This document shows, piece by piece, positions 1-64,000 of a stretch of 64,000 nucleotides of DNA. The DNA is from Candidatus Bathyarchaeota archaeon. GTDB taxonomy: Archaea; Thermoproteota; Bathyarchaeia; Bathyarchaeales; Bathycorpusculaceae. The notes beneath the pieces are model-generated. The model saw only the letters and a program-made list of their open reading frames with translations, made no database searches and was not told the DNA's origin. The DNA lies in NCBI GenBank assembly GCA_963715865.1, contig OY970280.1, positions 1-64,000 on the forward strand. Reading direction: 5' to 3'. The translations under genes were made by a program, and so were the position numbers. Every line of letters starts with the position of its first letter. Position 1 is the stretch's first letter.

Positions 1-1362
1 CAGCATCCATCTTTCATGCCCTTAGGCATCGGGTACTTAGGTGCGGTGTTGTACAAGAATCATTTTGAAGTTAACGTGATTGATTGCCAAGCACAAAAAC
101 TCACTCACAAACAGTTCAGAGAAGAAATTGGGAAAGTCCAACCTGACATAGTTGGAGTCACCTCTACCACTCTCACATACAAGTCCGCCCTCCGAATAGT
201 AAAAATATGCAAGGAAGTTTGGCCAAACTGCATAACTGCAATCGGAGGTCCCCATGTTACCTTCTGGGATGACAAGGCATTGCAAGAAGAGCCGTCCTTA
301 GATGTTGTTGTCAGGAGAGAGGGCGAAAACACAATGCTGGAGCTTGCACAAAGAGTCGAAAAACATCAAGCTTTCCATGACCTTGCAGGCACTACTTGCA
401 GGAAGGGTACAGAAATCATGAAGAACCCCGACAGACCTTACTTGGAAGACCTCGACAGCTTGCCTTTTCCAGCACTTCATCTTTGGCAGCATACGGAAAA
501 TCTGCGGAAGTACGGAACGATACCTTATCCTGTGATGACTAGTCGAGGCTGCGTGTACTGGTGCAACTTCTGCACAGCCGTCAGAATGTTCGGCAGAAGA
601 TACCGCATGCGTAGTCCAAAAAATGTAGTAGACGAGCTGGAGTTTCTCCACAGAAACTACTATGCGAACCAATTTACGTTCTACGATGATGCATTCACGG
701 TGGATCAAGCTAGAACCGCACAGATATGTGAGGAAATTCAGCGGAGAGGACTAAGAATCAAGTGGGATTGTGAAACCCGAGTGGACATGGTAACTAAAGA
801 ACTCCTTGTAAAAATGAGGGAGGCAGGTTGCATAGCTGTTTGGTTCGGCGTCGAGTCAGGCTCAAAGAAAGTTTTAAACAGCATGGGGAAAGGCTTCTCA
901 CTTGCTCAAACGAGAAGAGCATTCAAGTGGGCAAAAGAAGCAGGGTTGATGACGGTTGCAGGCGTAATCTTGGGTTTTCCTGGCGAAACAAAAGAGAGCG
1001 CTTGGGAAACAATTCGGTTTGTGAAGGAACTTAACCCTAATGATGTAGGATTCTACATAGCCACACCTTACCCTGGAACACCCCTGTACGACGAGGTGAA
1101 AGCGAACGGATGCCTAAGGATAACTGACTTTGACAAATACGATACGGCGACGCCAATCTTTGAGATTCCAAACTTAAGCATGCAGGAGTTGACAGAAATT
1201 CGGGAACAAGCATTCCAAAAGTTCTACCTCAGCCCAGCCTACTTCGTCAGCGCGTTAAGCATGTTTAAGAAAGGAAAAATGTGGGGTCTAGGCGCAACTC
1301 GTCTAATACTGGCACATTTCCGAAGGGCAATCAGAGCAAAAGCAAACAGCCTGATGAAGTAG
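1..1362 (+). CDS. B12-binding (class B) radical SAM protein, probably 5'-truncated by the window edge
   Basis: B12-binding motifs PLGIGYLGAVL, DIVGVTSTT, IGGPHVT; radical SAM SRGCVYWCNFC; FGVESGS. The frame is open to base 1 (QHPSF-MPLG), so the true start probably lies upstream. Confidence 0.9.
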   Translation, partial: QHPSFMPLGIGYLGAVLYKNHFEVNVIDCQAQKLTHKQFREEIGKVQPDIVGVTSTTLTYKSALRIVKICKEVWPNCITAIGGPHVTFWDDKALQEEPSLDVVVRREGENTMLELAQRVEKHQAFHDLAGTTCRKGTEIMKNPDRPYLEDLDSLPFPALHLWQHTENLRKYGTIPYPVMTSRGCVYWCNFCTAVRMFGRRYRMRSPKNVVDELEFLHRNYYANQFTFYDDAFTVDQARTAQICEEIQRRGLRIKWDCETRVDMVTKELLVKMREAGCIAVWFGVESGSKKVLNSMGKGFSLAQTRRAFKWAKEAGLMTVAGVILGFPGETKESAWETIRFVKELNPNDVGFYIATPYPGTPLYDEVKANGCLRITDFDKYDTATPIFEIPNLSMQELTEIREQAFQKFYLSPAYFVSALSMFKKGKMWGLGATRLILAHFRRAIRAKANSLMK

Positions 1363-1407
1363 AAAAGAGGGCAACACAAAACAATTGAACATGGAGAAAG
1401 CTGAACA

Positions 1408-2769
1408 TTGATTTTACTAATGACCACTGCCCCACCCTTGAAATCGCCTTGGGGTATGGCGGGGAAGCTTCCTCCCCTAGGGTTAGCTTATGTTGCTGCA
1501 GCTTTAGAAAAGAACGACTTCCATGTAGAAATTCTTGACAATTACTTGCTGGAAAGGCCAATTGAAGAAGTTAAATTGGAAGTGAGAAAGCGTGCCCCAG
1601 AAATAGTAGGCATAACCTGCAGTTCTTTGACTTATGCGCGGTGTGTCGAGACAGCTAAAGCAGTCAAAGAAGCATACCCATCCTGCAGAGTAGTAGTGGG
1701 AGGACCGCATCCCTCGTACATGCCCCAAACCATGCTGCAACACGAAGAGATAGATTACGTGGTTATTGGCGAGGGAGAGCAGACAATGGTGAAACTTGCC
1801 GCCAGCATCATGAAAGGCGAAGAAGACACGGTCGCCAAAATTCCAGGCGTAGCATGCAGGATTGGCGGCGAAGTAGTCAAGAACGCGCCTGAATTCATCA
1901 GCGATTTGGATCAAGTTCCCTTTCCAGCGCGTCATCTGCTGCCGATGCAAATGTACGACCGTGCGCTAAGCTATTTGAGTGTTAAACCAGTCGATACCAT
2001 GAGCATACTGCGTGGCTGCCCCTACAAGTGCGCGTACTGTGAAACTAGGGAATTGTGGGGAACCACTTGTCGAGCCTTCTCGCCCCAAAGAGTCATAGAC
2101 GAAATAAAGCATATGGTTGAAAACTACGGTTCAAAGGGAATCTACTTCGTCGGCGACAACTTCACCATAAACAAAAAACGTACCGCTGAGCTGTGCGGAC
2201 TAATCAGAAATAACAAAATTGACGTCGAATGGACATGCGAAACCAGAGCCGACCTTATCTCCAAAGAGTTGCTTGTTGAAATGAAATCTGCTGGCTGCCA
2301 AACCATATTCTTCGGAGTGGAATCCGGTTCGCCTCCAATCCTGCAAAAACTAGACAAAAACATCAATCTACAAGAAGTCGAGCATGCTTTCGAGCTTTGC
2401 AGGCAAGTGGGAATACGAACGGCCACTTCTTTCATGCTGGGAATCCCTGGTGAAACAGTTAGCGATATGAAAGCCACATTTAAGTTTGCAAAGCGCCTCC
2501 AAGCGGACTGGTGCCAATTCAACATTTACGTGGCATGCCCCAGCAGCAGACTGTACGATGAAGTGATAAGCCAAGGCTTGTATGATCAGATGGATAACTA
2601 TTTGGCTAGGGTAAAAACTAAAGACTTTGATTATGAGCTGCTGGTGAAAATTCAAAGGCAATTCCAGAGAAGCTGCCAAAGGTCGCCCTCTAGGCTAATT
2701 AGGGTAATTAAGCAGGAAGGCTTAGCGAGCGCATTCAAGAAAGGAGCCGCGATGATTTTCCATAGTTAG
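1408..2769 (+). CDS. B12-binding (class B) radical SAM protein, tandem paralog
   Basis: PPLGLAYVAAAL, VVGGPHPS, RGCPYKCAYC, WTCETRAD, FGVESGS; TTG start, alternative ATG at 1420. Confidence 0.9.
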   Translation: MILLMTTAPPLKSPWGMAGKLPPLGLAYVAAALEKNDFHVEILDNYLLERPIEEVKLEVRKRAPEIVGITCSSLTYARCVETAKAVKEAYPSCRVVVGGPHPSYMPQTMLQHEEIDYVVIGEGEQTMVKLAASIMKGEEDTVAKIPGVACRIGGEVVKNAPEFISDLDQVPFPARHLLPMQMYDRALSYLSVKPVDTMSILRGCPYKCAYCETRELWGTTCRAFSPQRVIDEIKHMVENYGSKGIYFVGDNFTINKKRTAELCGLIRNNKIDVEWTCETRADLISKELLVEMKSAGCQTIFFGVESGSPPILQKLDKNINLQEVEHAFELCRQVGIRTATSFMLGIPGETVSDMKATFKFAKRLQADWCQFNIYVACPSSRLYDEVISQGLYDQMDNYLARVKTKDFDYELLVKIQRQFQRSCQRSPSRLIRVIKQEGLASAFKKGAAMIFHS

Positions 2770-2818
2770 GTTATAGTTGCCGCCGCTTCTTCTTCATCAA
2801 TAGCTATTCTTTTTGAGG

Positions 2819-3130
2819 TTATACTGGTACATTGATTGTTTTAAGAATCTCAACGAAAGCTTTCATCGGCAGTTTGTTGTCGGTAACGTTTTTTATTAGC
2901 ATCCGACCGCCATCAAAAAGACTTATCTCCATTTTCATATAATCAAACATCAAGAGCATTGGAGATTTCACGCGAATTTTTGCATGCTGTTTCTTTATTT
3001 TTTCGCATGCTTGGTCCATGTTAAACTTCAAGGGTTGCGCTGGAGTTATGTCTGCGGTTGTTCCCCCACAGAGCCAAACAATGTTTAGGGTGAGATTACC
3101 GACAACTTGTTTTTCTGCCACTTCCCTCAT
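2819..3130 (-). CDS. Small protein resembling the stand-alone C-terminal domain of extended MoeB/ThiF proteins
   Basis: WLCGGTTADI...LLMFDY..EISLFDGGRMLIKNVTD resembles the LCGRNAVQI...LF.DGRALIKGT.D extension (by-eye similarity); start uncertain. Confidence 0.5.
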   Translation of the reverse strand: MREVAEKQVVGNLTLNIVWLCGGTTADITPAQPLKFNMDQACEKIKKQHAKIRVKSPMLLMFDYMKMEISLFDGGRMLIKNVTDNKLPMKAFVEILKTINVPV

Positions 3131-3234
3131 CTCCAGCCTTAGTACTGTCTTAGGCGTAAACTTGGTTTATCAACATTGCCATAAAACACGGCAGCGAACC
3201 CGTTGCAGGCTGCATCTCAAACTAGCTGATTACT

Positions 3235-3987
3235 CTATCTTAGGATAGACTGCTGTGGGCTTTTGGGTACAAGAACAGCTTCTTCAATGTCCATGTAGAG
3301 GAAGTCTCCGGTGGGGTACGGTGAACCGCCGAAATCGACAACTTTGCTTCTCTTTGTGTATTTGGTAATTTCGATGCGTTGTTTGAATAGCGGCGCGTCA
3401 AGCGATGTTGAGTGGTATTCTCCAGGTTCTCCTGAGACGTCTATTCCCTTTCCCGCGGGACCGACTAGGGATTTCATGTCTTCAATGCATTTTCTGTCGA
3501 TCTGTCGCCCCAACCATTGTTCTGTGAAGTACCTTTGGTCTAGGCAACTGAGAATTGCTTTGACTCCGGTTGATTGCTCCATGTTCATGATTCGTTTGCG
3601 ATAGCGGCTGCCTGGAATTAGGTTGAGTGGTCGGTCCCAAAGGGGCATTATGAGCTTCATGTTTAGTTTTTTGCATGCATCTTTCCATACGCGTCTGTGA
3701 TGTACGTTGTCAATGTCGCCTGTTACGATGGCTTCAACGCCCTGTTCTTTATGTAGTCTTTCTAGGGTTCCCATGATGTCGTCATAGCGGTTATCTGTAA
3801 TTTTTACAAATTGGTGAGGAACGCCGAGAGATTTGGCTTGTAATTCTATGACTTTGAAACTATGAAAAACGTAGGGTTCCATGTAGATGTAGGTGACGAG
3901 ACATGCTATTTCGTGACCCTGCTCTATCACTTTGTGGTAAGCTGTACAGCAATCTTTTCCTCCACTCCAGTGGACAACCACTTTCAT
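3235..3987 (-). CDS. Dph6/DUF71 family PP-loop ATPase, paralog 1
   Basis: HWSGGKDC PP-loop, IVTGDI, PLW, GEPGEYHS. Confidence 0.88.
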   Translation of the reverse strand: MKVVVHWSGGKDCCTAYHKVIEQGHEIACLVTYIYMEPYVFHSFKVIELQAKSLGVPHQFVKITDNRYDDIMGTLERLHKEQGVEAIVTGDIDNVHHRRVWKDACKKLNMKLIMPLWDRPLNLIPGSRYRKRIMNMEQSTGVKAILSCLDQRYFTEQWLGRQIDRKCIEDMKSLVGPAGKGIDVSGEPGEYHSTSLDAPLFKQRIEITKYTKRSKVVDFGGSPYPTGDFLYMDIEEAVLVPKSPQQSILR

Positions 3988-4136
3988 TTTACTTCAACAT
4001 CCAAGGTACACTTTGGACCCGTTTGATGATGGATAAACACATGAACTTATAAGCGTTTACGGAAACCTAACAGGGCACGGCAATTATCTACTCGAAGAAT
4101 TCTCATCTATGCGGGTCGCCGGGTAAAATTTAGTTC

Positions 4137-4240
4137 TCAGCATTTTTCAAGTATTTGTTTTAGTGTTTCTACGAGTTTTTGGTTGTCTTCAGCTGATCTG
4201 ACTGTGATTTCTGAAGTAGCTGTTGTCTAAGTCTGTGAAG
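4137..4240 (-). pseudogene. Degenerate duplicate of the cobD 3' end
   Basis: Minus strand reads FTDLDNSYFR(+1 nt)ITVRSAEDNQKLVETLKQILEKC*, against cobD FVGLDDSYFRVTVRSAEDNQKLTETIKQTLNK at about 4975-5082. Confidence 0.85.
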
Positions 4241-4348
4241 ATTCATCTTTATTGATTTAGGTTTTTAGTCGTCAACTCTAGCAAAATGGTGGTTTGGTGT
4301 TGATAGTGTTTAAATGTGTGTTTAAACATATTCTTATTGGGTATCCAC

Positions 4349-4561
4349 TTGGTTAAAACTATCACTATTCGTGATGAAGTTTACCGTAAGCTTACGGCTA
4401 TAAAGCGGAAAGGTGAAAGCTTTAGTGAACTTTTTGACAGGCTTGCGGAATGCCAGGATTCACGTGAGACATTAACTAAGCTTAGAGCCACTGTCGAGTT
4501 TAAGAATAAAGAGAAGATGCTTTCTGAGTTATCGAATTTAAGGGCTGAACGTAGAAGTTGA
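4349..4561 (+). CDS. vapB: VapB-like antitoxin (UPF0330/DUF217 type)
   Basis: KTITIRDEVYRKL..IKRKGESFSELFDRL; likely TTG start at 4349; 4-bp overlap with the PIN gene. Confidence 0.8.
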   Translation: MVKTITIRDEVYRKLTAIKRKGESFSELFDRLAECQDSRETLTKLRATVEFKNKEKMLSELSNLRAERRS

Positions 4562-4938
4562 TTGCTCTAGATTCCGATGTCTTGATTGAAATATTAGATC
4601 GGAAATCCGAGAAGGGTGCAGAAGCGTTTAAACGCATTTTAGATAGTGGCGAGGACGTTTGTACGACGGTCATAAGCATACATGAGGTGTTGTTTGGGCT
4701 TCATAAATATGGTAAACCTGTAAAAGAATTATTGCAATTACCTGTTCTTAATTATACGAAGAACGACGCAATGCTCTCCAGCAAGCTTGAACTGGAAACT
4801 GAACAAACTGGTAAGCCTATACGGAGGACAGACACAATGGTTGCAGCTATAGCCATAAACAACAACGCTATTCTGTACACATTTGACCTAAAACACTTTG
4901 AACCTCTAAAACCTCATGGGCTTAAAATCTTTAAATAA
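4558..4938 (+). CDS. vapC: PIN-domain toxin VapC
   Basis: ALDSDVLIE, ISIHEV, TDTMVAAIAI, YTFDLKHF acidic PIN motifs. Confidence 0.88.
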   Translation: MIALDSDVLIEILDRKSEKGAEAFKRILDSGEDVCTTVISIHEVLFGLHKYGKPVKELLQLPVLNYTKNDAMLSSKLELETEQTGKPIRRTDTMVAAIAINNNAILYTFDLKHFEPLKPHGLKIFK

Positions 4939-4970
4939 TCTACCTTATTAAGGAATTGTTATGATAAAAT

Positions 4971-6095
4971 TTAATTCCTAGTTATTTTGTTTAATGTTTG
5001 TTTTATTGTTTCTGTGAGTTTTTGGTTATCTTCAGCTGATCTTACTGTGACCCTGAAGTAGCTATCGTCCAAGCCCACGAAGGTACAGCAGTCACGGATT
5101 AGGATGCGCTCTTTAGCCAGCAGTTCTTTCAGCTTGGTGGAGGTGATTTTTCGGTTCAGGATTTTCACAAGCAGAAAATTCGTTACTGATGGGTAAACGT
5201 GTAAGCCTTCGATTTCGCTTAGGTTCTTGGCAAACTGCGCTCTTTCCTTGGCAATTGTCCTCTTGGTGTTTTCTATAAATTCTGTGTCGTTGAACGCTGC
5301 AAGTGTCGCTGCGCCTGCCAAACCGTTGATGCTCCATGGTTGCCTAACTGTTTCCAGCTTATCGATTAGGTTTCCTGCTGCTATGCCATAGCCTAAGCGG
5401 ATGCCAGGCATTCCGTAGAATTTTGTAACCGACCGAATCACGAAGAGGTTCTCGTACTCTTTCACCATCCCAGCTAGCGTTGTGTCTTGCCCTTTCTCTG
5501 CAAATTCGATGTAGTTCTCGTCTACGCTGAAGATGATGTCTTTTTTGTGGCAGAAATCAACAAGGTCCAAAACTGTTTCTTTACTGTACAATGTTCCCGA
5601 AGGACTATGCGGGTTGCAAACACACATAATTTTAGTGTCGCCAGTAACTGCCCTCTTAATTTTCTCCGTTTCCAAAGCAAAATTCTCAGGTAACTGAACA
5701 AACACTGTCTCGCCGCCAACCCTCAATGCTGCTTTCTCATACTCTGAGAACGAGGGGACGGGAATGAGTGACTTAAATCCACGGGGCAAAATCTCCGTAA
5801 TGGTATAAATAAGCTCAATCGAGCCGTTGCCTAAAATGACGTTTTCCTCTTCAACTCCGTGCCCTACGTATTTGGCGATTTCCGATTTAAACTCAACAGG
5901 GTTAGGGTCAGGATAAAACTGAATCAAATTAGCATACTGTTTTACAGCTTCAACCGCTTTAGGCGAAGGCCCAAGAAAATTGATAGGTCCACTGAACTCA
6001 AGCACTTCTTCAAGCGGAACATTATATTTCCTGCTAAAACCCCAGATGTCTCCGCCGTGGCTAACAAACCTGCGTTCCTTACACGTGTCCGACAG
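4971..6095 (-). CDS. cobD: L-threonine-O-3-phosphate decarboxylase (class I/II PLP aminotransferase fold)
   Basis: CNPHSPSG, VDENYIEF, RSVTKFYGMPGIRLGY, LIRDC. The conserved HGGDIW motif is in frame upstream of the ORF-track start at 6005, implying a CTG start at 6095. Confidence 0.8.
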   Translation of the reverse strand: MSDTCKERRFVSHGGDIWGFSRKYNVPLEEVLEFSGPINFLGPSPKAVEAVKQYANLIQFYPDPNPVEFKSEIAKYVGHGVEEENVILGNGSIELIYTITEILPRGFKSLIPVPSFSEYEKAALRVGGETVFVQLPENFALETEKIKRAVTGDTKIMCVCNPHSPSGTLYSKETVLDLVDFCHKKDIIFSVDENYIEFAEKGQDTTLAGMVKEYENLFVIRSVTKFYGMPGIRLGYGIAAGNLIDKLETVRQPWSINGLAGAATLAAFNDTEFIENTKRTIAKERAQFAKNLSEIEGLHVYPSVTNFLLVKILNRKITSTKLKELLAKERILIRDCCTFVGLDDSYFRVTVRSAEDNQKLTETIKQTLNKITRN

Positions 6096-6654
6096 CTTTC
6101 TCTTCCTCCATTAGCCTGCCTATTTCTTTTTCAACTTGCAACTGAGCCTTAAAGTGAGCGTTATACAAGTTAACGACCTTGTATAGCCAGTAAATCGTCC
6201 CAACGCCCAACGTAACTATCGTAATCAAAACATATGTTTTTATCGGTATCGTCTGCGGCATAAATATTCTTTGCGGAAAAGCAGCAGCGAGAAAAGCGTC
6301 CTGATTTCGTTCATGCACCGCTAAATCTCTCGATAACAAATACAAAATTACAAAAACAGGCACAATCAAAACAATGCTGACAGCCCACGCCTTCGCATTC
6401 CTCTCTGCAACGCCCTCGCTTGTTGCTGGCGACTTCTTCCCCTGACGCCCCAAATAAGTAGCAATCTGCTTCTCCAACTCTGCTTCACGCCGAAAATGCC
6501 TATTTCTGCCCTCAATCAAGCGGTAGTACATGGGGAAAAATGCCAACCCGAAAGTAACAATCGCCCCCAAAAACCACATGGAAAACCACATTTTCCTGTC
6601 AGCATCAACTTTACTGTACATAGCGTTTTCCATCTTAAGCATCAAACTATCCAT
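6079..6654 (-). CDS. Membrane protein with two DUF4234-like segments
   Basis: Two hydrophobic repeats IVTFGLAFFPMYYRL...RNRH and IVTLGVGTIYWLYKVVNLYNAH. Confidence 0.6.
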   Translation of the reverse strand: MDSLMLKMENAMYSKVDADRKMWFSMWFLGAIVTFGLAFFPMYYRLIEGRNRHFRREAELEKQIATYLGRQGKKSPATSEGVAERNAKAWAVSIVLIVPVFVILYLLSRDLAVHERNQDAFLAAAFPQRIFMPQTIPIKTYVLITIVTLGVGTIYWLYKVVNLYNAHFKAQLQVEKEIGRLMEEEKAVGHV

Positions 6655-6718
6655 TCAACTGCTTACAAGGTTGGAGTAGCCAAACTTTATAAGTTCTTCC
6701 TTTGAGCATCTTAATAAA

Positions 6719-7417
6719 ATGAGCCTCAAGACAATGCTGCTTTCCATTATAATTCCCGTCTACAACGAGGAATTAACCGTAGGCAACATAATCGACCGCG
6801 TAAAATTGGTCATGCAGCAAACTGGGCTAAAGAACGAAATAATAGTTGTAGACGACTGCTCGTATGACAAATCGCTTGAAGTAGCCAAAAAACGCAGCGC
6901 CAAAATCTACACCCTAAAACAACACTTAGGCAAAGGCTACGCGCTACGAGCGGGTTTTTCCAAAGCAAAAGGCGATATAATAGTCACCATAGACTCAGAC
7001 GGTTCGCATAAACCTGAAGAACTCCTAGAAGTATTGGCGCCGGTTCTCGAAGACAAAGCCGACTTAGTCATAGGCTCAAGATACCTGAACCACAAGAGCG
7101 TGGCTGCAAGAAAACTAAACGCTTTCGGCGTCAAACTCTTCAACTATTTTATCCAACTTTTAACAGGCGTAGCCATCACTGACTCCCAATCAGGCTACCG
7201 CGCCATGAAACGTCAAGTTCTAAAAAACCAAAACCTAAAGTCAGGCGAATACGAAATAGAATCCGAAATGCTTGTTAAAACCGCCAAAAAAAACTTCAGA
7301 ATCACCGAGGTGCCGATAAGTTTTGAGCAGCGAACTTACGGCAGATCCGGAGTTGACCCCATTGTTGACGGGTTCAAAATTCTCCTATCAATAATTTTGG
7401 CTTATATGAAGGGTTAG
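6719..7417 (+). CDS. GT2 glycosyltransferase (polyprenol-phosphate glycosyltransferase/DPM1-like)
   Basis: SIIIPVYNE, VVDDCSYD, GKGYA, IDSDGSH, DSQSGYRA, FEQRTYGRS. Confidence 0.9.
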   Translation: MSLKTMLLSIIIPVYNEELTVGNIIDRVKLVMQQTGLKNEIIVVDDCSYDKSLEVAKKRSAKIYTLKQHLGKGYALRAGFSKAKGDIIVTIDSDGSHKPEELLEVLAPVLEDKADLVIGSRYLNHKSVAARKLNAFGVKLFNYFIQLLTGVAITDSQSGYRAMKRQVLKNQNLKSGEYEIESEMLVKTAKKNFRITEVPISFEQRTYGRSGVDPIVDGFKILLSIILAYMKG

Positions 7418-7422
7418 GCAAG

Positions 7423-8427
7423 TTGGCTGGCAACGCATATCCTAAAGTTTCAATCATAGTTGCAGCCTATAACAGCGAACAAACAATCGAAGAATGCCTC
7501 AAATCAATCCTAGCGATAGATTACCCCGCAGGTTTCATTGAAGTTATCGTCATGGATGGCGTCTCGAAAGATGGCACGGTCAAAAAAGCCCAGCAATACC
7601 CTGTCAAAGTTTTTTCCATTCGCTTGAACGCTCCAGCAGCCTACAATTACGCCATGAAAATCTCTGCGCATCAGGTTCTGGGCTTTATAGATGCAGACGC
7701 CAAAGTAGAACCGCAATGGCTAAGCAAGCTCGTACCCCACTTGGAAGAACCCAAAGTAGCAGGCGCCAGCGGAAGCATTGAAACTTGGAACGCCCAAAAT
7801 CCGTGGGCTAAAAGCATCGGTTACGAACTTAAAAACCGTTACAGGCGCATAGGAAAATACACCAGCCGCATAGCCACCATGAACCTGCTGCTGAAAAAAG
7901 CTGTTATTGAAGAGGCTGGCGGATGGGACGAAAAGCTGCCCAGCCAATACGACACGGACTTAGGTTTCAGAATAAGCGCTAAAGGCTACAAAATCGCTTA
8001 TGAGCCGAACGCGGTCTGCTACCACTACAACAGGCCAACCGTGCGAGCGTACTATAGGCAGCAGTTGCAGTACGGCAAGAATACCCTAAAACTTTACTTC
8101 AAACATGGACGCTTGGCGAAGGGCGATGAAATCACCGATTTTGGCATGAACATCCAGCCTGCGCTAATCTTGGCTATCATCGTGTTTTTCCTTCTTGGAA
8201 TCATAGAAGTGCTCAGGCCCCTATGGTATGTATCAGGCTTAATTTTAGTCTTGATGTTTGTTTACTTCGTTTACTCCGCCGCCAAGGTCGCGGTTAAATT
8301 CCATGATAGGGTTGCTTTACGGTTGGTGGTGCTTTATTTTGTGAGAGCATTTGCATGGTTTGTCGGCGCAGTAATAACCACAGTCAACTATGCGAGGGGC
8401 AAAGGGAGGAAGGCGCCAAATGCGTAA
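7423..8427 (+). CDS. GT2 glycosyltransferase with C-terminal TM helices
   Basis: SIIVAAYNSE, MDGVSKD, FIDADA, GGWDE, YDTDLGFR. Confidence 0.88.
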   Translation: MAGNAYPKVSIIVAAYNSEQTIEECLKSILAIDYPAGFIEVIVMDGVSKDGTVKKAQQYPVKVFSIRLNAPAAYNYAMKISAHQVLGFIDADAKVEPQWLSKLVPHLEEPKVAGASGSIETWNAQNPWAKSIGYELKNRYRRIGKYTSRIATMNLLLKKAVIEEAGGWDEKLPSQYDTDLGFRISAKGYKIAYEPNAVCYHYNRPTVRAYYRQQLQYGKNTLKLYFKHGRLAKGDEITDFGMNIQPALILAIIVFFLLGIIEVLRPLWYVSGLILVLMFVYFVYSAAKVAVKFHDRVALRLVVLYFVRAFAWFVGAVITTVNYARGKGRKAPNA

Positions 8428-9613
8428 AGTATGCTTTGTTTCGCCTGAGTATTGGCCTTTGTCTGGTGGAACAGGTGCCTACGTTTACTACCTCTCAAAC
8501 GAGCTCATGAAGAACGGCTACAAAATCTGCGTAGTCACAGGTTCTGACCAAACATTAGACATCAAGGTCAATGAGCAGCTGAACGTGTTTTTCCTAAAAA
8601 TCCCAAAAATGCCAGTAATAAAATCTTTTATGCTTGCAGCTTCCAGCTACCGCAAACTAAACAGCGTCCGCGGAAGCGTTAACGTGGATATTACGCATGC
8701 TAACTTGCCGTTAACGCCGAACTTCGCTGTGCCGCCGAACTTTGGAAAAACGCTCGTTTGCACCGTTCACTCAACATGGAAAGGCGAAGCAGAAGCCATC
8801 CGAGGCGAACCCTACAGCAGGCTTAACGCTAACGAGAAGTTTATGGTTAGCTTCAACTGGTTTTTGCGGATTTTTGAAGAGAAAATGCTTGAGCGAGCAA
8901 ACAAAATAATCGCGGTAAGCCATTTCACAAAACGCGAACTGCTTGAGTACTATAAGGTGCCTGAAGAGAAAATCCGCGTCATCCATAACGGCGTTGACGT
9001 AAACAAGTTCAAGCCAGCACAGAATAAGCGCAAAGTCAAGGAGGAGCTTGGCTTCAACCCTGACGATATAGCCATACTCTCAGTAGGCAGGCTCTATGCA
9101 CGCAAAGGCTTATTCACACTCATCGAAAGCATGCCCGCCGTTGTTAACCGATTCAAAAACGCGAAATTCATAATTTCAGGCAAAGGGCAAAGCGACGAAA
9201 TGCGAAAACTCATCGCTCACGCAGAAAAAATTGGCGTAAAAGACAGCATAATCTTCACAGGTTACTACCCAGACAAGAAACTGCCCAAACTCTACCAAGC
9301 CGCAGACGTGTTTGCGTTTTCCACGTTCTATGAGCACCATCCCTTCGCTGTTTTGGAGGCGCTTTCAACTGGCTTGCCCGTGGTAACAACCAGCGTGGGC
9401 GGAATTCCTGAAACGATTGACAGCGGGAAAAACGGGTTTTTGGTTGAACCGTTCAATCCGAAACAGTTCGCTGACAGGATACTGTATTTGCTTGAGCACC
9501 CTGCTGAGGCTGCTGAAATGGGGCTTCTTGCACGCCAAACAATCCTAGAACGCTTCGATTGGCGCATAGTCGTCAAGGACGTGCTCAGAGTTTACGATGA
9601 AGCGTTAAGCTAA
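8420..9613 (+). CDS. GT4 glycosyltransferase
   Basis: PEYWPLSGGTG, IAVSHFT, IHNGVD, SVGRLYARKG, YQAADVF, EALSTGLPVV; ATG at 8420 preferred over 8390. Confidence 0.9.
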   Translation: MRKVCFVSPEYWPLSGGTGAYVYYLSNELMKNGYKICVVTGSDQTLDIKVNEQLNVFFLKIPKMPVIKSFMLAASSYRKLNSVRGSVNVDITHANLPLTPNFAVPPNFGKTLVCTVHSTWKGEAEAIRGEPYSRLNANEKFMVSFNWFLRIFEEKMLERANKIIAVSHFTKRELLEYYKVPEEKIRVIHNGVDVNKFKPAQNKRKVKEELGFNPDDIAILSVGRLYARKGLFTLIESMPAVVNRFKNAKFIISGKGQSDEMRKLIAHAEKIGVKDSIIFTGYYPDKKLPKLYQAADVFAFSTFYEHHPFAVLEALSTGLPVVTTSVGGIPETIDSGKNGFLVEPFNPKQFADRILYLLEHPAEAAEMGLLARQTILERFDWRIVVKDVLRVYDEALS

Positions 9614-10581
9614 GCAGTTTCTATCGGCTCTCCTCTATAAGCGATGGTAATTTTCTGGAAAAGCTTCACTACATCCAAAGAGCAAAACAGCATCTTCGTT
9701 AAAAATTCGTGCTGGTAGATTTTCATTTGCGCTTTCACTGGCAAATCCATTCTCGGCGTCTCAAATTTACGCATTACCTCATTCACCTGCAAACCCTGCA
9801 CCACGATTGCTTTCTCTTGCAAGCCTGTTTTTTTCGCAATATAATTCAGATATGTTTGTTTCCAGTCTAAGCTCATGATTTTTGTTGCGGTTATGTCGAT
9901 GGCTAACGCGTCGTTGCTGGTTAGTATTAAGTTCATTTTGACGGGTTTGCCTTTTGTTGGGCCATTTCCTTCAATTCCAACTCGTGCGTCCATGACAGTT
10001 AGTTTCGGCTTGAAGATGGAGTATAACCTGTAGAAAACCTCTGGCAGATACGGGTGCAGGTAAATGCGCTTGTTGCTTGGGACGCAGCCGAAGAGGTTTT
10101 TTATGGCTCCACTGTACATTGCAAACTCATGCGTTTTCATCAAAGGCAAATCCACAATCGCGTCCGCATCTAACACGGTTTTTGGCAAAAACAACTCCTT
10201 TAGCGGGCTGCTGTTGGTTGGGAATTTTACTTTGACCACTTTGTCCTCTGAAAGATTAATCACGCTGCCGCCTGCTTTCTTTACGGCTGTTTCTATCCCT
10301 GTTTTCTCGAACGCCGAGTCGCATGGATAATTGAACCCGTTAGATTCGCCAACTATTACCTCGCTGGCGCCATCTCGAAGCAGACCAACCAGTTCACTTA
10401 ACAGTTGGGGGCTTGTTACTACGCCGGGAAGGTACTCTGGGTGGCTCATGTTGGGCTTAACAAAAATTTTCTGTTTTCCACGCAACCCCGAATCCTCAAC
10501 AGCCTCCTTTAAGATTCCGCTTATGCCGTTTTGGGCTCGAAAGATTTTAACCGTTTTCTGCTCTTGGTTAAGCACACTCAA
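9610..10581 (-). CDS. DUF362 domain protein
   Basis: FVKPN, VTSPQL, VGES, LPLMKTH, GAIKNLFGC, MDARVGIEGNGP. Confidence 0.8.
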   Translation of the reverse strand: MSVLNQEQKTVKIFRAQNGISGILKEAVEDSGLRGKQKIFVKPNMSHPEYLPGVVTSPQLLSELVGLLRDGASEVIVGESNGFNYPCDSAFEKTGIETAVKKAGGSVINLSEDKVVKVKFPTNSSPLKELFLPKTVLDADAIVDLPLMKTHEFAMYSGAIKNLFGCVPSNKRIYLHPYLPEVFYRLYSIFKPKLTVMDARVGIEGNGPTKGKPVKMNLILTSNDALAIDITATKIMSLDWKQTYLNYIAKKTGLQEKAIVVQGLQVNEVMRKFETPRMDLPVKAQMKIYQHEFLTKMLFCSLDVVKLFQKITIAYRGEPIETA

Positions 10582-12002
10582 GCACCCTTCACTTGTTTTC
10601 CCATGATGCAGCCTGGGTCAGAATTTAACATGTCACCGTTATGGTATGCGGCTGACCGCGCTCTGCATCCCCCGCAAATGTACTTGTAGGCGCATGTTCC
10701 GCAGGCTCCCTTCAGGTTTCCCCTGTTCCTTAAGGCTTTGAAGAGTGTTGAGTTTAACCAAATATCCTGGAACTTTTCGGTTTTCAAGTTGCCCACGTTT
10801 ACTGGTAGGAAGACGCATGGGTGGACGTCCCCTTGTGGCGAAAGTGAACAGTACAGTCTTCCGGCTCCGCATCCGCCGATGAAATCTGCCAGTGGAACAG
10901 CTTTCTTGCTTACCCGTGCCGTTTGCATATGCGCCATAGACATAGTCACTTCCCCAGTTCCCGCAGGATCTTGACATTGCAGGGCAACCCGTGCTAGTTG
11001 CGGCGCGGTAGTTAAGATGGTTGTTTTGCAGCCAGTTGACATCCTATTTAGCAAATAACGCATAAGTTTCTCCCGTTCTTCCGCCGACAAATCCTGGTCA
11101 AAATGCGTTTTTCCACGTCCGGTCGGGATGAAGTTGAAGTAAGTGAATCTTTCAGCGCCTATTTCTTCAGCCAAGCTCACGATTGCTGGCATTTCTTCAA
11201 GGTTGCTTTTCGTTGCTGTGGTAGCTATGCAAGCGCACAAATCCGCTTCCACGCAATTCCTAAGCCCAGTCACAGCTTTCTCGAATGCGCCGGGTACTCC
11301 TCTGAACGTGTCGTGTGTTTTGGCGGTGGCGCCGTCGATGCTTATTTCAACATAGTGTATTCCGGTTTGTTTGAGTCTTTGCACGTTTTCCTTGGTCAGC
11401 AAGGTGCCATTTGTAGCTACGGAAACGTATAATCCACGTTTGACTGCGTGGTTTGCAACTTCAAAAAAGTCTTTTCGGCTCAACGGTTCGCCGCCTGAAA
11501 AAGCAAGCGCTGTCACACCTGCATCGGCAAGCTGGTCTACAACTGCCAAGGCTTGTTTGGTTGTTAGTTCTTCTTCGTTGATTGCGCCTGAGTTTGAGTA
11601 GCAATGCTTGCAATTTAAGTTGCATTTATGCGTGAAATCCCAAACTATCAATAAAGGCGAATAAAGCGAAAGTGGCTTTTTGATTCCCATGTAAGCGAAG
11701 GACTTTGTCAAGTTGGTTATTGCTCTTCGGGCGTATGGGTCTGTTAAGAGTTTTTCAACTTTCTGTCGCTTAATGTTCAAACTTCTTCTTAGGAATTCAA
11801 CCCAAAAACCAATAATCTGAGAGTAAAGACCGCTACATTTCTCACATTTGCGCTCAGTTTTGCCTGCATAATCATCCAGTGCTGCTTCAAGAACCGTTCT
11901 GCCGCATGCACCGCATTTTTTCAGGGATAACCGTAGCATTTTTTTGGTCATCGGCAGCGTTATTACTGCATTCCAGAAGGTATCGTGGCTAAGTAAACTC
12001 AT
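10578..12002 (-). CDS. Radical SAM/SPASM protein with N-terminal CxxC...CxxC extension; resembles the archaeal family containing GMGT synthase (Gms)
   Basis: CNLNCKHC, FSGGEP, TTAPQLARV, ADFIGGCGAGRLY, HPCVF, CGTCAYKYICGGCRAR, DPGC. The radical SAM/SPASM call is firm; the Gms link is tentative. Confidence 0.8.
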   Translation of the reverse strand: MSLLSHDTFWNAVITLPMTKKMLRLSLKKCGACGRTVLEAALDDYAGKTERKCEKCSGLYSQIIGFWVEFLRRSLNIKRQKVEKLLTDPYARRAITNLTKSFAYMGIKKPLSLYSPLLIVWDFTHKCNLNCKHCYSNSGAINEEELTTKQALAVVDQLADAGVTALAFSGGEPLSRKDFFEVANHAVKRGLYVSVATNGTLLTKENVQRLKQTGIHYVEISIDGATAKTHDTFRGVPGAFEKAVTGLRNCVEADLCACIATTATKSNLEEMPAIVSLAEEIGAERFTYFNFIPTGRGKTHFDQDLSAEEREKLMRYLLNRMSTGCKTTILTTAPQLARVALQCQDPAGTGEVTMSMAHMQTARVSKKAVPLADFIGGCGAGRLYCSLSPQGDVHPCVFLPVNVGNLKTEKFQDIWLNSTLFKALRNRGNLKGACGTCAYKYICGGCRARSAAYHNGDMLNSDPGCIMGKQVKGA

Positions 12003-12112
12003 GCGAGGTTTCTCCTCAAGCGGTCTCGATACTTAATTGAAGGCGTGAGGATGTTAAAGATTTCTCTAAAAGCCTGCAATTTTAACTGCTTTGCAATACA
12101 ACTAAAGTTACA

Positions 12113-12736
12113 CTAGTTCTTCTTTGTTTTTCCCATTATTTTCTCTGCTATCTCTAAATCCTTAAGCGTGTTAATGTTAAGGAGAACCTCAGTTTCTTCC
12201 GTGATTATGGCGCTTGTTTCAATTTTGCCCTCGCCCTGAATTTTGGCGCCGTTTACTATGTTGACTCCTGAAACAGCATACCACTCGCCTTTGTACTCGT
12301 CAGTGGAAGAAACTGAAAGTCCCAAGATCTCGCGCTTTTGGATGGGCACAAAAACCGCCAAGAAATCTTTCCCGCAAACCTCAAACTCTCCGATGACTTT
12401 GTCAAGAAACTTGCCTGTGATAGCTGGCAAATCTGCTGGAATCGTTAACACAGGACCCATCAAGCCAGCCATAAGAACAGCTTGCCTAAGGTCGTTATGG
12501 TAACCTTTTGCATCTGTCCGAAGAACCTTCCATCCCTTGCTTTTGCAGTGCTTTTCTGTTTCAGGTGTGTTCCCGCTGGTGACCACATAAAACTCCGAAA
12601 CCTTCACGGCGCTAGCAACAGCCTCAGCAACCCAGTCAACCAAAGGCTTACCCAAAAAGGGCAAAAGTGGCTTCTCCACTGGCAATCCCATGCGTTTGCC
12701 TTTTCCGCCAGCCATAATCAATGCAGGAACTTTCAT
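12113..12736 (-). CDS. cobY: Adenosylcobinamide-phosphate guanylyltransferase, copy 1
   Basis: LIMAGGKGKRM, EKPL, GYHNDL, PADLP, SGVNI, NINT..DL; coupled to cobS. Confidence 0.8.
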   Translation of the reverse strand: MKVPALIMAGGKGKRMGLPVEKPLLPFLGKPLVDWVAEAVASAVKVSEFYVVTSGNTPETEKHCKSKGWKVLRTDAKGYHNDLRQAVLMAGLMGPVLTIPADLPAITGKFLDKVIGEFEVCGKDFLAVFVPIQKREILGLSVSSTDEYKGEWYAVSGVNIVNGAKIQGEGKIETSAIITEETEVLLNINTLKDLEIAEKIMGKTKKN

Positions 12737-13578
12737 ATTAGCATCAACACGCCTGCAAGCAAAATAAGCGTAACTGCCCTCGCTACCTCGTTGGTTGCTC
12801 CAATCATGTCGCCTGAAACTCCGCCGAAAACGCTTTCCGCAACTTTCTCCATCACAACCGCCACTGGAATGCTAACTAAAACCACTCCGACGCCTACGAA
12901 ACCTAGAAAAGGGTTACCTGTAAGACCGAAAAATGGGTAAACGATCAAAACAGAAAGCACATAAGCGATAAGGTTCAGTTTCTTTTTGGCTTTCTGAAGA
13001 AAAATCGAGCCTAACCCTTTATGCGTAGGTTTCCCAATCCAAACAATCGTAACCATCGCTAATTTGGCTGAGACTTCAGCGGCGATTATTGCTCCGAACG
13101 CGAAAACTGGGTTCACAAGAGAGGGGTAAAGAAGGAATAAGCCTGCAAAAGCCATAAACTCAACAATTATCGCTATTAACGCTCCTGGGTAAGTTACGGT
13201 CCAAGCGTGAGCAACCATTTTTCGGTCATGCACATTTCTCAATCCAACAGCGTTGCCTAAATCGATTAAGCCATCGAAATGCTGAAGCCCAGTTAAAACA
13301 AGCAGAAAAGCCACAGTCACAGCGGCAACCGCAAGCTTCAACAAGAAATCAGTCGGCAACGCAGTAACCTGATTAATTAAACTAAGCAAAAATTGAATGA
13401 TATATCTTGAACCCAAAAAGTAAACTGCGCCAAGTAAGCCTATGAATCCGCCGATAAGCGGAAACAAATATATGTGCTCGGCTGTGGTGAAGATGAAATC
13501 TTCTTTTCCGCCGACGGGAATGATGGTTAGGAAAGACAGCAAATCCCTAAAAGTTTTTATAGTTTTCACAGGCGACAT
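12733..13578 (-). CDS. cobS: Cobamide synthase (adenosylcobinamide-GDP ribazoletransferase), copy 1, divergent
   Basis: LLSFLTIIP, LFPLIGGFIG, LTGLQHFDGLIDLGN, FGGVSGDMIGATNE. Confidence 0.85.
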   Translation of the reverse strand: MSPVKTIKTFRDLLSFLTIIPVGGKEDFIFTTAEHIYLFPLIGGFIGLLGAVYFLGSRYIIQFLLSLINQVTALPTDFLLKLAVAAVTVAFLLVLTGLQHFDGLIDLGNAVGLRNVHDRKMVAHAWTVTYPGALIAIIVEFMAFAGLFLLYPSLVNPVFAFGAIIAAEVSAKLAMVTIVWIGKPTHKGLGSIFLQKAKKKLNLIAYVLSVLIVYPFFGLTGNPFLGFVGVGVVLVSIPVAVVMEKVAESVFGGVSGDMIGATNEVARAVTLILLAGVLMLI

Positions 13579-13617
13579 ATACCGTAAAACTAACCGAAAG
13601 AGAATATAGACTTTGTC
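13579..13617. promoter_or_regulatory. Very short divergent intergenic region, putative shared promoter for cobS-cobY and epimerase-ubiA-tes
   Basis: Only 39 bp between divergent ORF-track starts; contains cgaaagagaatatag (BRE/TATA-like). Confidence 0.4.
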
Positions 13618-13626
13618 GTGAACTTC

Positions 13627-14562
13627 ATGGGTGAACTTAAAGGGAAAAAAATACTAGTCACTGGCGGCGCAGGCTTTATAGGCTATCACTTGTGCAAAAA
13701 ACTATCAAGCTTAGCGTCTAACTTAACTATTTACGATAACTTGTCAAGCGGCAAAATGGAAAACGTGAAAGACGTTCCCAACGCAAAGTTTGTGAAAGGC
13801 GATATCCTTGACCTGAAAAAGCTGGGTTCTTTAGATAAGGCTGACTTGATCTATCATTTAGCCGCTCAAGTCGTTGTGCCCTATTCCATGGAGAATCCTC
13901 TGATAGATTTTGAAACAAACGCTAAAGGAACCGTGCAAGTTCTTGAGAAAGCGCGCAAAGATGATGCAAAACTAGTTTTCGCATCCAGCGCTGCTGTCTA
14001 TGGGAATCCAACAGTTTTTCCAACTCCTGAAGAGTACGGTTTTCACCCCTTCTCATGCTACGGCTTATCCAAAGTGGTTGGCGAAGAATACTGCAGCATG
14101 TACCAGAGCCAATACGGCTTAGATATCACCGTTTTAAGGTTCGCTAATGTTTACGGGTTAAGATGTCACGGCGTCATTCATGACTTTCTGGATAAACTTG
14201 CTAAGAACCCAGGCAAACTAGAAATAATCGGTACAGGCTTGCAGTCGCGGGACTTTGTTCATGTTTCGGATGTAGTGGATGCTCTGGTAACCGTTGGCTC
14301 AGAGGATTCTGCTAACGGTAAAACTTACAACATAGGCTATGGAACAACCACCACGATAATAGACCTTGCCAAAATGATGCTTAAAATCCTCAACCTAGAA
14401 AAAAAGACGTTTATTACTACAACGGGTGTCTCTTGGCAGGGTGACGTTACAAAAATCTGGTTTGACAACTCCAAAGCCAAGAAAGAGTTAAACTGGAACC
14501 CCAAAGTAAGCCTTGAAGACAGCATAAAAGAAGTCATCGCTGACAGGAAACTTTCTAAATGA
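13627..14562 (+). CDS. NAD-dependent epimerase/dehydratase (GalE-like extended SDR)
   Basis: VTGGAGFIG, HLAAQ, ASSAAVYG, YGLSK, RFANVYG, RDFVHVSD; GTG at 13618 is an alternative start. Confidence 0.9.
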   Translation: MGELKGKKILVTGGAGFIGYHLCKKLSSLASNLTIYDNLSSGKMENVKDVPNAKFVKGDILDLKKLGSLDKADLIYHLAAQVVVPYSMENPLIDFETNAKGTVQVLEKARKDDAKLVFASSAAVYGNPTVFPTPEEYGFHPFSCYGLSKVVGEEYCSMYQSQYGLDITVLRFANVYGLRCHGVIHDFLDKLAKNPGKLEIIGTGLQSRDFVHVSDVVDALVTVGSEDSANGKTYNIGYGTTTTIIDLAKMMLKILNLEKKTFITTTGVSWQGDVTKIWFDNSKAKKELNWNPKVSLEDSIKEVIADRKLSK

Positions 14563-15443
14563 CCACTCCAACGCCAGCTAGAGGATTAATCGCTCTCTTG
14601 CGACTTCCCTACTGGCTGATGACTGGTGGTTTATCTCTTTTAACAGCTTTTGCCATCACCAAAAACCCTCTTAGCCTCAGCGTACAAACTATTTTGCTGA
14701 TTTTCTTTTCAATGGCGTTCATAACATCCGCAGGCTTCGCAATCAACGACTACTTCGACAGGGAAAGCGATGCTGTAATCAAGCCAAAACGCCCCATACC
14801 CTCAGGCGCATTAACGCTCAAGCAGGTGGTGGCAATTTCAGGTTTACTTTTCGCTTTAGGTCTGGTTATGGCTTTTTTCATTAACTGGCTAAGCTTCATA
14901 ATTATCGCTGCTGATTCCCTACTGCTTCTGATTTACTCAACTCTTGTAAAGCGGAAATCAGGCTTTGTCGCAAACGTTTTGGTGGGCATTTTAACAGGCA
15001 CAGCCTTCATGTACGGAGAAGCCACCATCTCAGGCACTGTAAGCTTGATTTCCCTAAGCCTCTACCCAATAGCTTTCGGCACAATAGGCGGCAACGTCCT
15101 CCGAGACATCCTAAGCCTTGACGGTGACGCAAAAATTGGTTACCCAACACTCCCGCAGAAAATCGGCATCACCAACTCAGCGAAAACAGCTGCAGTGTTC
15201 TTCACGTTGACTGGGTTGCTTGCGCCTCTACCCTACTTTTTGGGCAACTTTGGAGTTTACTATTTGCCACTCATACTGTTTTGGAGTGTTATTCTAATTT
15301 ACTCTTCAATACGCCTAGTAACTTCGGCTTCAACTGTGTCGAACGTGCGAAAATACGAGCGCATAGTTACAATGTCGATGATTCTGCTTCCTTTAGCGTT
15401 GATAATTGAGGCGTTATCCCCAATGATAGGAGGGTTACTGTGA
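14559..15443 (+). CDS. UbiA-family prenyltransferase, DGGGP synthase-like
   Basis: GFAINDYFDRESD, KRPIPSG, multiple TM helices; second acidic motif reads RDILSLDGD. Confidence 0.85.
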   Translation: MTTPTPARGLIALLRLPYWLMTGGLSLLTAFAITKNPLSLSVQTILLIFFSMAFITSAGFAINDYFDRESDAVIKPKRPIPSGALTLKQVVAISGLLFALGLVMAFFINWLSFIIIAADSLLLLIYSTLVKRKSGFVANVLVGILTGTAFMYGEATISGTVSLISLSLYPIAFGTIGGNVLRDILSLDGDAKIGYPTLPQKIGITNSAKTAAVFFTLTGLLAPLPYFLGNFGVYYLPLILFWSVILIYSSIRLVTSASTVSNVRKYERIVTMSMILLPLALIIEALSPMIGGLL

Positions 15444-16906
15444 GCAAAACAAAAAGCATCTGTCCCGAATGCCAGAAAAAAATAGACGCCCAATTAACCA
15501 AAGTCAACGGCAAAATCAAAATCACAAAACAATGCCCCGAACACGGAGTTTTCGAAGCTACCCACTGGCAAAGCCCAAGCATCTTCAATCACATGCAAAC
15601 CTATGACCAATTTCAATACCTTGGCGACTTAAACGCTCCAAAAAACCCTGAAGGCTGCCCCTATGTCTGCGAATCCTGCAATAACCATGCCTCAGGCACT
15701 GTTATCGGCGTTATAGACGTAACAAAGAAATGCAACTTGAAGTGTGCGGTGTGCTTTTCCACTTTTCCTCAGCAAGAAGTTGATTATGAACCAACCAAAG
15801 AGCACCTCGTGAAAATGTTGGAGTTCGTAAGCAAAGCTAATCCGAAGCCTCCAGCCATCTTGTTCTCCGGTGGCGAACCCTTAGAACGTGAGGATATGCC
15901 TGAAATCATCGGTGTCGCTCACAAGTTGCGGTTTATGACTATTCTTGCGACGAATGGCGTGCGCTTGGCTGAGAACCCGGAGTTAGCGGAGAGACTAAAG
16001 AAGAACGGTTTGAACATTGTTTATTTACAGTTTGACAGTTTTCACGATGATTTTTACAAGAAAGTTAGAGGACAGAAGCTTTTTGACTATAAGCTGAAGG
16101 CTATTGATGTCTGCCGCAAATACGACATAGAAGTAATCTTGGTTAATACGCTGATGCGTAGCTTAAACGACAAAGAAGTTGGCGACATAATCAGGTTTGC
16201 GGCGAAAAACACTGACATAATCAGGGGATTAATTTTCCAGCCAATCGCATTTACTGGCAGAGCTACGGAAAACCCGTTTAGAGAAAACTTCCGCGAATGG
16301 TCTTTTGCAGAGGACGTAGAAAACCAAACGCAAGGAGAAATAAAAACCACTGATTTGTTTCCCATGTCCGTTATGACTTCGCCGATAAAGATTATGCGCA
16401 AATTCATGAAAAAGCCGTGGCCGCTGTTTTCTTGTAGTCCGCAGTGCGGAATTGTGAATTGGATTTATGTTTCAAAAAAGGGCAAGATGTTTCCAATTAA
16501 CCGTTTTGTTAACTTTGACAGGTTCTTTAGAAGCATTCGCAAAACTGCCGAAACTGCTGAGTCTAAGGGCAAAATTTCGCTTCTGTCATCACTTTTTATA
16601 GCGTCGATGCTGTCGATGGACTGGTTCTTGGTTACTAAAGAGGTCGGCATGTTAACATTAACAAACGCAATTATGAGGATGCATCTTTCGCCTTCTTACC
16701 AGTCGCTTGGCAAGATACGCAGAAGAATCTTTTTGTTAGGTTGCATGGCGTTCATGGATTCATACAACTTTGACGTTAACCGAGTTAGACGATGCGTAGT
16801 CCACTACATCACACCGGACCTGAAGATCATACCATTCTGTGCATACAACAATATACATAGGGTTGCAATCGAAAAAGAGTACGCTCAAAGACAAAAGAAA
16901 GCTTAA
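15440..16906 (+). CDS. tes: Tetraether lipid synthase (MJ0619/Tes)-family radical SAM protein
   Basis: N-terminal CPEC...CPEHG, GCPYVCESCNNH, CNLKCAVC, YLQFD, FQPIAFTGR, QCG, GCMAFMDSYNFDVNRVRRCVVHY, IIPFCAYN: the full Tes architecture. Confidence 0.8.
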   Translation: MSKTKSICPECQKKIDAQLTKVNGKIKITKQCPEHGVFEATHWQSPSIFNHMQTYDQFQYLGDLNAPKNPEGCPYVCESCNNHASGTVIGVIDVTKKCNLKCAVCFSTFPQQEVDYEPTKEHLVKMLEFVSKANPKPPAILFSGGEPLEREDMPEIIGVAHKLRFMTILATNGVRLAENPELAERLKKNGLNIVYLQFDSFHDDFYKKVRGQKLFDYKLKAIDVCRKYDIEVILVNTLMRSLNDKEVGDIIRFAAKNTDIIRGLIFQPIAFTGRATENPFRENFREWSFAEDVENQTQGEIKTTDLFPMSVMTSPIKIMRKFMKKPWPLFSCSPQCGIVNWIYVSKKGKMFPINRFVNFDRFFRSIRKTAETAESKGKISLLSSLFIASMLSMDWFLVTKEVGMLTLTNAIMRMHLSPSYQSLGKIRRRIFLLGCMAFMDSYNFDVNRVRRCVVHYITPDLKIIPFCAYNNIHRVAIEKEYAQRQKKA

Positions 16907-17430
16907 CTTACGACTTGAATGTTTAAGACACAATAATTGTTCGTAAATTCGTAGGCTTTTGAAACTTGATTGTACTGCCAGAGTTCGAAAACCACCGAGT
17001 AGCTTCCAACTTGGTTTTGTGTGACTGTTGACAAGTTTTGCCAGCTTCCACCATTTGCCAAGCTTATATCATATGTTTGGGTTGGCTGTGTGTCAACGGG
17101 GAAAGTGGAAAGGTTTGGGGTGATTTTCATTAAGACTTGGTAACTTTGATTTCCGGTTCCTCCCATGTGGTTTTCAACGTTTACCCACACGTTAAATGTG
17201 CTGTTCTGGTTAGCAACCAGGGTCACTGGGTAATCGGCGGCTGTCTTTTGTGAATCGAGCAAGTAAATTGTGCTGTACCCTTCTGGCTGCGGCTTAGCCA
17301 CTACATAGTACCCTACAACTAATGCGGAAACAATTATTAATGCAAGAAAAATGGCGACCGCGTAGCCTTTCTCATCGTTTAAGCCGATTTTCCTTCCAAT
17401 GTTTTTGACACGTTCTAATTGTATCCGCAT
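16903..17430 (-). CDS. DUF1616-like membrane-anchored protein
   Basis: N-terminal TM helix, PEGYSTIYLL, ADYP..L, VNVENHMG, VFELW; start uncertain. Confidence 0.6.
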   Translation of the reverse strand: MRIQLERVKNIGRKIGLNDEKGYAVAIFLALIIVSALVVGYYVVAKPQPEGYSTIYLLDSQKTAADYPVTLVANQNSTFNVWVNVENHMGGTGNQSYQVLMKITPNLSTFPVDTQPTQTYDISLANGGSWQNLSTVTQNQVGSYSVVFELWQYNQVSKAYEFTNNYCVLNIQVVS

Positions 17431-18109
17431 CCAGAAGTCCTCTAAATATTGTGCTAAATATCTCGATTCCTGACTTAAATTTTTTCAGTTTAGTTTTCCC
17501 GTATTTTCGGGCTTTGTACGTGGTGGGAATCTCCACCATGTTGTATCCTTCTTTGGCGAATTCCACAAGCATTTCAGTAGCGAAAGCCATGTCTCCCTCG
17601 TTTAACTCAACACTGTCAATGGCTTCGTGAGATATTGCTCGAAAACCCGATTGTGAGTCACTGAGGAATTGGCTGTATAAGAAGTCGTAAAAGAAGGTTA
17701 TCACTTTGTTTCCAACGAAATTCATGAGTCCCATGGCTTTGTTTGGGTCATACATGCGTGTTGCTAAAACCATGTCAGCATCTTTTTCAATCATCCTATT
17801 CAGCAAGCGGTTGATGTGTCTTACTTCGTAAGTTCCATCGCCGTCAACCATCACAATAATGTTGCCTTTCGCGTTTTTCATGCCTACCTTAAGAGCAATG
17901 CCATATCCGCGTCTCGGTTCAATAATGAGCTTACAAAAACTTGTGTCTTTAACGATTTCTATCGTTCCATCAGTGGAGTTGCCGTCTACAACGATTATTT
18001 CTTTTGGGTATGCCAAATCTTTCTCGATGTTTGTAACAGCTTCTAAGATGTTCCCTGCTTCATTGAGTGTTGGAATTACTACCGAGACCAGCTCTACTTT
18101 TGACGTCAT
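17372..18109 (-). CDS. GT2 glycosyltransferase (DPM1-like)
   Basis: SVVIPTLNE, VVDGNSTD, GYGIAL, VDGDGTY, SDSQSGFRA, YKARKYG. Confidence 0.9.
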   Translation of the reverse strand: MTSKVELVSVVIPTLNEAGNILEAVTNIEKDLAYPKEIIVVDGNSTDGTIEIVKDTSFCKLIIEPRRGYGIALKVGMKNAKGNIIVMVDGDGTYEVRHINRLLNRMIEKDADMVLATRMYDPNKAMGLMNFVGNKVITFFYDFLYSQFLSDSQSGFRAISHEAIDSVELNEGDMAFATEMLVEFAKEGYNMVEIPTTYKARKYGKTKLKKFKSGIEIFSTIFRGLLDADTIRTCQKHWKENRLKR

Positions 18110-18155
18110 TTGCCTACTCCCATTTTGCAAAGGCTATAATGTTTCGGTAGCTTGG

Positions 18156-19314
18156 TTAAATAAGCTCTTCGTATATCCCGATGAGTGTTTCAACATTTTT
18201 ATCCCAACTATACTTTTCTTCCATTACTGCTCGAATCTCTAATTTGCGTGAAGACAAATCAATATTAGAAAATTCCAAAACTGCTTTTGCAAGCAGCTCA
18301 GGCTGGTTAGGCGGCACTAGTTTTCCATAATCTTCCATTAAGATTTCACTTATTCCCCCAACATCTGTGGCTATTACTGGCAATCCGCAAGCCATGGCTT
18401 CGAGCGCAACCAAAGGTAAGCCTTCTCCAGATTTTGATGGTAGTGCAAAGAAGTCTGCGGCGTTATAGTAAAACGGTAAGTCTTCATCTTTAACGAAGCC
18501 TGTGAACCTAAAATTGTTTTCTATCCCTAACTGGTTAATTTTCATTTGAACGTTGTTGAGGTCTGGTCCTTTTCCAACAACTAGAAAAATAATCTTAGGG
18601 TTCTTCTTGACCGCGATGTTTGCGCTTTCTATCAATGTGTCGATGCCGTTTTTGTAAACAAGCCTCCTAACAGTTAGAACCACGATTGAGTTTTGGGAAA
18701 TTCCAAGCTTTCTTCTCATTTCTTCGCGTTTTCCAGCTAAAGGTCTAAAACGGACCAAGTCAACGCCGTTATGTAACACTTTAACCTTCTCTGGTTTGGC
18801 TCCTAAACTTAAAACATAATTCTTAGTTGCATTGCTTACAGTGATTATTTTGTCTGCTTCTTTCAGCGTCTCCTTTCCAACGGCAAGGTCGTTTAACCGT
18901 TCAATGTTATCAAAAATGCTGTCGTACTCAATGAACGTGTTATGCTGCGTAAGCACAAATGGCTTAGAGTACCACTTCGCAAGCTTAGCCGCAATAAGCG
19001 ACGTAAGGTATGGGTGACCGTGCGCATGGACTATTTTGCTTGATTTTACCGCTTTAAGAAAAATTTCAAGACTTGTTACTGTCGGAATCGAGTAGGGAAT
19101 TCCAAGGCGGAACCCAGTGTTTAACGATTCATAACACTCAACGTTTATGCCGTCAACAACATAATTTTTTGGTGTTTGAATTCGGTTTGTTACAACGAAT
19201 GGGCTCATAGTTTCTCTGGAGTAGCCGCTTGCTTTGTTCATAAACAACCCTTTCTATTCCACCAACATGAGGTAGAAAGGTGTGTGTAACAATGCACAGC
19301 CTTGTTTGAACCAT
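18156..19314 (-). pseudogene. GT4 glycosyltransferase split by a +1 frameshift near 19200
   Basis: N-terminus MVQTRLCIVTHTFLPHVGGIE... is one frame off from FVVTNRIQ...HNGVD...RRLVYKNG...EAMACGLPV; extra base in gagCCCattc. May be an assembly error. Confidence 0.75.
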
Positions 19315-19557
19315 GGGAGCCCAACTGAGTAAACTCCTCAATCAACATAGTATTATAACCTTATGGTAAACCTCGCAACCGCTGATGCGCTTAAAAAATA
19401 CGTGCGTTATTCAGGGTGATACCTCTTTTGCTAGTTGAAAACCCGAGCAAAAAGTATACCCCTATAGGTGTAGTTTCTATAGCAAAATTGACCTACACTG
19501 TCTATGGCAACTAGCTTGAAAACTCGATGCGCTGAAGAATCGATAAGAAAGGGTTTT

Positions 19558-20041
19558 TTATGGTTTTGCTTGTGCGTTTTTAGTAGCGCGTGTATAAACG
19601 TTTGATGATACGCCTGCAACTAAACCGCCTATAGCATCATTTATGATTGAGCCAAGCTTCTTTAGAATCCCGGGTTTAGCTTGGTCAAATCGTACGAATT
19701 CAAAAACTGCTCTGGTTCCGCCGATGTAGCTTGCAATTGCTATTCCTAAAATTTCGTCAGCGACTGGTCCTGGTCTACCTATGAATCTTTCCTTGCGTCA
19801 ATCCAGGAATAAGTCCCTTCTCTGCATCTTCTTGCGCTCGGAAAGCAGCTACTTCAAGGATGGAAACATTAACATCTGCTAGGACATCGAGGAATTCTTC
19901 TCTAAGCATTTCAACGGCTTTTTCCTCTGTTTCCACGCCTGGATGAGGCACAAACATTTCAAGTGCACAGTGAATGAGGCTTTTTAGGGAAATGTCTTTT
20001 TGTTCAAGAAACTCAAGTAAGGCTGGCATTTCATTGCTCAT
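19558..20041 (-). pseudogene. cobZ: Alpha-ribazole phosphatase (archaeal PgpA-like CobZ) split by a +1 frameshift at about 19795
   Basis: FVPHPGVET...DVNV...IPGLT(+1)KERFIGRPGPVADEILGIAIASYIGGTRAVFEFVRFDQAKPGIL...DAIGGLVAGVSSN; length 484 = 3n+1. Confidence 0.8.
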
Positions 20042-20332
20042 AATTTTCAACCTCAATTTTTAAAGGTGAAGTGCGCTTTAAGCGTTGCGTGAGCCTGATT
20101 ACCGTAATACTCCCTTGCATAAGGCTGAGGTTCAATTTCTTGGAGCGATAAGAACTGGATTTAACTTTAGTGGAGGCGGGAGCTGTTGCCAGTGGAGACG
20201 TCAGTGTGGCCGTAGAGTTTGCACTTGGGAAGTTTACTTGTCTTAGAAATATCAACGAAGTCACAAGCAGACAGTTCTGTTTTTGTTGACTGATTATTCA
20301 AAATGCGGAGAAAGGTGCACCTCAACCATAAT

Positions 20333-20830
20333 CTAACGGAAAATTTCAACAGGAGCTTTAGGCACAGCTGATGGAAATGTAGGATTGTAGTCTGAATCTA
20401 AAGGTATTGCCCACTTTTGTGACACGTATATAATAGGCTCTGCACTGATTATGTCCTCTATTTTTTTGATTTGCTCAAATATCTCTACCATTTTCTCAAA
20501 ATTCCTGAAAAAAACCGAACAGTACAAATCGTGGTCTCCCAATGTTCTCGCTGTTAGTATTACGTTTTCCAACTTGGTTAGTTTAACTCTAATTCCATCG
20601 TTATCTGCTACCGATTTTGTTTTAATTAGAAAATCGACTAGTCCTTCAAACCCGCACATATATGAATCCAGAACTATTGTAGGGTTCGATATTATTCCTT
20701 GTTTTATTAATTTCCTGAATCTTCTTAGCACAGTATCTGTTCCCATATTTAGCGTCTTCGCTATCTTGCTGAACGGCGTTTTCGCATCTCGTCTCAAGGC
20801 TTCGATTATTTCTGCGTCTATGCGATCCAT
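20333..20830 (-). CDS. Lrp/AsnC family transcriptional regulator
   Basis: MDRIDAEIIEALRRDAKTPFSKIAK HTH; TLGDHDL in the C-terminal RAM domain. Confidence 0.88.
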   Translation of the reverse strand: MDRIDAEIIEALRRDAKTPFSKIAKTLNMGTDTVLRRFRKLIKQGIISNPTIVLDSYMCGFEGLVDFLIKTKSVADNDGIRVKLTKLENVILTARTLGDHDLYCSVFFRNFEKMVEIFEQIKKIEDIISAEPIIYVSQKWAIPLDSDYNPTFPSAVPKAPVEIFR

Positions 20831-20836
20831 ATTTTT

Positions 20837-21307
20837 CTACCTTGTGAGAAGATGTTCGAGACTGACCTCATCATAATGTGAAGACATTTCATTAATTATG
20901 CTAGCGTTTACTTCAATTACTGCAGGATGCTTTTGGATCATATATTTTACTGCGTTCAAGTCTAAAGGGTTCTTGAGGAAAATCCAGCAAAAAATGTTGT
21001 AGTGACCAACGCTTTCCCAACAGTATATCAATGCATTAGTCAGTTTCAACCCGTAAATGTAGTCAACTACTTGTCTTGCCAGAGAATTGACCGTTTTTAT
21101 TCCCATTTGGGTTATTACTCCTCCTAGTTTATAGAAATTCACATTTACAGTGGATCCCTTGACTAGTCCGGTTTTCTTCATTTTCCTGAACCGCGCTTGC
21201 ACGGCGCTTGTTGAAATTCCTATTTCTTCAGCAATTTTCTTGTAAGGTGTACGTGCATTTTTTCTGAATGCATTTATGATTGCAAGATCTATTGAATCAA
21301 GATTCGT
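20837..21307 (-). CDS. Lrp/AsnC family regulator lacking a canonical start codon (ACG at 21307)
   Basis: In-frame HTH NLDSIDLAIINAFRKNARTPYKKIAEEIG lies upstream of the ORF-track start at 21202; GAGGT 8 nt before ACG. Confidence 0.75.
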   Translation of the reverse strand, partial: TNLDSIDLAIINAFRKNARTPYKKIAEEIGISTSAVQARFRKMKKTGLVKGSTVNVNFYKLGGVITQMGIKTVNSLARQVVDYIYGLKLTNALIYCWESVGHYNIFCWIFLKNPLDLNAVKYMIQKHPAVIEVNASIINEMSSHYDEVSLEHLLTR

Positions 21308-21935
21308 TGTCTTTGACCTCTATCGTTATATTTTTGACCTTCCACTTAAGCATTTCACAATATTTACCTTGTGCATAGCTATTCCGAGTTTTGTCGAGGT
21401 AGTTTTTCTTCTAATCGTAGCATTCGCTCCAGCGCTGCCTTTCCGCTTACCATTCAAGGTTCAAGGAGCAATGTAACGTGAAAGCGCTATTTGAACCCGC
21501 TTATTCTAATGTTCTTGGGTCTGTATGTCGAAGAGAGTTTGAGTGTATGAGTGTGAGTGAGCCATGATAACAAATTAGGTTCAAAATGGAACAAGCGACG
21601 ATGAAAGTGAGAGAACATGGATCGACTTCATGTTTCACCATGCCAAAAACCAATCTTTAATGGTTGCCAAGGTTGTTCGGCAATAAAATGCCGCATTGAA
21701 TAGACGTATCCCTTACTACGATTATTCTTGGTTGGCAACTTGGCAGTGTCGTACAGAGACTAGCTTTCGCTATTTGAAAACACAGAACTTATTCATAGAT
21801 TATCTACTTTTTGCGTTTCTTTTGTTCGCGTTTGTTAAAGGAGCTGTCGGCTATAAAAATAAAAAATGACGTGTTATGTTATTAGAGATGAATTTATTGC
21901 TAAAAGAGAGGGATCTAATTCGAGCAAGAAATACA

Positions 21936-21948
21936 AAAAATATATAAG
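21936..21948 (+). promoter_or_regulatory. TATA-box-like element upstream of the EamA-like gene
   Basis: A-rich run followed by tatataag, about 40 bp before ATG 21987. Confidence 0.45.
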
Positions 21949-21986
21949 CAAACCAACTGAAAAATTTAGCCCAGGAGAGTGAAGAA

Positions 21987-22394
21987 ATGAACTGGATTGT
22001 ATCTAGTTTGGTTGCTTTGGTTTGTTGGGGGTTTTGGGGTTTTTTTATTAAACTGGCTTCAAGATATTTAGGTTGGACTCAGATTTTGGTGATTTCTGGC
22101 GTAGTAAGTCTGCTGACAGCAATGATTGTTTTTTTAGGGAAGCCTCAGATGGACGTGCACTCTCCAGGCATCGTTTATGCTTTGCTAGCTGGCGCTACCG
22201 GCGCCTTGGCCCTTGTAGCTTTCTATAACGCGCTTAGCGCTGGAAAGGCTAGCATTATTGTTCCCTTGACCGCACTTTATCCAGTGGTAACGATAGTAAT
22301 ATCATTCTTGATACTTAGCGAGAGAATAAGCCCTTTGAAAGGAGTTGGGATAGCGCTCGCCGTGGCGGCTATCATTCTGCTGTCTATTGAATAG
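21987..22394 (+). CDS. EamA/DMT-family small transporter
   Basis: ALVCWGFWGFFIK, ALSAGKASIIVPLTALYP, LSERISPLKGVG. Confidence 0.88.
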   Translation: MNWIVSSLVALVCWGFWGFFIKLASRYLGWTQILVISGVVSLLTAMIVFLGKPQMDVHSPGIVYALLAGATGALALVAFYNALSAGKASIIVPLTALYPVVTIVISFLILSERISPLKGVGIALAVAAIILLSIE

Positions 22395-22627
22395 CGTTTT
22401 GCCGTCGAAATGGCTCTTTTTTCTTGTTGAAAGGAGAGATCTCACACGCGCTTTTATCCAAAAATTTGAATAGATTTAAGCTAAAATATTATCACTATTC
22501 AGTATTATTGGCACAAAAATCCACATAAATGACATATTATTGGCACATATACAGTTGTTTTTATCTACTAGCGGAAAAGCCTATAAACAACCTTAACGAG
22601 ATAATTTTGGGGAAGGGGTTGGGTCGC

Positions 22628-23458
22628 TTGGCCATTTGTGACGATGCAGAAACGTTAATGGGCTTAGGGCTTACTGGGAGGCAGGCCAAGGTCTATCTTG
22701 CTCTTCTTCGAAAAGGGCCGTCTAAGGCAGAAGTGATATCTAGAGCATCGTCAGTTCACAGACCAGAAGTTTATCGTGTAATTAATTGTCTTAAAGAAAT
22801 CGGGTTAGCAGAGATACATTTGTCCACCCCAACCGTGTTCAGTGCGGTTCCCATAAATGATGCTGTAGCAGTATTGTTTAACCGAAAAACTATGGAACTC
22901 AAGAAGACAAGTAGAAAAGCAAAAAGTCTCATTCACAAACTTGACCAAAAAGACAAACTGACGGAAAGGAATTTGGCAGAATCCCCGGTTCTTGTAGTAT
23001 CCGAAAATGAATATTTCAGAAAAATGAGACGCAGTGTTGAACAATCTCGAGTTAGTGTAGACATTGTCAACACTAGTGAAAGTCTCCGAAGATTGTTCTT
23101 TCTATTTGATAGTCTACTGAAGAAGATATTGCTGAGGAACGTGGCAATCAGGGTGATAACGGAAGAGCATGAAAATAGAATACTGCCAAAAAATCTTGTT
23201 TCATTTTTTGAAAACCAGTTCCGTTTTGAACTGAGATTAATGCTCAACATGCCACTGACTTCCGTAACAATATTTGATAACAAAGAAGTTTATGCCATTA
23301 TTTACATGACTGATAGTCTAAACTATAACACACATCTTTGGTCGAACAATGAGAGTTGGTTAGCCCTTTGCCAAGGGTACTTCAACTCTCTGTGGGCGCA
23401 AGGTAAGACACGCAGGTATCCATTTGCTGACCCTGTAGCTCTGAAACTGACAACCTAG
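22628..23458 (+). CDS. TrmB family transcriptional regulator
   Basis: LGLTGRQAKVYLALL...VHRPEVYRV...L.EIGL, C-terminal TIFDNKEV; TTG start at 22628 preferred over 22529. Confidence 0.85.
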   Translation: MAICDDAETLMGLGLTGRQAKVYLALLRKGPSKAEVISRASSVHRPEVYRVINCLKEIGLAEIHLSTPTVFSAVPINDAVAVLFNRKTMELKKTSRKAKSLIHKLDQKDKLTERNLAESPVLVVSENEYFRKMRRSVEQSRVSVDIVNTSESLRRLFFLFDSLLKKILLRNVAIRVITEEHENRILPKNLVSFFENQFRFELRLMLNMPLTSVTIFDNKEVYAIIYMTDSLNYNTHLWSNNESWLALCQGYFNSLWAQGKTRRYPFADPVALKLTT

Positions 23459-23652
23459 CGCGTACTAGCATGGGTATACCTCAGGCATGTTTTTCTTTTT
23501 GAAAAAATCACTTTGTATAGGCTTAGGTTGGTTCATTTTCAGTCTTGTTGTGGTGTCGGTACGTGTCATACCTACAAATTGTTAAATTATGATTTAATGA
23601 ACCATACGAGCTGTACACAGAGATGTGTATTATACTAATAGGAGAAAAAAGA

Positions 23653-26166
23653 ATGACTAGAAATAAAATCGCTATTGCAATTGCTTTGTTTCTGATGTTT
23701 TCTATGTTTTCTACGCTTATCGCTATACCTCCTAGTGCTCAAGTAATTAAAATGTACAGCTTCATTCATGTTCAACCTAATCCCGTAGGTGTCGGCCAGA
23801 CCGTCACTATCTATTTTCAGCTTGATAAGGTGCCGCCACTGAACTGGGCTAATGGACAAGTCAGTGGTGAATACTGGCAGAATATTACCATTAACGTCGA
23901 AAAGCCTGATGGAACCAAAGAAACCCTGGGACCATATGAATCTCAATCTCAGGGAGCAAGTTACATAAAATACGTACCAACACAAATTGGCAACTACACA
24001 TTTCAAGTTAGCTTTCCTGGACAAACCTTAACTGTTGCTTCCCAAAACACCTATGGCCCCACCACAAGCGAAAAAGTGACACTTACAGTACAGGAGGAGC
24101 AGATAGCCAACTTGCCATCTCCACCACTGCCAACCAACTACTGGAGTGGACCGATAGACGCGCAGAACAGAGATTGGTACACGATTGGAGGAAACTGGCT
24201 AGGTCTACCCAGTGTAGATCCGAGCGGGTCTAATTATTACTCGACTCTATCCTATCATGGCACTGCTAACCTTTACAGCACAGGGCCAGAAACCGCCCAC
24301 ATAGCATGGACAAAAGACTTGGGACTCGGAGGCCTCATCGGAGGAGAATACGGTTCCGAAATGTACTTCACTGGACTTTGGTACTATCCAAAATCTCCAA
24401 ATCCAATCATAATGGATGGGAGACTCTATGAAAGAACTATGTCGGGTTCATTTAACTATAAAGGTACCGCTTGCATAGACCTACGAACCGGAGAAGAACT
24501 TTGGAATAAGGATGGCCTTTTTGTGTCATTTGGCCAAATCTATTATCAAGACATCGGTGATATTCACGGAGGCATACCGCTCTTATGGGCGACAGGCGCA
24601 ATAAATGACTCTGGTGTTATTACTAGCCCATCGCTCTATGAAGGAATTGCGACGAGTTCAACATGGCATTTGTATGATGCATTCACTGGAGACCTAATAA
24701 GGGACCTGAACCATGCAGTTACAGGTGGTGCAACAGTTTTTGGGCCCAACGGGGAAGTACTATATTACATGCTTGACGGAAACAACAATTGGCTTGCTAG
24801 GTGGAATTCAAGTGCGGTTACAGATTTCGTAGCATATGAAACTGGAATGTGGCAATGGTCACCTAAACCAGGACCAACTGTCGATTGGCGCAGCGGAATA
24901 GACCTTAACGTGTCGATTCCCGATATGCCTGGAAACCATAAAATTGTCGGCATAGACTCTGATGTGATATACGCAAGGGCAACCTTTACGCTGGGCGATG
25001 GGGACATGATTGCGAGTGATGCAGCTTTTGACCTTCAAACAGGGGCTAAACTATGGGGTCCTGTAAACCGAACCGTAGCGGGAAGTCGTGCCGGGCTAGC
25101 TATAAGTGATGATGTCTTTGTCGATTGGCAGTCAAGGACATTCCAACTCACAGCTTTCAACGTTAAAAATGGACAAGTGTTATGGACAGCTGAGACAAAC
25201 AAGGATGCTTTCGAATACCATGGTACGAGAGGGACTATCGCTTACGGCAAATTGTATGTAAATAGCTATAGTGGGTACGTTTACGCTTTTGATCTGCAGA
25301 CGGGAAACCGTGATTGGACATTTTTCGATGGAAGCAGTGGGTTTGAAACTCCAACTGGTTCTTGGCAACTCTATAACGATCCTATAATTGCTGACGGAAA
25401 GATCTACATTCCTTCAGGCGATGTTGAACCCTTTACACCTTATTGGCGAGGTTACACTATGATTTGCCTCAACACAACAACGGGGCAGGAAATATGGCGT
25501 AGCTTGGGATCTTTCCAAACCCAAACACCTAATACTATGGACATGGCTCTGGCGGATGGATACTTAGTAGGAATGAACATGTACGACAATCGACTATACG
25601 CATACGGCAAAGGTCCAAGCGCCACTACTGTTACGGCACCTGACGTTGGCGTCACAACTTCCACACCAATAACGATAACTGGCGCAGTAACTGACATCTC
25701 TGCCGGCTCGCAACAAGACGCAGTGGCAGCAAACTATCCCAATGGTCTTCCATGCGTATCTGACGCAAGCATGAGTCAGTTTATGGAAGCCGTTTACGAG
25801 CAGCAGCCAATGCCAACAAACGTAACCGGAGTCACAGTTACCCTAAGTGTTCTTGACTCCAACGGCAACTACAGGCAAATTGGCACCACTGTATCTAATG
25901 CTATGGGCACGTATGACTTAACTTGGACGCCTGACATACCCGGCGATTACGCAGTCATCGCTAACTTTGCAGGTTCAGGATCATACTATGGATCTTCTGC
26001 TCAAACATACTTCTATGCTAGCTCTCCATCCGCAACAGCATCTCCATATCCAGTGACTGTTTTGCCTCCGACTGAGATGTACTTCGCCATTTCTACAGTT
26101 GTCATAATCGTTGCAATCGCGATAGTCGGCTTAGTGATAGTAATGCAGCTTAGAAAACGGTCGTAA
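23653..26166 (+). CDS. Secreted PQQ-binding-like beta-propeller protein with Ig-like domains and C-terminal TM anchor
   Basis: Signal peptide; QPNPVGVGQTV; W-repeat blades (DLRTGEELW, FDLQTGAKLW, FDLQTGNRDW, LNTTTGQEIW); C-terminal TM followed by RKRS. Confidence 0.85.
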   Translation: MTRNKIAIAIALFLMFSMFSTLIAIPPSAQVIKMYSFIHVQPNPVGVGQTVTIYFQLDKVPPLNWANGQVSGEYWQNITINVEKPDGTKETLGPYESQSQGASYIKYVPTQIGNYTFQVSFPGQTLTVASQNTYGPTTSEKVTLTVQEEQIANLPSPPLPTNYWSGPIDAQNRDWYTIGGNWLGLPSVDPSGSNYYSTLSYHGTANLYSTGPETAHIAWTKDLGLGGLIGGEYGSEMYFTGLWYYPKSPNPIIMDGRLYERTMSGSFNYKGTACIDLRTGEELWNKDGLFVSFGQIYYQDIGDIHGGIPLLWATGAINDSGVITSPSLYEGIATSSTWHLYDAFTGDLIRDLNHAVTGGATVFGPNGEVLYYMLDGNNNWLARWNSSAVTDFVAYETGMWQWSPKPGPTVDWRSGIDLNVSIPDMPGNHKIVGIDSDVIYARATFTLGDGDMIASDAAFDLQTGAKLWGPVNRTVAGSRAGLAISDDVFVDWQSRTFQLTAFNVKNGQVLWTAETNKDAFEYHGTRGTIAYGKLYVNSYSGYVYAFDLQTGNRDWTFFDGSSGFETPTGSWQLYNDPIIADGKIYIPSGDVEPFTPYWRGYTMICLNTTTGQEIWRSLGSFQTQTPNTMDMALADGYLVGMNMYDNRLYAYGKGPSATTVTAPDVGVTTSTPITITGAVTDISAGSQQDAVAANYPNGLPCVSDASMSQFMEAVYEQQPMPTNVTGVTVTLSVLDSNGNYRQIGTTVSNAMGTYDLTWTPDIPGDYAVIANFAGSGSYYGSSAQTYFYASSPSATASPYPVTVLPPTEMYFAISTVVIIVAIAIVGLVIVMQLRKRS

Positions 26167-26184
26167 GCATCGAAACGACCAAAA

Positions 26185-26202
26185 ACTTTCCCCTTTTTTA
26201 GT
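26185..26202 (+). terminator. Pyrimidine/T-rich archaeal terminator-like tract
   Basis: actttcccctttttta about 20 bp after the stop at 26166. Confidence 0.4.
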
Positions 26203-26678
26203 CTTAAAAGCAGCGGAGAAAAGAATAAGGGCTGAGAAGGCTCTGGTCAAAAGTCACGATATTGCCCAATTGTCGTGCGTTTGCATTTTTCTCCTTAAAT
26301 TCGTTCCAGAGCCTCAGCAAACCCTAATAGCTCTAAACGCGCGCTGTATCTGTTATCCTTCTTTTTTGTGTGTTGTAGCGCACGCTTTCTTGTGTCTTAT
26401 GTTACGCTATAACAACACCTTAATATGAAAAGGTTGGATAAACCAACCAAACACAAGGCGTGATAATTTGCTAAACTTCAAGAAAAAAACCGCTGTTTCG
26501 CTCAAAATTTTACCGAAAAGCAAATTATCTAAAAGTTTGAGCAGTAAAATCGTCTTTCTTATGGTTACTTGTTTCTTGGCTAAATTTAATGGAAAGCCAT
26601 ATTTTTCACGTTCACCTAAAACCTGATATGTAAAATTAACGGTTGAGGGTGAAGTGACTTAGGGAGAGTAAAATCAAA

Positions 26679-27350
26679 ATGAAAGTTGTTGCTTCATGGA
26701 GTGGCGGAAAAGACAGTTGCTTTGCATGTTACAAGGCAACCCAACAAGGCTACGAAGTAGTCAACCTTTTAACCATGATGATGAGTGAGACAAAATCAAG
26801 CTTCCACATGATACCATCCGGCATACTGGATGCACAAGCGGACGCCATCGGGATTCCATTGGTAAAACAGAAAACTACGCCTGAAACCTACGAGAAAGAC
26901 TTCAAAGCAGCACTGCAACGATTCAAAGCTAAAGGCGTTGAAGGCTTAGTCACAGGAGACATTTACGAAGTGGCAGGGCATGAGGAAGGCTGGCTGAACC
27001 GAGTCTGCAAAGAAGTCGGCTTAAAACCAGTAAAGCCCCTGTGGATGGGTGACACAAAACAGATTTACCTTGACTACTTGAAAACTGGTTTCAAAGCAAC
27101 TGTAGTGCGCACTAAACTGGAATTGTTAGGCTTGGATTGGCTTGGAAGACAACTAGACAAAAAATTCTATGACGACATTCTTAAGCTTGGCAACGTTGAT
27201 GCTTGCGGTGAAGGCGGCGAATACCACACTGTCGTAACTGATGGACCGACATTCAAGAAAAAGATTGAAATTCTTGAAACACAAAAACACAAGCTTGACG
27301 GCGGCTTTGGCTATTTAGAAATCAAACGGTTCGCTGTTAAATCCAAATGA
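26679..27350 (+). CDS. Dph6/DUF71 family PP-loop ATPase, paralog 2, first gene of the cob operon
   Basis: SWSGGKDS, FHMIP, QADAIGIPL, LVTGDI, PLW, DACGEGGEYHT. Confidence 0.88.
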   Translation: MKVVASWSGGKDSCFACYKATQQGYEVVNLLTMMMSETKSSFHMIPSGILDAQADAIGIPLVKQKTTPETYEKDFKAALQRFKAKGVEGLVTGDIYEVAGHEEGWLNRVCKEVGLKPVKPLWMGDTKQIYLDYLKTGFKATVVRTKLELLGLDWLGRQLDKKFYDDILKLGNVDACGEGGEYHTVVTDGPTFKKKIEILETQKHKLDGGFGYLEIKRFAVKSK

Positions 27351-27365
27351 AGTGGTCAACCAAAA

Positions 27366-28466
27366 ATGGACAGAAGCCTTGATGTGCTGGTCGCTAATAA
27401 TGAATTGAAAGCGCAAGCTTTTCTAGAAGAAATTGATGGGAAAAACCCCCTTTTCATCTGCACTATAGCTACAACGGAAACCGGCAAAATCTCCGGAATC
27501 TCAGCAGCAGGAAAATATCCAGAATTCACTGATTACACTCCGCCAGCGGATGCTGAACTATTATTGCTGGGCAAGTGTAAATCGATTGCAGGTGTGCCTG
27601 TTACTCCTGATGGAATTCCGACACCAGCGTTAATTACCATGTCAGCTTTGCGTTTGGCTGATATTCCTGTGCTGGTTGTCAGTGGCGGGTTAAAAGTAAA
27701 ACCGCAGATTCCCTTTTTAGACCTCGGCGGAAGCCCAGGAAGAGACATCCGAACTGGCAACGCCGTTGATAATGTTGCAGAGGTTATTGAGCGAGCTAAA
27801 ATTGCCGGACAGCACTTGGCTAAGGCAGTAGATTACCTTGTGATTGGCGAGAGTATTCCCGGAGGAACAACAACTGCTCTTGGCGTATTAACAGCTTTAG
27901 GAGTAAAAGCTGAAGGAAAAGTAAGCAGTAGCATGCCTGAAAATCCTCATAGCTTGAAAGCTGAAACAGTTAAGGCAGGATTGGCGGCTGCAGGCGAAAG
28001 TTTCGGCAGTTTAGCAAACAATCCAGTTAAAGCTATTTCCTGCGTTGGCGACCCGATGATGGCTGCTTTCTCGGGACTGGTGATTGGTGCTGCTTCGCAG
28101 GTTCCAGTGTTGATGGCTGGCGGGACTCAGATGAGTGCTGTTTTAGCTTTGGTGAACGCATTGAACCCTGATGTTCTCTGTAACGTGGCTGTGGGTACAA
28201 CAAGATGGGTTGCAAAAGACAAGTCATCTGACCTCAAAGGCATAGTTACCCAGTTCTGTGATGTGCCGATTTTAGCTGCTGACTTAAACTTTGGCTCCTC
28301 ACGTTTTCCTGGTTTGCAGGCGTATGAAACCGGCATTGTGAAGGAAGGTGTCGGCGCAGGCGGCGCTTCTATTGCAGCTATGGCTAAGCTTGGCGGCGCA
28401 GTAACAAAAGACCTATTGCTTAAAGAGATTGAGCGTAATTATGCTCTGTTGATGGGTTTGAAGTGA
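27366..28466 (+). CDS. cobT: Archaeal nicotinate-mononucleotide:base phosphoribosyltransferase
   Basis: GISAAG, TPPADAE, PTPALIT, GESIPGGTTTA, GDPMM, MAGGTQM, VKEGVGAGG. Confidence 0.88.
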   Translation: MDRSLDVLVANNELKAQAFLEEIDGKNPLFICTIATTETGKISGISAAGKYPEFTDYTPPADAELLLLGKCKSIAGVPVTPDGIPTPALITMSALRLADIPVLVVSGGLKVKPQIPFLDLGGSPGRDIRTGNAVDNVAEVIERAKIAGQHLAKAVDYLVIGESIPGGTTTALGVLTALGVKAEGKVSSSMPENPHSLKAETVKAGLAAAGESFGSLANNPVKAISCVGDPMMAAFSGLVIGAASQVPVLMAGGTQMSAVLALVNALNPDVLCNVAVGTTRWVAKDKSSDLKGIVTQFCDVPILAADLNFGSSRFPGLQAYETGIVKEGVGAGGASIAAMAKLGGAVTKDLLLKEIERNYALLMGLK

Positions 28467-28467
28467 G

Positions 28468-29223
28468 ATGGTTGTTAAAGAGTTAAAGAACCTTCTTTCT
28501 TTCCTCACCATTTTTCCAGTAACCATGGATAAAGACATGCTGACTGACTGCGCCAGAAACATGTGGGCTTTTCCCTTAATAGGCGCATTTATTGGTTTGT
28601 TGGCTGGATTGTTCGGCTGGATTAGTTATCTGTTTTTGCCTGGCATAGTGGTTGGCGGTTTAGTGTTGGCTTTGTTATTATTGATTACTGGGCTTCACCA
28701 CACAGACGGCTTATTGGATTTTGGTGATGGCGTTATGGCTCATGGTTCAGCTGAGCATAAGATTGAGGTTATGCATGACCAGTTAACTGGCGCTGGCGGC
28801 TTATCCTTGGGTATCATGACAATGTTAATTACAGCTTTAGCCATTGGCCAGTTGAATAGTAGCATAATAGTTGGGGGCATCATCATTGTTGAGGTTTCAG
28901 CTAAGCTTTCTATGGTTGTTGCGGCTTGGGCTGGAAAATCTGTTCATGAAGGTATGAATACTCCGTTTCTAGAAGCTATGCAAAAAGGTAAAGGTAATCT
29001 GCGTTTGATTGTTGCGCTGCTAATTTCTTTCGCTATAGCTTTGCCTCTGTTGCATTGGGCAGGCGCTTTCACTGTTCTAGCAGGCGTAATTACTGGTTTA
29101 GTTATGGTCGCCATTGCGCATAGACATTTCAACGGGGTTACAGGCGACGTGTTCGGTGCCACTAACGAGTTGACTAGGATGGTTTGCGTGATTGTTTTGT
29201 TGGCGGTGGCTGCATGGGCGTGA
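28468..29223 (+). CDS. cobS: Cobamide synthase, copy 2
   Basis: LLSFLTIFP, AFPLIG, ITGLHHTDGLLDFGDG, MHDQLTGAGG, GVTGDVFGATNE. Confidence 0.9.
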   Translation: MVVKELKNLLSFLTIFPVTMDKDMLTDCARNMWAFPLIGAFIGLLAGLFGWISYLFLPGIVVGGLVLALLLLITGLHHTDGLLDFGDGVMAHGSAEHKIEVMHDQLTGAGGLSLGIMTMLITALAIGQLNSSIIVGGIIIVEVSAKLSMVVAAWAGKSVHEGMNTPFLEAMQKGKGNLRLIVALLISFAIALPLLHWAGAFTVLAGVITGLVMVAIAHRHFNGVTGDVFGATNELTRMVCVIVLLAVAAWA

Positions 29224-29840
29224 CAGCGCTTGTTATGGCTGGCGGAAAAGGAACGCGCATGCGAGTTGCAGAAGAGAAGCCATTGGTAAAAGTCTGCGGC
29301 AAACCAGTTATTGAATACGTGCTTGAGGCGTTGAAACGCGCTAAGAAAATTGATTCTATCGTTATTGCCGTCAGCAGTTGCACGCCTAAAACTGCCAAGT
29401 TCATGAGTCAGTTTCCAGTTAAAGTAGTTGAAACTCCTGGGAAGGATTATGTTTCTGACATGGGTTATGCTGCACAAAATCTCAAGTTAGGAGTTTTTTT
29501 AGCTATCGCGGCTGATTTGCCGTTAATCACAGGCGAGGTCTTGGATGCCATTGTCGAACGTTATGAGCGTTGCGGAAAGCCAGCGTTGACTGTTGCTGTT
29601 CCGCTTGAAACCAAAACTAAGCTTGGCATGAGCATCGAGTACTCTTTCAAAATGGATGAAAAAGACGTGGTTCCCGTTGGCATCAACGTTATAGATGGGC
29701 ATAAACGGTATGGCGACGAATGGCTCGACCAAGACATCTATCTCCTTGACCTAGACGAATTAGCTGTAAACATCAACACAGTACAGGAACTGCACCTCGC
29801 TGAACGCTTGCTCGCTAAACAAAGCAAAAAACAGACTTGA
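29214..29840 (+). CDS. cobY: Adenosylcobinamide-phosphate guanylyltransferase, copy 2
   Basis: LVMAGGKGTRM, EKPL, YVSDM, AADLP, VGINV, NINT; ATG at 29214. Confidence 0.85.
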   Translation: MGVTALVMAGGKGTRMRVAEEKPLVKVCGKPVIEYVLEALKRAKKIDSIVIAVSSCTPKTAKFMSQFPVKVVETPGKDYVSDMGYAAQNLKLGVFLAIAADLPLITGEVLDAIVERYERCGKPALTVAVPLETKTKLGMSIEYSFKMDEKDVVPVGINVIDGHKRYGDEWLDQDIYLLDLDELAVNINTVQELHLAERLLAKQSKKQT

Positions 29841-29883
29841 ATAATTGGGCTTCTGGTGCTCCACGGAACACTATAGCCCCCTT

Positions 29884-30765
29884 CTATGGTTCAACTTTTG
29901 GTTGCTTGCTTTCTAGAACTTCTTTTAGTGTGTCCTGCATTTTTCTGGCGTCAATGTCCAGAATTGGTGATTCGCATATTATTGTAGGATGCATTTGTAA
30001 GTCAGCTATGACTTCGGCTAGCAAGCGGAAGTCTGGTCCATACCTTTTTTCGTCAAGCGTGTGGTGTCTTTTTTCGCCTTGGCTTGTGAACTCGATTTTT
30101 GAGAAGTGGCAGTGCATGCTTTTTAGGGCTTCTGTTCCAAGTCTCTGCTCCACTTTTTCAGCCACTCCGCGAAAATCTTCAGTTTCCTTGAAGGTTCCTT
30201 GGTTTCTTGCATGCAGATGACTCCAATCAATAACGAGCTGTGTGCCCTCAACTTGTTCGCATATGGTTAGGATTTCATCTAAGGTGCCTACTTGGAATTT
30301 TCTTCCCATAGTTTCAGGACCAAGCTTCACCTTTAAGCCAAGGCTCTTCATTAGGGCGCTAACTTCTTTCAAAGCGTCAAGGCAGGTTTTGAACGCAAAG
30401 TCCTTTTCAAAGCGACCGTAAAAGCCGGTGTGGAACACCATAACGTACGCTCCCATCCAGTCGGCTGCGGTTGCGCACGCGATTAAACGCCGTTTGCTTG
30501 CTTCCGCAACATCCTTTTTACCCGACAAGTTAACGTAGTATGAGCCGTGAAGACTGAGCTTTACATCGTTTTTTCTTGCTTCTTCGCCGAGTTTTTCAGC
30601 ATTTTCCTGTTTCATCTGCGGTTTTTGACCCCACTGGACAGCTTGGTACTCAAAAGCGTCCAGATCTTCCTCGCGCAGTAGTCTTGGAACGTCAGGTAAC
30701 TTTGCTCCGAGGAGTCTGAACATCGGTGGAACTCCTGCTGGACCAAAACGGGTATGCTCAGTCAT
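29884..30765 (-). CDS. nfo: Endonuclease IV (TIM-barrel AP endonuclease)
   Basis: HGSYYVNL, FHTG, PETMG, DWSHLHAR, HCHFSKI, KRHH, CESP metal ligands. Confidence 0.85.
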   Translation of the reverse strand: MTEHTRFGPAGVPPMFRLLGAKLPDVPRLLREEDLDAFEYQAVQWGQKPQMKQENAEKLGEEARKNDVKLSLHGSYYVNLSGKKDVAEASKRRLIACATAADWMGAYVMVFHTGFYGRFEKDFAFKTCLDALKEVSALMKSLGLKVKLGPETMGRKFQVGTLDEILTICEQVEGTQLVIDWSHLHARNQGTFKETEDFRGVAEKVEQRLGTEALKSMHCHFSKIEFTSQGEKRHHTLDEKRYGPDFRLLAEVIADLQMHPTIICESPILDIDARKMQDTLKEVLESKQPKVEP

Positions 30766-30967
30766 CCAATCCCTTTCTATCTTTTACGTTAGTTGTCATT
30801 ATTGCTTTCTATTTTAAAAACATGCACTCCAACAGTTGATTATGGAAGTCGGTTGTGTGAGCCTTCAGTAATCGGTAATCGGCATAACCGACATTTTTGC
30901 GTAAAAACACCAGTTAAGTTAACGCTGTCTGTTTAAAATTCCGACAGTATTAGAAGCTGTCGTGTCT

Positions 30968-31750
30968 TTATAGTAGCTGGGTTATTGTTGGAATCGGCAC
31001 AAACAAGCGAACATAAATAGCTGCCACTATAATTCCGACAGTGATTGCTAGCAAAGCATAATCTCCCCTGTGAAGTTTGAGCAAGTACAGGTTAGTGCGT
31101 TTCTTTGTGGCTCCCCATGCTCGAGACTCCATTGCCTCTGCCAATTCAAGGCTTCTGCGGATAGCACTAACAATCAACGGGATAAGAACAGGCACATAAT
31201 TCCTGATCCTCTTCAGCAAGCCGCCCTTCTCCAATTCCAATCCTCTGGCTTTTTGCGCATCCATTATAGTTTGAGCTTCTTCCGCCAAAACAGGAACAAA
31301 ACGCACTGCAGTGGTAAAGGCGAAAGCAAACTCATAAGGCACACGCGATTCCTCCAGCGCTAAACCTAAATGGTCAGGCGAAGTGGTTAAGAAGAAAACT
31401 GAGAAAGACTCAACAAGCACCACGAAACGCAGGGTCATCGCAGCCGCATTTTCCACGTTAGGAGCTAACAACGTGTAGCCTGAAGTAAAATAGGTCGTTG
31501 CAACGTTAACTATGAAAATGAATCCTGCCAGAAAAGATGCTCCTCGCAAGGAACGTAGCCACTGCCTCTGAACACGTGCTAACAAAACAAAGGGAATCTG
31601 CAAAAAGAATAGAAAAAGCAACGGAATAATCTGGTAGAAAAGAATTGCAACCACAAAAATGGATATAACATACACGAATTTTATTCTGGGGTCTAAATTG
31701 TGAATTGGAGAGTAAACTTTCCTAAACCTTAAACCGTCAAAAACGCTCAT
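30968..31750 (-). CDS. ecfT: ECF transporter transmembrane component T
   Basis: LDPRIK, RFVPVL, AQKARG, ALRRS-like SAIRRS, EAMESRAW. Confidence 0.9.
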   Translation of the reverse strand: MSVFDGLRFRKVYSPIHNLDPRIKFVYVISIFVVAILFYQIIPLLFLFFLQIPFVLLARVQRQWLRSLRGASFLAGFIFIVNVATTYFTSGYTLLAPNVENAAAMTLRFVVLVESFSVFFLTTSPDHLGLALEESRVPYEFAFAFTTAVRFVPVLAEEAQTIMDAQKARGLELEKGGLLKRIRNYVPVLIPLIVSAIRRSLELAEAMESRAWGATKKRTNLYLLKLHRGDYALLAITVGIIVAAIYVRLFVPIPTITQLL

Positions 31751-32574
31751 TTCCGCAATCCACTCTCCTGAGCTTTCAAGATGATTTCTTTCGCTTCGTA
31801 AATGTCAATAATATCCTTTGGAAGACCCAACGGCGACAACTTCAAGAAGATTTGAGCTATCTGCGGCAAAACAATAGATGATAATTCCAATAGCGCCGGG
31901 TCTGTGAGAATATCTTTCCCCAAACCATCAGCTACAATTTTGCCTTCCTTCATCAAAACCACTCTAGGATTGCATTCAGCCACAAACTCCACATCATGAG
32001 TAACAATAACAACAGTTTTCTTTTGTGTCTGCATTTGCATAATGAATTGGCGCAGTTTCTCCTTCTGCTCATGATCCTGCCCAATAGTGGGCTCATCCAA
32101 AATCAACATTTGCGGGTCCCAAGCCAAAACGGAAGCCAATGCAACACGTTTCCGCTCGCCTCCGCTAAGAAGGAAAGGCGAAGTTTTTCTATACTGGGTT
32201 AACGCTAAAAGATTCAAAGCCCACGTTACCCTATTCTCAATAACCTCTGGTTCGAACCCGAAATTTTTGAGCGCAAAAGCAATTTCATCTTCTACTGTTT
32301 CGCTGAATAACTGGTGATCTGGGTTCTGAAAAACAAAACCGACATTTCGAGCTAAGGTTGCTACGCTTGTTTTGTTTGTTTCAACTCCATCCACACGTAC
32401 CGTTCCTAGTGTGGGTTTCAATAGACCATTGAAATGCTTAACAAGTGTTGATTTTCCCGCGCCGTTTTGCCCCATTATTGCGACGAATTCGCCGTCTTTT
32501 ATGGTTAGGGAGACACCCTTCAAGGCTTCAACTTTGTTAGGGTAGGAAAAGTGAACGTCTTCAGCCACAATCAT
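31747..32574 (-). CDS. ecfA: ECF transporter ATPase
   Basis: GQNGAGKS, FQNPDHQLF, LSGGERKR, LDEPT, VTHD. Confidence 0.92.
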   Translation of the reverse strand: MIVAEDVHFSYPNKVEALKGVSLTIKDGEFVAIMGQNGAGKSTLVKHFNGLLKPTLGTVRVDGVETNKTSVATLARNVGFVFQNPDHQLFSETVEDEIAFALKNFGFEPEVIENRVTWALNLLALTQYRKTSPFLLSGGERKRVALASVLAWDPQMLILDEPTIGQDHEQKEKLRQFIMQMQTQKKTVVIVTHDVEFVAECNPRVVLMKEGKIVADGLGKDILTDPALLELSSIVLPQIAQIFLKLSPLGLPKDIIDIYEAKEIILKAQESGLRK

Positions 32575-33422
32575 TTAGGTTTAAGTGCCTCCATCAGTTG
32601 GTCAGCTAATTCTTCAGAAGATAATGGGATGTTGCCGTGGAGGTTTAAGCCGTCTTTTTTTAGCATTTGGTAGAGCAATGTTGCTTTGGGGATTCCGACG
32701 CCGATTAAACGCGTTTCCTCTGTGCTAAGGATTTCTCTTGGGTTTCCTTCGAAGCGGACTTTTCCTTCATCCATAACTATAAGGTGGTTTGTGTATTTTG
32801 CTGTTAAGTCCAGTCTATGTTCTACGAGGATGACGGTTATTCCCTGCTTCTTGTTTAACGCGTAGATTACTTCGAAAATTTTCTCAGCGCTTAGTGGGTC
32901 AAGAAAAGACGTTGGTTCATCTAACACGATAATTTCTGGTTCCATTGCGAGAACAGCCGCTATTGCCACGCGTTGCTGTTGCCCTCCAGAAATTTCGTGA
33001 GGTGACCGTTCACGCAAATCATAAATGCCTGTTAAGTTTAATGCCCAATCCACTTTTTTTCTCATTTCCTCTCGGGAAATCCCAACGTTTTCTAGCCCGA
33101 ACGCCACATCTTTCTCGATGGATAGGGCGAACAGCTGGTTTTCTGGGTTTTGAAAAACTAAGCCTACATGCTTTGCCATCTCATACGTGTGATGCTCAAG
33201 TGTGTTTACTCCTGCAACGGAAATTTCGCCTTTTAATTCTCCTTGATAGAAATGTGGGACTAATCCGTTGAAGCATCGGCACAAAGTTGTTTTTCCACAG
33301 CCGCTTGGTCCAGTAATTAAAACAAACTCGCCTTTCTCCACTTTAATGGAGACATCTATAATTGATGGTTTTGTTGCGCCCGGATAAGTATAGGTGAGGT
33401 TTTTTGTTTCAATTATAGCCAT
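32571..33422 (-). CDS. ecfA: ECF transporter ATPase
   Basis: GPSGCGKT, FQNPENQLF, ISGGQQQR, LDEPT, VEHR; ATG at 33422. Confidence 0.92.
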   Translation of the reverse strand: MAIIETKNLTYTYPGATKPSIIDVSIKVEKGEFVLITGPSGCGKTTLCRCFNGLVPHFYQGELKGEISVAGVNTLEHHTYEMAKHVGLVFQNPENQLFALSIEKDVAFGLENVGISREEMRKKVDWALNLTGIYDLRERSPHEISGGQQQRVAIAAVLAMEPEIIVLDEPTSFLDPLSAEKIFEVIYALNKKQGITVILVEHRLDLTAKYTNHLIVMDEGKVRFEGNPREILSTEETRLIGVGIPKATLLYQMLKKDGLNLHGNIPLSSEELADQLMEALKPK

Positions 33423-33474
33423 GTTTTTTGTGCCTGCTAACCTTAAGCGTGAGAGTTTGCTCATTTAAGCGTAG

Positions 33475-34473
33475 CTACGCATTTTTGCGTATTCTCTGCT
33501 TCAACAATAGCAGACACTGCTTGAGCGTTGGTTCTATCTCGCCCCTGCCGCTTACTCCTGCCGCCATGGCGTGTCCTCCGCCCACTCCCTGCAAGTATTC
33601 GCCTAACGGTGCAGCAATGTCCTTTCCTAAATGGACACCTGCTTGCTCAGTGAACTGGCGTGAGCAACGCAGGCTTACCTCGATTTTCCCGTTTTTCAGT
33701 CCCGCGACAGCCGCCGCATGTGCCCCTAAGTCAACTAGGGCTTTGGCTGCTGAAGCTTGGTAAGCGCTAACATGGGAGAGCGCAATTATCCACTTGTTGA
33801 TTCTTAAAATTTTGGCTCTTTTACAAGCTTTCAACTTAGCTAAGCGCTCAGAAGAGTCTATGGGTAAAGCGAACAGTGCCAAGGTTTCCTGCGCATCTAT
33901 CCCTTCAGCGACTAGCTTAGCGACAATCTCTAAGGTGGGTGAATTTGCCAAAGCAAAATGTCGCGTATCAAAAGCTATGCCAATAAATAACGCTTTAGCC
34001 TCATTCAGGTTAGGCTTAGTTTTTGCTTGTCTGAAAAGTTTATAGATTATTTCGCAGTTGGCTGGTGCTTTTTCATCTATTACGCATAACTTGCAGATTT
34101 TGGTTGTTTCTGGGTTTGGTGCGTGGTGGTCAATAATTATTTTTGGTGCTGGGGATTTTTTTAGTGTTTCAGCAACTTGGTCAAGTTGGTCAATGGTGTT
34201 AGTGTCTAAAAGAACAATTACGTCTGCTGATTCAATGTTAGGATTCATGTTAACAGTTATAGGCATATGCAAAAGAAGTTGCTTAGACGGCTTATTGATT
34301 CCTTGCGGGCACCCAATCTCAGTTACAACATTCGGCATAAACCGTTTTAGCAAACCCTGCAACGCATAAGCCGAACATATCGCATCAGCATCCGCACTGC
34401 GGTGACATAACAACAGGACAAAGGCTGCTTTCTTGTCTTCTAAAATTTTTATTAATTTGTCGAAATCGGTCAT
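33475..34473 (-). CDS. DHH/DHHA1 family phosphoesterase
   Basis: HRSADADA, IIIDHH, GGGHAMAAG. Confidence 0.88.
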   Translation of the reverse strand: MTDFDKLIKILEDKKAAFVLLLCHRSADADAICSAYALQGLLKRFMPNVVTEIGCPQGINKPSKQLLLHMPITVNMNPNIESADVIVLLDTNTIDQLDQVAETLKKSPAPKIIIDHHAPNPETTKICKLCVIDEKAPANCEIIYKLFRQAKTKPNLNEAKALFIGIAFDTRHFALANSPTLEIVAKLVAEGIDAQETLALFALPIDSSERLAKLKACKRAKILRINKWIIALSHVSAYQASAAKALVDLGAHAAAVAGLKNGKIEVSLRCSRQFTEQAGVHLGKDIAAPLGEYLQGVGGGHAMAAGVSGRGEIEPTLKQCLLLLKQRIRKNA

Positions 34474-34763
34474 TTTGTTTTTCTCAAGTATTTTTCACTG
34501 GCTATATATGCTTCGTTTACGGCTTCTTTAACCAAAGTCTGTGCGTCGATGCCTTTAGCTTCTGGCGTTAAGGCAAGGTCTATTTCCACAGTGACATTTA
34601 CTGGTTTTGACCCGACAGCTTCAACGCTAATATCTAGCCTGTCAACCATTTTAGAGGAAACTTTGGAGAGAATGTATTTTCTGGCAGCGTTCTCTGTGGT
34701 TGAGCATAAAGTTTCTATTTGCTCGGTGGTTAGCTCTGGTATTCCCAGCTCTACCACAAGCAT
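34470..34763 (-). CDS. DUF3194 family protein
   Basis: LTTEQIETLC...AARKYILSKV...LDISVE; typical neighbour of prefoldin beta. Confidence 0.65.
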   Translation of the reverse strand: MLVVELGIPELTTEQIETLCSTTENAARKYILSKVSSKMVDRLDISVEAVGSKPVNVTVEIDLALTPEAKGIDAQTLVKEAVNEAYIASEKYLRKTK

Positions 34764-34769
34764 TCACCT

Positions 34770-35141
34770 TTAGGATGAGGGTTGAGAAATTGGACTTAGG
34801 TCTTCTTGGAGTTTTGTCTGTGCTTCTTTTACTTGGCTGCGTATTCTTTCTTCTTGCCTTGCCAGAACAGTGCTTCTTGTGTCCAAAAGCTCTTTTCTAT
34901 CAACCAGTTCTTCGGTTACTTTTGGCTTCTCTGCTTTAACCAATAATGAACCGATTGCCTTGTAAATCACCGCATCATCAGCTGTTTTTTGCAGTTCAGT
35001 CACTGTCTGTTCCACTTCTGTTTTTTCCATTTCAACCTGCTGTTTCTGCGCTAAAATTGACTGTAAGGTTTGCTGCAGTTGCTGCAGTCTAAGAAGCCTT
35101 TCTTGCACGTTAGGCGGTAACTTTGAAAGTTCATCACTCAA
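34770..35141 (-). CDS. pfdB: Prefoldin beta subunit
   Basis: LPPNVQ...LQQLQQ..Q....QKQQ coiled coil, VIYKAIGSLLVK hairpin. Confidence 0.92.
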   Translation of the reverse strand: MSDELSKLPPNVQERLLRLQQLQQTLQSILAQKQQVEMEKTEVEQTVTELQKTADDAVIYKAIGSLLVKAEKPKVTEELVDRKELLDTRSTVLARQEERIRSQVKEAQTKLQEDLSPISQPSS

Positions 35142-35221
35142 ATTTTATCCTTCCGTATCCAGAAATACGATAAGCTCTTAATTAAGCATTTCCAACAAAG
35201 GGCACTGTTAACGCAAGCCTG

Positions 35222-36526
35222 CTAAATGTCTGTTGAGTTCCAATAGTAAACGTTCTTGTAGCCTACATTAGTGATTGGGTATGTTGAGTCGTCATACACT
35301 ATGTCAAGACTGGCGCCGTATTGGGCTAAAAGCTTGCTTGTGGCTATTGCAATCTGTTGGGTTCTGTCATCGGTTGTCCAGAAACCCCAAATAGTATCGT
35401 TAGGATTCCGCATGCCCCATCCAAAGTTTTTAGGCAGCACTAAGGCGGTTTGTGGAGCGCTTAGATCAGCAAAACTCTTAGTGGTAATGTCGTTCCAGAA
35501 TCTCTGAAGTGCAATAAACTGGTCATCACTCATGGCTCCATAATTGTTGCCTTCAACATACGGGTAATTGAAAACCACAATGTATTTTGCTCCTGCCTCA
35601 TAAGACGTTAACATTTGATTGTAAATTTGGTTTCCGCTGTCAAGGTAAGGTGCCGAGTCATACTTCCAAGTAATTATTGCACCCCACTCTTTATCTTGAA
35701 GCCTTGCCGCTCCCTTAACTAAGGCTATTTGCTCTGCTACACTGCAGTTCCAACCTAACTGAGTGAACAAAACGTTGTATCCACCCAAATAATCAAACCA
35801 ATACAAGCCATAATCAGAAGTATACGAAGTGATTCCAGCAGCGTTTAAAGCTCCAAGCCCAGGGTCTATCTTGAGAGCGTCTTGAACGAAAAACTTGGCT
35901 TCCAAATTATAATCTTGAGGTTTAGTACCATTATTCATTACATCCCACATTTTCAAATATATTTGATATAAGTCGTCACTTAATGGATGATATGTCGAAT
36001 TTATGTTGTTATTAATTTGGTTTAATCTCTGTCCCCAATAGCTAAACCATTTACTCCAGTTGCCATCAAGCTGTATTCCACCCGGCTCGTCATTGTAGTA
36101 TATGCCTAAGAATTTGTCGCCCCACATGTCGGTCCAGCGTTGCTTAGTGCTATTAAGCGGTTGTTGCCAAAACCAGGTTGTCTCGTTCGGTTCTAGAACG
36201 TCGTTGATTCCAAGGTTAATGATAACGCTTAAACCCTTGGAAACTGCATAATCGCAAATTTCCTCAACGCTTGATTGATTTCGGCTAATAGGATTTCTGC
36301 CTGAGTCCAAAACAAAGAGATTTGTGTAACCCTTAACCTTGTCAATAAGCAGTTTGGCTTCCGCTGTCGTGTTTCCGCAAAAAGCGACCCCGACATAAGG
36401 GATAGGTTTACTTTTCGCCTGATTTTGGCTAAGGTAAAGTACGTCGAAAGCTAACGCAGAAATAGCCAGTACAGTTATGAGGAAGGCTGGAACCAAATAT
36501 TTCCTAGCTCGTTTGACTCTGCTCAT
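35222..36526 (-). CDS. Membrane-anchored hypothetical protein, possibly a glycoside-hydrolase-like TIM barrel
   Basis: N-terminal TM helix, FLGIYYNDEPGG, YTSDYGLYWFDYLGGY, WGWGM-like PKNFGWGMR. Confidence 0.55.
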   Translation of the reverse strand: MSRVKRARKYLVPAFLITVLAISALAFDVLYLSQNQAKSKPIPYVGVAFCGNTTAEAKLLIDKVKGYTNLFVLDSGRNPISRNQSSVEEICDYAVSKGLSVIINLGINDVLEPNETTWFWQQPLNSTKQRWTDMWGDKFLGIYYNDEPGGIQLDGNWSKWFSYWGQRLNQINNNINSTYHPLSDDLYQIYLKMWDVMNNGTKPQDYNLEAKFFVQDALKIDPGLGALNAAGITSYTSDYGLYWFDYLGGYNVLFTQLGWNCSVAEQIALVKGAARLQDKEWGAIITWKYDSAPYLDSGNQIYNQMLTSYEAGAKYIVVFNYPYVEGNNYGAMSDDQFIALQRFWNDITTKSFADLSAPQTALVLPKNFGWGMRNPNDTIWGFWTTDDRTQQIAIATSKLLAQYGASLDIVYDDSTYPITNVGYKNVYYWNSTDI

Positions 36527-36693
36527 GCCAAAGCCTTACAATAAACTGTTTGTTTATCCATGCTTAAAGTTTTGCGATAAAACGCCTCTTTAGTGATTGC
36601 CAACAAAGAAGCAACAATTATACTTTAAACGATTTTGTGAAGTCTTTTTAAGCAATCAAAACATTAAACCAACCATAAAAGGGGAGAAAGCAA

Positions 36694-37065
36694 GTGGAAC
36701 GCGCCAAAGTCGTAAAGGAAGAATTACTTGAACAAGACATCCTTTTTCTAGCCGTTTACGTGGAAGCAAAAAACTCCATAATGATAATGCTAAGTGAGAA
36801 AGAAGATAAGCTTGGAACCTTGGCAATAGCCGTTCCCAAACCCAAAGACATGCTTGGCCAAGCCACCTCATCAGTGCTTTTAGGTGATAAGAATGTTATT
36901 TCAGCGCGTATGTTTGCTGAGTATGTTGCTTCTAAGAAGGGAAAAATCGCCCTCGTTTCTGTTTACCTTGATAAGGTTGGCGAAATGCAAGCGCAAGCAT
37001 TCTTCATGCACCTCATCGACAAGGTTATGAAAGCAGAAAGCCAAAAAGAGCCAACAGCAACCTAA
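36694..37065 (+). CDS. Proteasome assembly chaperone 4 (PAC4/PSMG4)-like protein
   Basis: LGTLAIAV...SSVLLGD...FAEYVASKKGKIALVS parallels the PAC4 pattern LAVAM...STSLLGD...LAQRLARK.....FVS (by eye). Confidence 0.6.
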   Translation: MERAKVVKEELLEQDILFLAVYVEAKNSIMIMLSEKEDKLGTLAIAVPKPKDMLGQATSSVLLGDKNVISARMFAEYVASKKGKIALVSVYLDKVGEMQAQAFFMHLIDKVMKAESQKEPTAT

Positions 37066-37098
37066 CAAGAAAAAGCCACGCCCAACAGTGAAACCCCA

Positions 37099-37593
37099 AT
37101 GATTCGCAAACTAACAAACACCGACTTCCAATCCATCCTTAACGTCGTAAACAACGCCGCTATTGCTTACAAAGGAAAAATTCCAAACAATCAGTGGAAA
37201 GAACCCTACATGCCAGCACAAGAACTGCAAGAGGAAATCCGAAGCGGAGTACAATTCTACGGCTGCATAGAAGACAACACCTTAATCGCTGTAATGGGAA
37301 TCCAACCAGTCAACGACGTCACCTTAATCAGACATGCCTACGTGCTAACAAGTCACCAGCACAAAGGGCTAGGAGAAAAACTCCTCAAACACTTACTCAG
37401 CTTAGCCAAAACATCCACGGTTTACGCGGGAACATGGGAAGCAGCACCATGGGCAATCAAATTCTATCAGAAACACGGATTCAAACTGGTTTCAACCCAA
37501 GAAAAGAATAACTTGTTAAAGAAATACTGGAATATTCCAGAACGACAAGTTGAAACCTCAGTAGTACTTGAACTAAAAAGGCAACCCAAATGA
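37099..37593 (+). CDS. GNAT family N-acetyltransferase
   Basis: LIRHAYV...QHKGLGEKLL, WAIKFYQKHGF. Confidence 0.88.
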   Translation: MIRKLTNTDFQSILNVVNNAAIAYKGKIPNNQWKEPYMPAQELQEEIRSGVQFYGCIEDNTLIAVMGIQPVNDVTLIRHAYVLTSHQHKGLGEKLLKHLLSLAKTSTVYAGTWEAAPWAIKFYQKHGFKLVSTQEKNNLLKKYWNIPERQVETSVVLELKRQPK

Positions 37594-38651
37594 AACAAAC
37601 AATCCTCCTAAAAGTTGACCCAGAAAACCCAGACCCAACAAAAATACAAACCGCAGCACAAATCATCCAAAAAGGCGGATTAGTGGCTTTTCCAACCGAG
37701 ACAGTTTACGGTTTAGGCGCAGACGCACTCAATCCAGATGCTGTCTTAGCACTTTTTGAAGCTAAAAAGCGACCCTTAGATAACCCACCAATCGTCCACA
37801 TAGCAAACGCAAGCGAAGTCTACAAACTAGCAAAGCAAGTGTCCAAAAAAGCTGAATTGCTGATGGAAAAGTTTTGGCCTGGACCATTAACCCTAATTTT
37901 CCCCCGCTCAAACATAGTACCAAACGTGACGGTTGCAGGTTTAGACACCGTTGCAATCCGCATGCCAAAACACAAAGTAGCCTTAGCATTAATCAAACAA
38001 AGCAATCGACCCATCGCTGCCCCAAGCGCAAACCTAGCAGGCAAACCCAGCCCAACAACCGCCAAACACGTTTATGAAGACCTAAACGGAAGAATCGACG
38101 CCATCCTCGACAGCGGACCCACAAACATCGGCGTTGAATCCACAGTTTTAGACTTAAGCGTTGACCCACCAATGGTTCTTCGCCCAGGTGGAACAACATT
38201 CGAAGCACTAAAACAAGTTCTCGGCGAGGTGAAACTTCACCCCTTCGTCGAAGCCGAACAAGAGTTGCCCCTTGAAAAAACCAGATCGCCTGGAATGAAA
38301 CACAAGCATTATGCGCCTAAAGCCGAGGTCATTCTCGTTGAAGGGGCAGTTCCAGCCGTCATCAAAAAAGTCAAAGAGTTAGCCGAATCTTACAAGCTTA
38401 AAGGCGCAAAAGTAGGCATCTTAGCTACCGACGAAACACAAGCCGCCTACAAAGCAGACGTGGTTAAGTCTCTTGGCAGCCGCTTCAACTTGGCAGTTGT
38501 CGCCCAAAACCTATTCCGTTTATTAAGGGAAGTTGACGCAGAAAACGTTGACGTTATAATTGCTGAAGGAGTGCCTTCTGAAGGCCTTGGTTTAGCCGTG
38601 ATGAATAGACTTCGCAAAGCATCAGGCTACCACATAATCAAAGCAGAATAA
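37590..38651 (+). CDS. sua5: L-threonylcarbamoyladenylate synthase (Sua5)
   Basis: FPTETVYGLGA, KKRPLDNP, FWPGPLT, AAPSAN, GVESTV, SPGMKHKHYAP, AVMNRLRKA. Confidence 0.95.
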   Translation: MKQTILLKVDPENPDPTKIQTAAQIIQKGGLVAFPTETVYGLGADALNPDAVLALFEAKKRPLDNPPIVHIANASEVYKLAKQVSKKAELLMEKFWPGPLTLIFPRSNIVPNVTVAGLDTVAIRMPKHKVALALIKQSNRPIAAPSANLAGKPSPTTAKHVYEDLNGRIDAILDSGPTNIGVESTVLDLSVDPPMVLRPGGTTFEALKQVLGEVKLHPFVEAEQELPLEKTRSPGMKHKHYAPKAEVILVEGAVPAVIKKVKELAESYKLKGAKVGILATDETQAAYKADVVKSLGSRFNLAVVAQNLFRLLREVDAENVDVIIAEGVPSEGLGLAVMNRLRKASGYHIIKAE

Positions 38652-39551
38652 CTATCTACGAATAAGAGCGAGCAGCCTATCTAAACCGATGGTGGCAACA
38701 CAAAGAACACTATCCGCTGCCCCATAATAAACAAAAAGTCGATCATCCAAAATCACGTTGCCGCAGCTAAAAACAACATTGGGAACTTTACCAAAGCGTT
38801 CATAATCTTCCTTTGGCGCTAAAACATGCTCTTTCGAGCGGTAAAGAACCTGTTCAGGATGATCCTGATCAAGCAGAGCAATGCCTAAAGAATACAGCCG
38901 TTCCACGCTTGTCCCGTGGTAAATTACCAGCCAACCCTCGTTAATTTTTATCGGCTGACCAGCTACTCCAATTTTCCCGTTGTCCCAGCCTTCAGCTTGC
39001 GGCTTCATTACAGACATTATATCACACCAACGTATCAAATCATCTGAATAAGCTATACAAATGTCAGGATCAATGCGGTGAAGCATAACATATCTGCCGT
39101 TAACCCTTTGCGGAAAAATAACGGCGTCTTTATTGCGGATGCCTGGAAAAGGTAACTTGCGCGTTCCCCAATTCCATCGTCTATGAATAAAATCGCCTTT
39201 AACAATTGTTGTCATCGCAACCTGATAAACTTGCAAGTGACTATACTCTCTAAGCGCAGTATAAGTCATTATAAGCTGGTCGTCTACTTCGCTTAATCGT
39301 GGATCTTCACAGCCGTCCTTTTCACACTCGGCTGCCGGTTCAAAGACTGGATCTGGGAAACGCTCATCTATGGTGAAGCCGTCAACGGAAGTTGCATAAC
39401 CAAGCCTGGAAATGTTGTCATTACCAATTGCCCTATAGAGAATGTGTACTTTGTCATCAAGGTAAATTGCCGCTGCATTGAATACCCCTCGTGACTCCCA
39501 AGAATGCTCCTGTACTGGACGTAAAATCGGATTACCGGGAAAGCGTTCCAT
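38652..39551 (-). CDS. GH130 family glycosidase/phosphorylase, paralog 1
   Basis: VFNAAA, GCEDPRL, NKDAVIF, LHRI, YHG, VPNVVFSCG, YYGAADS. Confidence 0.88.
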   Translation of the reverse strand: MERFPGNPILRPVQEHSWESRGVFNAAAIYLDDKVHILYRAIGNDNISRLGYATSVDGFTIDERFPDPVFEPAAECEKDGCEDPRLSEVDDQLIMTYTALREYSHLQVYQVAMTTIVKGDFIHRRWNWGTRKLPFPGIRNKDAVIFPQRVNGRYVMLHRIDPDICIAYSDDLIRWCDIMSVMKPQAEGWDNGKIGVAGQPIKINEGWLVIYHGTSVERLYSLGIALLDQDHPEQVLYRSKEHVLAPKEDYERFGKVPNVVFSCGNVILDDRLFVYYGAADSVLCVATIGLDRLLALIRR

Positions 39552-39560
39552 AAAAAGTTC

Positions 39561-39962
39561 CTAAGAAGAGCTCGGTATCGGCGTTTTTATTCCAAGGATT
39601 TCATCAAAGAAAGCTCTCAGCGAAAAAAGCCCTATTACCTTTCCTGTTTGGTCCGTTACTGGCAAGTGCCGTATATTGTGAGAGAGCATTAGTCTTTTTG
39701 CTTCGTCGAAGGAAGCTTCAAGCGACACTGTAACTACATGCCTGCTCATTACCTTACTTAACGGTTGGTCTGTGGAAAATTTTTGGGCAACAATACGGAT
39801 TGCATCGCGTTCAGTAAACATTCCTATGCACTTTGCTTCGTCATCGATAATTACTATCGATCCAACGTGCCTGTCGCTAAGAAGTTGAACAGCGTCTTGA
39901 ATTGTGGAATCTTCTTTTGCAGTAACTACTTTTTTACACATTATATCTCGTATTTTAAGCAT
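39561..39962 (-). CDS. Stand-alone CBS-pair protein
   Basis: HVGSIVI...IGMFTERD; NIRHLPVTD...VIGLFS. Confidence 0.88.
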   Translation of the reverse strand: MLKIRDIMCKKVVTAKEDSTIQDAVQLLSDRHVGSIVIIDDEAKCIGMFTERDAIRIVAQKFSTDQPLSKVMSRHVVTVSLEASFDEAKRLMLSHNIRHLPVTDQTGKVIGLFSLRAFFDEILGIKTPIPSSS

Positions 39963-40058
39963 AGGTTCACAATCTTTTTTTATCTATCAAAATAGTTAAT
40001 TTGCCACAAGGGTCTTTAGCAACCCCCTTGTTGTTCAAGCTCTCTTTTGCTTCCAAAC

Positions 40059-41093
40059 TCATTGTTTTAATTCCTCCAGTTTCAAACGTGCCAAAAGGTA
40101 GGAAATGGATGATTCAGCCCCTTGGTTCATATTTACCTCTTCAGGAGCTATACCATCAAAGCATCCGCCTGTCTCTGGATTATACACCAATACTTTTCGG
40201 CTGTTTCTCCCCAAAAACCACTCAAATGTCGTGTTAGCCACTTGCACATAGCCCTTATCCTTTGTGGCATAAAAAGCATCAACCGCTGCTTCAACCATAG
40301 CTGCAGCTTCTAACGGTTGCTGATCATAAAACGCTCGCTTTTCACCCCTTTTAAACCAGCCGTCGTTGCCTATTGGCACAAAAACATCATTTACCATTTG
40401 AATTTTAAGCAGAAAATCCATTGATTCCTTGGCTACGTCTAAGTATTTTTGTTTGCCAACGATTGTGTATGCTTCGAAAAGGGCTTGGGGCAATCTGGCA
40501 TTATCATAAGTTAGGTGGGATTCAAACCAGCGCCAATCATCTTTAACTTCATCTTGGTAATGCTGAATAAAACTATCAGCTAACTTTTCTACACTAACCT
40601 TCAAGTCATTATCTTGATGCGCTCGGTAATATTGTGAGAGTCCCAAAATCGTGAGAGCATAGAATCTGAGTGATGTTAATTTCCAAACCCATGGCAGCCC
40701 TCTGTCAAATATGTCCTTGGCAACCATTTTCATATACTTAGGCAAAGTAGAGTTAATTGCGCATCCGCAACCCCAAAGAGCACGACCCATACAATCCTCC
40801 GACCCGTCAACATCTCGGAAACTGCGTTCGTAACTTAAGTAATTATGAAAGCTGCCTTCAGGCTTCTGCATATGATTAAGAAATGCTAAGTAAACTTTTG
40901 CCAGGGCTTCCATCCGCGGGTCATTTTTTAAACGGTGATATCTTGTGCAAACGATTAATGCACGAGCGTTGTCATCTGTTGTGTAGCCTTCGTTTCGTTT
41001 TGGAATGCAATATTTAGCATGTTGAAAAACGCCTGTGTCATCCGTGAGAGCTTCCAGGTAGTCTATCTTTATAGGTGGAAGCTGGATGGCCAT
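40059..41093 (-). CDS. Six-hairpin (alpha/alpha) glycosidase-like protein, the type usually fused C-terminally to GT4 in bacteria
   Basis: LTDDTGVFQHA, GYTTDDNARAL, WFESHLTYDNARLP, FYDQQPLEA, CFDGI, NQGAES. Confidence 0.75.
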   Translation of the reverse strand: MAIQLPPIKIDYLEALTDDTGVFQHAKYCIPKRNEGYTTDDNARALIVCTRYHRLKNDPRMEALAKVYLAFLNHMQKPEGSFHNYLSYERSFRDVDGSEDCMGRALWGCGCAINSTLPKYMKMVAKDIFDRGLPWVWKLTSLRFYALTILGLSQYYRAHQDNDLKVSVEKLADSFIQHYQDEVKDDWRWFESHLTYDNARLPQALFEAYTIVGKQKYLDVAKESMDFLLKIQMVNDVFVPIGNDGWFKRGEKRAFYDQQPLEAAAMVEAAVDAFYATKDKGYVQVANTTFEWFLGRNSRKVLVYNPETGGCFDGIAPEEVNMNQGAESSISYLLARLKLEELKQ

Positions 41094-42283
41094 TCCTCCT
41101 TAGATTGCCTAGTTAGCTCGTCGAAGAGGGCAAGATATTTTTTAGCAACCAAGGGCCAAGTGAACTTTCTGCTGTATTTGTAGGCTTTATGCTCCAAAGA
41201 CTCTCTGAGAGGTTTGTTCTCGATTATTTCTGTTACCCGTTCAGCTATAGAGGCTGAATCATTAAAACCACAAAAGACGCCTCGTCCTTCGCCTAATGCC
41301 TCTTTAGCATGTAGATAAGGTGTTGACACTATTGCTTTACCCGCACCCAACGCGTATGACAAGGTACCACTACTAACTTGGTTCGGAAAAAGATACGGTG
41401 TAATATACACGTCAGTTGCCTGCAAGTAATTTATTAACTCAGGCTTGGAGAGGAAACGATTCAGAAATTTCACATGCCCACGGAGCCCAAGGTTTTTAGC
41501 CATGCGCATTAGCATATTTCGGTAAGCTTCACCTTCTGTCTTTTTTACTTGAGGGTGAGTAACGCCTAGAACATAGTAAACTATTCGGGGTTCTCTTTTA
41601 AGAACCTCTGGAAGAGCTTCAATAACGTACTCGATTCCTTTGCCCTTGCTTAAAAGCCCAAAAGATGACAATACAATCCTGTTTTTTAAACCAAGAACAG
41701 GTTTTACTTTTGAGCTAGGAACTAGTGGAATATCGGGGCAGCCGTGTGGAATTAGCTTTAATTTTTTCTCGGGAACGCCATACTGCTTGACTAGTGAACG
41801 TGTAGTTTTATTTAACACTACTATGGCTGAACTTTGATTAACAATTTTGTTAAAAACTTCTTTTGCCTTATGCTCAAAATTAGGGAGAACGGTGTGAAGC
41901 GTTGTTGAAACGGGCTTTTTCAGCTTATCTAAAAAATTACAAATATATTCTCCGCATTGCCCGCCGAAAATTCCAAATTCATGTTGAATATTTACTACGT
42001 TAACAGAAGAGTGGTTGAGGAAATCAGCCATTAAAAGGTAATCCTCAATGAAATCGCGGCCAATCTTATGCTGTACTCCTCCATAAACGGGTTTGAAAAG
42101 CCGATGCCCATCAATTGAAATAACTTTCTGGTCTTTCAATTTGTTTAGTTGGCTGACAGAGTTAACTAGGTCGGCTGTGAAAGTCGCTATACCACATTTT
42201 CTGGGCGGAAAAGTGCTAACGTAAGCAACTTCTTTAACGCTAGTCAATGTGGGGGTGCCTAGAACATACTTTGCCAACGACAA
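41069..42283 (-). CDS. GT4 glycosyltransferase
   Basis: STFPPRKCGIATF, IQHEFGIFGG, TLHTV, IPHGCP, SFGLLSKGKG, DVYITPY, SSGTLSYA. Confidence 0.88.
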   Translation of the reverse strand: MSLAKYVLGTPTLTSVKEVAYVSTFPPRKCGIATFTADLVNSVSQLNKLKDQKVISIDGHRLFKPVYGGVQHKIGRDFIEDYLLMADFLNHSSVNVVNIQHEFGIFGGQCGEYICNFLDKLKKPVSTTLHTVLPNFEHKAKEVFNKIVNQSSAIVVLNKTTRSLVKQYGVPEKKLKLIPHGCPDIPLVPSSKVKPVLGLKNRIVLSSFGLLSKGKGIEYVIEALPEVLKREPRIVYYVLGVTHPQVKKTEGEAYRNMLMRMAKNLGLRGHVKFLNRFLSKPELINYLQATDVYITPYLFPNQVSSGTLSYALGAGKAIVSTPYLHAKEALGEGRGVFCGFNDSASIAERVTEIIENKPLRESLEHKAYKYSRKFTWPLVAKKYLALFDELTRQSKEEWPSSFHL

Positions 42284-42427
42284 ATCACGTTATATATTGA
42301 GGTTCGGCTGTCTTTAAGCACATGTGATTGTATGATAACAGTCACAATGTCGATTTTTAGCATACTTTTACATGATGTTTATATGTTACCTGATGAATGT
42401 TTTTTTTCAGAGGGGAGAGAGGGATTC

Positions 42428-43321
42428 TTGAAACGATTTGAACGTAATCCCATATTGGAGCCTATAAAAAGTAATACTTGGGAATCTCAAGCTGTGTTTA
42501 ACGCTGCAGCCGTTTATGGCAACGGATTAGTACACATTGTTTATCGTGCATTGGGCAGTGACCACGTCTCAAGATTTGGTTACGCTACATCCGTTGATGG
42601 CTTTACTATAAAAGAGAGGATTGATTCGCCAATCTTCCATCCGACTAACCATGCGGAAAGAGACGGATGCGAGGACCCACGCCTTACAGTTATCGGCGAT
42701 CAATGTTTAATGGCTTATACGGCGTTCCGAAACCATGATTACCCAGTAATTTTCCAAATCTCGTTAACTTCAATCAACTTGAACGATTTTCTTAACCGCC
42801 AATGGAATTGGAAAGAAAGAATTCTGCCATTCCCAGGAATACGCAACAAAGATGCCGTTATTCTTCCAGGCAAAGTAGACGGCAAATACGTAATGTTCCA
42901 CCGTATTGAACCAAGCATCTGCGTTGCTTATTCTGAAGACCTAAAGCAGTGGCACGGTTTCAAGTCTGTCATGGAGCCAAGAGATAAAATGTGGGACAGC
43001 CAAAAAATTGGTGCTGCAGGAACACCCATAGAACTTAACGAGGGCTACCTATTCATTTACCATGGAGTAGATGAGGCTAAGCATTATTCGCTCGGTGCTG
43101 CCTTGTTAGATAAGAGTAACCCTGAAAAAATGCTTTACCGCTCTGAAAAACCCATCCTTACTCCATGCGAAGGCTATGAATGCGTTGGTTATGTGCCTAA
43201 TGTAGTGTTCAGCTGCGGAAACGTGCAACTAGACGACCAAGTCATCGTCTACTATGGTGGCGCTGACAGTGTATTATGTGCAGCAAGCTATGAACTCAAC
43301 GAGTTGCTTCCCAAGAAATAG
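42428..43321 (+). CDS. GH130 family glycosidase/phosphorylase, paralog 2
   Basis: VFNAAA, GCEDPRL, NKDAVIL, FHRI, YHG, VPNVVFSCG, YYGGADS; TTG start at 42428 preferred. Confidence 0.88.
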   Translation: MKRFERNPILEPIKSNTWESQAVFNAAAVYGNGLVHIVYRALGSDHVSRFGYATSVDGFTIKERIDSPIFHPTNHAERDGCEDPRLTVIGDQCLMAYTAFRNHDYPVIFQISLTSINLNDFLNRQWNWKERILPFPGIRNKDAVILPGKVDGKYVMFHRIEPSICVAYSEDLKQWHGFKSVMEPRDKMWDSQKIGAAGTPIELNEGYLFIYHGVDEAKHYSLGAALLDKSNPEKMLYRSEKPILTPCEGYECVGYVPNVVFSCGNVQLDDQVIVYYGGADSVLCAASYELNELLPKK

Positions 43322-43641
43322 CATCAGCATTGTAAACGCGCAAGTTATTGACTCCCAAGGCAATGCCTTTTTTCAGGCTATTTTTTTTTAATTTTATAAG
43401 GTTTATGTTGGAGTGGAATTACAGTCACATATTCTTAAATTATGGTCAATAGAGAATTATTGATGTGCGTCTATCATTGGTATCTATGGAAGACTGGTGA
43501 TGAGTTGCTGCCTTTTGCTAAAAGAGGTCAATCTAAAGTTTAGTTAAAGATAGAAAGAATAACCGGGTCGCACAAAAAATCCACAATTTTTCCTTTTGGG
43601 AATCTACCAAATTAGCGGATTAGTAAGGAGGAGGTGAAGAC

Positions 43642-44217
43642 GTGTCAGGGTCTTATAAACGTGAGGCAGAAAATATTGAGAAAAGAAAGTCTGATTACAT
43701 GGGTGAGGTTGAATCGAGAGATATGAGAAGCGTTGATGAAAAAGGCTACCCTGAAGAAACAAAAGAGGATGAAGCGCAAAATGAAAAAAAAGCAGATGAA
43801 CAGTGGTCCAGTGAAGACCAATCGCCAATAGCTGGCAGAATGTCTGGAACCATGGAGGAGCTGGAAAGAATTCAGGGTTCAGAAGCTACGACTAGCGATG
43901 AAGTTCGCGAATGCTTGCAGGATTGCCTAGATTGCTACCAAACATGCACTGAAACCATAATAAGATGCTTGACAATGGACGGTAAACACGCTGAACTTGA
44001 ACATCTGAATCTCCTGATGGATTGCGCTAGAATATGCAATACAAACGCAGATTTTATGCTTAGAAACTCAACCTATTACCCACAAACATGCGGTATAACT
44101 GCAGACATCTGTGACGAATGCGCCGATAGTTGTGACAGGTTCGATGATGATTTCATGAAGGAATGCGCCAGCGTGTGCAGGCGTTGTGCTGAGTCATGTA
44201 GAGAAATGGCAAGATAA
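43642..44217 (+). CDS. Four-helix-bundle copper storage protein (Csp3/DUF326-like) with acidic N-terminal extension
   Basis: 15 Cys in CxxxC/CxxC periodicity in the C-terminal ~100 aa; strong ggaggtga SD. Confidence 0.82.
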   Translation: MSGSYKREAENIEKRKSDYMGEVESRDMRSVDEKGYPEETKEDEAQNEKKADEQWSSEDQSPIAGRMSGTMEELERIQGSEATTSDEVRECLQDCLDCYQTCTETIIRCLTMDGKHAELEHLNLLMDCARICNTNADFMLRNSTYYPQTCGITADICDECADSCDRFDDDFMKECASVCRRCAESCREMAR

Positions 44218-44336
44218 TCTACCTATTAATTGGTAGTCCAACGATTTTTTTGAAATGCCCTCAATGTAGCATCAGTAAACGCTTCCTTTTTTATTTATAA
44301 TTTGATTTTCAAACAATAATTAAAGGCAGTGATTGT

Positions 44337-44495
44337 TTGCCTCTAAGAGGTGTGGAAAGACCAAAGCGAAAGCGGCAATATGAACATATTAAGGAGTCAG
44401 AGCTTAAGCGGGGCGCATCTGAAGAGGATGCAGAGCGTATTGCTGCGGCAACAACTAATAAAACTCGAAGAGAAAGAGGTGAAACAAAAAGCTAA
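44337..44495 (+). CDS. 52-aa basic microprotein, RQYEHIK family (not in the ORF track)
   Basis: TTG start: MPLRGVERPKRKRQYEHIKESELKRGASEEDAERIAAATTNKTRRERGETKS; resembles small bacterial proteins RQYEHIK.S...RG....AE.IAA.T.NK. Confidence 0.7.
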   Translation: MPLRGVERPKRKRQYEHIKESELKRGASEEDAERIAAATTNKTRRERGETKS

Positions 44496-44637
44496 TAGAC
44501 TTAGCTTCAAGTTTCTTAGTATTCATACAGAGTAATCAGTTACTTAGTTATGGCGTTACTCATTGGGAAAAATTTATATTTAAATATTTGATTGTGAATT
44601 CCGTTTGTAATTAGAAAATAAAAAACTTGGTGAAATT

Positions 44638-46314
44638 ATGTCTACAGGTGGAGGAACAGTCCCAGTTATAGTATTAAGAGAAGGAACCGGCAGATCGACC
44701 GGGCGCGAAGTACAAAAAAACAACATCATGGCTGCAAAAATAGTTGCTGAAGCAGTGAAAAGCACGCTTGGTCCATGCGGCATGGATAAAATGCTCGTTA
44801 ACAGCATGGGCGACGTTGCTATAACTAATGACGGCGCAACTATAATGAAAGAGCTTGACGTTCAGCACCCAGCGGCAAAAATGCTTGTGGAAGTTGCAAA
44901 AGCTCAAGACAACGAAGTTGGTGACGGAACAACAACCGCAGTGATTTTGGCTGGAGAGTTACTTTCAAAAGCTGAAGGCTTGCTTGACAAAAACGTCCAT
45001 CCCACAGTTATAATTGAGGGTTACAAGAAGGCTAGTGAGAAAGCTCAGGAAATTTTGGATAAAATCGCAATTCCCATTTCTATAGATGATGATAGAACCC
45101 TAAGGGATGTAGCAATCACATCCTTGTCTAGCAAAGGCATTAACGTTGCTGAAGACCACTTTGCAAAAATAATTGTTGAAGCAGTTAAACAGGTGTCAGA
45201 GAAAGTTGACGGCAAATACAAAGCGGACATAGACCTAATTAAAGTCGTTAAGAAGCACGGCAAAAGCCTAGATGAAACAGAACTTGTCAAAGGCATGGTT
45301 ATCGACAAGGAAGTTGCAAGCTCACAAATGCCAAAGTTCATTGACGGCGCCAAAATCGCTTTACTGAACGCCAAGATGGAGATTGAAAAAACAGAGTTTG
45401 ATGCTAAAATAAACATTGAAAGCCCAGATCAAATGCAACTTTTCCTCGACGAAGAAGAACGTATGCTCAAAGACATGGTTAACTCAGTTACCAAGTCAGG
45501 CGCGAACGTTATCTTCTGCGAGAAAGGTATCGACGACATGGCACTGCACTTTTTAGGCAAAGCTGGAGTTTTAGCAGTTAAAAGCGTAAGCAGCAGCGAC
45601 ATAGAAAAACTGTCCAGAGCAACAGGCGGCAAAATAGTTGCAAGCATCAAGGATTTGACTGCTGACGCCCTCGGCAAAGCAAAAAAGGTCGAAGAAGTCA
45701 AAATCGGCGATGACAAACTCATTTATGTACGCGACTGCAAGAACCCCAAAGCCGTAACCATCGTCATCCGAGGCGCATCCAACCACGTTATCGACGAAGC
45801 AGAACGCTCACTACACGACGGCTTAAGCGTTGTAAGAAACTCTATTGAAGACGGCAAAATCGTGGCAGGCGGCGGCGCACCAGAAGCAGAACTAGCCAAA
45901 AACCTACGAGCCTACGCAGTTAAAGTCGGCGGACGAGAGCAACTGGCAGTAGAAGCTTTCGCAGAAGCAGTAGAAGCAATACCGCTAACGCTTGCTGAGA
46001 ACGCAGGCTTAGACCCCATAGACATCATGGTCGCGTTGCGAGCAGAACACGAGAAACCAGACAGCAAAAACTTCGGCATCGAAGTCTCAACCGGCAAAAT
46101 CAAAAACATGTACGACCTAATGGTAGTTGAGCCACTGCGTGTGAAGCAGCAAGTCATAAAGTCAGCCACTGAAGCAGCAAACATGATACTGAAAATCGAC
46201 GATTTAATCAGCGTTAAAGGCGGCGGCAAAATGCCCCCGATGCCTCCAGGCGGAATGGGCGGCGGCATGGGTGGAATGGGTGGCATGGGCGGTATGGGCG
46301 GAATGCCCTACTAA
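44638..46314 (+). CDS. ths: Thermosome (group II chaperonin) subunit
   Basis: [42 protein letters not shown] tail. Confidence 0.97.
46219..46308 (+). repeat. GGM-encoding 9-nt tandem repeats in the thermosome tail
   Basis: ggcggaatg/ggtggaatg/ggtggcatg/ggcggtatg units. Confidence 0.85.
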
Positions 46315-46449
46315 AAACCTCCTTTATCTTTTTTACTTTTTAAAAACCAAGCTTGCGTTTAATTTTAATCAAGTTTTCATTAGTGTTTTTAAGTGGTAAA
46401 CTTATATTCAAAATGACTAGACACTATTCGGTGTCGTGGAGACTTCGCT

Positions 46450-47181
46450 ATGAAGCATGTTAAGATTACAGCGTTCGATTGCCCTGACGCTTGGTTCAAA
46501 ACGCTAAGCCATATATGGAGCGAAGGGGACATTTTTCGTGTGGGGTTTGGCTCAGAAGAAACCGAAACGAAGAAGCTAAATCTTTCTATTGAAATTACTC
46601 ACCCAGAGAGCAGGCCGCTTGTCAGTGATAAGGCGCCTTGCGATATCAAGTACGTTCAAGGTTACGCGTTGGAGTATCTTTGGTGTGGGGAGAAACAGGA
46701 TGAAACCTACACTTATGGCAGTAGGCTCAACTATCCTGTCAACCAGATTGAGGAAGCAGTAAAGAGGTATGTGGAGGAGCAGAGGGACAGGCAAGTCACA
46801 ATGGTAATCAGGCTTCCCGAGGACATCAAGAAGTTCCGTCCAGGCACCACTGAGCGCCATGAACCGCCATGCCTAAGCCTGATTGACACCGAAATCCTAG
46901 ATGAGCGGTTGCATTTAACTTGCTATTTCCGCTCTTGGGACGCGTATGCGGGTTTGCCAGCCAACATTGCAGGCTTACAATTATTCAACGAAGCATTCGT
47001 ATCAGAAATAAATGAGCGTGGGAATCTTTCGTTGAAAACTGGCAAACTGATTTTCCATTCAAAAAACTGCCATATTTATCAGCGGCAATTCAACCTTGTC
47101 AGGGAACTCTTAGAGCCAAAGGATAGTTCAAAGAATACTCGAATGGCAAAAACCCTGCGGGAACTCGAAAAAGAAGAGTAA
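46450..47181 (+). CDS. thyA: Thymidylate synthase, archaeal ThyA-type
   Basis: YTYGSRL, PPCL (catalytic Cys), FRSWD, PANIAG, NCHIY. Confidence 0.85.
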   Translation: MKHVKITAFDCPDAWFKTLSHIWSEGDIFRVGFGSEETETKKLNLSIEITHPESRPLVSDKAPCDIKYVQGYALEYLWCGEKQDETYTYGSRLNYPVNQIEEAVKRYVEEQRDRQVTMVIRLPEDIKKFRPGTTERHEPPCLSLIDTEILDERLHLTCYFRSWDAYAGLPANIAGLQLFNEAFVSEINERGNLSLKTGKLIFHSKNCHIYQRQFNLVRELLEPKDSSKNTRMAKTLRELEKEE

Positions 47182-47195
47182 TTGGCGATTATGTT

Positions 47196-47519
47196 TTGAG
47201 CGATAGACTAGTCCGCGTAAAAAAGTGGGAAGAACTCAAACGTATAGTTAACGAGTTAAAACCAGACTCAATAGTCTACAACATTGAGCAAACTGGCATT
47301 TCAAAAAGCCGAGAATTCACAAGCTTGCGGCTCATCATTCCCTCGAAGAACTATTATGTTTACGTTGATTTCCCGAAAGGAAATGCGCTTAGGGAAACAG
47401 GAATTCCCATTCATGTGGATGCAAGTGGAACCCGCTGCATAGAAGACGATGACATAAGAGATTTTCTTAAGAGGGCGTTTGGCGAGAAATTGCCTGTTTA
47501 CTCATATTGGATTACATAA
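47196..47519 (+). CDS. Conserved hypothetical protein
   Basis: 107-aa ORF, TTG start 14 bp after thyA, globular composition. Confidence 0.6.
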   Translation: MSDRLVRVKKWEELKRIVNELKPDSIVYNIEQTGISKSREFTSLRLIIPSKNYYVYVDFPKGNALRETGIPIHVDASGTRCIEDDDIRDFLKRAFGEKLPVYSYWIT

Positions 47520-47809
47520 AAGGCTATTTTTTGCTGGGTAATCAAGGCTTGTCCAAGCCGTATTGCTTCTTTAATTTGCGCTTTTTTTATCCTCAGACAA
47601 AACTGCTACCTCTGCAAGTATTACAGAAAAGATTTAGTGATTTATTTCTTTCCAAGATTACTTGCATTATATCAATTTCAGCAGAGACTATCAATTGATT
47701 ATGCATGTGCACACTTGCCATTAATCTTAACACGGATGAGGAATTTTGACCACCAGCAAATCTTTTAAGTATTTCATGGTACAAAATAATGGGCATAAGG
47801 GATAAAAAA

Positions 47810-48352
47810 ATGGGCACTAAATTGAGCTTTATATCTCCGACTATGATGAAAGTTTTCGAGTTCTTCTTGGGGGATCCGATAAAGGAATATCATGAAAGAG
47901 AGGTAGTTAGGAAGACAGGCGTTAGCAAAGGGTCAGCTAGTAAGATATTGAAGCTTCTAACAAGCATGGGCTTGTTGACACGGGAAGAGAAGGGCAGATT
48001 AGCTATTTACAAGCTTAACCTAAAAGAGCCCACCGTTAGGCAGTTCAAGATACTAGTCAACATATTTGCGCTTAAAGGCGTTATAGACAAGCTAAAGGAT
48101 TACTCTAGAAAAGCTGTTCTTTTCGGAAGCTGTGCCCAGGGAACGGATGTTAAAGAGAGCGATATAGATTTGCTAGTTATCGCTCTTGAAAAAGAACCTG
48201 TCAAAAAGATAATAAGCGAATTTAACACGAAAAACGAGAGGAAAATTGCTCCTATTATAATCAACATGAATGAATATGTGCTAATGAAAAAAGAGGACAA
48301 GCCATTGTATGAAAACATAGCGCGAGGTATAGTATTATGGGAAGCAGAGTAA
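47810..48352 (+). CDS. Winged-HTH + minimal nucleotidyltransferase (MNT)
   Basis: YHEREVVRKTGVSKGSAS HTH; LFGSCAQGTDVKESDIDL. Confidence 0.88.
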   Translation: MGTKLSFISPTMMKVFEFFLGDPIKEYHEREVVRKTGVSKGSASKILKLLTSMGLLTREEKGRLAIYKLNLKEPTVRQFKILVNIFALKGVIDKLKDYSRKAVLFGSCAQGTDVKESDIDLLVIALEKEPVKKIISEFNTKNERKIAPIIINMNEYVLMKKEDKPLYENIARGIVLWEAE

Positions 48353-48780
48353 GTCCTGAACTATCTAGGCTGCTAAACGAGAGAAAGATTACGAGAGCAC
48401 AAATAAGCGAAGGCATGATTCTCAAGGAAATAGAAGCAGCAGAAACAGACTTGAAAGACGCAAAAGATTCCTTTGGAAATGGTAAGTTCAAGTGGGCAAC
48501 GATCCAGGGCTACTATTCTATGTTTCATAGTGCTAGAGCTTTACTTTTTAGTTGCGGTTACAGGGAGAAAAGTCATTATGCGCTGTTGCTATCTATCAGA
48601 GCTCTTTTTTCAAAAGAGCTAGAGCGATCTTTGATTGATAGGTTTGAAGATGGCATGAATTTAAGGCAAGAAGCAGATTACGGCTTGAAATTCTCAGAGA
48701 CAGGAGCTATCGGCAATATTGACGGCGCTGAAGAGCTGCTGGCGAGAGTCAAGAAGATACTGAAAATAAATAGCCCATAG
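48337..48780 (+). CDS. HEPN domain protein
   Basis: YYSMFHSARALL, REKSH, LRQEADY; overlaps the MNT gene. Confidence 0.88.
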   Translation: MGSRVSPELSRLLNERKITRAQISEGMILKEIEAAETDLKDAKDSFGNGKFKWATIQGYYSMFHSARALLFSCGYREKSHYALLLSIRALFSKELERSLIDRFEDGMNLRQEADYGLKFSETGAIGNIDGAEELLARVKKILKINSP

Positions 48781-48867
48781 ATGCCGTTTTTGGCTTATTA
48801 GTTTAATCAAGCTACAAGATTAACATTTTATAGTTCTCAGGCTTAACTAGACGGTGAGGGAAAAATC

Positions 48868-49377
48868 ATGGGTTACACGGCTACATGGAGAATCCTTGAG
48901 GACATAATAATTGAGCTCAGGAAAAAAGGAGTAACTATACCGCCCAATGTTATGACTGATTTGAAATCTGCCAAACTGATGATTAACATTTCGCAGGCAG
49001 AGGGCAGCACGGGAGAAGTAACACAGAAAGTTGAAGAGTACCTTGCAAACGTTGAAGGATACCTTATCACTGAAGCACAAAAAACGTTTGGCTCCGAACG
49101 CGTTGATGAATGGCTTAGAAGGTTGGAAGCAGCTATTTGCGAAGTCTGTGAAGTAAAAGAACAAGAAGACAAGTTTATTTTAGGCGTTCCTAGAGGCCAA
49201 AAATGGATTCGCGTCGAACCCATCCAAAGTCTTCCACCCGAAAGGCTCAAGCAGCTTGCTCAAGAACTAAACCTCACAGTCAACCCGCAAAAGGACGGAC
49301 GACTAGTAGTCTACGGCAAACCAGAAGACATCAAAGAATTCCTCAAAAGAATGGCTGCAGAAGCAATAAAAAAATAA
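48868..49377 (+). CDS. DUF2096 family protein
   Basis: TWRILEDIIIELRKKG, VEEYLANVEGYLI, VDEWL. Confidence 0.7.
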   Translation: MGYTATWRILEDIIIELRKKGVTIPPNVMTDLKSAKLMINISQAEGSTGEVTQKVEEYLANVEGYLITEAQKTFGSERVDEWLRRLEAAICEVCEVKEQEDKFILGVPRGQKWIRVEPIQSLPPERLKQLAQELNLTVNPQKDGRLVVYGKPEDIKEFLKRMAAEAIKK

Positions 49378-49541
49378 ATGCCAATCAACCCTAAACCATT
49401 CCACAAGATAGGCTGAAACCTATTTCGAGCATATTTGGACCATATCTATAAAACCCAAACCCAAAAAACCATGATATAGAAAATAGATTAAAGCTAAAGG
49501 TTTTTTATGAAAATTATACTACATATAAGTAGTGAGAATTT

Positions 49542-49787
49542 ATGAAATTTGCTGAAATTGCTGTCTTGCTAAGGGAAATTGTCGACAGGTGCCCAAGTTT
49601 AGATGGAAGCACCATCACGTTGATACCGCAGAAAGCTATGTATCCATTATTCTTGGGATACCACATTAATATTAAGGCAAACTTTACTAAGGAAAGCATG
49701 AGTAGCTTAAGGAAAATAGTGGAAGGGCACGACTTAGTGATGAAGATAAAGACTGATTCAGTAGTAGTTTATGAAAATAGATCATGA
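49542..49787 (+). CDS. Small hypothetical protein
   Basis: 81-aa ORF filling the intergenic space, TATA-like sequence upstream. Confidence 0.5.
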   Translation: MKFAEIAVLLREIVDRCPSLDGSTITLIPQKAMYPLFLGYHINIKANFTKESMSSLRKIVEGHDLVMKIKTDSVVVYENRS

Positions 49788-49876
49788 TAGCATTTTTTGT
49801 TTAGTGAGTTATTTTTACTGTTTTTGTTTCGATATGTTTTTTACGATAAGTCGCTAGTGCTTTATGTGGGACCATT

Positions 49877-51118
49877 TTGGTGAAATTGAAGGGATTCCAA
49901 AAATTAACGTTAACTGACCAAGCCTTACAAAGTTGGCTTAATGCACTGCAAATTGGAAAGCCCAAGGTGGTTGCGGTGTCTTTGCAGGATGCGTCAGGTC
50001 GTGTTTTAGCCGAAGACGTAATCGCCCAAGAAGATTTGCCACGGTTTGGCAAATCAGCCGTTGATGGGTACGCAATAAAATCCGCTGATTCCGTTGGCGC
50101 TTCACAGTTTAAACCAGCAACTTTCCAACTAACCGAAAACCCAGAAGTAAACGACAAGCAAGCCAAGCAAGTTTGGACTGGAAACCCCATCCCGAAAGGC
50201 GCAAACGCAGTAGTCATGCTTGAAAACACTAAAAAACGTGAGGGAAAACTGGAAGTTTGGAGTCAACTTGCGCCAGGCGACAACATTTCCAAAAAAGGGG
50301 AGGACACCAAAAAAGGCGACGTCGCCGCTAAAGCTGGCACTCGCTTGAACCCTTACCACATAGGATTAGCCGCCGCGTTAGGCTACAGCCAACTAAAAGT
50401 CGCTGAGAAACCGAAAATTGGCATTTTAGCCACAGGAAACGAGCTTGCAGAAGTAGGCACGCCGCTTTCTGGAAATCTAATTTATGATTCGAATAAAATC
50501 ATGCTCTCAGCCATGTGCACAGAACTTGGCGCAGAGACAACAGATTATGGCATAGCCAAAGATAACGTGGATGAAATTGCTGATAAAATCCAAAAAGCCC
50601 TGCAAAACCATGATGCGGTAATCACCACTGGCGGAACAAGCGTTGGAGGATTAGACTTGGTGCCGGATGCAGTTAACAAGCTTGGAAAACCAGGCGTAAT
50701 TGTCCATGGCGTTGCATTGAGACCTGCAATGCCCACAGCCCTTGCCATGTTGCAAGGCAAACCAGTTTTGGTTTTGTCAGGCAATCCCGTGGCTGCAATC
50801 ATTGGTTTTGAAGTGTTCGGTAGACCAATGGTTTGCAGGCTGCTTGGAATGAGCAAAACAGAGCCAAGACCGATGTTGAAGGCTATTTTGGCGAGAAGGG
50901 TTGCTAGTGCACTTGGAAGAAAAACTTACGTGCGGGTTCGCGTGACTTTGAAGAGTGGTGAGTTTTATGCTGAGCCAGTTAGCGCGAAAGGTTCAGGAGC
51001 AATATCTACCATGACGCAGAGCAACGGTTTCGTGGTGGTTCCTGAAAATCGCGAGGGCATAAGCGAAGGCGAAACAGTAATTGTCCACATGTTTGGCAGC
51101 TTGGAGGTTGCGGATTAA
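49877..51118 (+). CDS. moeA: Molybdopterin molybdotransferase MoeA, copy 1
   Basis: GRVLAED, SAVDGYA, WTGNPIPKGANAV, ATGNEL, TTGGTSVG, LSGNPV. Confidence 0.92.
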   Translation: MVKLKGFQKLTLTDQALQSWLNALQIGKPKVVAVSLQDASGRVLAEDVIAQEDLPRFGKSAVDGYAIKSADSVGASQFKPATFQLTENPEVNDKQAKQVWTGNPIPKGANAVVMLENTKKREGKLEVWSQLAPGDNISKKGEDTKKGDVAAKAGTRLNPYHIGLAAALGYSQLKVAEKPKIGILATGNELAEVGTPLSGNLIYDSNKIMLSAMCTELGAETTDYGIAKDNVDEIADKIQKALQNHDAVITTGGTSVGGLDLVPDAVNKLGKPGVIVHGVALRPAMPTALAMLQGKPVLVLSGNPVAAIIGFEVFGRPMVCRLLGMSKTEPRPMLKAILARRVASALGRKTYVRVRVTLKSGEFYAEPVSAKGSGAISTMTQSNGFVVVPENREGISEGETVIVHMFGSLEVAD

Positions 51119-52369
51119 GTGTTTAGGAAGCTTATGACGTTTGATGAGGCGCAAAAAGCAATTGAAGACCAGTTTAAACCTGCCTTTTTAGGTGAAGAAG
51201 AAGCTGTGCTGCTTGAAGCTTACAATCGCGTTCTTAACGAAGACGTAGTTTCAACGCTTGATATTCCACCGTTTAACCGCTCGACAGTTGATGGGTACGC
51301 TGTGAAAGCCGAGGACACTTTTGGTGCAGAGGAAAATCAACCTGTGACTTTGAAAGTTTCTGGTGTCGTGAATGTTGGGGAGCAGCCAAAAGTGGTTTTG
51401 GCGAAGGGTGAAGCAGTTGAAATTGTTACTGGCGCACCGATTCCTGAAGGTGCAGACGCAGTCGTGATGGTTGAAGACACTGAAAGAGAAAATGGCGAAT
51501 TGCATGTTTTCAGCGCTGTTACCGTGAATGAGAATGTTATGAAGAGGGGCTCAGACATAAAAAAGGGCGAAGCAGTGCTCAAAAAAGGTCAGGTTTTGGG
51601 TTCTTCGGAGATTGGTGTTTTAGCGGCTTTGGGTTTGACTAAAGTTAAAGTTTCAAAAATACCCATAGTTGCGGTTTTGTCCACAGGGGCAGAGGTAACT
51701 GAGCCTGGCCGGGCTTTGCCTGCGGGAAAAATCTATGACATTAACGCTTACAGCCTAAGCACCGCAGTAATTGAAAGTGGTGCAAAACCAGTTTACTTCG
51801 GCGTTGTTCCTGACGATAAAGCAGCTTTGTCAAAGGCTCTGCAGACTGCTGTGGCTTCAGCGGATATGGTGATTACTTCTGGCGGTGTCTCTGTTGGTCC
51901 ACGGGATTATACTCCGCAAATTGTGGATTCGTTGGGCAAGCCTGGAATAGTTGTTTACGGTATTGCAGTGAAGCCTGGCAAACCTACGACTGTTGGGTTT
52001 GTTGGGGATAAACCTGTTTTTTCTTTGCCTGGTCATCCAACGTCGGCTTTGTTGATTTTTTATTTGCTTGCTAGGCCATTGATTCAGAGGTTAGCTGGAA
52101 GACCTGTAACTGGAATGACAGTGGTCAGGGCTTTTGCTGGTTCACGGATGTTTAGTGCTAAAGGTAGGCGAACGTTTGTTATGGTTAAGTTAGAGTTTGA
52201 TAAAAGTTGCCGGTTGATTGCTGAACCTGTGGAAACTGGCGCTTCTGGAGCGATTACTACTTTGGCTAAGGCTGATGGGTTTGTTGAGATTCCTGAGAAT
52301 GAGCAGTTTGTTGATGTGGATGAAGAGGTTGCTGTTGTGCTTTTCCGTAATGTTTCCGGTAAGGTTTAG
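51119..52369 (+). CDS. moeA: Molybdopterin molybdotransferase MoeA, copy 2
   Basis: PPFNRSTVDGYA, TGAPIPEGADAVVMVE, STGAE, SGGVSVG, KPGKP, LPGHP. Confidence 0.93.
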   Translation: MFRKLMTFDEAQKAIEDQFKPAFLGEEEAVLLEAYNRVLNEDVVSTLDIPPFNRSTVDGYAVKAEDTFGAEENQPVTLKVSGVVNVGEQPKVVLAKGEAVEIVTGAPIPEGADAVVMVEDTERENGELHVFSAVTVNENVMKRGSDIKKGEAVLKKGQVLGSSEIGVLAALGLTKVKVSKIPIVAVLSTGAEVTEPGRALPAGKIYDINAYSLSTAVIESGAKPVYFGVVPDDKAALSKALQTAVASADMVITSGGVSVGPRDYTPQIVDSLGKPGIVVYGIAVKPGKPTTVGFVGDKPVFSLPGHPTSALLIFYLLARPLIQRLAGRPVTGMTVVRAFAGSRMFSAKGRRTFVMVKLEFDKSCRLIAEPVETGASGAITTLAKADGFVEIPENEQFVDVDEEVAVVLFRNVSGKV

Positions 52370-52372
52370 GGT

Positions 52373-52723
52373 TTAAGCGGGTTTTCTCTTAAATAAGGTG
52401 TACAGTGCGAACACCCATGTGAGCACTGCGTAAGCAATCATGCTTATGCCTATTAGTGCATTGCTGAATCCTATTGAGTATAATGTGTAAAGGGAAAAGG
52501 TTGATGCTCCAGCAAGTAAGATGACTAGTAACCATGGTGCCCAAGCTCTTTTTGTAAAAAGACTATAGGCTGTTATTAAACTGAGGATTCCGAGTAAACC
52601 GAGCTGCGGCGGAAAATCACTTAGGGGCAGAAATGCCAAAAGGATTATTCCAGCAATGGCATAGAAGGCTAATGATGCTAATTCTATGCGGTTGAGACTT
52701 TTTAGTTTGGTTGCTAAGGACAC
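52373..52723 (-). CDS. Small 4-TM membrane protein
   Basis: Four hydrophobic helices. Confidence 0.65.
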   Translation of the reverse strand: MSLATKLKSLNRIELASLAFYAIAGIILLAFLPLSDFPPQLGLLGILSLITAYSLFTKRAWAPWLLVILLAGASTFSLYTLYSIGFSNALIGISMIAYAVLTWVFALYTLFKRKPA

Positions 52724-52781
52724 TTGTGTTCGCCTTTACCTTATGCAGTAGGGGTTGAATTAATAAATTTAATGCATCAGG

Positions 52782-52975
52782 GTTGAGCGAAAGCTGTGAG
52801 GACATCGTGTGGACTTTTTGTTGTTGATGACTTTTTTTACTACGTACATGGGCTAAGGCACAGGAAACTTTACTACGTACAACTTAACACCTCTTTAGAA
52901 TGTACGTGGTAAATGAAGCTCAGGATGTACGTAGTAAGCTATCAACCGAAAGTTCACAGAACCGTTGAGCGAAAG
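52782..52975. repeat. Nested repeat element: four TTAC(T/C)ACGTACA copies (two direct, two inverted) bracketed by GTTGAGCGAAAG direct repeats
   Basis: Copies at 52837-48, 52870-81, 52901-12 (rc, 1 mismatch), 52926-37 (rc); flanking repeats at 52782-93 and 52964-75. Confidence 0.9.
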
Positions 52976-53026
52976 AGTTTAGAGCAAGCTTAAGGGAATA
53001 CAGAACAGAAGAGGATTGTAATCACC

Positions 53027-53926
53027 ATGAGTTATCTTGAACTTTTCACTTCGCAAACGAACGTTTTCAGCGGCATGCAAAAACCGTTTGAGAAGGCGAA
53101 ATACGTGATTTTCGGCGTGCCGTTTGATGCGACAAGCTCGTATCGGACGGGTGCGAGGTTTGGTCCAAACGCGATTAGGCAGGCGTCTTTGAATATTGAA
53201 ACGTACAGTTTCCGCAGCGGGTTGGATGTTGAGGATTTAGCGTTGTATGATGCTGGTGACTTGCATGTGTCTATGGATGCGCAGAAAACGGTTGATATGA
53301 CTAGGCTTGTGGTTGAGGATATTCTTGCGGCTGGCAAGATGCCTGTAGCTTTGGGTGGAGAACACACGATTACGCTTGGTGCTGCGAAGGGTTTAGGCGC
53401 TAGGGCAGCGAAAACGGCGATTGTAAGTTTTGATGCTCATTTGGATTTGCGTTGTGAATTTTTGGGGTCAACGTTGTCGCACACGACGTTTATGCAGCTA
53501 ATTAGCGGGGAAGTTAAGCCAGCGAAAATCGTTGAGGTTGGCACACGCTCAGCATGCAAGGAAGAACTGGCTTATGCAAAGAAGGCTGGAGTGGAATTTT
53601 TCACTTCTCAGCAAATCATCAAGCAAGGCTCAATGCTGATTGCTGAGCAGTTGAAAGAGAAGCTTCTGCCTTACGAGAACCTATATTTAACGGTGGACAT
53701 GGATGTGCTTGATCCAGCGTTTGCTCCTGCAGTGCAGAACCCTGAGCCTGAAGGAATCACCACAACCGACCTGCTAGACATTGTCTGCAGCTTGTGCGAT
53801 AAACGCGTGCTAGGCTTTGACGTGGCGGAGATTGTTCCGATTTACGACCAAGGAGTATCCGCAGTCGTCGCAGCAAAAGTAATGTTTGAAATGCTTTGCC
53901 AACTGGAAAAATCAAGAAAAAAATAG
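53027..53926 (+). CDS. speB: Agmatinase
   Basis: GARFGPNAIR, LGGEHTIT, FDAHLDLR, VDMDVLDPAFAP. Confidence 0.93.
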   Translation: MSYLELFTSQTNVFSGMQKPFEKAKYVIFGVPFDATSSYRTGARFGPNAIRQASLNIETYSFRSGLDVEDLALYDAGDLHVSMDAQKTVDMTRLVVEDILAAGKMPVALGGEHTITLGAAKGLGARAAKTAIVSFDAHLDLRCEFLGSTLSHTTFMQLISGEVKPAKIVEVGTRSACKEELAYAKKAGVEFFTSQQIIKQGSMLIAEQLKEKLLPYENLYLTVDMDVLDPAFAPAVQNPEPEGITTTDLLDIVCSLCDKRVLGFDVAEIVPIYDQGVSAVVAAKVMFEMLCQLEKSRKK

Positions 53927-53968
53927 CCCTCGACTCTAGCAATCGAGACAGTTTATACCTCATTTAAA

Positions 53969-53995
53969 GCATAGGGTTCAATTCCCATCCCCAGC
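53969..53995 (+). other. tRNA 3'-end fragment (T-arm plus acceptor 3' strand), possible att remnant
   Basis: gcatagggTTCAATTcccatCCCCAGC; no matching 5' half nearby. Confidence 0.6.
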
Positions 53996-54156
53996 TTTAG
54001 CATTTTTTTGGATCCTGCATTCTTTCATTTTTTGTGATTGATTTTTCAGCTGATTAAAAGCAAATTTCTGAGCGTCTATTTTGATTGTATTATTTCGTTT
54101 TGACTTAATTCTTATATGTAAGGAAAACATTACATATTATAAGAGCGCGAAGTATC

Positions 54157-54528
54157 ATGTCTGATGATCTAAAGTTTCATCTCAGGGCTGCCCAAGAAAA
54201 AAGGCTAGCGGCTTTGGACGAGTACGAGAAGAAGAGAATCAGCGTAGTCGGCGATTTAGCCATCAAGGCTGTTGAACAGGCGATTGAAGTTCTAGCTGCA
54301 TCTGAGGGAAAACACTTCCACACGACACCAAGGAGCGCACACAGCAACAGAATCCGTTGGATAAAAGAAAAGTTTCCTTCTTTATCTAAGGATTTAGACG
54401 AGCTATGGGGAGCTTATGGTGCTTTGGGTTATGAGGGTCTCAATGGAGAAAGAGCCGAGAAAGCTATCTCTGCAATGGAGCGCGTTTTTGATGAGATTGA
54501 AAGAGCAGCAAAAGTTAGACTTAAATAA
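54157..54528 (+). CDS. Divergent HEPN-like protein
   Basis: Helical, LAIKAVEQAIE resembles the HEPN N-terminal motif; directly upstream of an MNT; canonical Rx4-6H not seen. Confidence 0.55.
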   Translation: MSDDLKFHLRAAQEKRLAALDEYEKKRISVVGDLAIKAVEQAIEVLAASEGKHFHTTPRSAHSNRIRWIKEKFPSLSKDLDELWGAYGALGYEGLNGERAEKAISAMERVFDEIERAAKVRLK

Positions 54529-55150
54529 AATCATTACTTCAGTGTCGAAAATTCAGAGTGTTGTAGGCATTGTTCTCTTTGGTAGTCAAGCAAGAGGAGA
54601 TTATGACGAGTTTTCCGATTATGACCTCTTAATACTGTTTGAAAATAAACCTCTGATGTGGGAAACTTGGGATGAACTTTTCCAAGTCGTTGGAAGTCTA
54701 AACATGAATTTGCATGCGATTCCAGAAACACTTGAAGAGCTTAAGAACGCTAACCCAGTGTTTTTAGATGAACTATTTAGATATGGAAAAGTGCTTTTTG
54801 CCAAAATGCCCTTAGAAGTTTACCTTCAGCCCTTAAACTTGAAATCTTTCTCCTTAATCACGTATGACATGCGCAACGTGAATTACGCAGACAAAATGAA
54901 AGCTTCATATTTCCTTTATTCCAAGGGAGGTGCAGGCGCTGTAGCGAAGGCTGGGGGAACCAAAATCAGCGACAGCTGCATAACTGTTCCAAGCGATATG
55001 GCTGACGAAATAATCCGAGTCTTAACTTCTCTCAGTGTTCAAATTATAAAGACAGAAATTTTCACAAATCCAGACATGCCCAAGTCATGGCCAACCCAAA
55101 ACAGAATTCAGACTTCCAAGGTTCAAATTGAGAATCCTCAACATGGCTAA
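54491..55150 (+). CDS. Minimal nucleotidyltransferase with extra C-terminal ferredoxin-like domain
   Basis: LFGSQARGDYDEFSDYDL; C-terminal FSLITYDM...GGTKI...ITVP; ATG at 54491 preferred over 54416. Confidence 0.8.
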   Translation: MRLKEQQKLDLNKIITSVSKIQSVVGIVLFGSQARGDYDEFSDYDLLILFENKPLMWETWDELFQVVGSLNMNLHAIPETLEELKNANPVFLDELFRYGKVLFAKMPLEVYLQPLNLKSFSLITYDMRNVNYADKMKASYFLYSKGGAGAVAKAGGTKISDSCITVPSDMADEIIRVLTSLSVQIIKTEIFTNPDMPKSWPTQNRIQTSKVQIENPQHG

Positions 55151-55375
55151 ACTGCTCGCTTTAGCCTATCCTCTTGCAGTTTTTACCCTTTTTTTGCCTT
55201 TTTTAACCTTTTTTCACCTCAACCTAACGCAAATCCAAGCCCTAAACAACAAAAACAACCCAAAACACCCATTCAAAAGGGGGAGGAGCTACTATTTACA
55301 AGAAATCCAAACACAAAAAAAGAATCATCAGCGCTGACAGGACATGCTGAATTCATATACTATATCACAGCATAA

Positions 55376-55978
55376 TTGATACTGTCGAAGGCTGATGTTT
55401 TGGCTAAAGAACCAGAACTAACTATTCTCACAATCGGACACTCCACAAGAACACTCGACGAATTCGTCGGGATGCTCGAAGCCTACGGCGTCACCCTAGT
55501 CGTAGACGTGCGCACAGTTCCACGCAGCAGACACAACCCCCAATTCAACAAAGAAACCCTGCCAACCAGCCTCAAAAAATATGGAATAAAATACATCCAC
55601 ATGCCCGACATCGGCGGCTTACGCCGACCAAAACATGACTCAGAAAACTTGGCATGGCGCAACAACAGCTTCAGAGGCTACGCGGATTACATGCAAACCA
55701 AAGAATTCACCGATAACCTGCTAAAAATCATCGCGCTCGCCAGAGAGAACCGCTTGGCGTTGATGTGTGCTGAAGCTTTGCCCTGGCGATGCCACCGAAG
55801 CCTCATCTCCGACGCGCTCGTGGTTAGGCATGTTAAATTGGAGCATATCATAAGTGCAACTAGCCTTATCAACCATCAGCTTAACGAGATGGCGCATGTG
55901 GAAGGAACAAAAATAACCTACCCACTGTTCACCAAAGAAACACCCCAGAGAACACTAGGAGACTTCGGAACTTCTTAG
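55376..55978 (+). CDS. DUF488 family protein
   Basis: TIGHSTR, VDVRTVPRSR..PQFN, GGLRR, SFRGYADYM, MCAE..PWRCHR. Confidence 0.9.
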   Translation: MILSKADVLAKEPELTILTIGHSTRTLDEFVGMLEAYGVTLVVDVRTVPRSRHNPQFNKETLPTSLKKYGIKYIHMPDIGGLRRPKHDSENLAWRNNSFRGYADYMQTKEFTDNLLKIIALARENRLALMCAEALPWRCHRSLISDALVVRHVKLEHIISATSLINHQLNEMAHVEGTKITYPLFTKETPQRTLGDFGTS

Positions 55979-56104
55979 AAGCTTAAAAAAAGGGCAATAA
56001 CTGTTGCTATACTAACTTCCTCTCTTATATATAGAAACAAACGTAAGTAGGTTGAACTTTTGAGGTGAATGTGTACGTCTTGTTAGGTTAAGCTTATATG
56101 CTTA

Positions 56105-56136
56105 GTTAGAAATATCTAACGTTAGAAATAAATAAC
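56105..56136. promoter_or_regulatory. Tandem 16-bp palindromic operator
   Basis: GTTAGAAATATCTAAC then GTTAGAAATAAATAAC, immediately downstream of TATA-like cttatatg and upstream of an operon ending in an XRE HTH gene. Confidence 0.7.
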
Positions 56137-56143
56137 ATGAGGA

Positions 56144-56446
56144 GTGGGTATGAAAAGAAGCGCCAACCAAAACAACCCCATATCAGAAAAAAACATGAAC
56201 CAAAAAATCGGAGCAAAAAGAAACCTAAAGTGGACAACAGGTTGCTATGGCTTTTCAGGCTTCATCGGATTTTGGGCGTTTAACGCATTCGAATATCACA
56301 ACCCTTTGTACCTGTTTCTTTTCAGCTTTTTCAGCTTCTTCTGGATGTTCCGATACTGGAAAGATGAACTCAAGTATTTAGGCTTCTCAGGCGTGCTGGG
56401 CTTAATTGTTCCCGCGCTCTGGGCTATAGGCTTATTCAAGGTATAA
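56144..56446 (+). CDS. Small membrane protein, DUF3796-like (GFxG repeats)
   Basis: YGFSGFIGF, YLGFSGVLG; start may be internal. Confidence 0.55.
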   Translation: MGMKRSANQNNPISEKNMNQKIGAKRNLKWTTGCYGFSGFIGFWAFNAFEYHNPLYLFLFSFFSFFWMFRYWKDELKYLGFSGVLGLIVPALWAIGLFKV

Positions 56447-56468
56447 GGATACATAATGAGGGCTAAAC

Positions 56469-56816
56469 ATGAAAACAAAAATCAATGAGCGATACTTTGG
56501 CTTCTTTGGGCTCCTAGGCTTCTTAGGCTTCACCCCAGGCAACTCCGCTTTTTATCTGTTATTCATGCTTTTTTTCTTCTTTGCTTTTGCTCGACCAACA
56601 ACCAAAGAAGGCACAATCTTAAGTGATGAGCGGTGGGGAAAAAATGTCACCCAAGCCTCCAGAAATGCATTCTACGTTTTCCTTATCCCCTCTATGCTTA
56701 ATGTTGCATTTTTAAGAACTACCGATAATTTCTTGCTGGTTTCTGTTGCTATACCCATCGCGTCTTTGTTGAGCTTTGCGGTGTCGTTTGTCTACTATGA
56801 TTTAAGAGGAGACTAA
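56469..56816 (+). CDS. Small membrane protein, DUF3796/DUF2178-like
   Basis: [29 protein letters not shown]. Confidence 0.65.
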
Positions 56817-56838
56817 AAACATCCCGTTTAAGACCCGA

Positions 56839-57024
56839 ATGAAAGAGCTGAGAGAAAAACAGCACCTGACGCAGGAGCAGCTAGCCCAAAAGGTAGGCGT
56901 AAGAAGAGAGACAATACTTTTCTTAGAGAAGGGTAAGTATAACCCTTCACTTAAGCTGGCTCATGATGTCGCGAAAGCATTAGGCTCAAAGATAGAAGAT
57001 GTATTCGTCTTTGAGGAAGAATAA
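56839..57024 (+). CDS. XRE-family HTH regulator
   Basis: [30 protein letters not shown]. Confidence 0.92.
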
Positions 57025-57032
57025 CGAACAAG

Positions 57033-58517
57033 TTATTCTATTTTTAAATCAGTTTTTTTTGAGCCAACTCCAATTGCAAGTGTAGCTATAAACAGTAGGA
57101 TGATTATTGACATTATTGAGAACTCTGGGATTGAAGGTGTTGCTGTTGGCGTTGCCGTTGGTATTGCGGTGGCAGTGGACGTGAGAGAACTTGGCGAAGG
57201 ACTTGTCAGCGCTAATTGGGCGGCGGTTACTGGTGGAGCTGAGGGGTTTGGCGAATTCAATATGGGTGTGAAGTTGACTTTGCCCAAGTTAAAGTCGTTC
57301 TTTAGGTCGTAAATGCTTTGGTTTATTGCTTGTGTGTCAGTTGTTCCCCACCAGTTGTTAGCGGCGTCAATGTTGTTTGATGTGCCTTTTAGTCTAATGC
57401 TGTACTGGTTGCTGTTTTCTATGTTGTTGCCGCTTATAGTTGGAGAAACCGCGTTGTTTAGAGTTATGCCTATTCCACTGTTGACTATGGTGTTGTCCTG
57501 AATTACTGCGTTGCCCGTTGCGCTGATTGCTGTAGCGTTGCTGTTAATGATTAAATTGCCTTGAATTTTTACTGAAACCTCAGTAGTGTTAAGGATATTG
57601 ATGCCTGTCTGTACATTAGATATTATGTTGCTAACAATGTCAACGCTTCCCGTGCCAGCGCCAATGTCAACTGCAACATAATAAGTATAACCTTCTTGAA
57701 TTATGTTGCCAGTGATTAATGCGTGGTCGAAAACGCTGTATCCGTTGTCACTGTACTCGTATGCGTTGAAGCCTATTACGCCGATGATATTGTTACTTGA
57801 AACAACAGGTGAACCTTGCATGATGGCAATTGTGTCATAGTCCCGGTCAAAGCTCCTTCCAATCCAGAAATAGCTGCTTCCTCCTGAAATTTGGTTGTTG
57901 GAAACTACTGGTGAGCCGCCGTAGAGTCCCATTCCGCCTGTTATGACATTGTTTGTAATTGTGGAAGGTCCACTGACTTCGACTCCACCGTTAATCTGGT
58001 TATTCAATATGGTTGAGGAGCCGCCGCTTATTGTAATGGCGGTATTAGAATTCATCATGCCAGCATTGTCGTTGAACGTATTGCTGCCTATTTTTACAGA
58101 GCAATTTGCTATAGAAATCACGGTCTGATTAATTATTGCATTTTCAATTATGCAGCCAGAGCCTGATTGCTCATTCCAACTGGTGCTCGAAGCGGTGAAC
58201 TTTATCTGTCCAGCGTTAACTGTTGCACTGTTAATATAAATTGGATTTGTGCTGGTGCCTCTTGCATTTAAGGTCCCATTAACCTGCAGATAATACGTGT
58301 TGAGATTAACTGTTGCGCCCGCTTCGATTGTTAAGGTAACTCCTGAGCTTATCAATGTTGGTCCAGAAAGTTTGTATGGACTGTTAGCTTTTGTCCAAGT
58401 GGTATCTGAACTAATTATGCTCGGAGGAACGGTATCAGCATGGACGACATTGCAGACAAAAATAAGCGGACAAACGATAAGAGTTGCGAGTAATATGGCG
58501 TAAGAAAGGCTTCTCAT
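57033..58517 (-). CDS. Secreted right-handed parallel beta-helix (NosD/pectin-lyase-like) protein with Pro/Thr linker and PEF-CTERM-like tail
   Basis: Signal peptide, repeated ISGN/IINN/ITGN units, NNWWG, IPEF followed by TM helix and KK; ATG at 58517. Confidence 0.82.
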   Translation of the reverse strand: MRSLSYAILLATLIVCPLIFVCNVVHADTVPPSIISSDTTWTKANSPYKLSGPTLISSGVTLTIEAGATVNLNTYYLQVNGTLNARGTSTNPIYINSATVNAGQIKFTASSTSWNEQSGSGCIIENAIINQTVISIANCSVKIGSNTFNDNAGMMNSNTAITISGGSSTILNNQINGGVEVSGPSTITNNVITGGMGLYGGSPVVSNNQISGGSSYFWIGRSFDRDYDTIAIMQGSPVVSSNNIIGVIGFNAYEYSDNGYSVFDHALITGNIIQEGYTYYVAVDIGAGTGSVDIVSNIISNVQTGINILNTTEVSVKIQGNLIINSNATAISATGNAVIQDNTIVNSGIGITLNNAVSPTISGNNIENSNQYSIRLKGTSNNIDAANNWWGTTDTQAINQSIYDLKNDFNLGKVNFTPILNSPNPSAPPVTAAQLALTSPSPSSLTSTATAIPTATPTATPSIPEFSIMSIIILLFIATLAIGVGSKKTDLKIE

Positions 58518-58658
58518 ACCTAGCACTCCATATAGAAATGGCAATTTTGCGGATATTAATCTTTGCAAACTGCAACCAATTAAATAGAACCCTTGATTTT
58601 TGCATAAGGCAGCTATTCAGTCAGCAGCCAATGCGTTAACGAGAGTGATTATCTAGCG

Positions 58659-60006
58659 CTATTCTTTTTGTAGTTTTGCTATGAAGAAGCCGTTGCACTG
58701 GTGAATATGCGGATAAAGCCGTTGGCATTTTGTTAATCCTCGCATTCCAGGCAAGCCAATTTTCGGCGTAATTTCTGTTAATGATGAATTCTGGATGCCA
58801 CTTCAAAAACCGCTCAATTATCATCTCGTTTTCTTCCACGGTTATGCTGCATGTAGAATAAGTTAAGGCTCCGCCAGAAGCGACTTTTTCAGCACAGCTG
58901 TCAATCATTTTCCACTGGATAGCCGCCATTTTCTCAATCGACTTTGGTCTGAGACGCCATTTGGCTGAGGGCTGCTTGGCGAAGACGCCTGTGCTGGTGC
59001 ATGGCGGGTCCAAAACCACCAAATCCGCTTGCGTGTTGAAGGGCAAAGAGGCGCAGGCATCGGCAATTATTGGCTCAGTGATTATGGTTCCCATGCGGGC
59101 GGTTTCTTTTTTCCACACTTTCATTCTTCTATTGGAGAAATCAACTGAGGCTATTCTGCCAGTGTTTTGCATTAGCTGGGCTAAATATGTGGTTTTGGCG
59201 CCTGGCGCAGCGCAAACATCAAAAACCACGCTGCCCGGCTTGGGGTCTGCGGCTTCTGCGGCGAAACAGCTTGCTTTATCTTGGATGTAGAATAATCCTT
59301 CCTTGTAGCTGGGTAACGTGTTTAGCGGTTGCTTTGCTTCTAAGACTTTGTATGTATATTTTAGCGGCAGGATTTTTTCCAGTTTTACGTCTTCTGCATC
59401 GAGTTTTTGCAGGATTGTTTCTTCTGTTGCCGATAGAGTGTTCATTCTGATGTGCGTGGGCGGCGGATTTATGCTTCCTTCCAAGAAAGCAATGGCTTCA
59501 CTGCGCCCCATGAGCTTATAACAATATTTAACGAACCATGACGGATGAAAAGTTTGCAGGCTCACTCGTTGCTCATCACCTGCCGTCTCCAAAATCGGTT
59601 CCAACGGGCGCGTAAGCAAAAAGCCCAAAAACGGCTCAACTTCTCGGAGGGTTTGCCAGCCTAAAATAGCCCTGCCCAAGCTGGCGATGTGCTCTGCTTC
59701 TTGAAGGTTAATTTTAGCCCACTTCTTGGCAACGCGAGTTTGGTAAACATACAAGCGAAGGAAAGATTGGATGCCTAAATTGTATTCGCTGATTTTTTTA
59801 GGCGCAACTACTGTGTTGACGAATTTGTCTATGAGGTTTCTGCGCCGTGTAGTCTCAACCAATAACCCGTAAGCATAACGTATCGCGTTCGGGTTGTCTG
59901 CGCCAAGCTGCTTAACGGTTCTTGCCAAGGCTAAGCGTTCGCTTAGTTTTTGCATTTCCATCCAGCTTAGGGTTTCAATGGCGATTGTCCAGGCATCCTT
60001 CAGCAA
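58659..60006 (-). pseudogene. RsmB/NOP2-family RNA m5C methyltransferase with a +1 frameshift near 58785
   Basis: IQDKAS, DVCAAPGAKT, LDPPCT, YSTCSI..EENE; the conserved tail RLYPHIHQCNGFFIAKL lies in the +1 frame; length 1348 = 3n+1. Confidence 0.8.
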
Positions 60007-60163
60007 TTACTTTCACTCCTGAAACAAGATGCAACGGTTCTAAATAAGAATTCAAACCGCGGCTGTTACTGCCTAAGCACAGCCACATATCTTTATGAAC
60101 AATTCATTCGTGCTAGTCCGTTGTGTTCTAAAACCAAAGCTCCAAAAAATGGAGGTGACAGGT

Positions 60164-60301
60164 TTGTCAAGAAGGCAAAACAAAGAAGAAACGGAAAAAG
60201 GTAAAATGTCTGTAAGCGAAGCAGGTAGAAGAGGCGGCGCAAGGGGCGGTCCACGAGTCCGCGAATTAATACGTGAAGGAAAAGAACACGAACAAGAATA
60301 A
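60164..60301 (+). CDS. 45-aa KGG/GsiB/Em-like general stress microprotein
   Basis: GGAGGTGA SD then TTG; KGKMSVSEAGRRGG. Confidence 0.75.
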   Translation: MSRRQNKEETEKGKMSVSEAGRRGGARGGPRVRELIREGKEHEQE

Positions 60302-60817
60302 AACAAATAACAACTTCAAGAATCCTTAAAAAAAACTTGTGCCCATAACCAGCATGCACGGAACTTTATCTCGCAGGTCTGCTTAGCGGGTGCTGAAAAG
60401 CTAAAACAACCTCCTCCATACTCAAAGCGTCCACAGATGGCTCTATTATCTCGACAAAACATTTCTGCGTTGTCGAAACTAATCTGCAGGCGAAGAAGCA
60501 TAATAGTATTCACTATTGAAAAAGGAAAAGTGTACACTAAACTACAGTAGGCATTCTAAAGGGCTCGATAGTCGCAACTAAAGCGCAAGCCAAAAAGCTG
60601 CGTTTGCCCGCTCAATTGTTTGAACAAAACTTTTACGCGATCGAACAAAACAGCAGACTCCAAGCCTTAGAACCTACATCTTGCTACTGGCTGATGCTGA
60701 AATTGTCTACTTTCAAAACAAAAACTGTATACTAGTTATGGGCATACTAAAAAAACACGACCATTCTTTAAAATTCATTTCAAAAATTTGATTCAAATTG
60801 GAGGTGAATTCTTGAGC

Positions 60818-60973
60818 ATGTCAAATAAAAGTAAGGCTGAACAAGGACGGTACATGTGCCCTGAATGCGGCCAAATTTTCAACGATAAAAAATCAGTTGA
60901 GAGCCACCTTCACATGATGCATGAGCAACACATAAGGACTGTGCATGAGGAATACCATCAGGGAATACATTAA
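60818..60973 (+). CDS. C2H2 zinc-finger microprotein
   Basis: GGAGGTGA SD; YMCPECGQIFNDKKSVESHLHMMH; alternative TTG at 60812. Confidence 0.78.
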   Translation: MSNKSKAEQGRYMCPECGQIFNDKKSVESHLHMMHEQHIRTVHEEYHQGIH

Positions 60974-61119
60974 AGTCTTGTTTTCTTTTCAACTTCTTTT
61001 CCAATTTTGCTAAATCTTCATTCCCTCAAAGCTAAAGAGTGACATGTAAATCATTGGATTTTAGTAAGTAAAGATTTTAGTCGGTGTACACCATAGAAGA
61101 GGCTAGGGTTAAAAGGGGA

Positions 61120-63828
61120 ATGGCGCAGCAAAGTTTAGACTTCTACTATAGGAAAGAGAGCAAACCCGAAAAAAAGCAAGAAGCAAAAGCGGAAGCCTAT
61201 CAAGCGCCATCACCTGCAGTTGCGGCTGAAGAAAAAAAACAGGAAAAGAAACGTCGCACGTTTCCACCAGTAGCACCTGAAAATCTGCCACCATCATATT
61301 TTGTTTCAGCATCCTACGATGGACGCCAAAAGAAAGCCGTAATAAAACTTTATGAGCCAGAATCAGGAAAAATCTACTTCTGGTACGATAACACCGGACA
61401 CAAACCCTACTGCCTCACAAACCTGTCACCGTACGAACTGGAAAAAATCGACCGTTTAATTAACCATGAAGGCTTTGACCATTTTGAACTACAAGAAAAA
61501 TTTGACCCCTTACTTAACCAAAACGTTAAAGTTACAAAAATAGTTGCGGGTGACCCATTAGCCATAGGCGGCAGACCCCAAGGCACAATAAGAGACATAA
61601 TCCCAGAGGACTTCCCCAAAGTCTCCGACGTGCCAGTTGCGCGAGAAGACATCAAGGTCTGGGAATCAAAAATAAAATATTATCAATCTTACATTTACGA
61701 CCGTCAACTTCTGCCAGGAATGATATACGAAGTTAAAAACGGCAATCTTGTTCCTAAAGTGCTTGAAGAAGCCACAGAAAACCTAAACAAAATAAAACTG
61801 CTCTTCAAAGAAGCCACCGATGAAGAACGCGAATATGCTGAAATGTGGGCAAAACTTCTCGAGTATCCTGCGCCGAAGTTCCGCAGGGCAGCCATAGACA
61901 TAGAAGTTTACGCGCCAATATCCACAAGAATGCCTGATCCACGGGAAGCAGCATGCCCAGTAATCGCCGTGTCGGTTTACAGTTCAGACGGCGAGAAAAA
62001 AGTATTAGTTCTTAAACGTGAAGGCGTGCGAGAAGGCAGCCAGCACTTAGCCGCGGACATAAAGGTGGAGTATTGCGAAACCGAGGAAGACCTGATTAGG
62101 AAAACATTCGATGTTCTCTGGGAATACCCGTTCATTTTAACTTTCAACGGCGACGACTTTGACCTTCGCTACCTTAGCCACCGAGCAATGAACTTAGGCT
62201 TTAGCAGAAATGAGGTTCCGATAGAAATAGGCAAACGCGTCTGCCTACTAAAATACGGCGTCCACATTGACCTATACAAGTTCTTCTTCAACAGGTCAGT
62301 GCAAATCTACGCCTTCAACAACCGCTACCGCGACGTAACTCTCGACGACGTAGGCAACGCGTTAATAGGAGTAGAAAAAATCCATTTGGAAAAAACTTTC
62401 GGAGACTTAACATACACTGAACTAGCGCAGTACTGCCTGCGCGACTCAGAAATCGCTTACAAACTGACCAGTTTCGAAGACGACTCAGCAATGAAGTTAA
62501 TCCTGGTCCTAGCCAGAATCAGCAGTATGCCAATGGAGGACGTAAGCCGCCAAGGCGTAAGCCGCTGGATACGAAACTTCATGCACCGTGAACACCGAAA
62601 AAGAAACATGCTAATACCGAACGCTGAAGACATTCTTACAAAAAAAGGCAAAACCGCCACTACAGCCATAATAAAAGGCAAAAAATACAAAGGCGCTATG
62701 GTCGTTGAACCAACTCCAGGCGTTCACTTTAACGTTGCCGTCATGGACTTTCCAAGCCTATACCCGTCAATAATTAAAGTTTGGAACCTCGGCTACCAAT
62801 CAATCCTATGCCCACATCCAGAATGCAGAAGCCACTTGATACCGGACACGCCGCATTGGGTGTGCACTAAGAAGCGGGCGTTAGAAAGTTTGCTCATTGG
62901 CTCGTTAAGAGATTTACGTGTGAAATGGTATAAGCAGCGCTCCAAAGACAAAACCTTACCGGCTGAACTCAGAAGCTGGTACAGCATCACTCAGGGAGCG
63001 CTTAAAGTTATTTTGAACGCCAGCTACGGGGTCTTCGGCGCCGACAGCTTCGACCTGTATTGTCCACCAGTAGCAGAAGCAACAGCAGCCATCGGCAGGT
63101 ACTCTATAACCCAAATACTCAAGCATGCGGAAGTGCTAGGCATACAGGTTCTCTACGGAGACACAGACAGCCTATTCCTGAAAAACCCTTCTAAAGAACA
63201 AGTGGAAGAATTAGTCCGCTACACAGAACATGAATTAAACATGGGCATCGACGTTGACAAAATCTACAGGTACGCGGTCTTTAGCTCTCGCAAAAAAAAT
63301 TATCTTGGAGTTTTAGAAGACGGCTCAGTTGACGTTAAAGGCTTAACAGGCAAGAAAAAACACATTCCAATTTTCATAAAAAATGCTTTTAACCAAATGA
63401 AAGAGAGGCTTGCAAAAGTTAAGAACCCCGAAGACTTCGAAAAAGCAAAAAAAGACATAGCTGAAATAATTCGCGAACGCTATACTATACTTAAAAGAAG
63501 AGAATGGGAAAGCATTAACGAGCTTGCGTTTCACGTGGTTTTAGGCGAAGAACTTGAACGGTACACGAAAACCACTCCTCAGCATGTTAAAGCTGCAAAA
63601 ATTCTAAGAGACAGCGGAAAGGAGCTAAGAGCAGGTGATTTGATTAGTTTCGTTAAAGTTATAAGGGACCCGCACGTGAAACCAGTTGAGTTAACATCAA
63701 AAAACGAGGTTGATGTTGACAAGTACATTGCTTATTTGCATTCTACTTTCGACCAAGTTCTGGATGCTTTAGGGTTAAGTTTTGATGAAATTATTGGCTT
63801 AACGAAACTTGAAAGGTTTCTTGCGTAA
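61120..63828 (+). CDS. polB1: Family B DNA polymerase, PolB1 type
   Basis: AIDIEV, TFNGDDFD, DFPSLYPSI, KVILNASYG, YGDTDS, KKNY; N-terminal YDG...AVIKLY characteristic of the B1 group; ATG at 61120. Confidence 0.93.
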   Translation: MAQQSLDFYYRKESKPEKKQEAKAEAYQAPSPAVAAEEKKQEKKRRTFPPVAPENLPPSYFVSASYDGRQKKAVIKLYEPESGKIYFWYDNTGHKPYCLTNLSPYELEKIDRLINHEGFDHFELQEKFDPLLNQNVKVTKIVAGDPLAIGGRPQGTIRDIIPEDFPKVSDVPVAREDIKVWESKIKYYQSYIYDRQLLPGMIYEVKNGNLVPKVLEEATENLNKIKLLFKEATDEEREYAEMWAKLLEYPAPKFRRAAIDIEVYAPISTRMPDPREAACPVIAVSVYSSDGEKKVLVLKREGVREGSQHLAADIKVEYCETEEDLIRKTFDVLWEYPFILTFNGDDFDLRYLSHRAMNLGFSRNEVPIEIGKRVCLLKYGVHIDLYKFFFNRSVQIYAFNNRYRDVTLDDVGNALIGVEKIHLEKTFGDLTYTELAQYCLRDSEIAYKLTSFEDDSAMKLILVLARISSMPMEDVSRQGVSRWIRNFMHREHRKRNMLIPNAEDILTKKGKTATTAIIKGKKYKGAMVVEPTPGVHFNVAVMDFPSLYPSIIKVWNLGYQSILCPHPECRSHLIPDTPHWVCTKKRALESLLIGSLRDLRVKWYKQRSKDKTLPAELRSWYSITQGALKVILNASYGVFGADSFDLYCPPVAEATAAIGRYSITQILKHAEVLGIQVLYGDTDSLFLKNPSKEQVEELVRYTEHELNMGIDVDKIYRYAVFSSRKKNYLGVLEDGSVDVKGLTGKKKHIPIFIKNAFNQMKERLAKVKNPEDFEKAKKDIAEIIRERYTILKRREWESINELAFHVVLGEELERYTKTTPQHVKAAKILRDSGKELRAGDLISFVKVIRDPHVKPVELTSKNEVDVDKYIAYLHSTFDQVLDALGLSFDEIIGLTKLERFLA

Positions 63829-63865
63829 TTATAGCAGTTGAATAATTACGATAGCAGTTGAATAA
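63824..63865. repeat. 15-bp direct repeat with 20-bp period plus an 8-bp hairpin between convergent stops
   Basis: ATAGCAGTTGAATAA at 63831-45 and 63851-65; CGTAATTA (63824-31) / TAATTACG (63843-50). Confidence 0.8.
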
Positions 63866-63953
63866 GAATGCCTAGTAACGTGAAAAATGCAACTATCAAA
63901 GATATTATTGCAACTACTTGGCGCTCAGTTAATGGCCGATGGTAAGTTATCAC
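63846..63953 (-). CDS. 35-aa single-TM microprotein (not in the ORF track)
   Basis: AAGGAG SD, GTG start, MITYHRPLTERQVVAIISLIVAFFTLLGILIQLLS. Confidence 0.45.
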   Translation of the reverse strand: MITYHRPLTERQVVAIISLIVAFFTLLGILIQLLS

Positions 63954-64000
63954 TGTGATTAGGCTCCTTCTATGATCAGATGAAAGCTTTTTCCCATCAA

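Follow-up and report, generated by a model that had tools for sequence, protein, structure and literature searches.

AhbD homologs that carry an N-terminal extension of ~100 amino acids on an AhbD-like core, the so-called Gms architecture, have been shown to be GMGT synthases (PMC11214058), and Bathyarchaeota possess many Gms homologs together with multi-copy 'Gmm2' homologs (Garcia et al., 2024, PMC11214058). In Thermococcus guaymasensis, such a radical SAM (rSAM)/SPASM protein is encoded near B12-binding rSAM genes in a gms-gmm-grs cluster (PMC11214058). Tetraether synthase (Tes/GDGT-MAS) is represented by the M. jannaschii enzyme (PDB 7TOL) and by Tes from Sulfolobus and Methanosarcina, DGGGP synthase by MjDGGGPS (PDB 6M31), and archaeal nucleotide-loop assembly of cobamides by CobD, CobY, CobS, CobZ, and CobT. 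Butanetriol lipids (BDGTs) have been reported as a biomarker of Bathyarchaeum, the only genus of Bathyarchaeia so reported.

The locus described here comes from a soil Bathyarchaeia genome (G000; Bathy-6, Ca. Bathycorpusculum), and the window, i.e., the whole stretch of DNA that was analysed, is 64,000 nucleotides long. In this window, lipid-core enzymes are encoded as an extra divergent copy, interleaved with vitamin-B12 finishing genes and adjoining an array of B12-dependent radical enzymes. We give roughly even chances to the reading that positions 4971-19247 constitute a lineage-restricted accessory lipid module made of divergent ether-lipid core paralogs.

Gene content and operon layout

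Genes were typed by Pfam and NCBIfam profiles, with NCBIfam scores given against the model cut-off (Table 1). All gene types listed in a first-pass annotation of this DNA are present at 1-20056, with the partial exception of cobZ: the reported cobamide-finishing genes are borne out for cobD-, cobS-, and cobY-like genes, but the 'cobZ' is the N-terminal half (a 93-aa ORF) of a gene with a 1-nt frameshift near 19793. This frameshift was read in the sequence, and the CobZ ortholog (168 aa) of G163 matches the split gene in two frames (tblastn).

Table 1. Genes of the locus and a second nucleotide-loop gene set in the window (scores in bits versus model cut-off).
Feature	Position	Strand	Profile evidence and remarks
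B1, class B (B12-binding) rSAM, 448 aa	16..1362	+	PF02310 + PF04055; BchE 245 vs 481
B2, class B rSAM, 453 aa	1408..2769	+	Pfam + NCBIfam
103-aa protein, function unassigned	2819..3130	-	no Pfam family; among 10 relatives only in G009
Dph6-like PP-loop ATP pyrophosphatase	3235..3987	-	PF01902 131.8
VapC/PIN toxin	4558..4938	+	PF01850
CobD-like threonine-phosphate decarboxylase	4971..6005	-	TIGR01140 269.5 vs 290.6
191-aa conserved protein	6079..6654	-	weak DUF4234 + DUF6693 matches (membrane-protein DUFs)
GT2 a (AglJ/polyprenyl-phosphate hexose synthase-like)	6719..7417	+	Pfam + NCBIfam; syntenic
GT2 b	7423..8427	+	Pfam + NCBIfam; syntenic
GT4 a	8390..9613	+	Pfam + NCBIfam; syntenic
DUF362 protein	9610..10581	-	PF04015 168.6
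g12, Gms-architecture rSAM/SPASM	10578..12002	-	TIGR04545 308.7 vs 500
CobY1, adenosylcobinamide-phosphate guanylyltransferase-like	12113..12736	-	TIGR00454 124.9 vs 174.7
CobS1, divergent CobS paralog	12733..13578	-	TIGR00317 108.7 vs 110
SDR, NAD-dependent NDP-sugar epimerase/dehydratase, GalE-like	13618..14562	+	PF01370 + PF16363; GalE 175 vs 262
UbiA2, DGGGP-synthase-like prenyltransferase paralog	14559..15443	+	PRK12882 171 vs 296
Tes2, divergent tetraether-synthase paralog	15440..16906	+	NF045702 465.6 vs 450
DUF1616 protein	16903..17430	-	PF07760; syntenic
GT2 c (AglJ-like)	17372..18130	-	Pfam + NCBIfam; 60/80 public loci
GT4 b	18156..19247	-	Pfam + NCBIfam; right edge of block in B. 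tardum
CobZ-like (PgpA-family), split	19573..20056	-	TIGR03161 39.8 vs 152.5
CobT, CobS2, CobY2	27366..29840	+	CobT 414, over cut-off; CobS2 167.5 vs 110

SDR, UbiA2, and Tes2 are translationally coupled on the + strand (13618-16906), and the cobS-cobY-rSAM/SPASM-DUF362 operon diverges from them, with 39 bp between the starts of CobS1 and SDR. Overlaps of 4 bp are found among the SDR, UbiA2, and Tes2 genes, between cobS and cobY, and between the rSAM/SPASM and DUF362 genes. The genome holds no second close copy of the CobD-like gene, whose nearest other homolog shares 37% identity; the gene is kept in the cluster in nine of ten relatives, and the 191-aa protein adjoins cobD in nine of ten, Bathyarchaeum tardum (G040) included. 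The Dph6-like gene is one of three paralogs, the others being located at 2,351,155 (47%) and 26,679 (36%), and the VapC/PIN toxin gene is an insertion outside the conserved block, not found in the corresponding region of any of the ten relatives.

Distribution of the block and its cobamide surroundings

The cobD-to-GT4 block is syntenic throughout Ca. Bathycorpusculum and recurs in another family, in B. tardum (Bathy-8, the BDGT lineage), where 13 orthologous genes share 28-57% identity, most of them 40-57% (~40-60% for the block), despite inversions. In 54 further genera of this order, it was not found. In 75-79 of 80 public loci, the cobY-cobS/SDR-UbiA-Tes core genes lie next to one another (SDR is present in 77), and Tes2 and CobS1 co-occur in ~44 of 151 genomes of the order, both being missing from genera that lack the block. 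Given the adjacency of the core in public loci and the recurrence of the block in another family, the gene grouping is not due to chance. Conservation of synteny in relatives, which the first-pass annotation had named as a check, was thus found. It counts against the lipid-module reading, however, that this synteny represents two or three independent lineages only, in which the island may have been inherited or exchanged as a unit. DUF362 is present in family f1 and was not found in the cluster of B. tardum.

The two class B rSAM genes, previously counted as members of the locus, lie outside the conserved core. They sit at the margin of an array comprising about nine paralogs, within a ~70-kb cobamide-salvage island that also holds CbiZ, CbiB, and an MtrH/corrinoid protein pair, with the module at the island edge. 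B1 is 57-63% identical to its paralogs in the upstream array and has three co-orthologs in B. tardum (58-63%), while B2 has an 89% identical duplicate (genome 2,352,128-2,353,441) and a B. tardum ortholog (57%). No lipid-specific family match was found for either, and their best NCBIfam matches (BchE, HpnJ, and ApyD) are far under cut-off. In the reduced genome of G163 (1.3 Mb), the Tes2 module is retained, but SDR and all B12-rSAMs are missing, and these absences count against a lipid module. Of the tetraether lipid-tailoring locus proposed earlier, a lineage-specific lipid module is still likely, but the B12-rSAM genes are not part of its core. They are candidate enzymes for methylation, as in BDGT formation, but the core module does not require them.

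With archaeal nucleotide-loop assembly, the locus shares the same gene families and a salvage setting with CbiZ and CbiB. It differs in that CobS is doubled (CobS1 and CobS2 are 33-37% identical), the extra copy lying always beside the Tes2 module and being more divergent than CobS2, and in that the cobZ-like gene is frameshifted in G000. The CobT-CobS2-CobY2 set lies outside the block under study. The counterpart of CobY1 is the sole CobY in B. tardum, G126, G066, G092, and G163; being the only cobY of Bathy-8 genomes, the cluster gene is a working cobamide gene. Since it serves in this way, and since the cob genes belong to an island of general cobamide salvage, the earlier description of a locus that supplies its own cofactor is too narrow.

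It is possible, though rather doubtful, that the block is simply part of a co-inherited accessory island, in which cobamide salvage and loop assembly, B12 enzymes (class B rSAMs with diverse functions, plus an MtrH/corrinoid pair of the O-demethylase type), surface glycosyltransferases, and spare lipid paralogs are separate units with no common pathway, and in which the shared gene order stems from common ancestry or from one transfer event between Bathy-6 and Bathy-8. Consistent with this, orthology between G000 and B. tardum extends over the entire 64-70 kb, taking in CbiZ, CbiB, MtrH, PQQ/Big surface proteins, and a methyltransferase. Also, neither Bathy-8 nor G163 has a cobY other than that of the cluster, and the Bathy-6 and Bathy-8 lineages are both described as corrinoid-dependent lignin-methoxy degraders. 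However, cob, lipid, and glycosyltransferase genes are still contiguous despite local inversions, it is exactly this block that G163 has retained in its reduced genome, and in G000 as in G163, cobS1, cobY, g12, and DUF362 read as a single operon.

Divergent paralogs of lipid enzymes

The Tes-family gene reported in the first-pass annotation is present and passes the Tes model, but the same genome has a canonical Tes (672 bits, at 2,085,524), with which this divergent second copy shares 40% identity. Tes2 aligns full length with the GDGT-MAS structure (E 2e-112) and shares with known Tes an N-terminal Zn-ribbon, the CX3CX2C auxiliary motif, the rSAM motif, and the C-terminal Cys residues; all shared Cys (ligands) are kept. 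Unlike known Tes, it is a paralog barely over the model cut-off and confined to two lineages, and 19 fixed differences, including H437A in the CMHFMD block, separate it from the canonical Tes of the order. Among 1.84 billion representatives, Tes2-type proteins form two 50%-identity clusters only, and no relatives were found outside the Bathy-6/Bathy-8 lineages. Tes2 is therefore also missing in Methanomassiliicoccus, the other BDGT producer, and its absence from all other lineages counts against the lipid-module reading.

Apart from UbiA2, the genome encodes a single UbiA (at 739,563). UbiA2 has MjDGGGPS as its best structural-sequence match (E 5e-34) and an intact first Asp-rich motif, NDxxDxxxD. 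It differs from DGGGP synthase in scoring under all DGGGPS cut-offs, in its second motif (RDILSLDGD vs. KDFEDMEGD), and in being a second copy coupled to Tes2.

The rSAM/SPASM protein g12 comprises a 4-Cys N-terminal extension (residues 1-117, CGAC...CEKC) and an AhbD-like core (118-467), and its orthologs of at least 55% identity occur only in Tes2-bearing genomes. Its nomination as a lipid candidate gains from this published architecture (PMC11214058). As in T. guaymasensis, an extended AhbD-like protein is encoded in the neighborhood of B12-binding rSAM genes, but here these are ~8 kb or more away (B2 ends at 2769), cobS, cobY, and g12 form an operon in which DUF362 is the partner of g12, and no grs gene was identified. 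The likeness of g12 to Gms is one of architecture.

That AhbD-like and UbiA families include tetrapyrrole enzymes, in cobamide-centred surroundings, counts against a lipid module. The AhbD/NirJ-like rSAM, UbiA2, and the extra CobS might accordingly tailor or lipid-anchor a cobamide rather than act on membrane lipids, in that the best family matches of g12 (AhbD, NirJ, and AhbC) are tetrapyrrole side-chain enzymes, the second motif of UbiA2 has the Ser found in ChlG (NDFKSVEGD), and the block sits among cob genes. We consider this quite improbable, as UbiA2 scores far higher for DGGGPS than for ChlG (PDB search, 121 vs. 51 bits; NCBIfam, 171 vs. 88 bits), Tes2 is a full-length Tes, and extended AhbD homologs are demonstrated GMGT synthases (PMC11214058). 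Recruitment of CobS1, together with cobY and the cobZ-like gene, to lipid head-groups by loop-assembly chemistry (a GDP-activated phospho-alcohol joined to a hydroxyl) would explain an extra paralog that strictly co-occurs with Tes2, always 2-5 kb away, scores lower in the CobS model than CobS2 (108.7 vs. 167.5 bits), and is dispensed with by six block-less genomes that manage with CobS2 alone, but is very unlikely, because Bathy-8 has no cobY or cobD other than those adjoining CobS1, which must therefore be used to make cobamides, and CobT-CobS2-CobZ abut the block in G163.

A putative glyco-tetraether pathway

Under the reading as an accessory lipid module, UbiA2 would attach an isoprenoid chain to a backbone of the glycerol type, and Tes2 would link chain ends, giving a tetraether that spans the membrane. 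The Gms-type rSAM/SPASM protein, possibly with DUF362 as a partner, may bridge two chains, and SDR and the five GT2/GT4 enzymes would supply and attach sugars, although these glycosyltransferase families are generic and could make surface glycans instead. With these putative roles, the expected product would be a specialised glyco-tetraether beside the ordinary GDGT made by canonical Tes and DGGGPS; this product is an inference, as is any reaction assigned to the class B rSAMs. Outside Bathy-6, the block is common only to Bathyarchaeum, the genus of Bathyarchaeia for which BDGTs are reported, and it is therefore a testable candidate for the formation of unusual archaeal lipids, one that as yet proves nothing.

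Gene content and conservation of the locus

Gene calls at the locus, made from an open reading frame (ORF) listing together with Pfam and NCBIfam scans, bore out every gene class that the first-pass annotation had named. The window spans the opening 64 kb of one 2.35-Mb contig, and DNA before position 1 was read as the contig end, assuming a circular chromosome. The start codons of cobS1 and the SDR gene lie 39 bp apart on opposite strands, and 4-bp overlaps join SDR/UbiA2, UbiA2/Tes2, cobS1/cobY1 and g12/DUF362.

Genes called in the window at the Tes2 locus and at the second cobamide gene set
Feature	Position	Strand	Basis or remark
B1, B12-binding radical SAM	16-1362		PF02310 + PF04055
B2, B12-binding radical SAM	1408-2769		PF02310 + PF04055
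Dph6-like PP-loop ATPase	3235-3987		Pfam/NCBIfam scan
VapC	4558-4938		Pfam/NCBIfam scan
cobD-like	4971-6005		Pfam/NCBIfam scan
191-aa protein	6079-6654		weak matches to membrane-protein DUFs
GT2, GT2, GT4	all within 6719-9613		
DUF362	9610-10581		
Radical SAM/SPASM g12	10578-12002		
cobY-like (CobY1)	12113-12736		
cobS-like (CobS1)	12733-13578		
GalE-like SDR	13618-14562		
UbiA (UbiA2)	14559-15443		
Tes-family radical SAM (Tes2)	15440-16906		
DUF1616, then GT2 and GT4	all within 16903-19247		
cobZ-like (PgpA-family), frameshifted	19573-20056	(-)	TIGR03161 + tblastn
Second set cobT-cobS2-cobY2	27366-29840		better model scores than cluster copies

A block of these genes is kept in the 40-kb regions of ten relatives: cobD, the 191-aa protein, GT2a, GT2b, GT4a, (DUF362), g12, cobY, cobS, SDR, UbiA2, Tes2, (DUF1616, GT2c, GT4b), with the cobD-to-g12 sub-block inverted in some of them and its adjacency retained. 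None of the ten relatives has the VapC/PIN gene at its position between the Dph6-like gene and cobD, and this gene is therefore a recent insertion into the block. Among 80 public loci taken with 10-kb flanks, Tes2 is present in 80, UbiA2 in 79, SDR in 77 and cobS1 in 75, while the counts for other genes drop with distance and contig ends. The public loci with the same Tes-family gene (71-99% identity) are deposited as Candidatus Bathyarchaeota/Bathyarchaeia, several of them as Ca. Bathycorpusculum, whose Bathy-6 members come from peat, soil and termite gut. Three contigs with this bathyarchaeal cluster (L058, L115 and L119; 80-89% identity) are filed as Ca. Acidoferrum, Methanocella sp. and Limnocylindrales MAGs, and are probably mis-binned in these public assemblies.

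The block extends to another family. Bathyarchaeum tardum M17C (chromosome CP122380, 2,152,572 bp; GTDB g__BIN-L-1, f__BA1, o__B26-1, Bathy-8) keeps orthologs of 13 genes together in a single cluster; their identity is 28-57%, and for most of them 40-57%. The right edge of this cluster is GT4b followed by gatB. Between its cobS1 and Tes2 lies a pyridine-nucleotide-disulphide oxidoreductase of 476 aa (479,688-481,118; loci L047/L048), a pairing seen also on metagenome contigs L143 and L144 and missing at this position in the window. In the reduced relative genome G163, the gene order is cobZ-cobT-cobS2-GT4b-GT2c-DUF1616-Tes2-UbiA2 / cobS1-cobY-g12-DUF362-GT4a, with no SDR.

Tes2-type proteins occur in 45 of the 151 genomes surveyed across 62 genera of the order: in 12 of 13 genomes of the window's genus, in six more genera from the same family, and in 18 of 21 Bathyarchaeum genomes. 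The remaining genera of the order have canonical Tes only, at about 40% identity, and no Tes2. CobS1-type proteins are found in the same genomes as Tes2, always 2-5 kb away, with fragmented assemblies as the only exceptions. Genomes with CobS1 also carry CobS2; another six possess only CobS2, and no CobS at all is present in most of the order.

Tes2, UbiA2 and g12

The identification of Tes, Gms and the B12-binding radical SAM lipid modifiers dates only from 2022-2025. Tes2 matches the tetraether lipid synthase model NF045702 over its full length at 465.6 bits, barely over the cut-off of 450. The genome also encodes a canonical Tes at 2,085,524, which scores 672 bits on the same model and shares 39-40% identity with Tes2. 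Compared with the canonical Tes proteins of the order (38-43% identity), Tes2 forms a separate clade; it is a divergent second copy and not an ortholog of the experimentally characterised Tes. Among 1.84 billion representatives at 50% identity, just one cluster, of the Bathyarchaeum type at 48%, falls between Tes2 and canonical Tes (at most 38%), and therefore Tes2 is without a counterpart elsewhere, Methanomassiliicoccus included.

The alignment of Tes2 to the solved structure of GDGT-MAS (7TOL) covers it from end to end (E 2e-112). When 12 Tes2 proteins from the order were aligned with 10 of its canonical Tes proteins, all cysteines common to Tes2 and GDGT-MAS were invariant (Cys 8, 11, 32, 73, 77, 80, 98, 102, 105, 336, 452 and 467), and 19 fixed differences separated the two groups, for example H437A in the CMHFMD block. 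Because the shared cysteines are invariant and these differences are fixed between groups, Tes2 looks, as far as sequence can tell, like an active enzyme with changed specificity rather than a decayed copy. We also considered the loss of an auxiliary-cluster cysteine in Tes2 (RCVVHY vs. RCCIHY), and rejected it since the second cysteine varies in canonical Tes of the order too.

The nearest match of UbiA2 is DGGGP synthase (6M31, E 5e-34), and UbiA2 falls under all cut-offs for that enzyme (PRK12882, 171 bits vs. 296; PRK12884, 173 vs. 269). The first Asp-rich motif of UbiA2 is intact, and its second reads RDILSLDGD, in which Ser replaces the middle Asp, as in chlorophyll synthase. Only one further UbiA is encoded in the genome.

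The radical SAM/SPASM protein g12 consists of an AhbD-like core (residues 118-467, 308.7 bits on the AhbD model) and an N-terminal extension (residues 1-117) with a 4-Cys motif, CGAC...CEKC. This is the same architecture as that of the GMGT synthase Gms, which an N-terminal extension of about 100 aa on an AhbD-like radical SAM/SPASM core sets apart from AhbD (Garcia et al., PMC11214058). It is the sole protein of Gms architecture in this genome. Other subfamilies with this architecture, at 36-49% identity, are widespread across the order, and g12 orthologs at 55% identity or more are found solely in Tes2-bearing genomes; the matches listed in a homology search with g12 were solely orthologs at 79% identity or above.

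Cobamide genes and the class B radical SAM array

Among the cobamide genes, CobS1 reaches 108.7 bits against the TIGR00317 cut-off of 110 (CobS2, 167.5), and both CobY copies are under their cut-off of 174.7 (124.9 for the cluster copy and 147.4 for the second). The better scores of the second set prompted the idea that the cluster copies have been repurposed. For cobY1 we rejected this, given that B. tardum, three other Bathy-8 genomes and G163 have no cobY apart from the cluster-type gene that adjoins cobS1, and that each of them has one cobT and two cobS. Because cobY is the sole copy in these five genomes and cobD has no close second copy in the window's genome, the cluster cobY and cobD are predicted to be working cobamide genes. 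The cobZ named in the first-pass annotation is a cobZ-like gene that is neither intact nor above the TIGR03161 cut-off: its 93-aa ORF scores 39.8 bits where 152.5 are required. A tblastn search with the ortholog from G163, which is intact at 168 aa and adjoins cobT, shows that one additional base near 19793 has split the gene and that this ORF is its first half. Either a long-read assembly error or genuine loss of the gene as a pseudogene could account for the break.

The domain pair shared by B1 and B2 is that of the lipid-modifying class B radical SAM proteins Gmm, Cgm, Pgm, Ted and GrsA/B. Their best NCBIfam matches are BchE, HpnJ and ApyD, each far under cut-off. None of the paralogs in the genome passes TIGR04190 or TIGR04013, and TIGR04190 is under cut-off in Sulfolobus too, so that this proxy is uninformative for lipid-modifying B12-binding radical SAM proteins. 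About 12 class B radical SAM paralogs, B1 and B2 among them, are present in the genome, nine of them at 2,309,000-2,353,500 plus the window start. Mixed among this array are CbiB, CbiZ, an amidohydrolase, a SAM methyltransferase, small SPASM radical SAM proteins, a HemN-like radical SAM protein, an RnfD-like protein, AsnC regulators, large PQQ/Big-domain proteins, and an MtrH-like methyltransferase with a small corrinoid protein. The whole stretch is orthologous to B. tardum 422-486 kb, where three B1-type genes and one B2-type gene are found.

If the contig is circular, position 1 of the window adjoins a stretch of about 50 kb (2,304,000-2,354,843; L129-L131), orthologous to B. tardum 422-470 kb, with seven more B12-binding radical SAM paralogs, an RnfD-like/ferredoxin fusion, several PQQ/Big-domain proteins of 750-1000 aa, CbiZ, CbiB, the MtrH-like/corrinoid protein pair, and the small SPASM and HemN-like radical SAM proteins. 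B2 has a recent duplicate there, 89% identical, at 2,352,128-2,353,441. Two further paralogs of the Dph6-like ATPase lie at 26679-27350 in the window and at 2,351,155-2,351,856 in the genome, and each of the three adjoins a B12-binding radical SAM gene or cobT, which hints at a recurring B12-related pairing.

With the exception of G163, genomes of Tes2-bearing genera have 5-11 B12-binding radical SAM paralogs, and those of other genera mostly 0-3. G163 (1.3 Mb, 92% completeness) has none anywhere in its genome and a single small corrinoid protein, yet it keeps the lipid module, and therefore this module does not need class B radical SAM enzymes. B1 and B2 are outside the conserved core, and the B12-binding radical SAM genes are neighbours and candidate partners of the lipid module rather than demonstrated ones.

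Taken together, we put at about even the chance that the locus serves as a second tetraether/glycolipid module specific to these lineages. Its genes are intermixed with cobamide genes that are predicted to work, and the whole lies in a larger B12 island. The first-pass reading as a B12-dependent tailoring locus is supported in part, with the synteny kept and the B12-binding radical SAM genes outside the core.

Possible relation to butanetriol tetraethers

According to a 2025 review citing Dong et al. (2025), butanetriol tetraethers (BDGTs) are a lineage-specific biomarker of Baizosediminiarchaeum, in which the same review places strain M17C, the type of B. tardum. BDGTs were not found where other Bathyarchaeia dominate. 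Their methyl group derives from methionine in M. luminyensis, and a SAM enzyme is suspected. A 2025 preprint by Garcia assigns Cgm, Pgm, Ted and Hgs, and no backbone methylase; in the literature surveyed, no enzyme is assigned to butanetriol or pentanetriol backbones, although Dong et al. (2025, Nat Microbiol) may already address this.

Since the island is an accessory region common to the BDGT genus and Bathy-6, the suggestion in the first-pass annotation that the locus is a source of backbone-methylated lipids stays alive as a candidate. On this proposal, the island shared by Bathy-6 and Bathyarchaeum would encode a BDGT/PDGT pathway, in which a class B radical SAM orthogroup methylates the glycerol backbone, and UbiA2, Tes2 and the Gms-type enzyme are dedicated to the altered backbone. 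B1, 58-69% identical between Bathy-6 and Bathyarchaeum, is an example of a candidate orthogroup for the methylation. Bathy-6 and Bathyarchaeum also have in common a corrinoid-dependent methoxy-aromatic lifestyle (2025 review), which confounds the correlation between island and BDGTs. We consider such a pathway improbable. If it were true, butanetriol-type tetraethers would be made by Bathy-6 of soil and peat as well as by marine Bathy-8.

That CobS is duplicated, with the extra copy always next to the lipid module, is a puzzling feature in the cobamide biology of organisms that solely salvage corrinoids. A second pair of Tes and a DGGGP-synthase-like enzyme, restricted to the genus for which BDGTs are reported and to relatives of that genus in soil and peat, narrows the genes for heterologous expression to a few named candidates. 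The outcome would matter for the use of BDGTs and GMGTs as biomarkers of Bathyarchaeia in sediments and peat.
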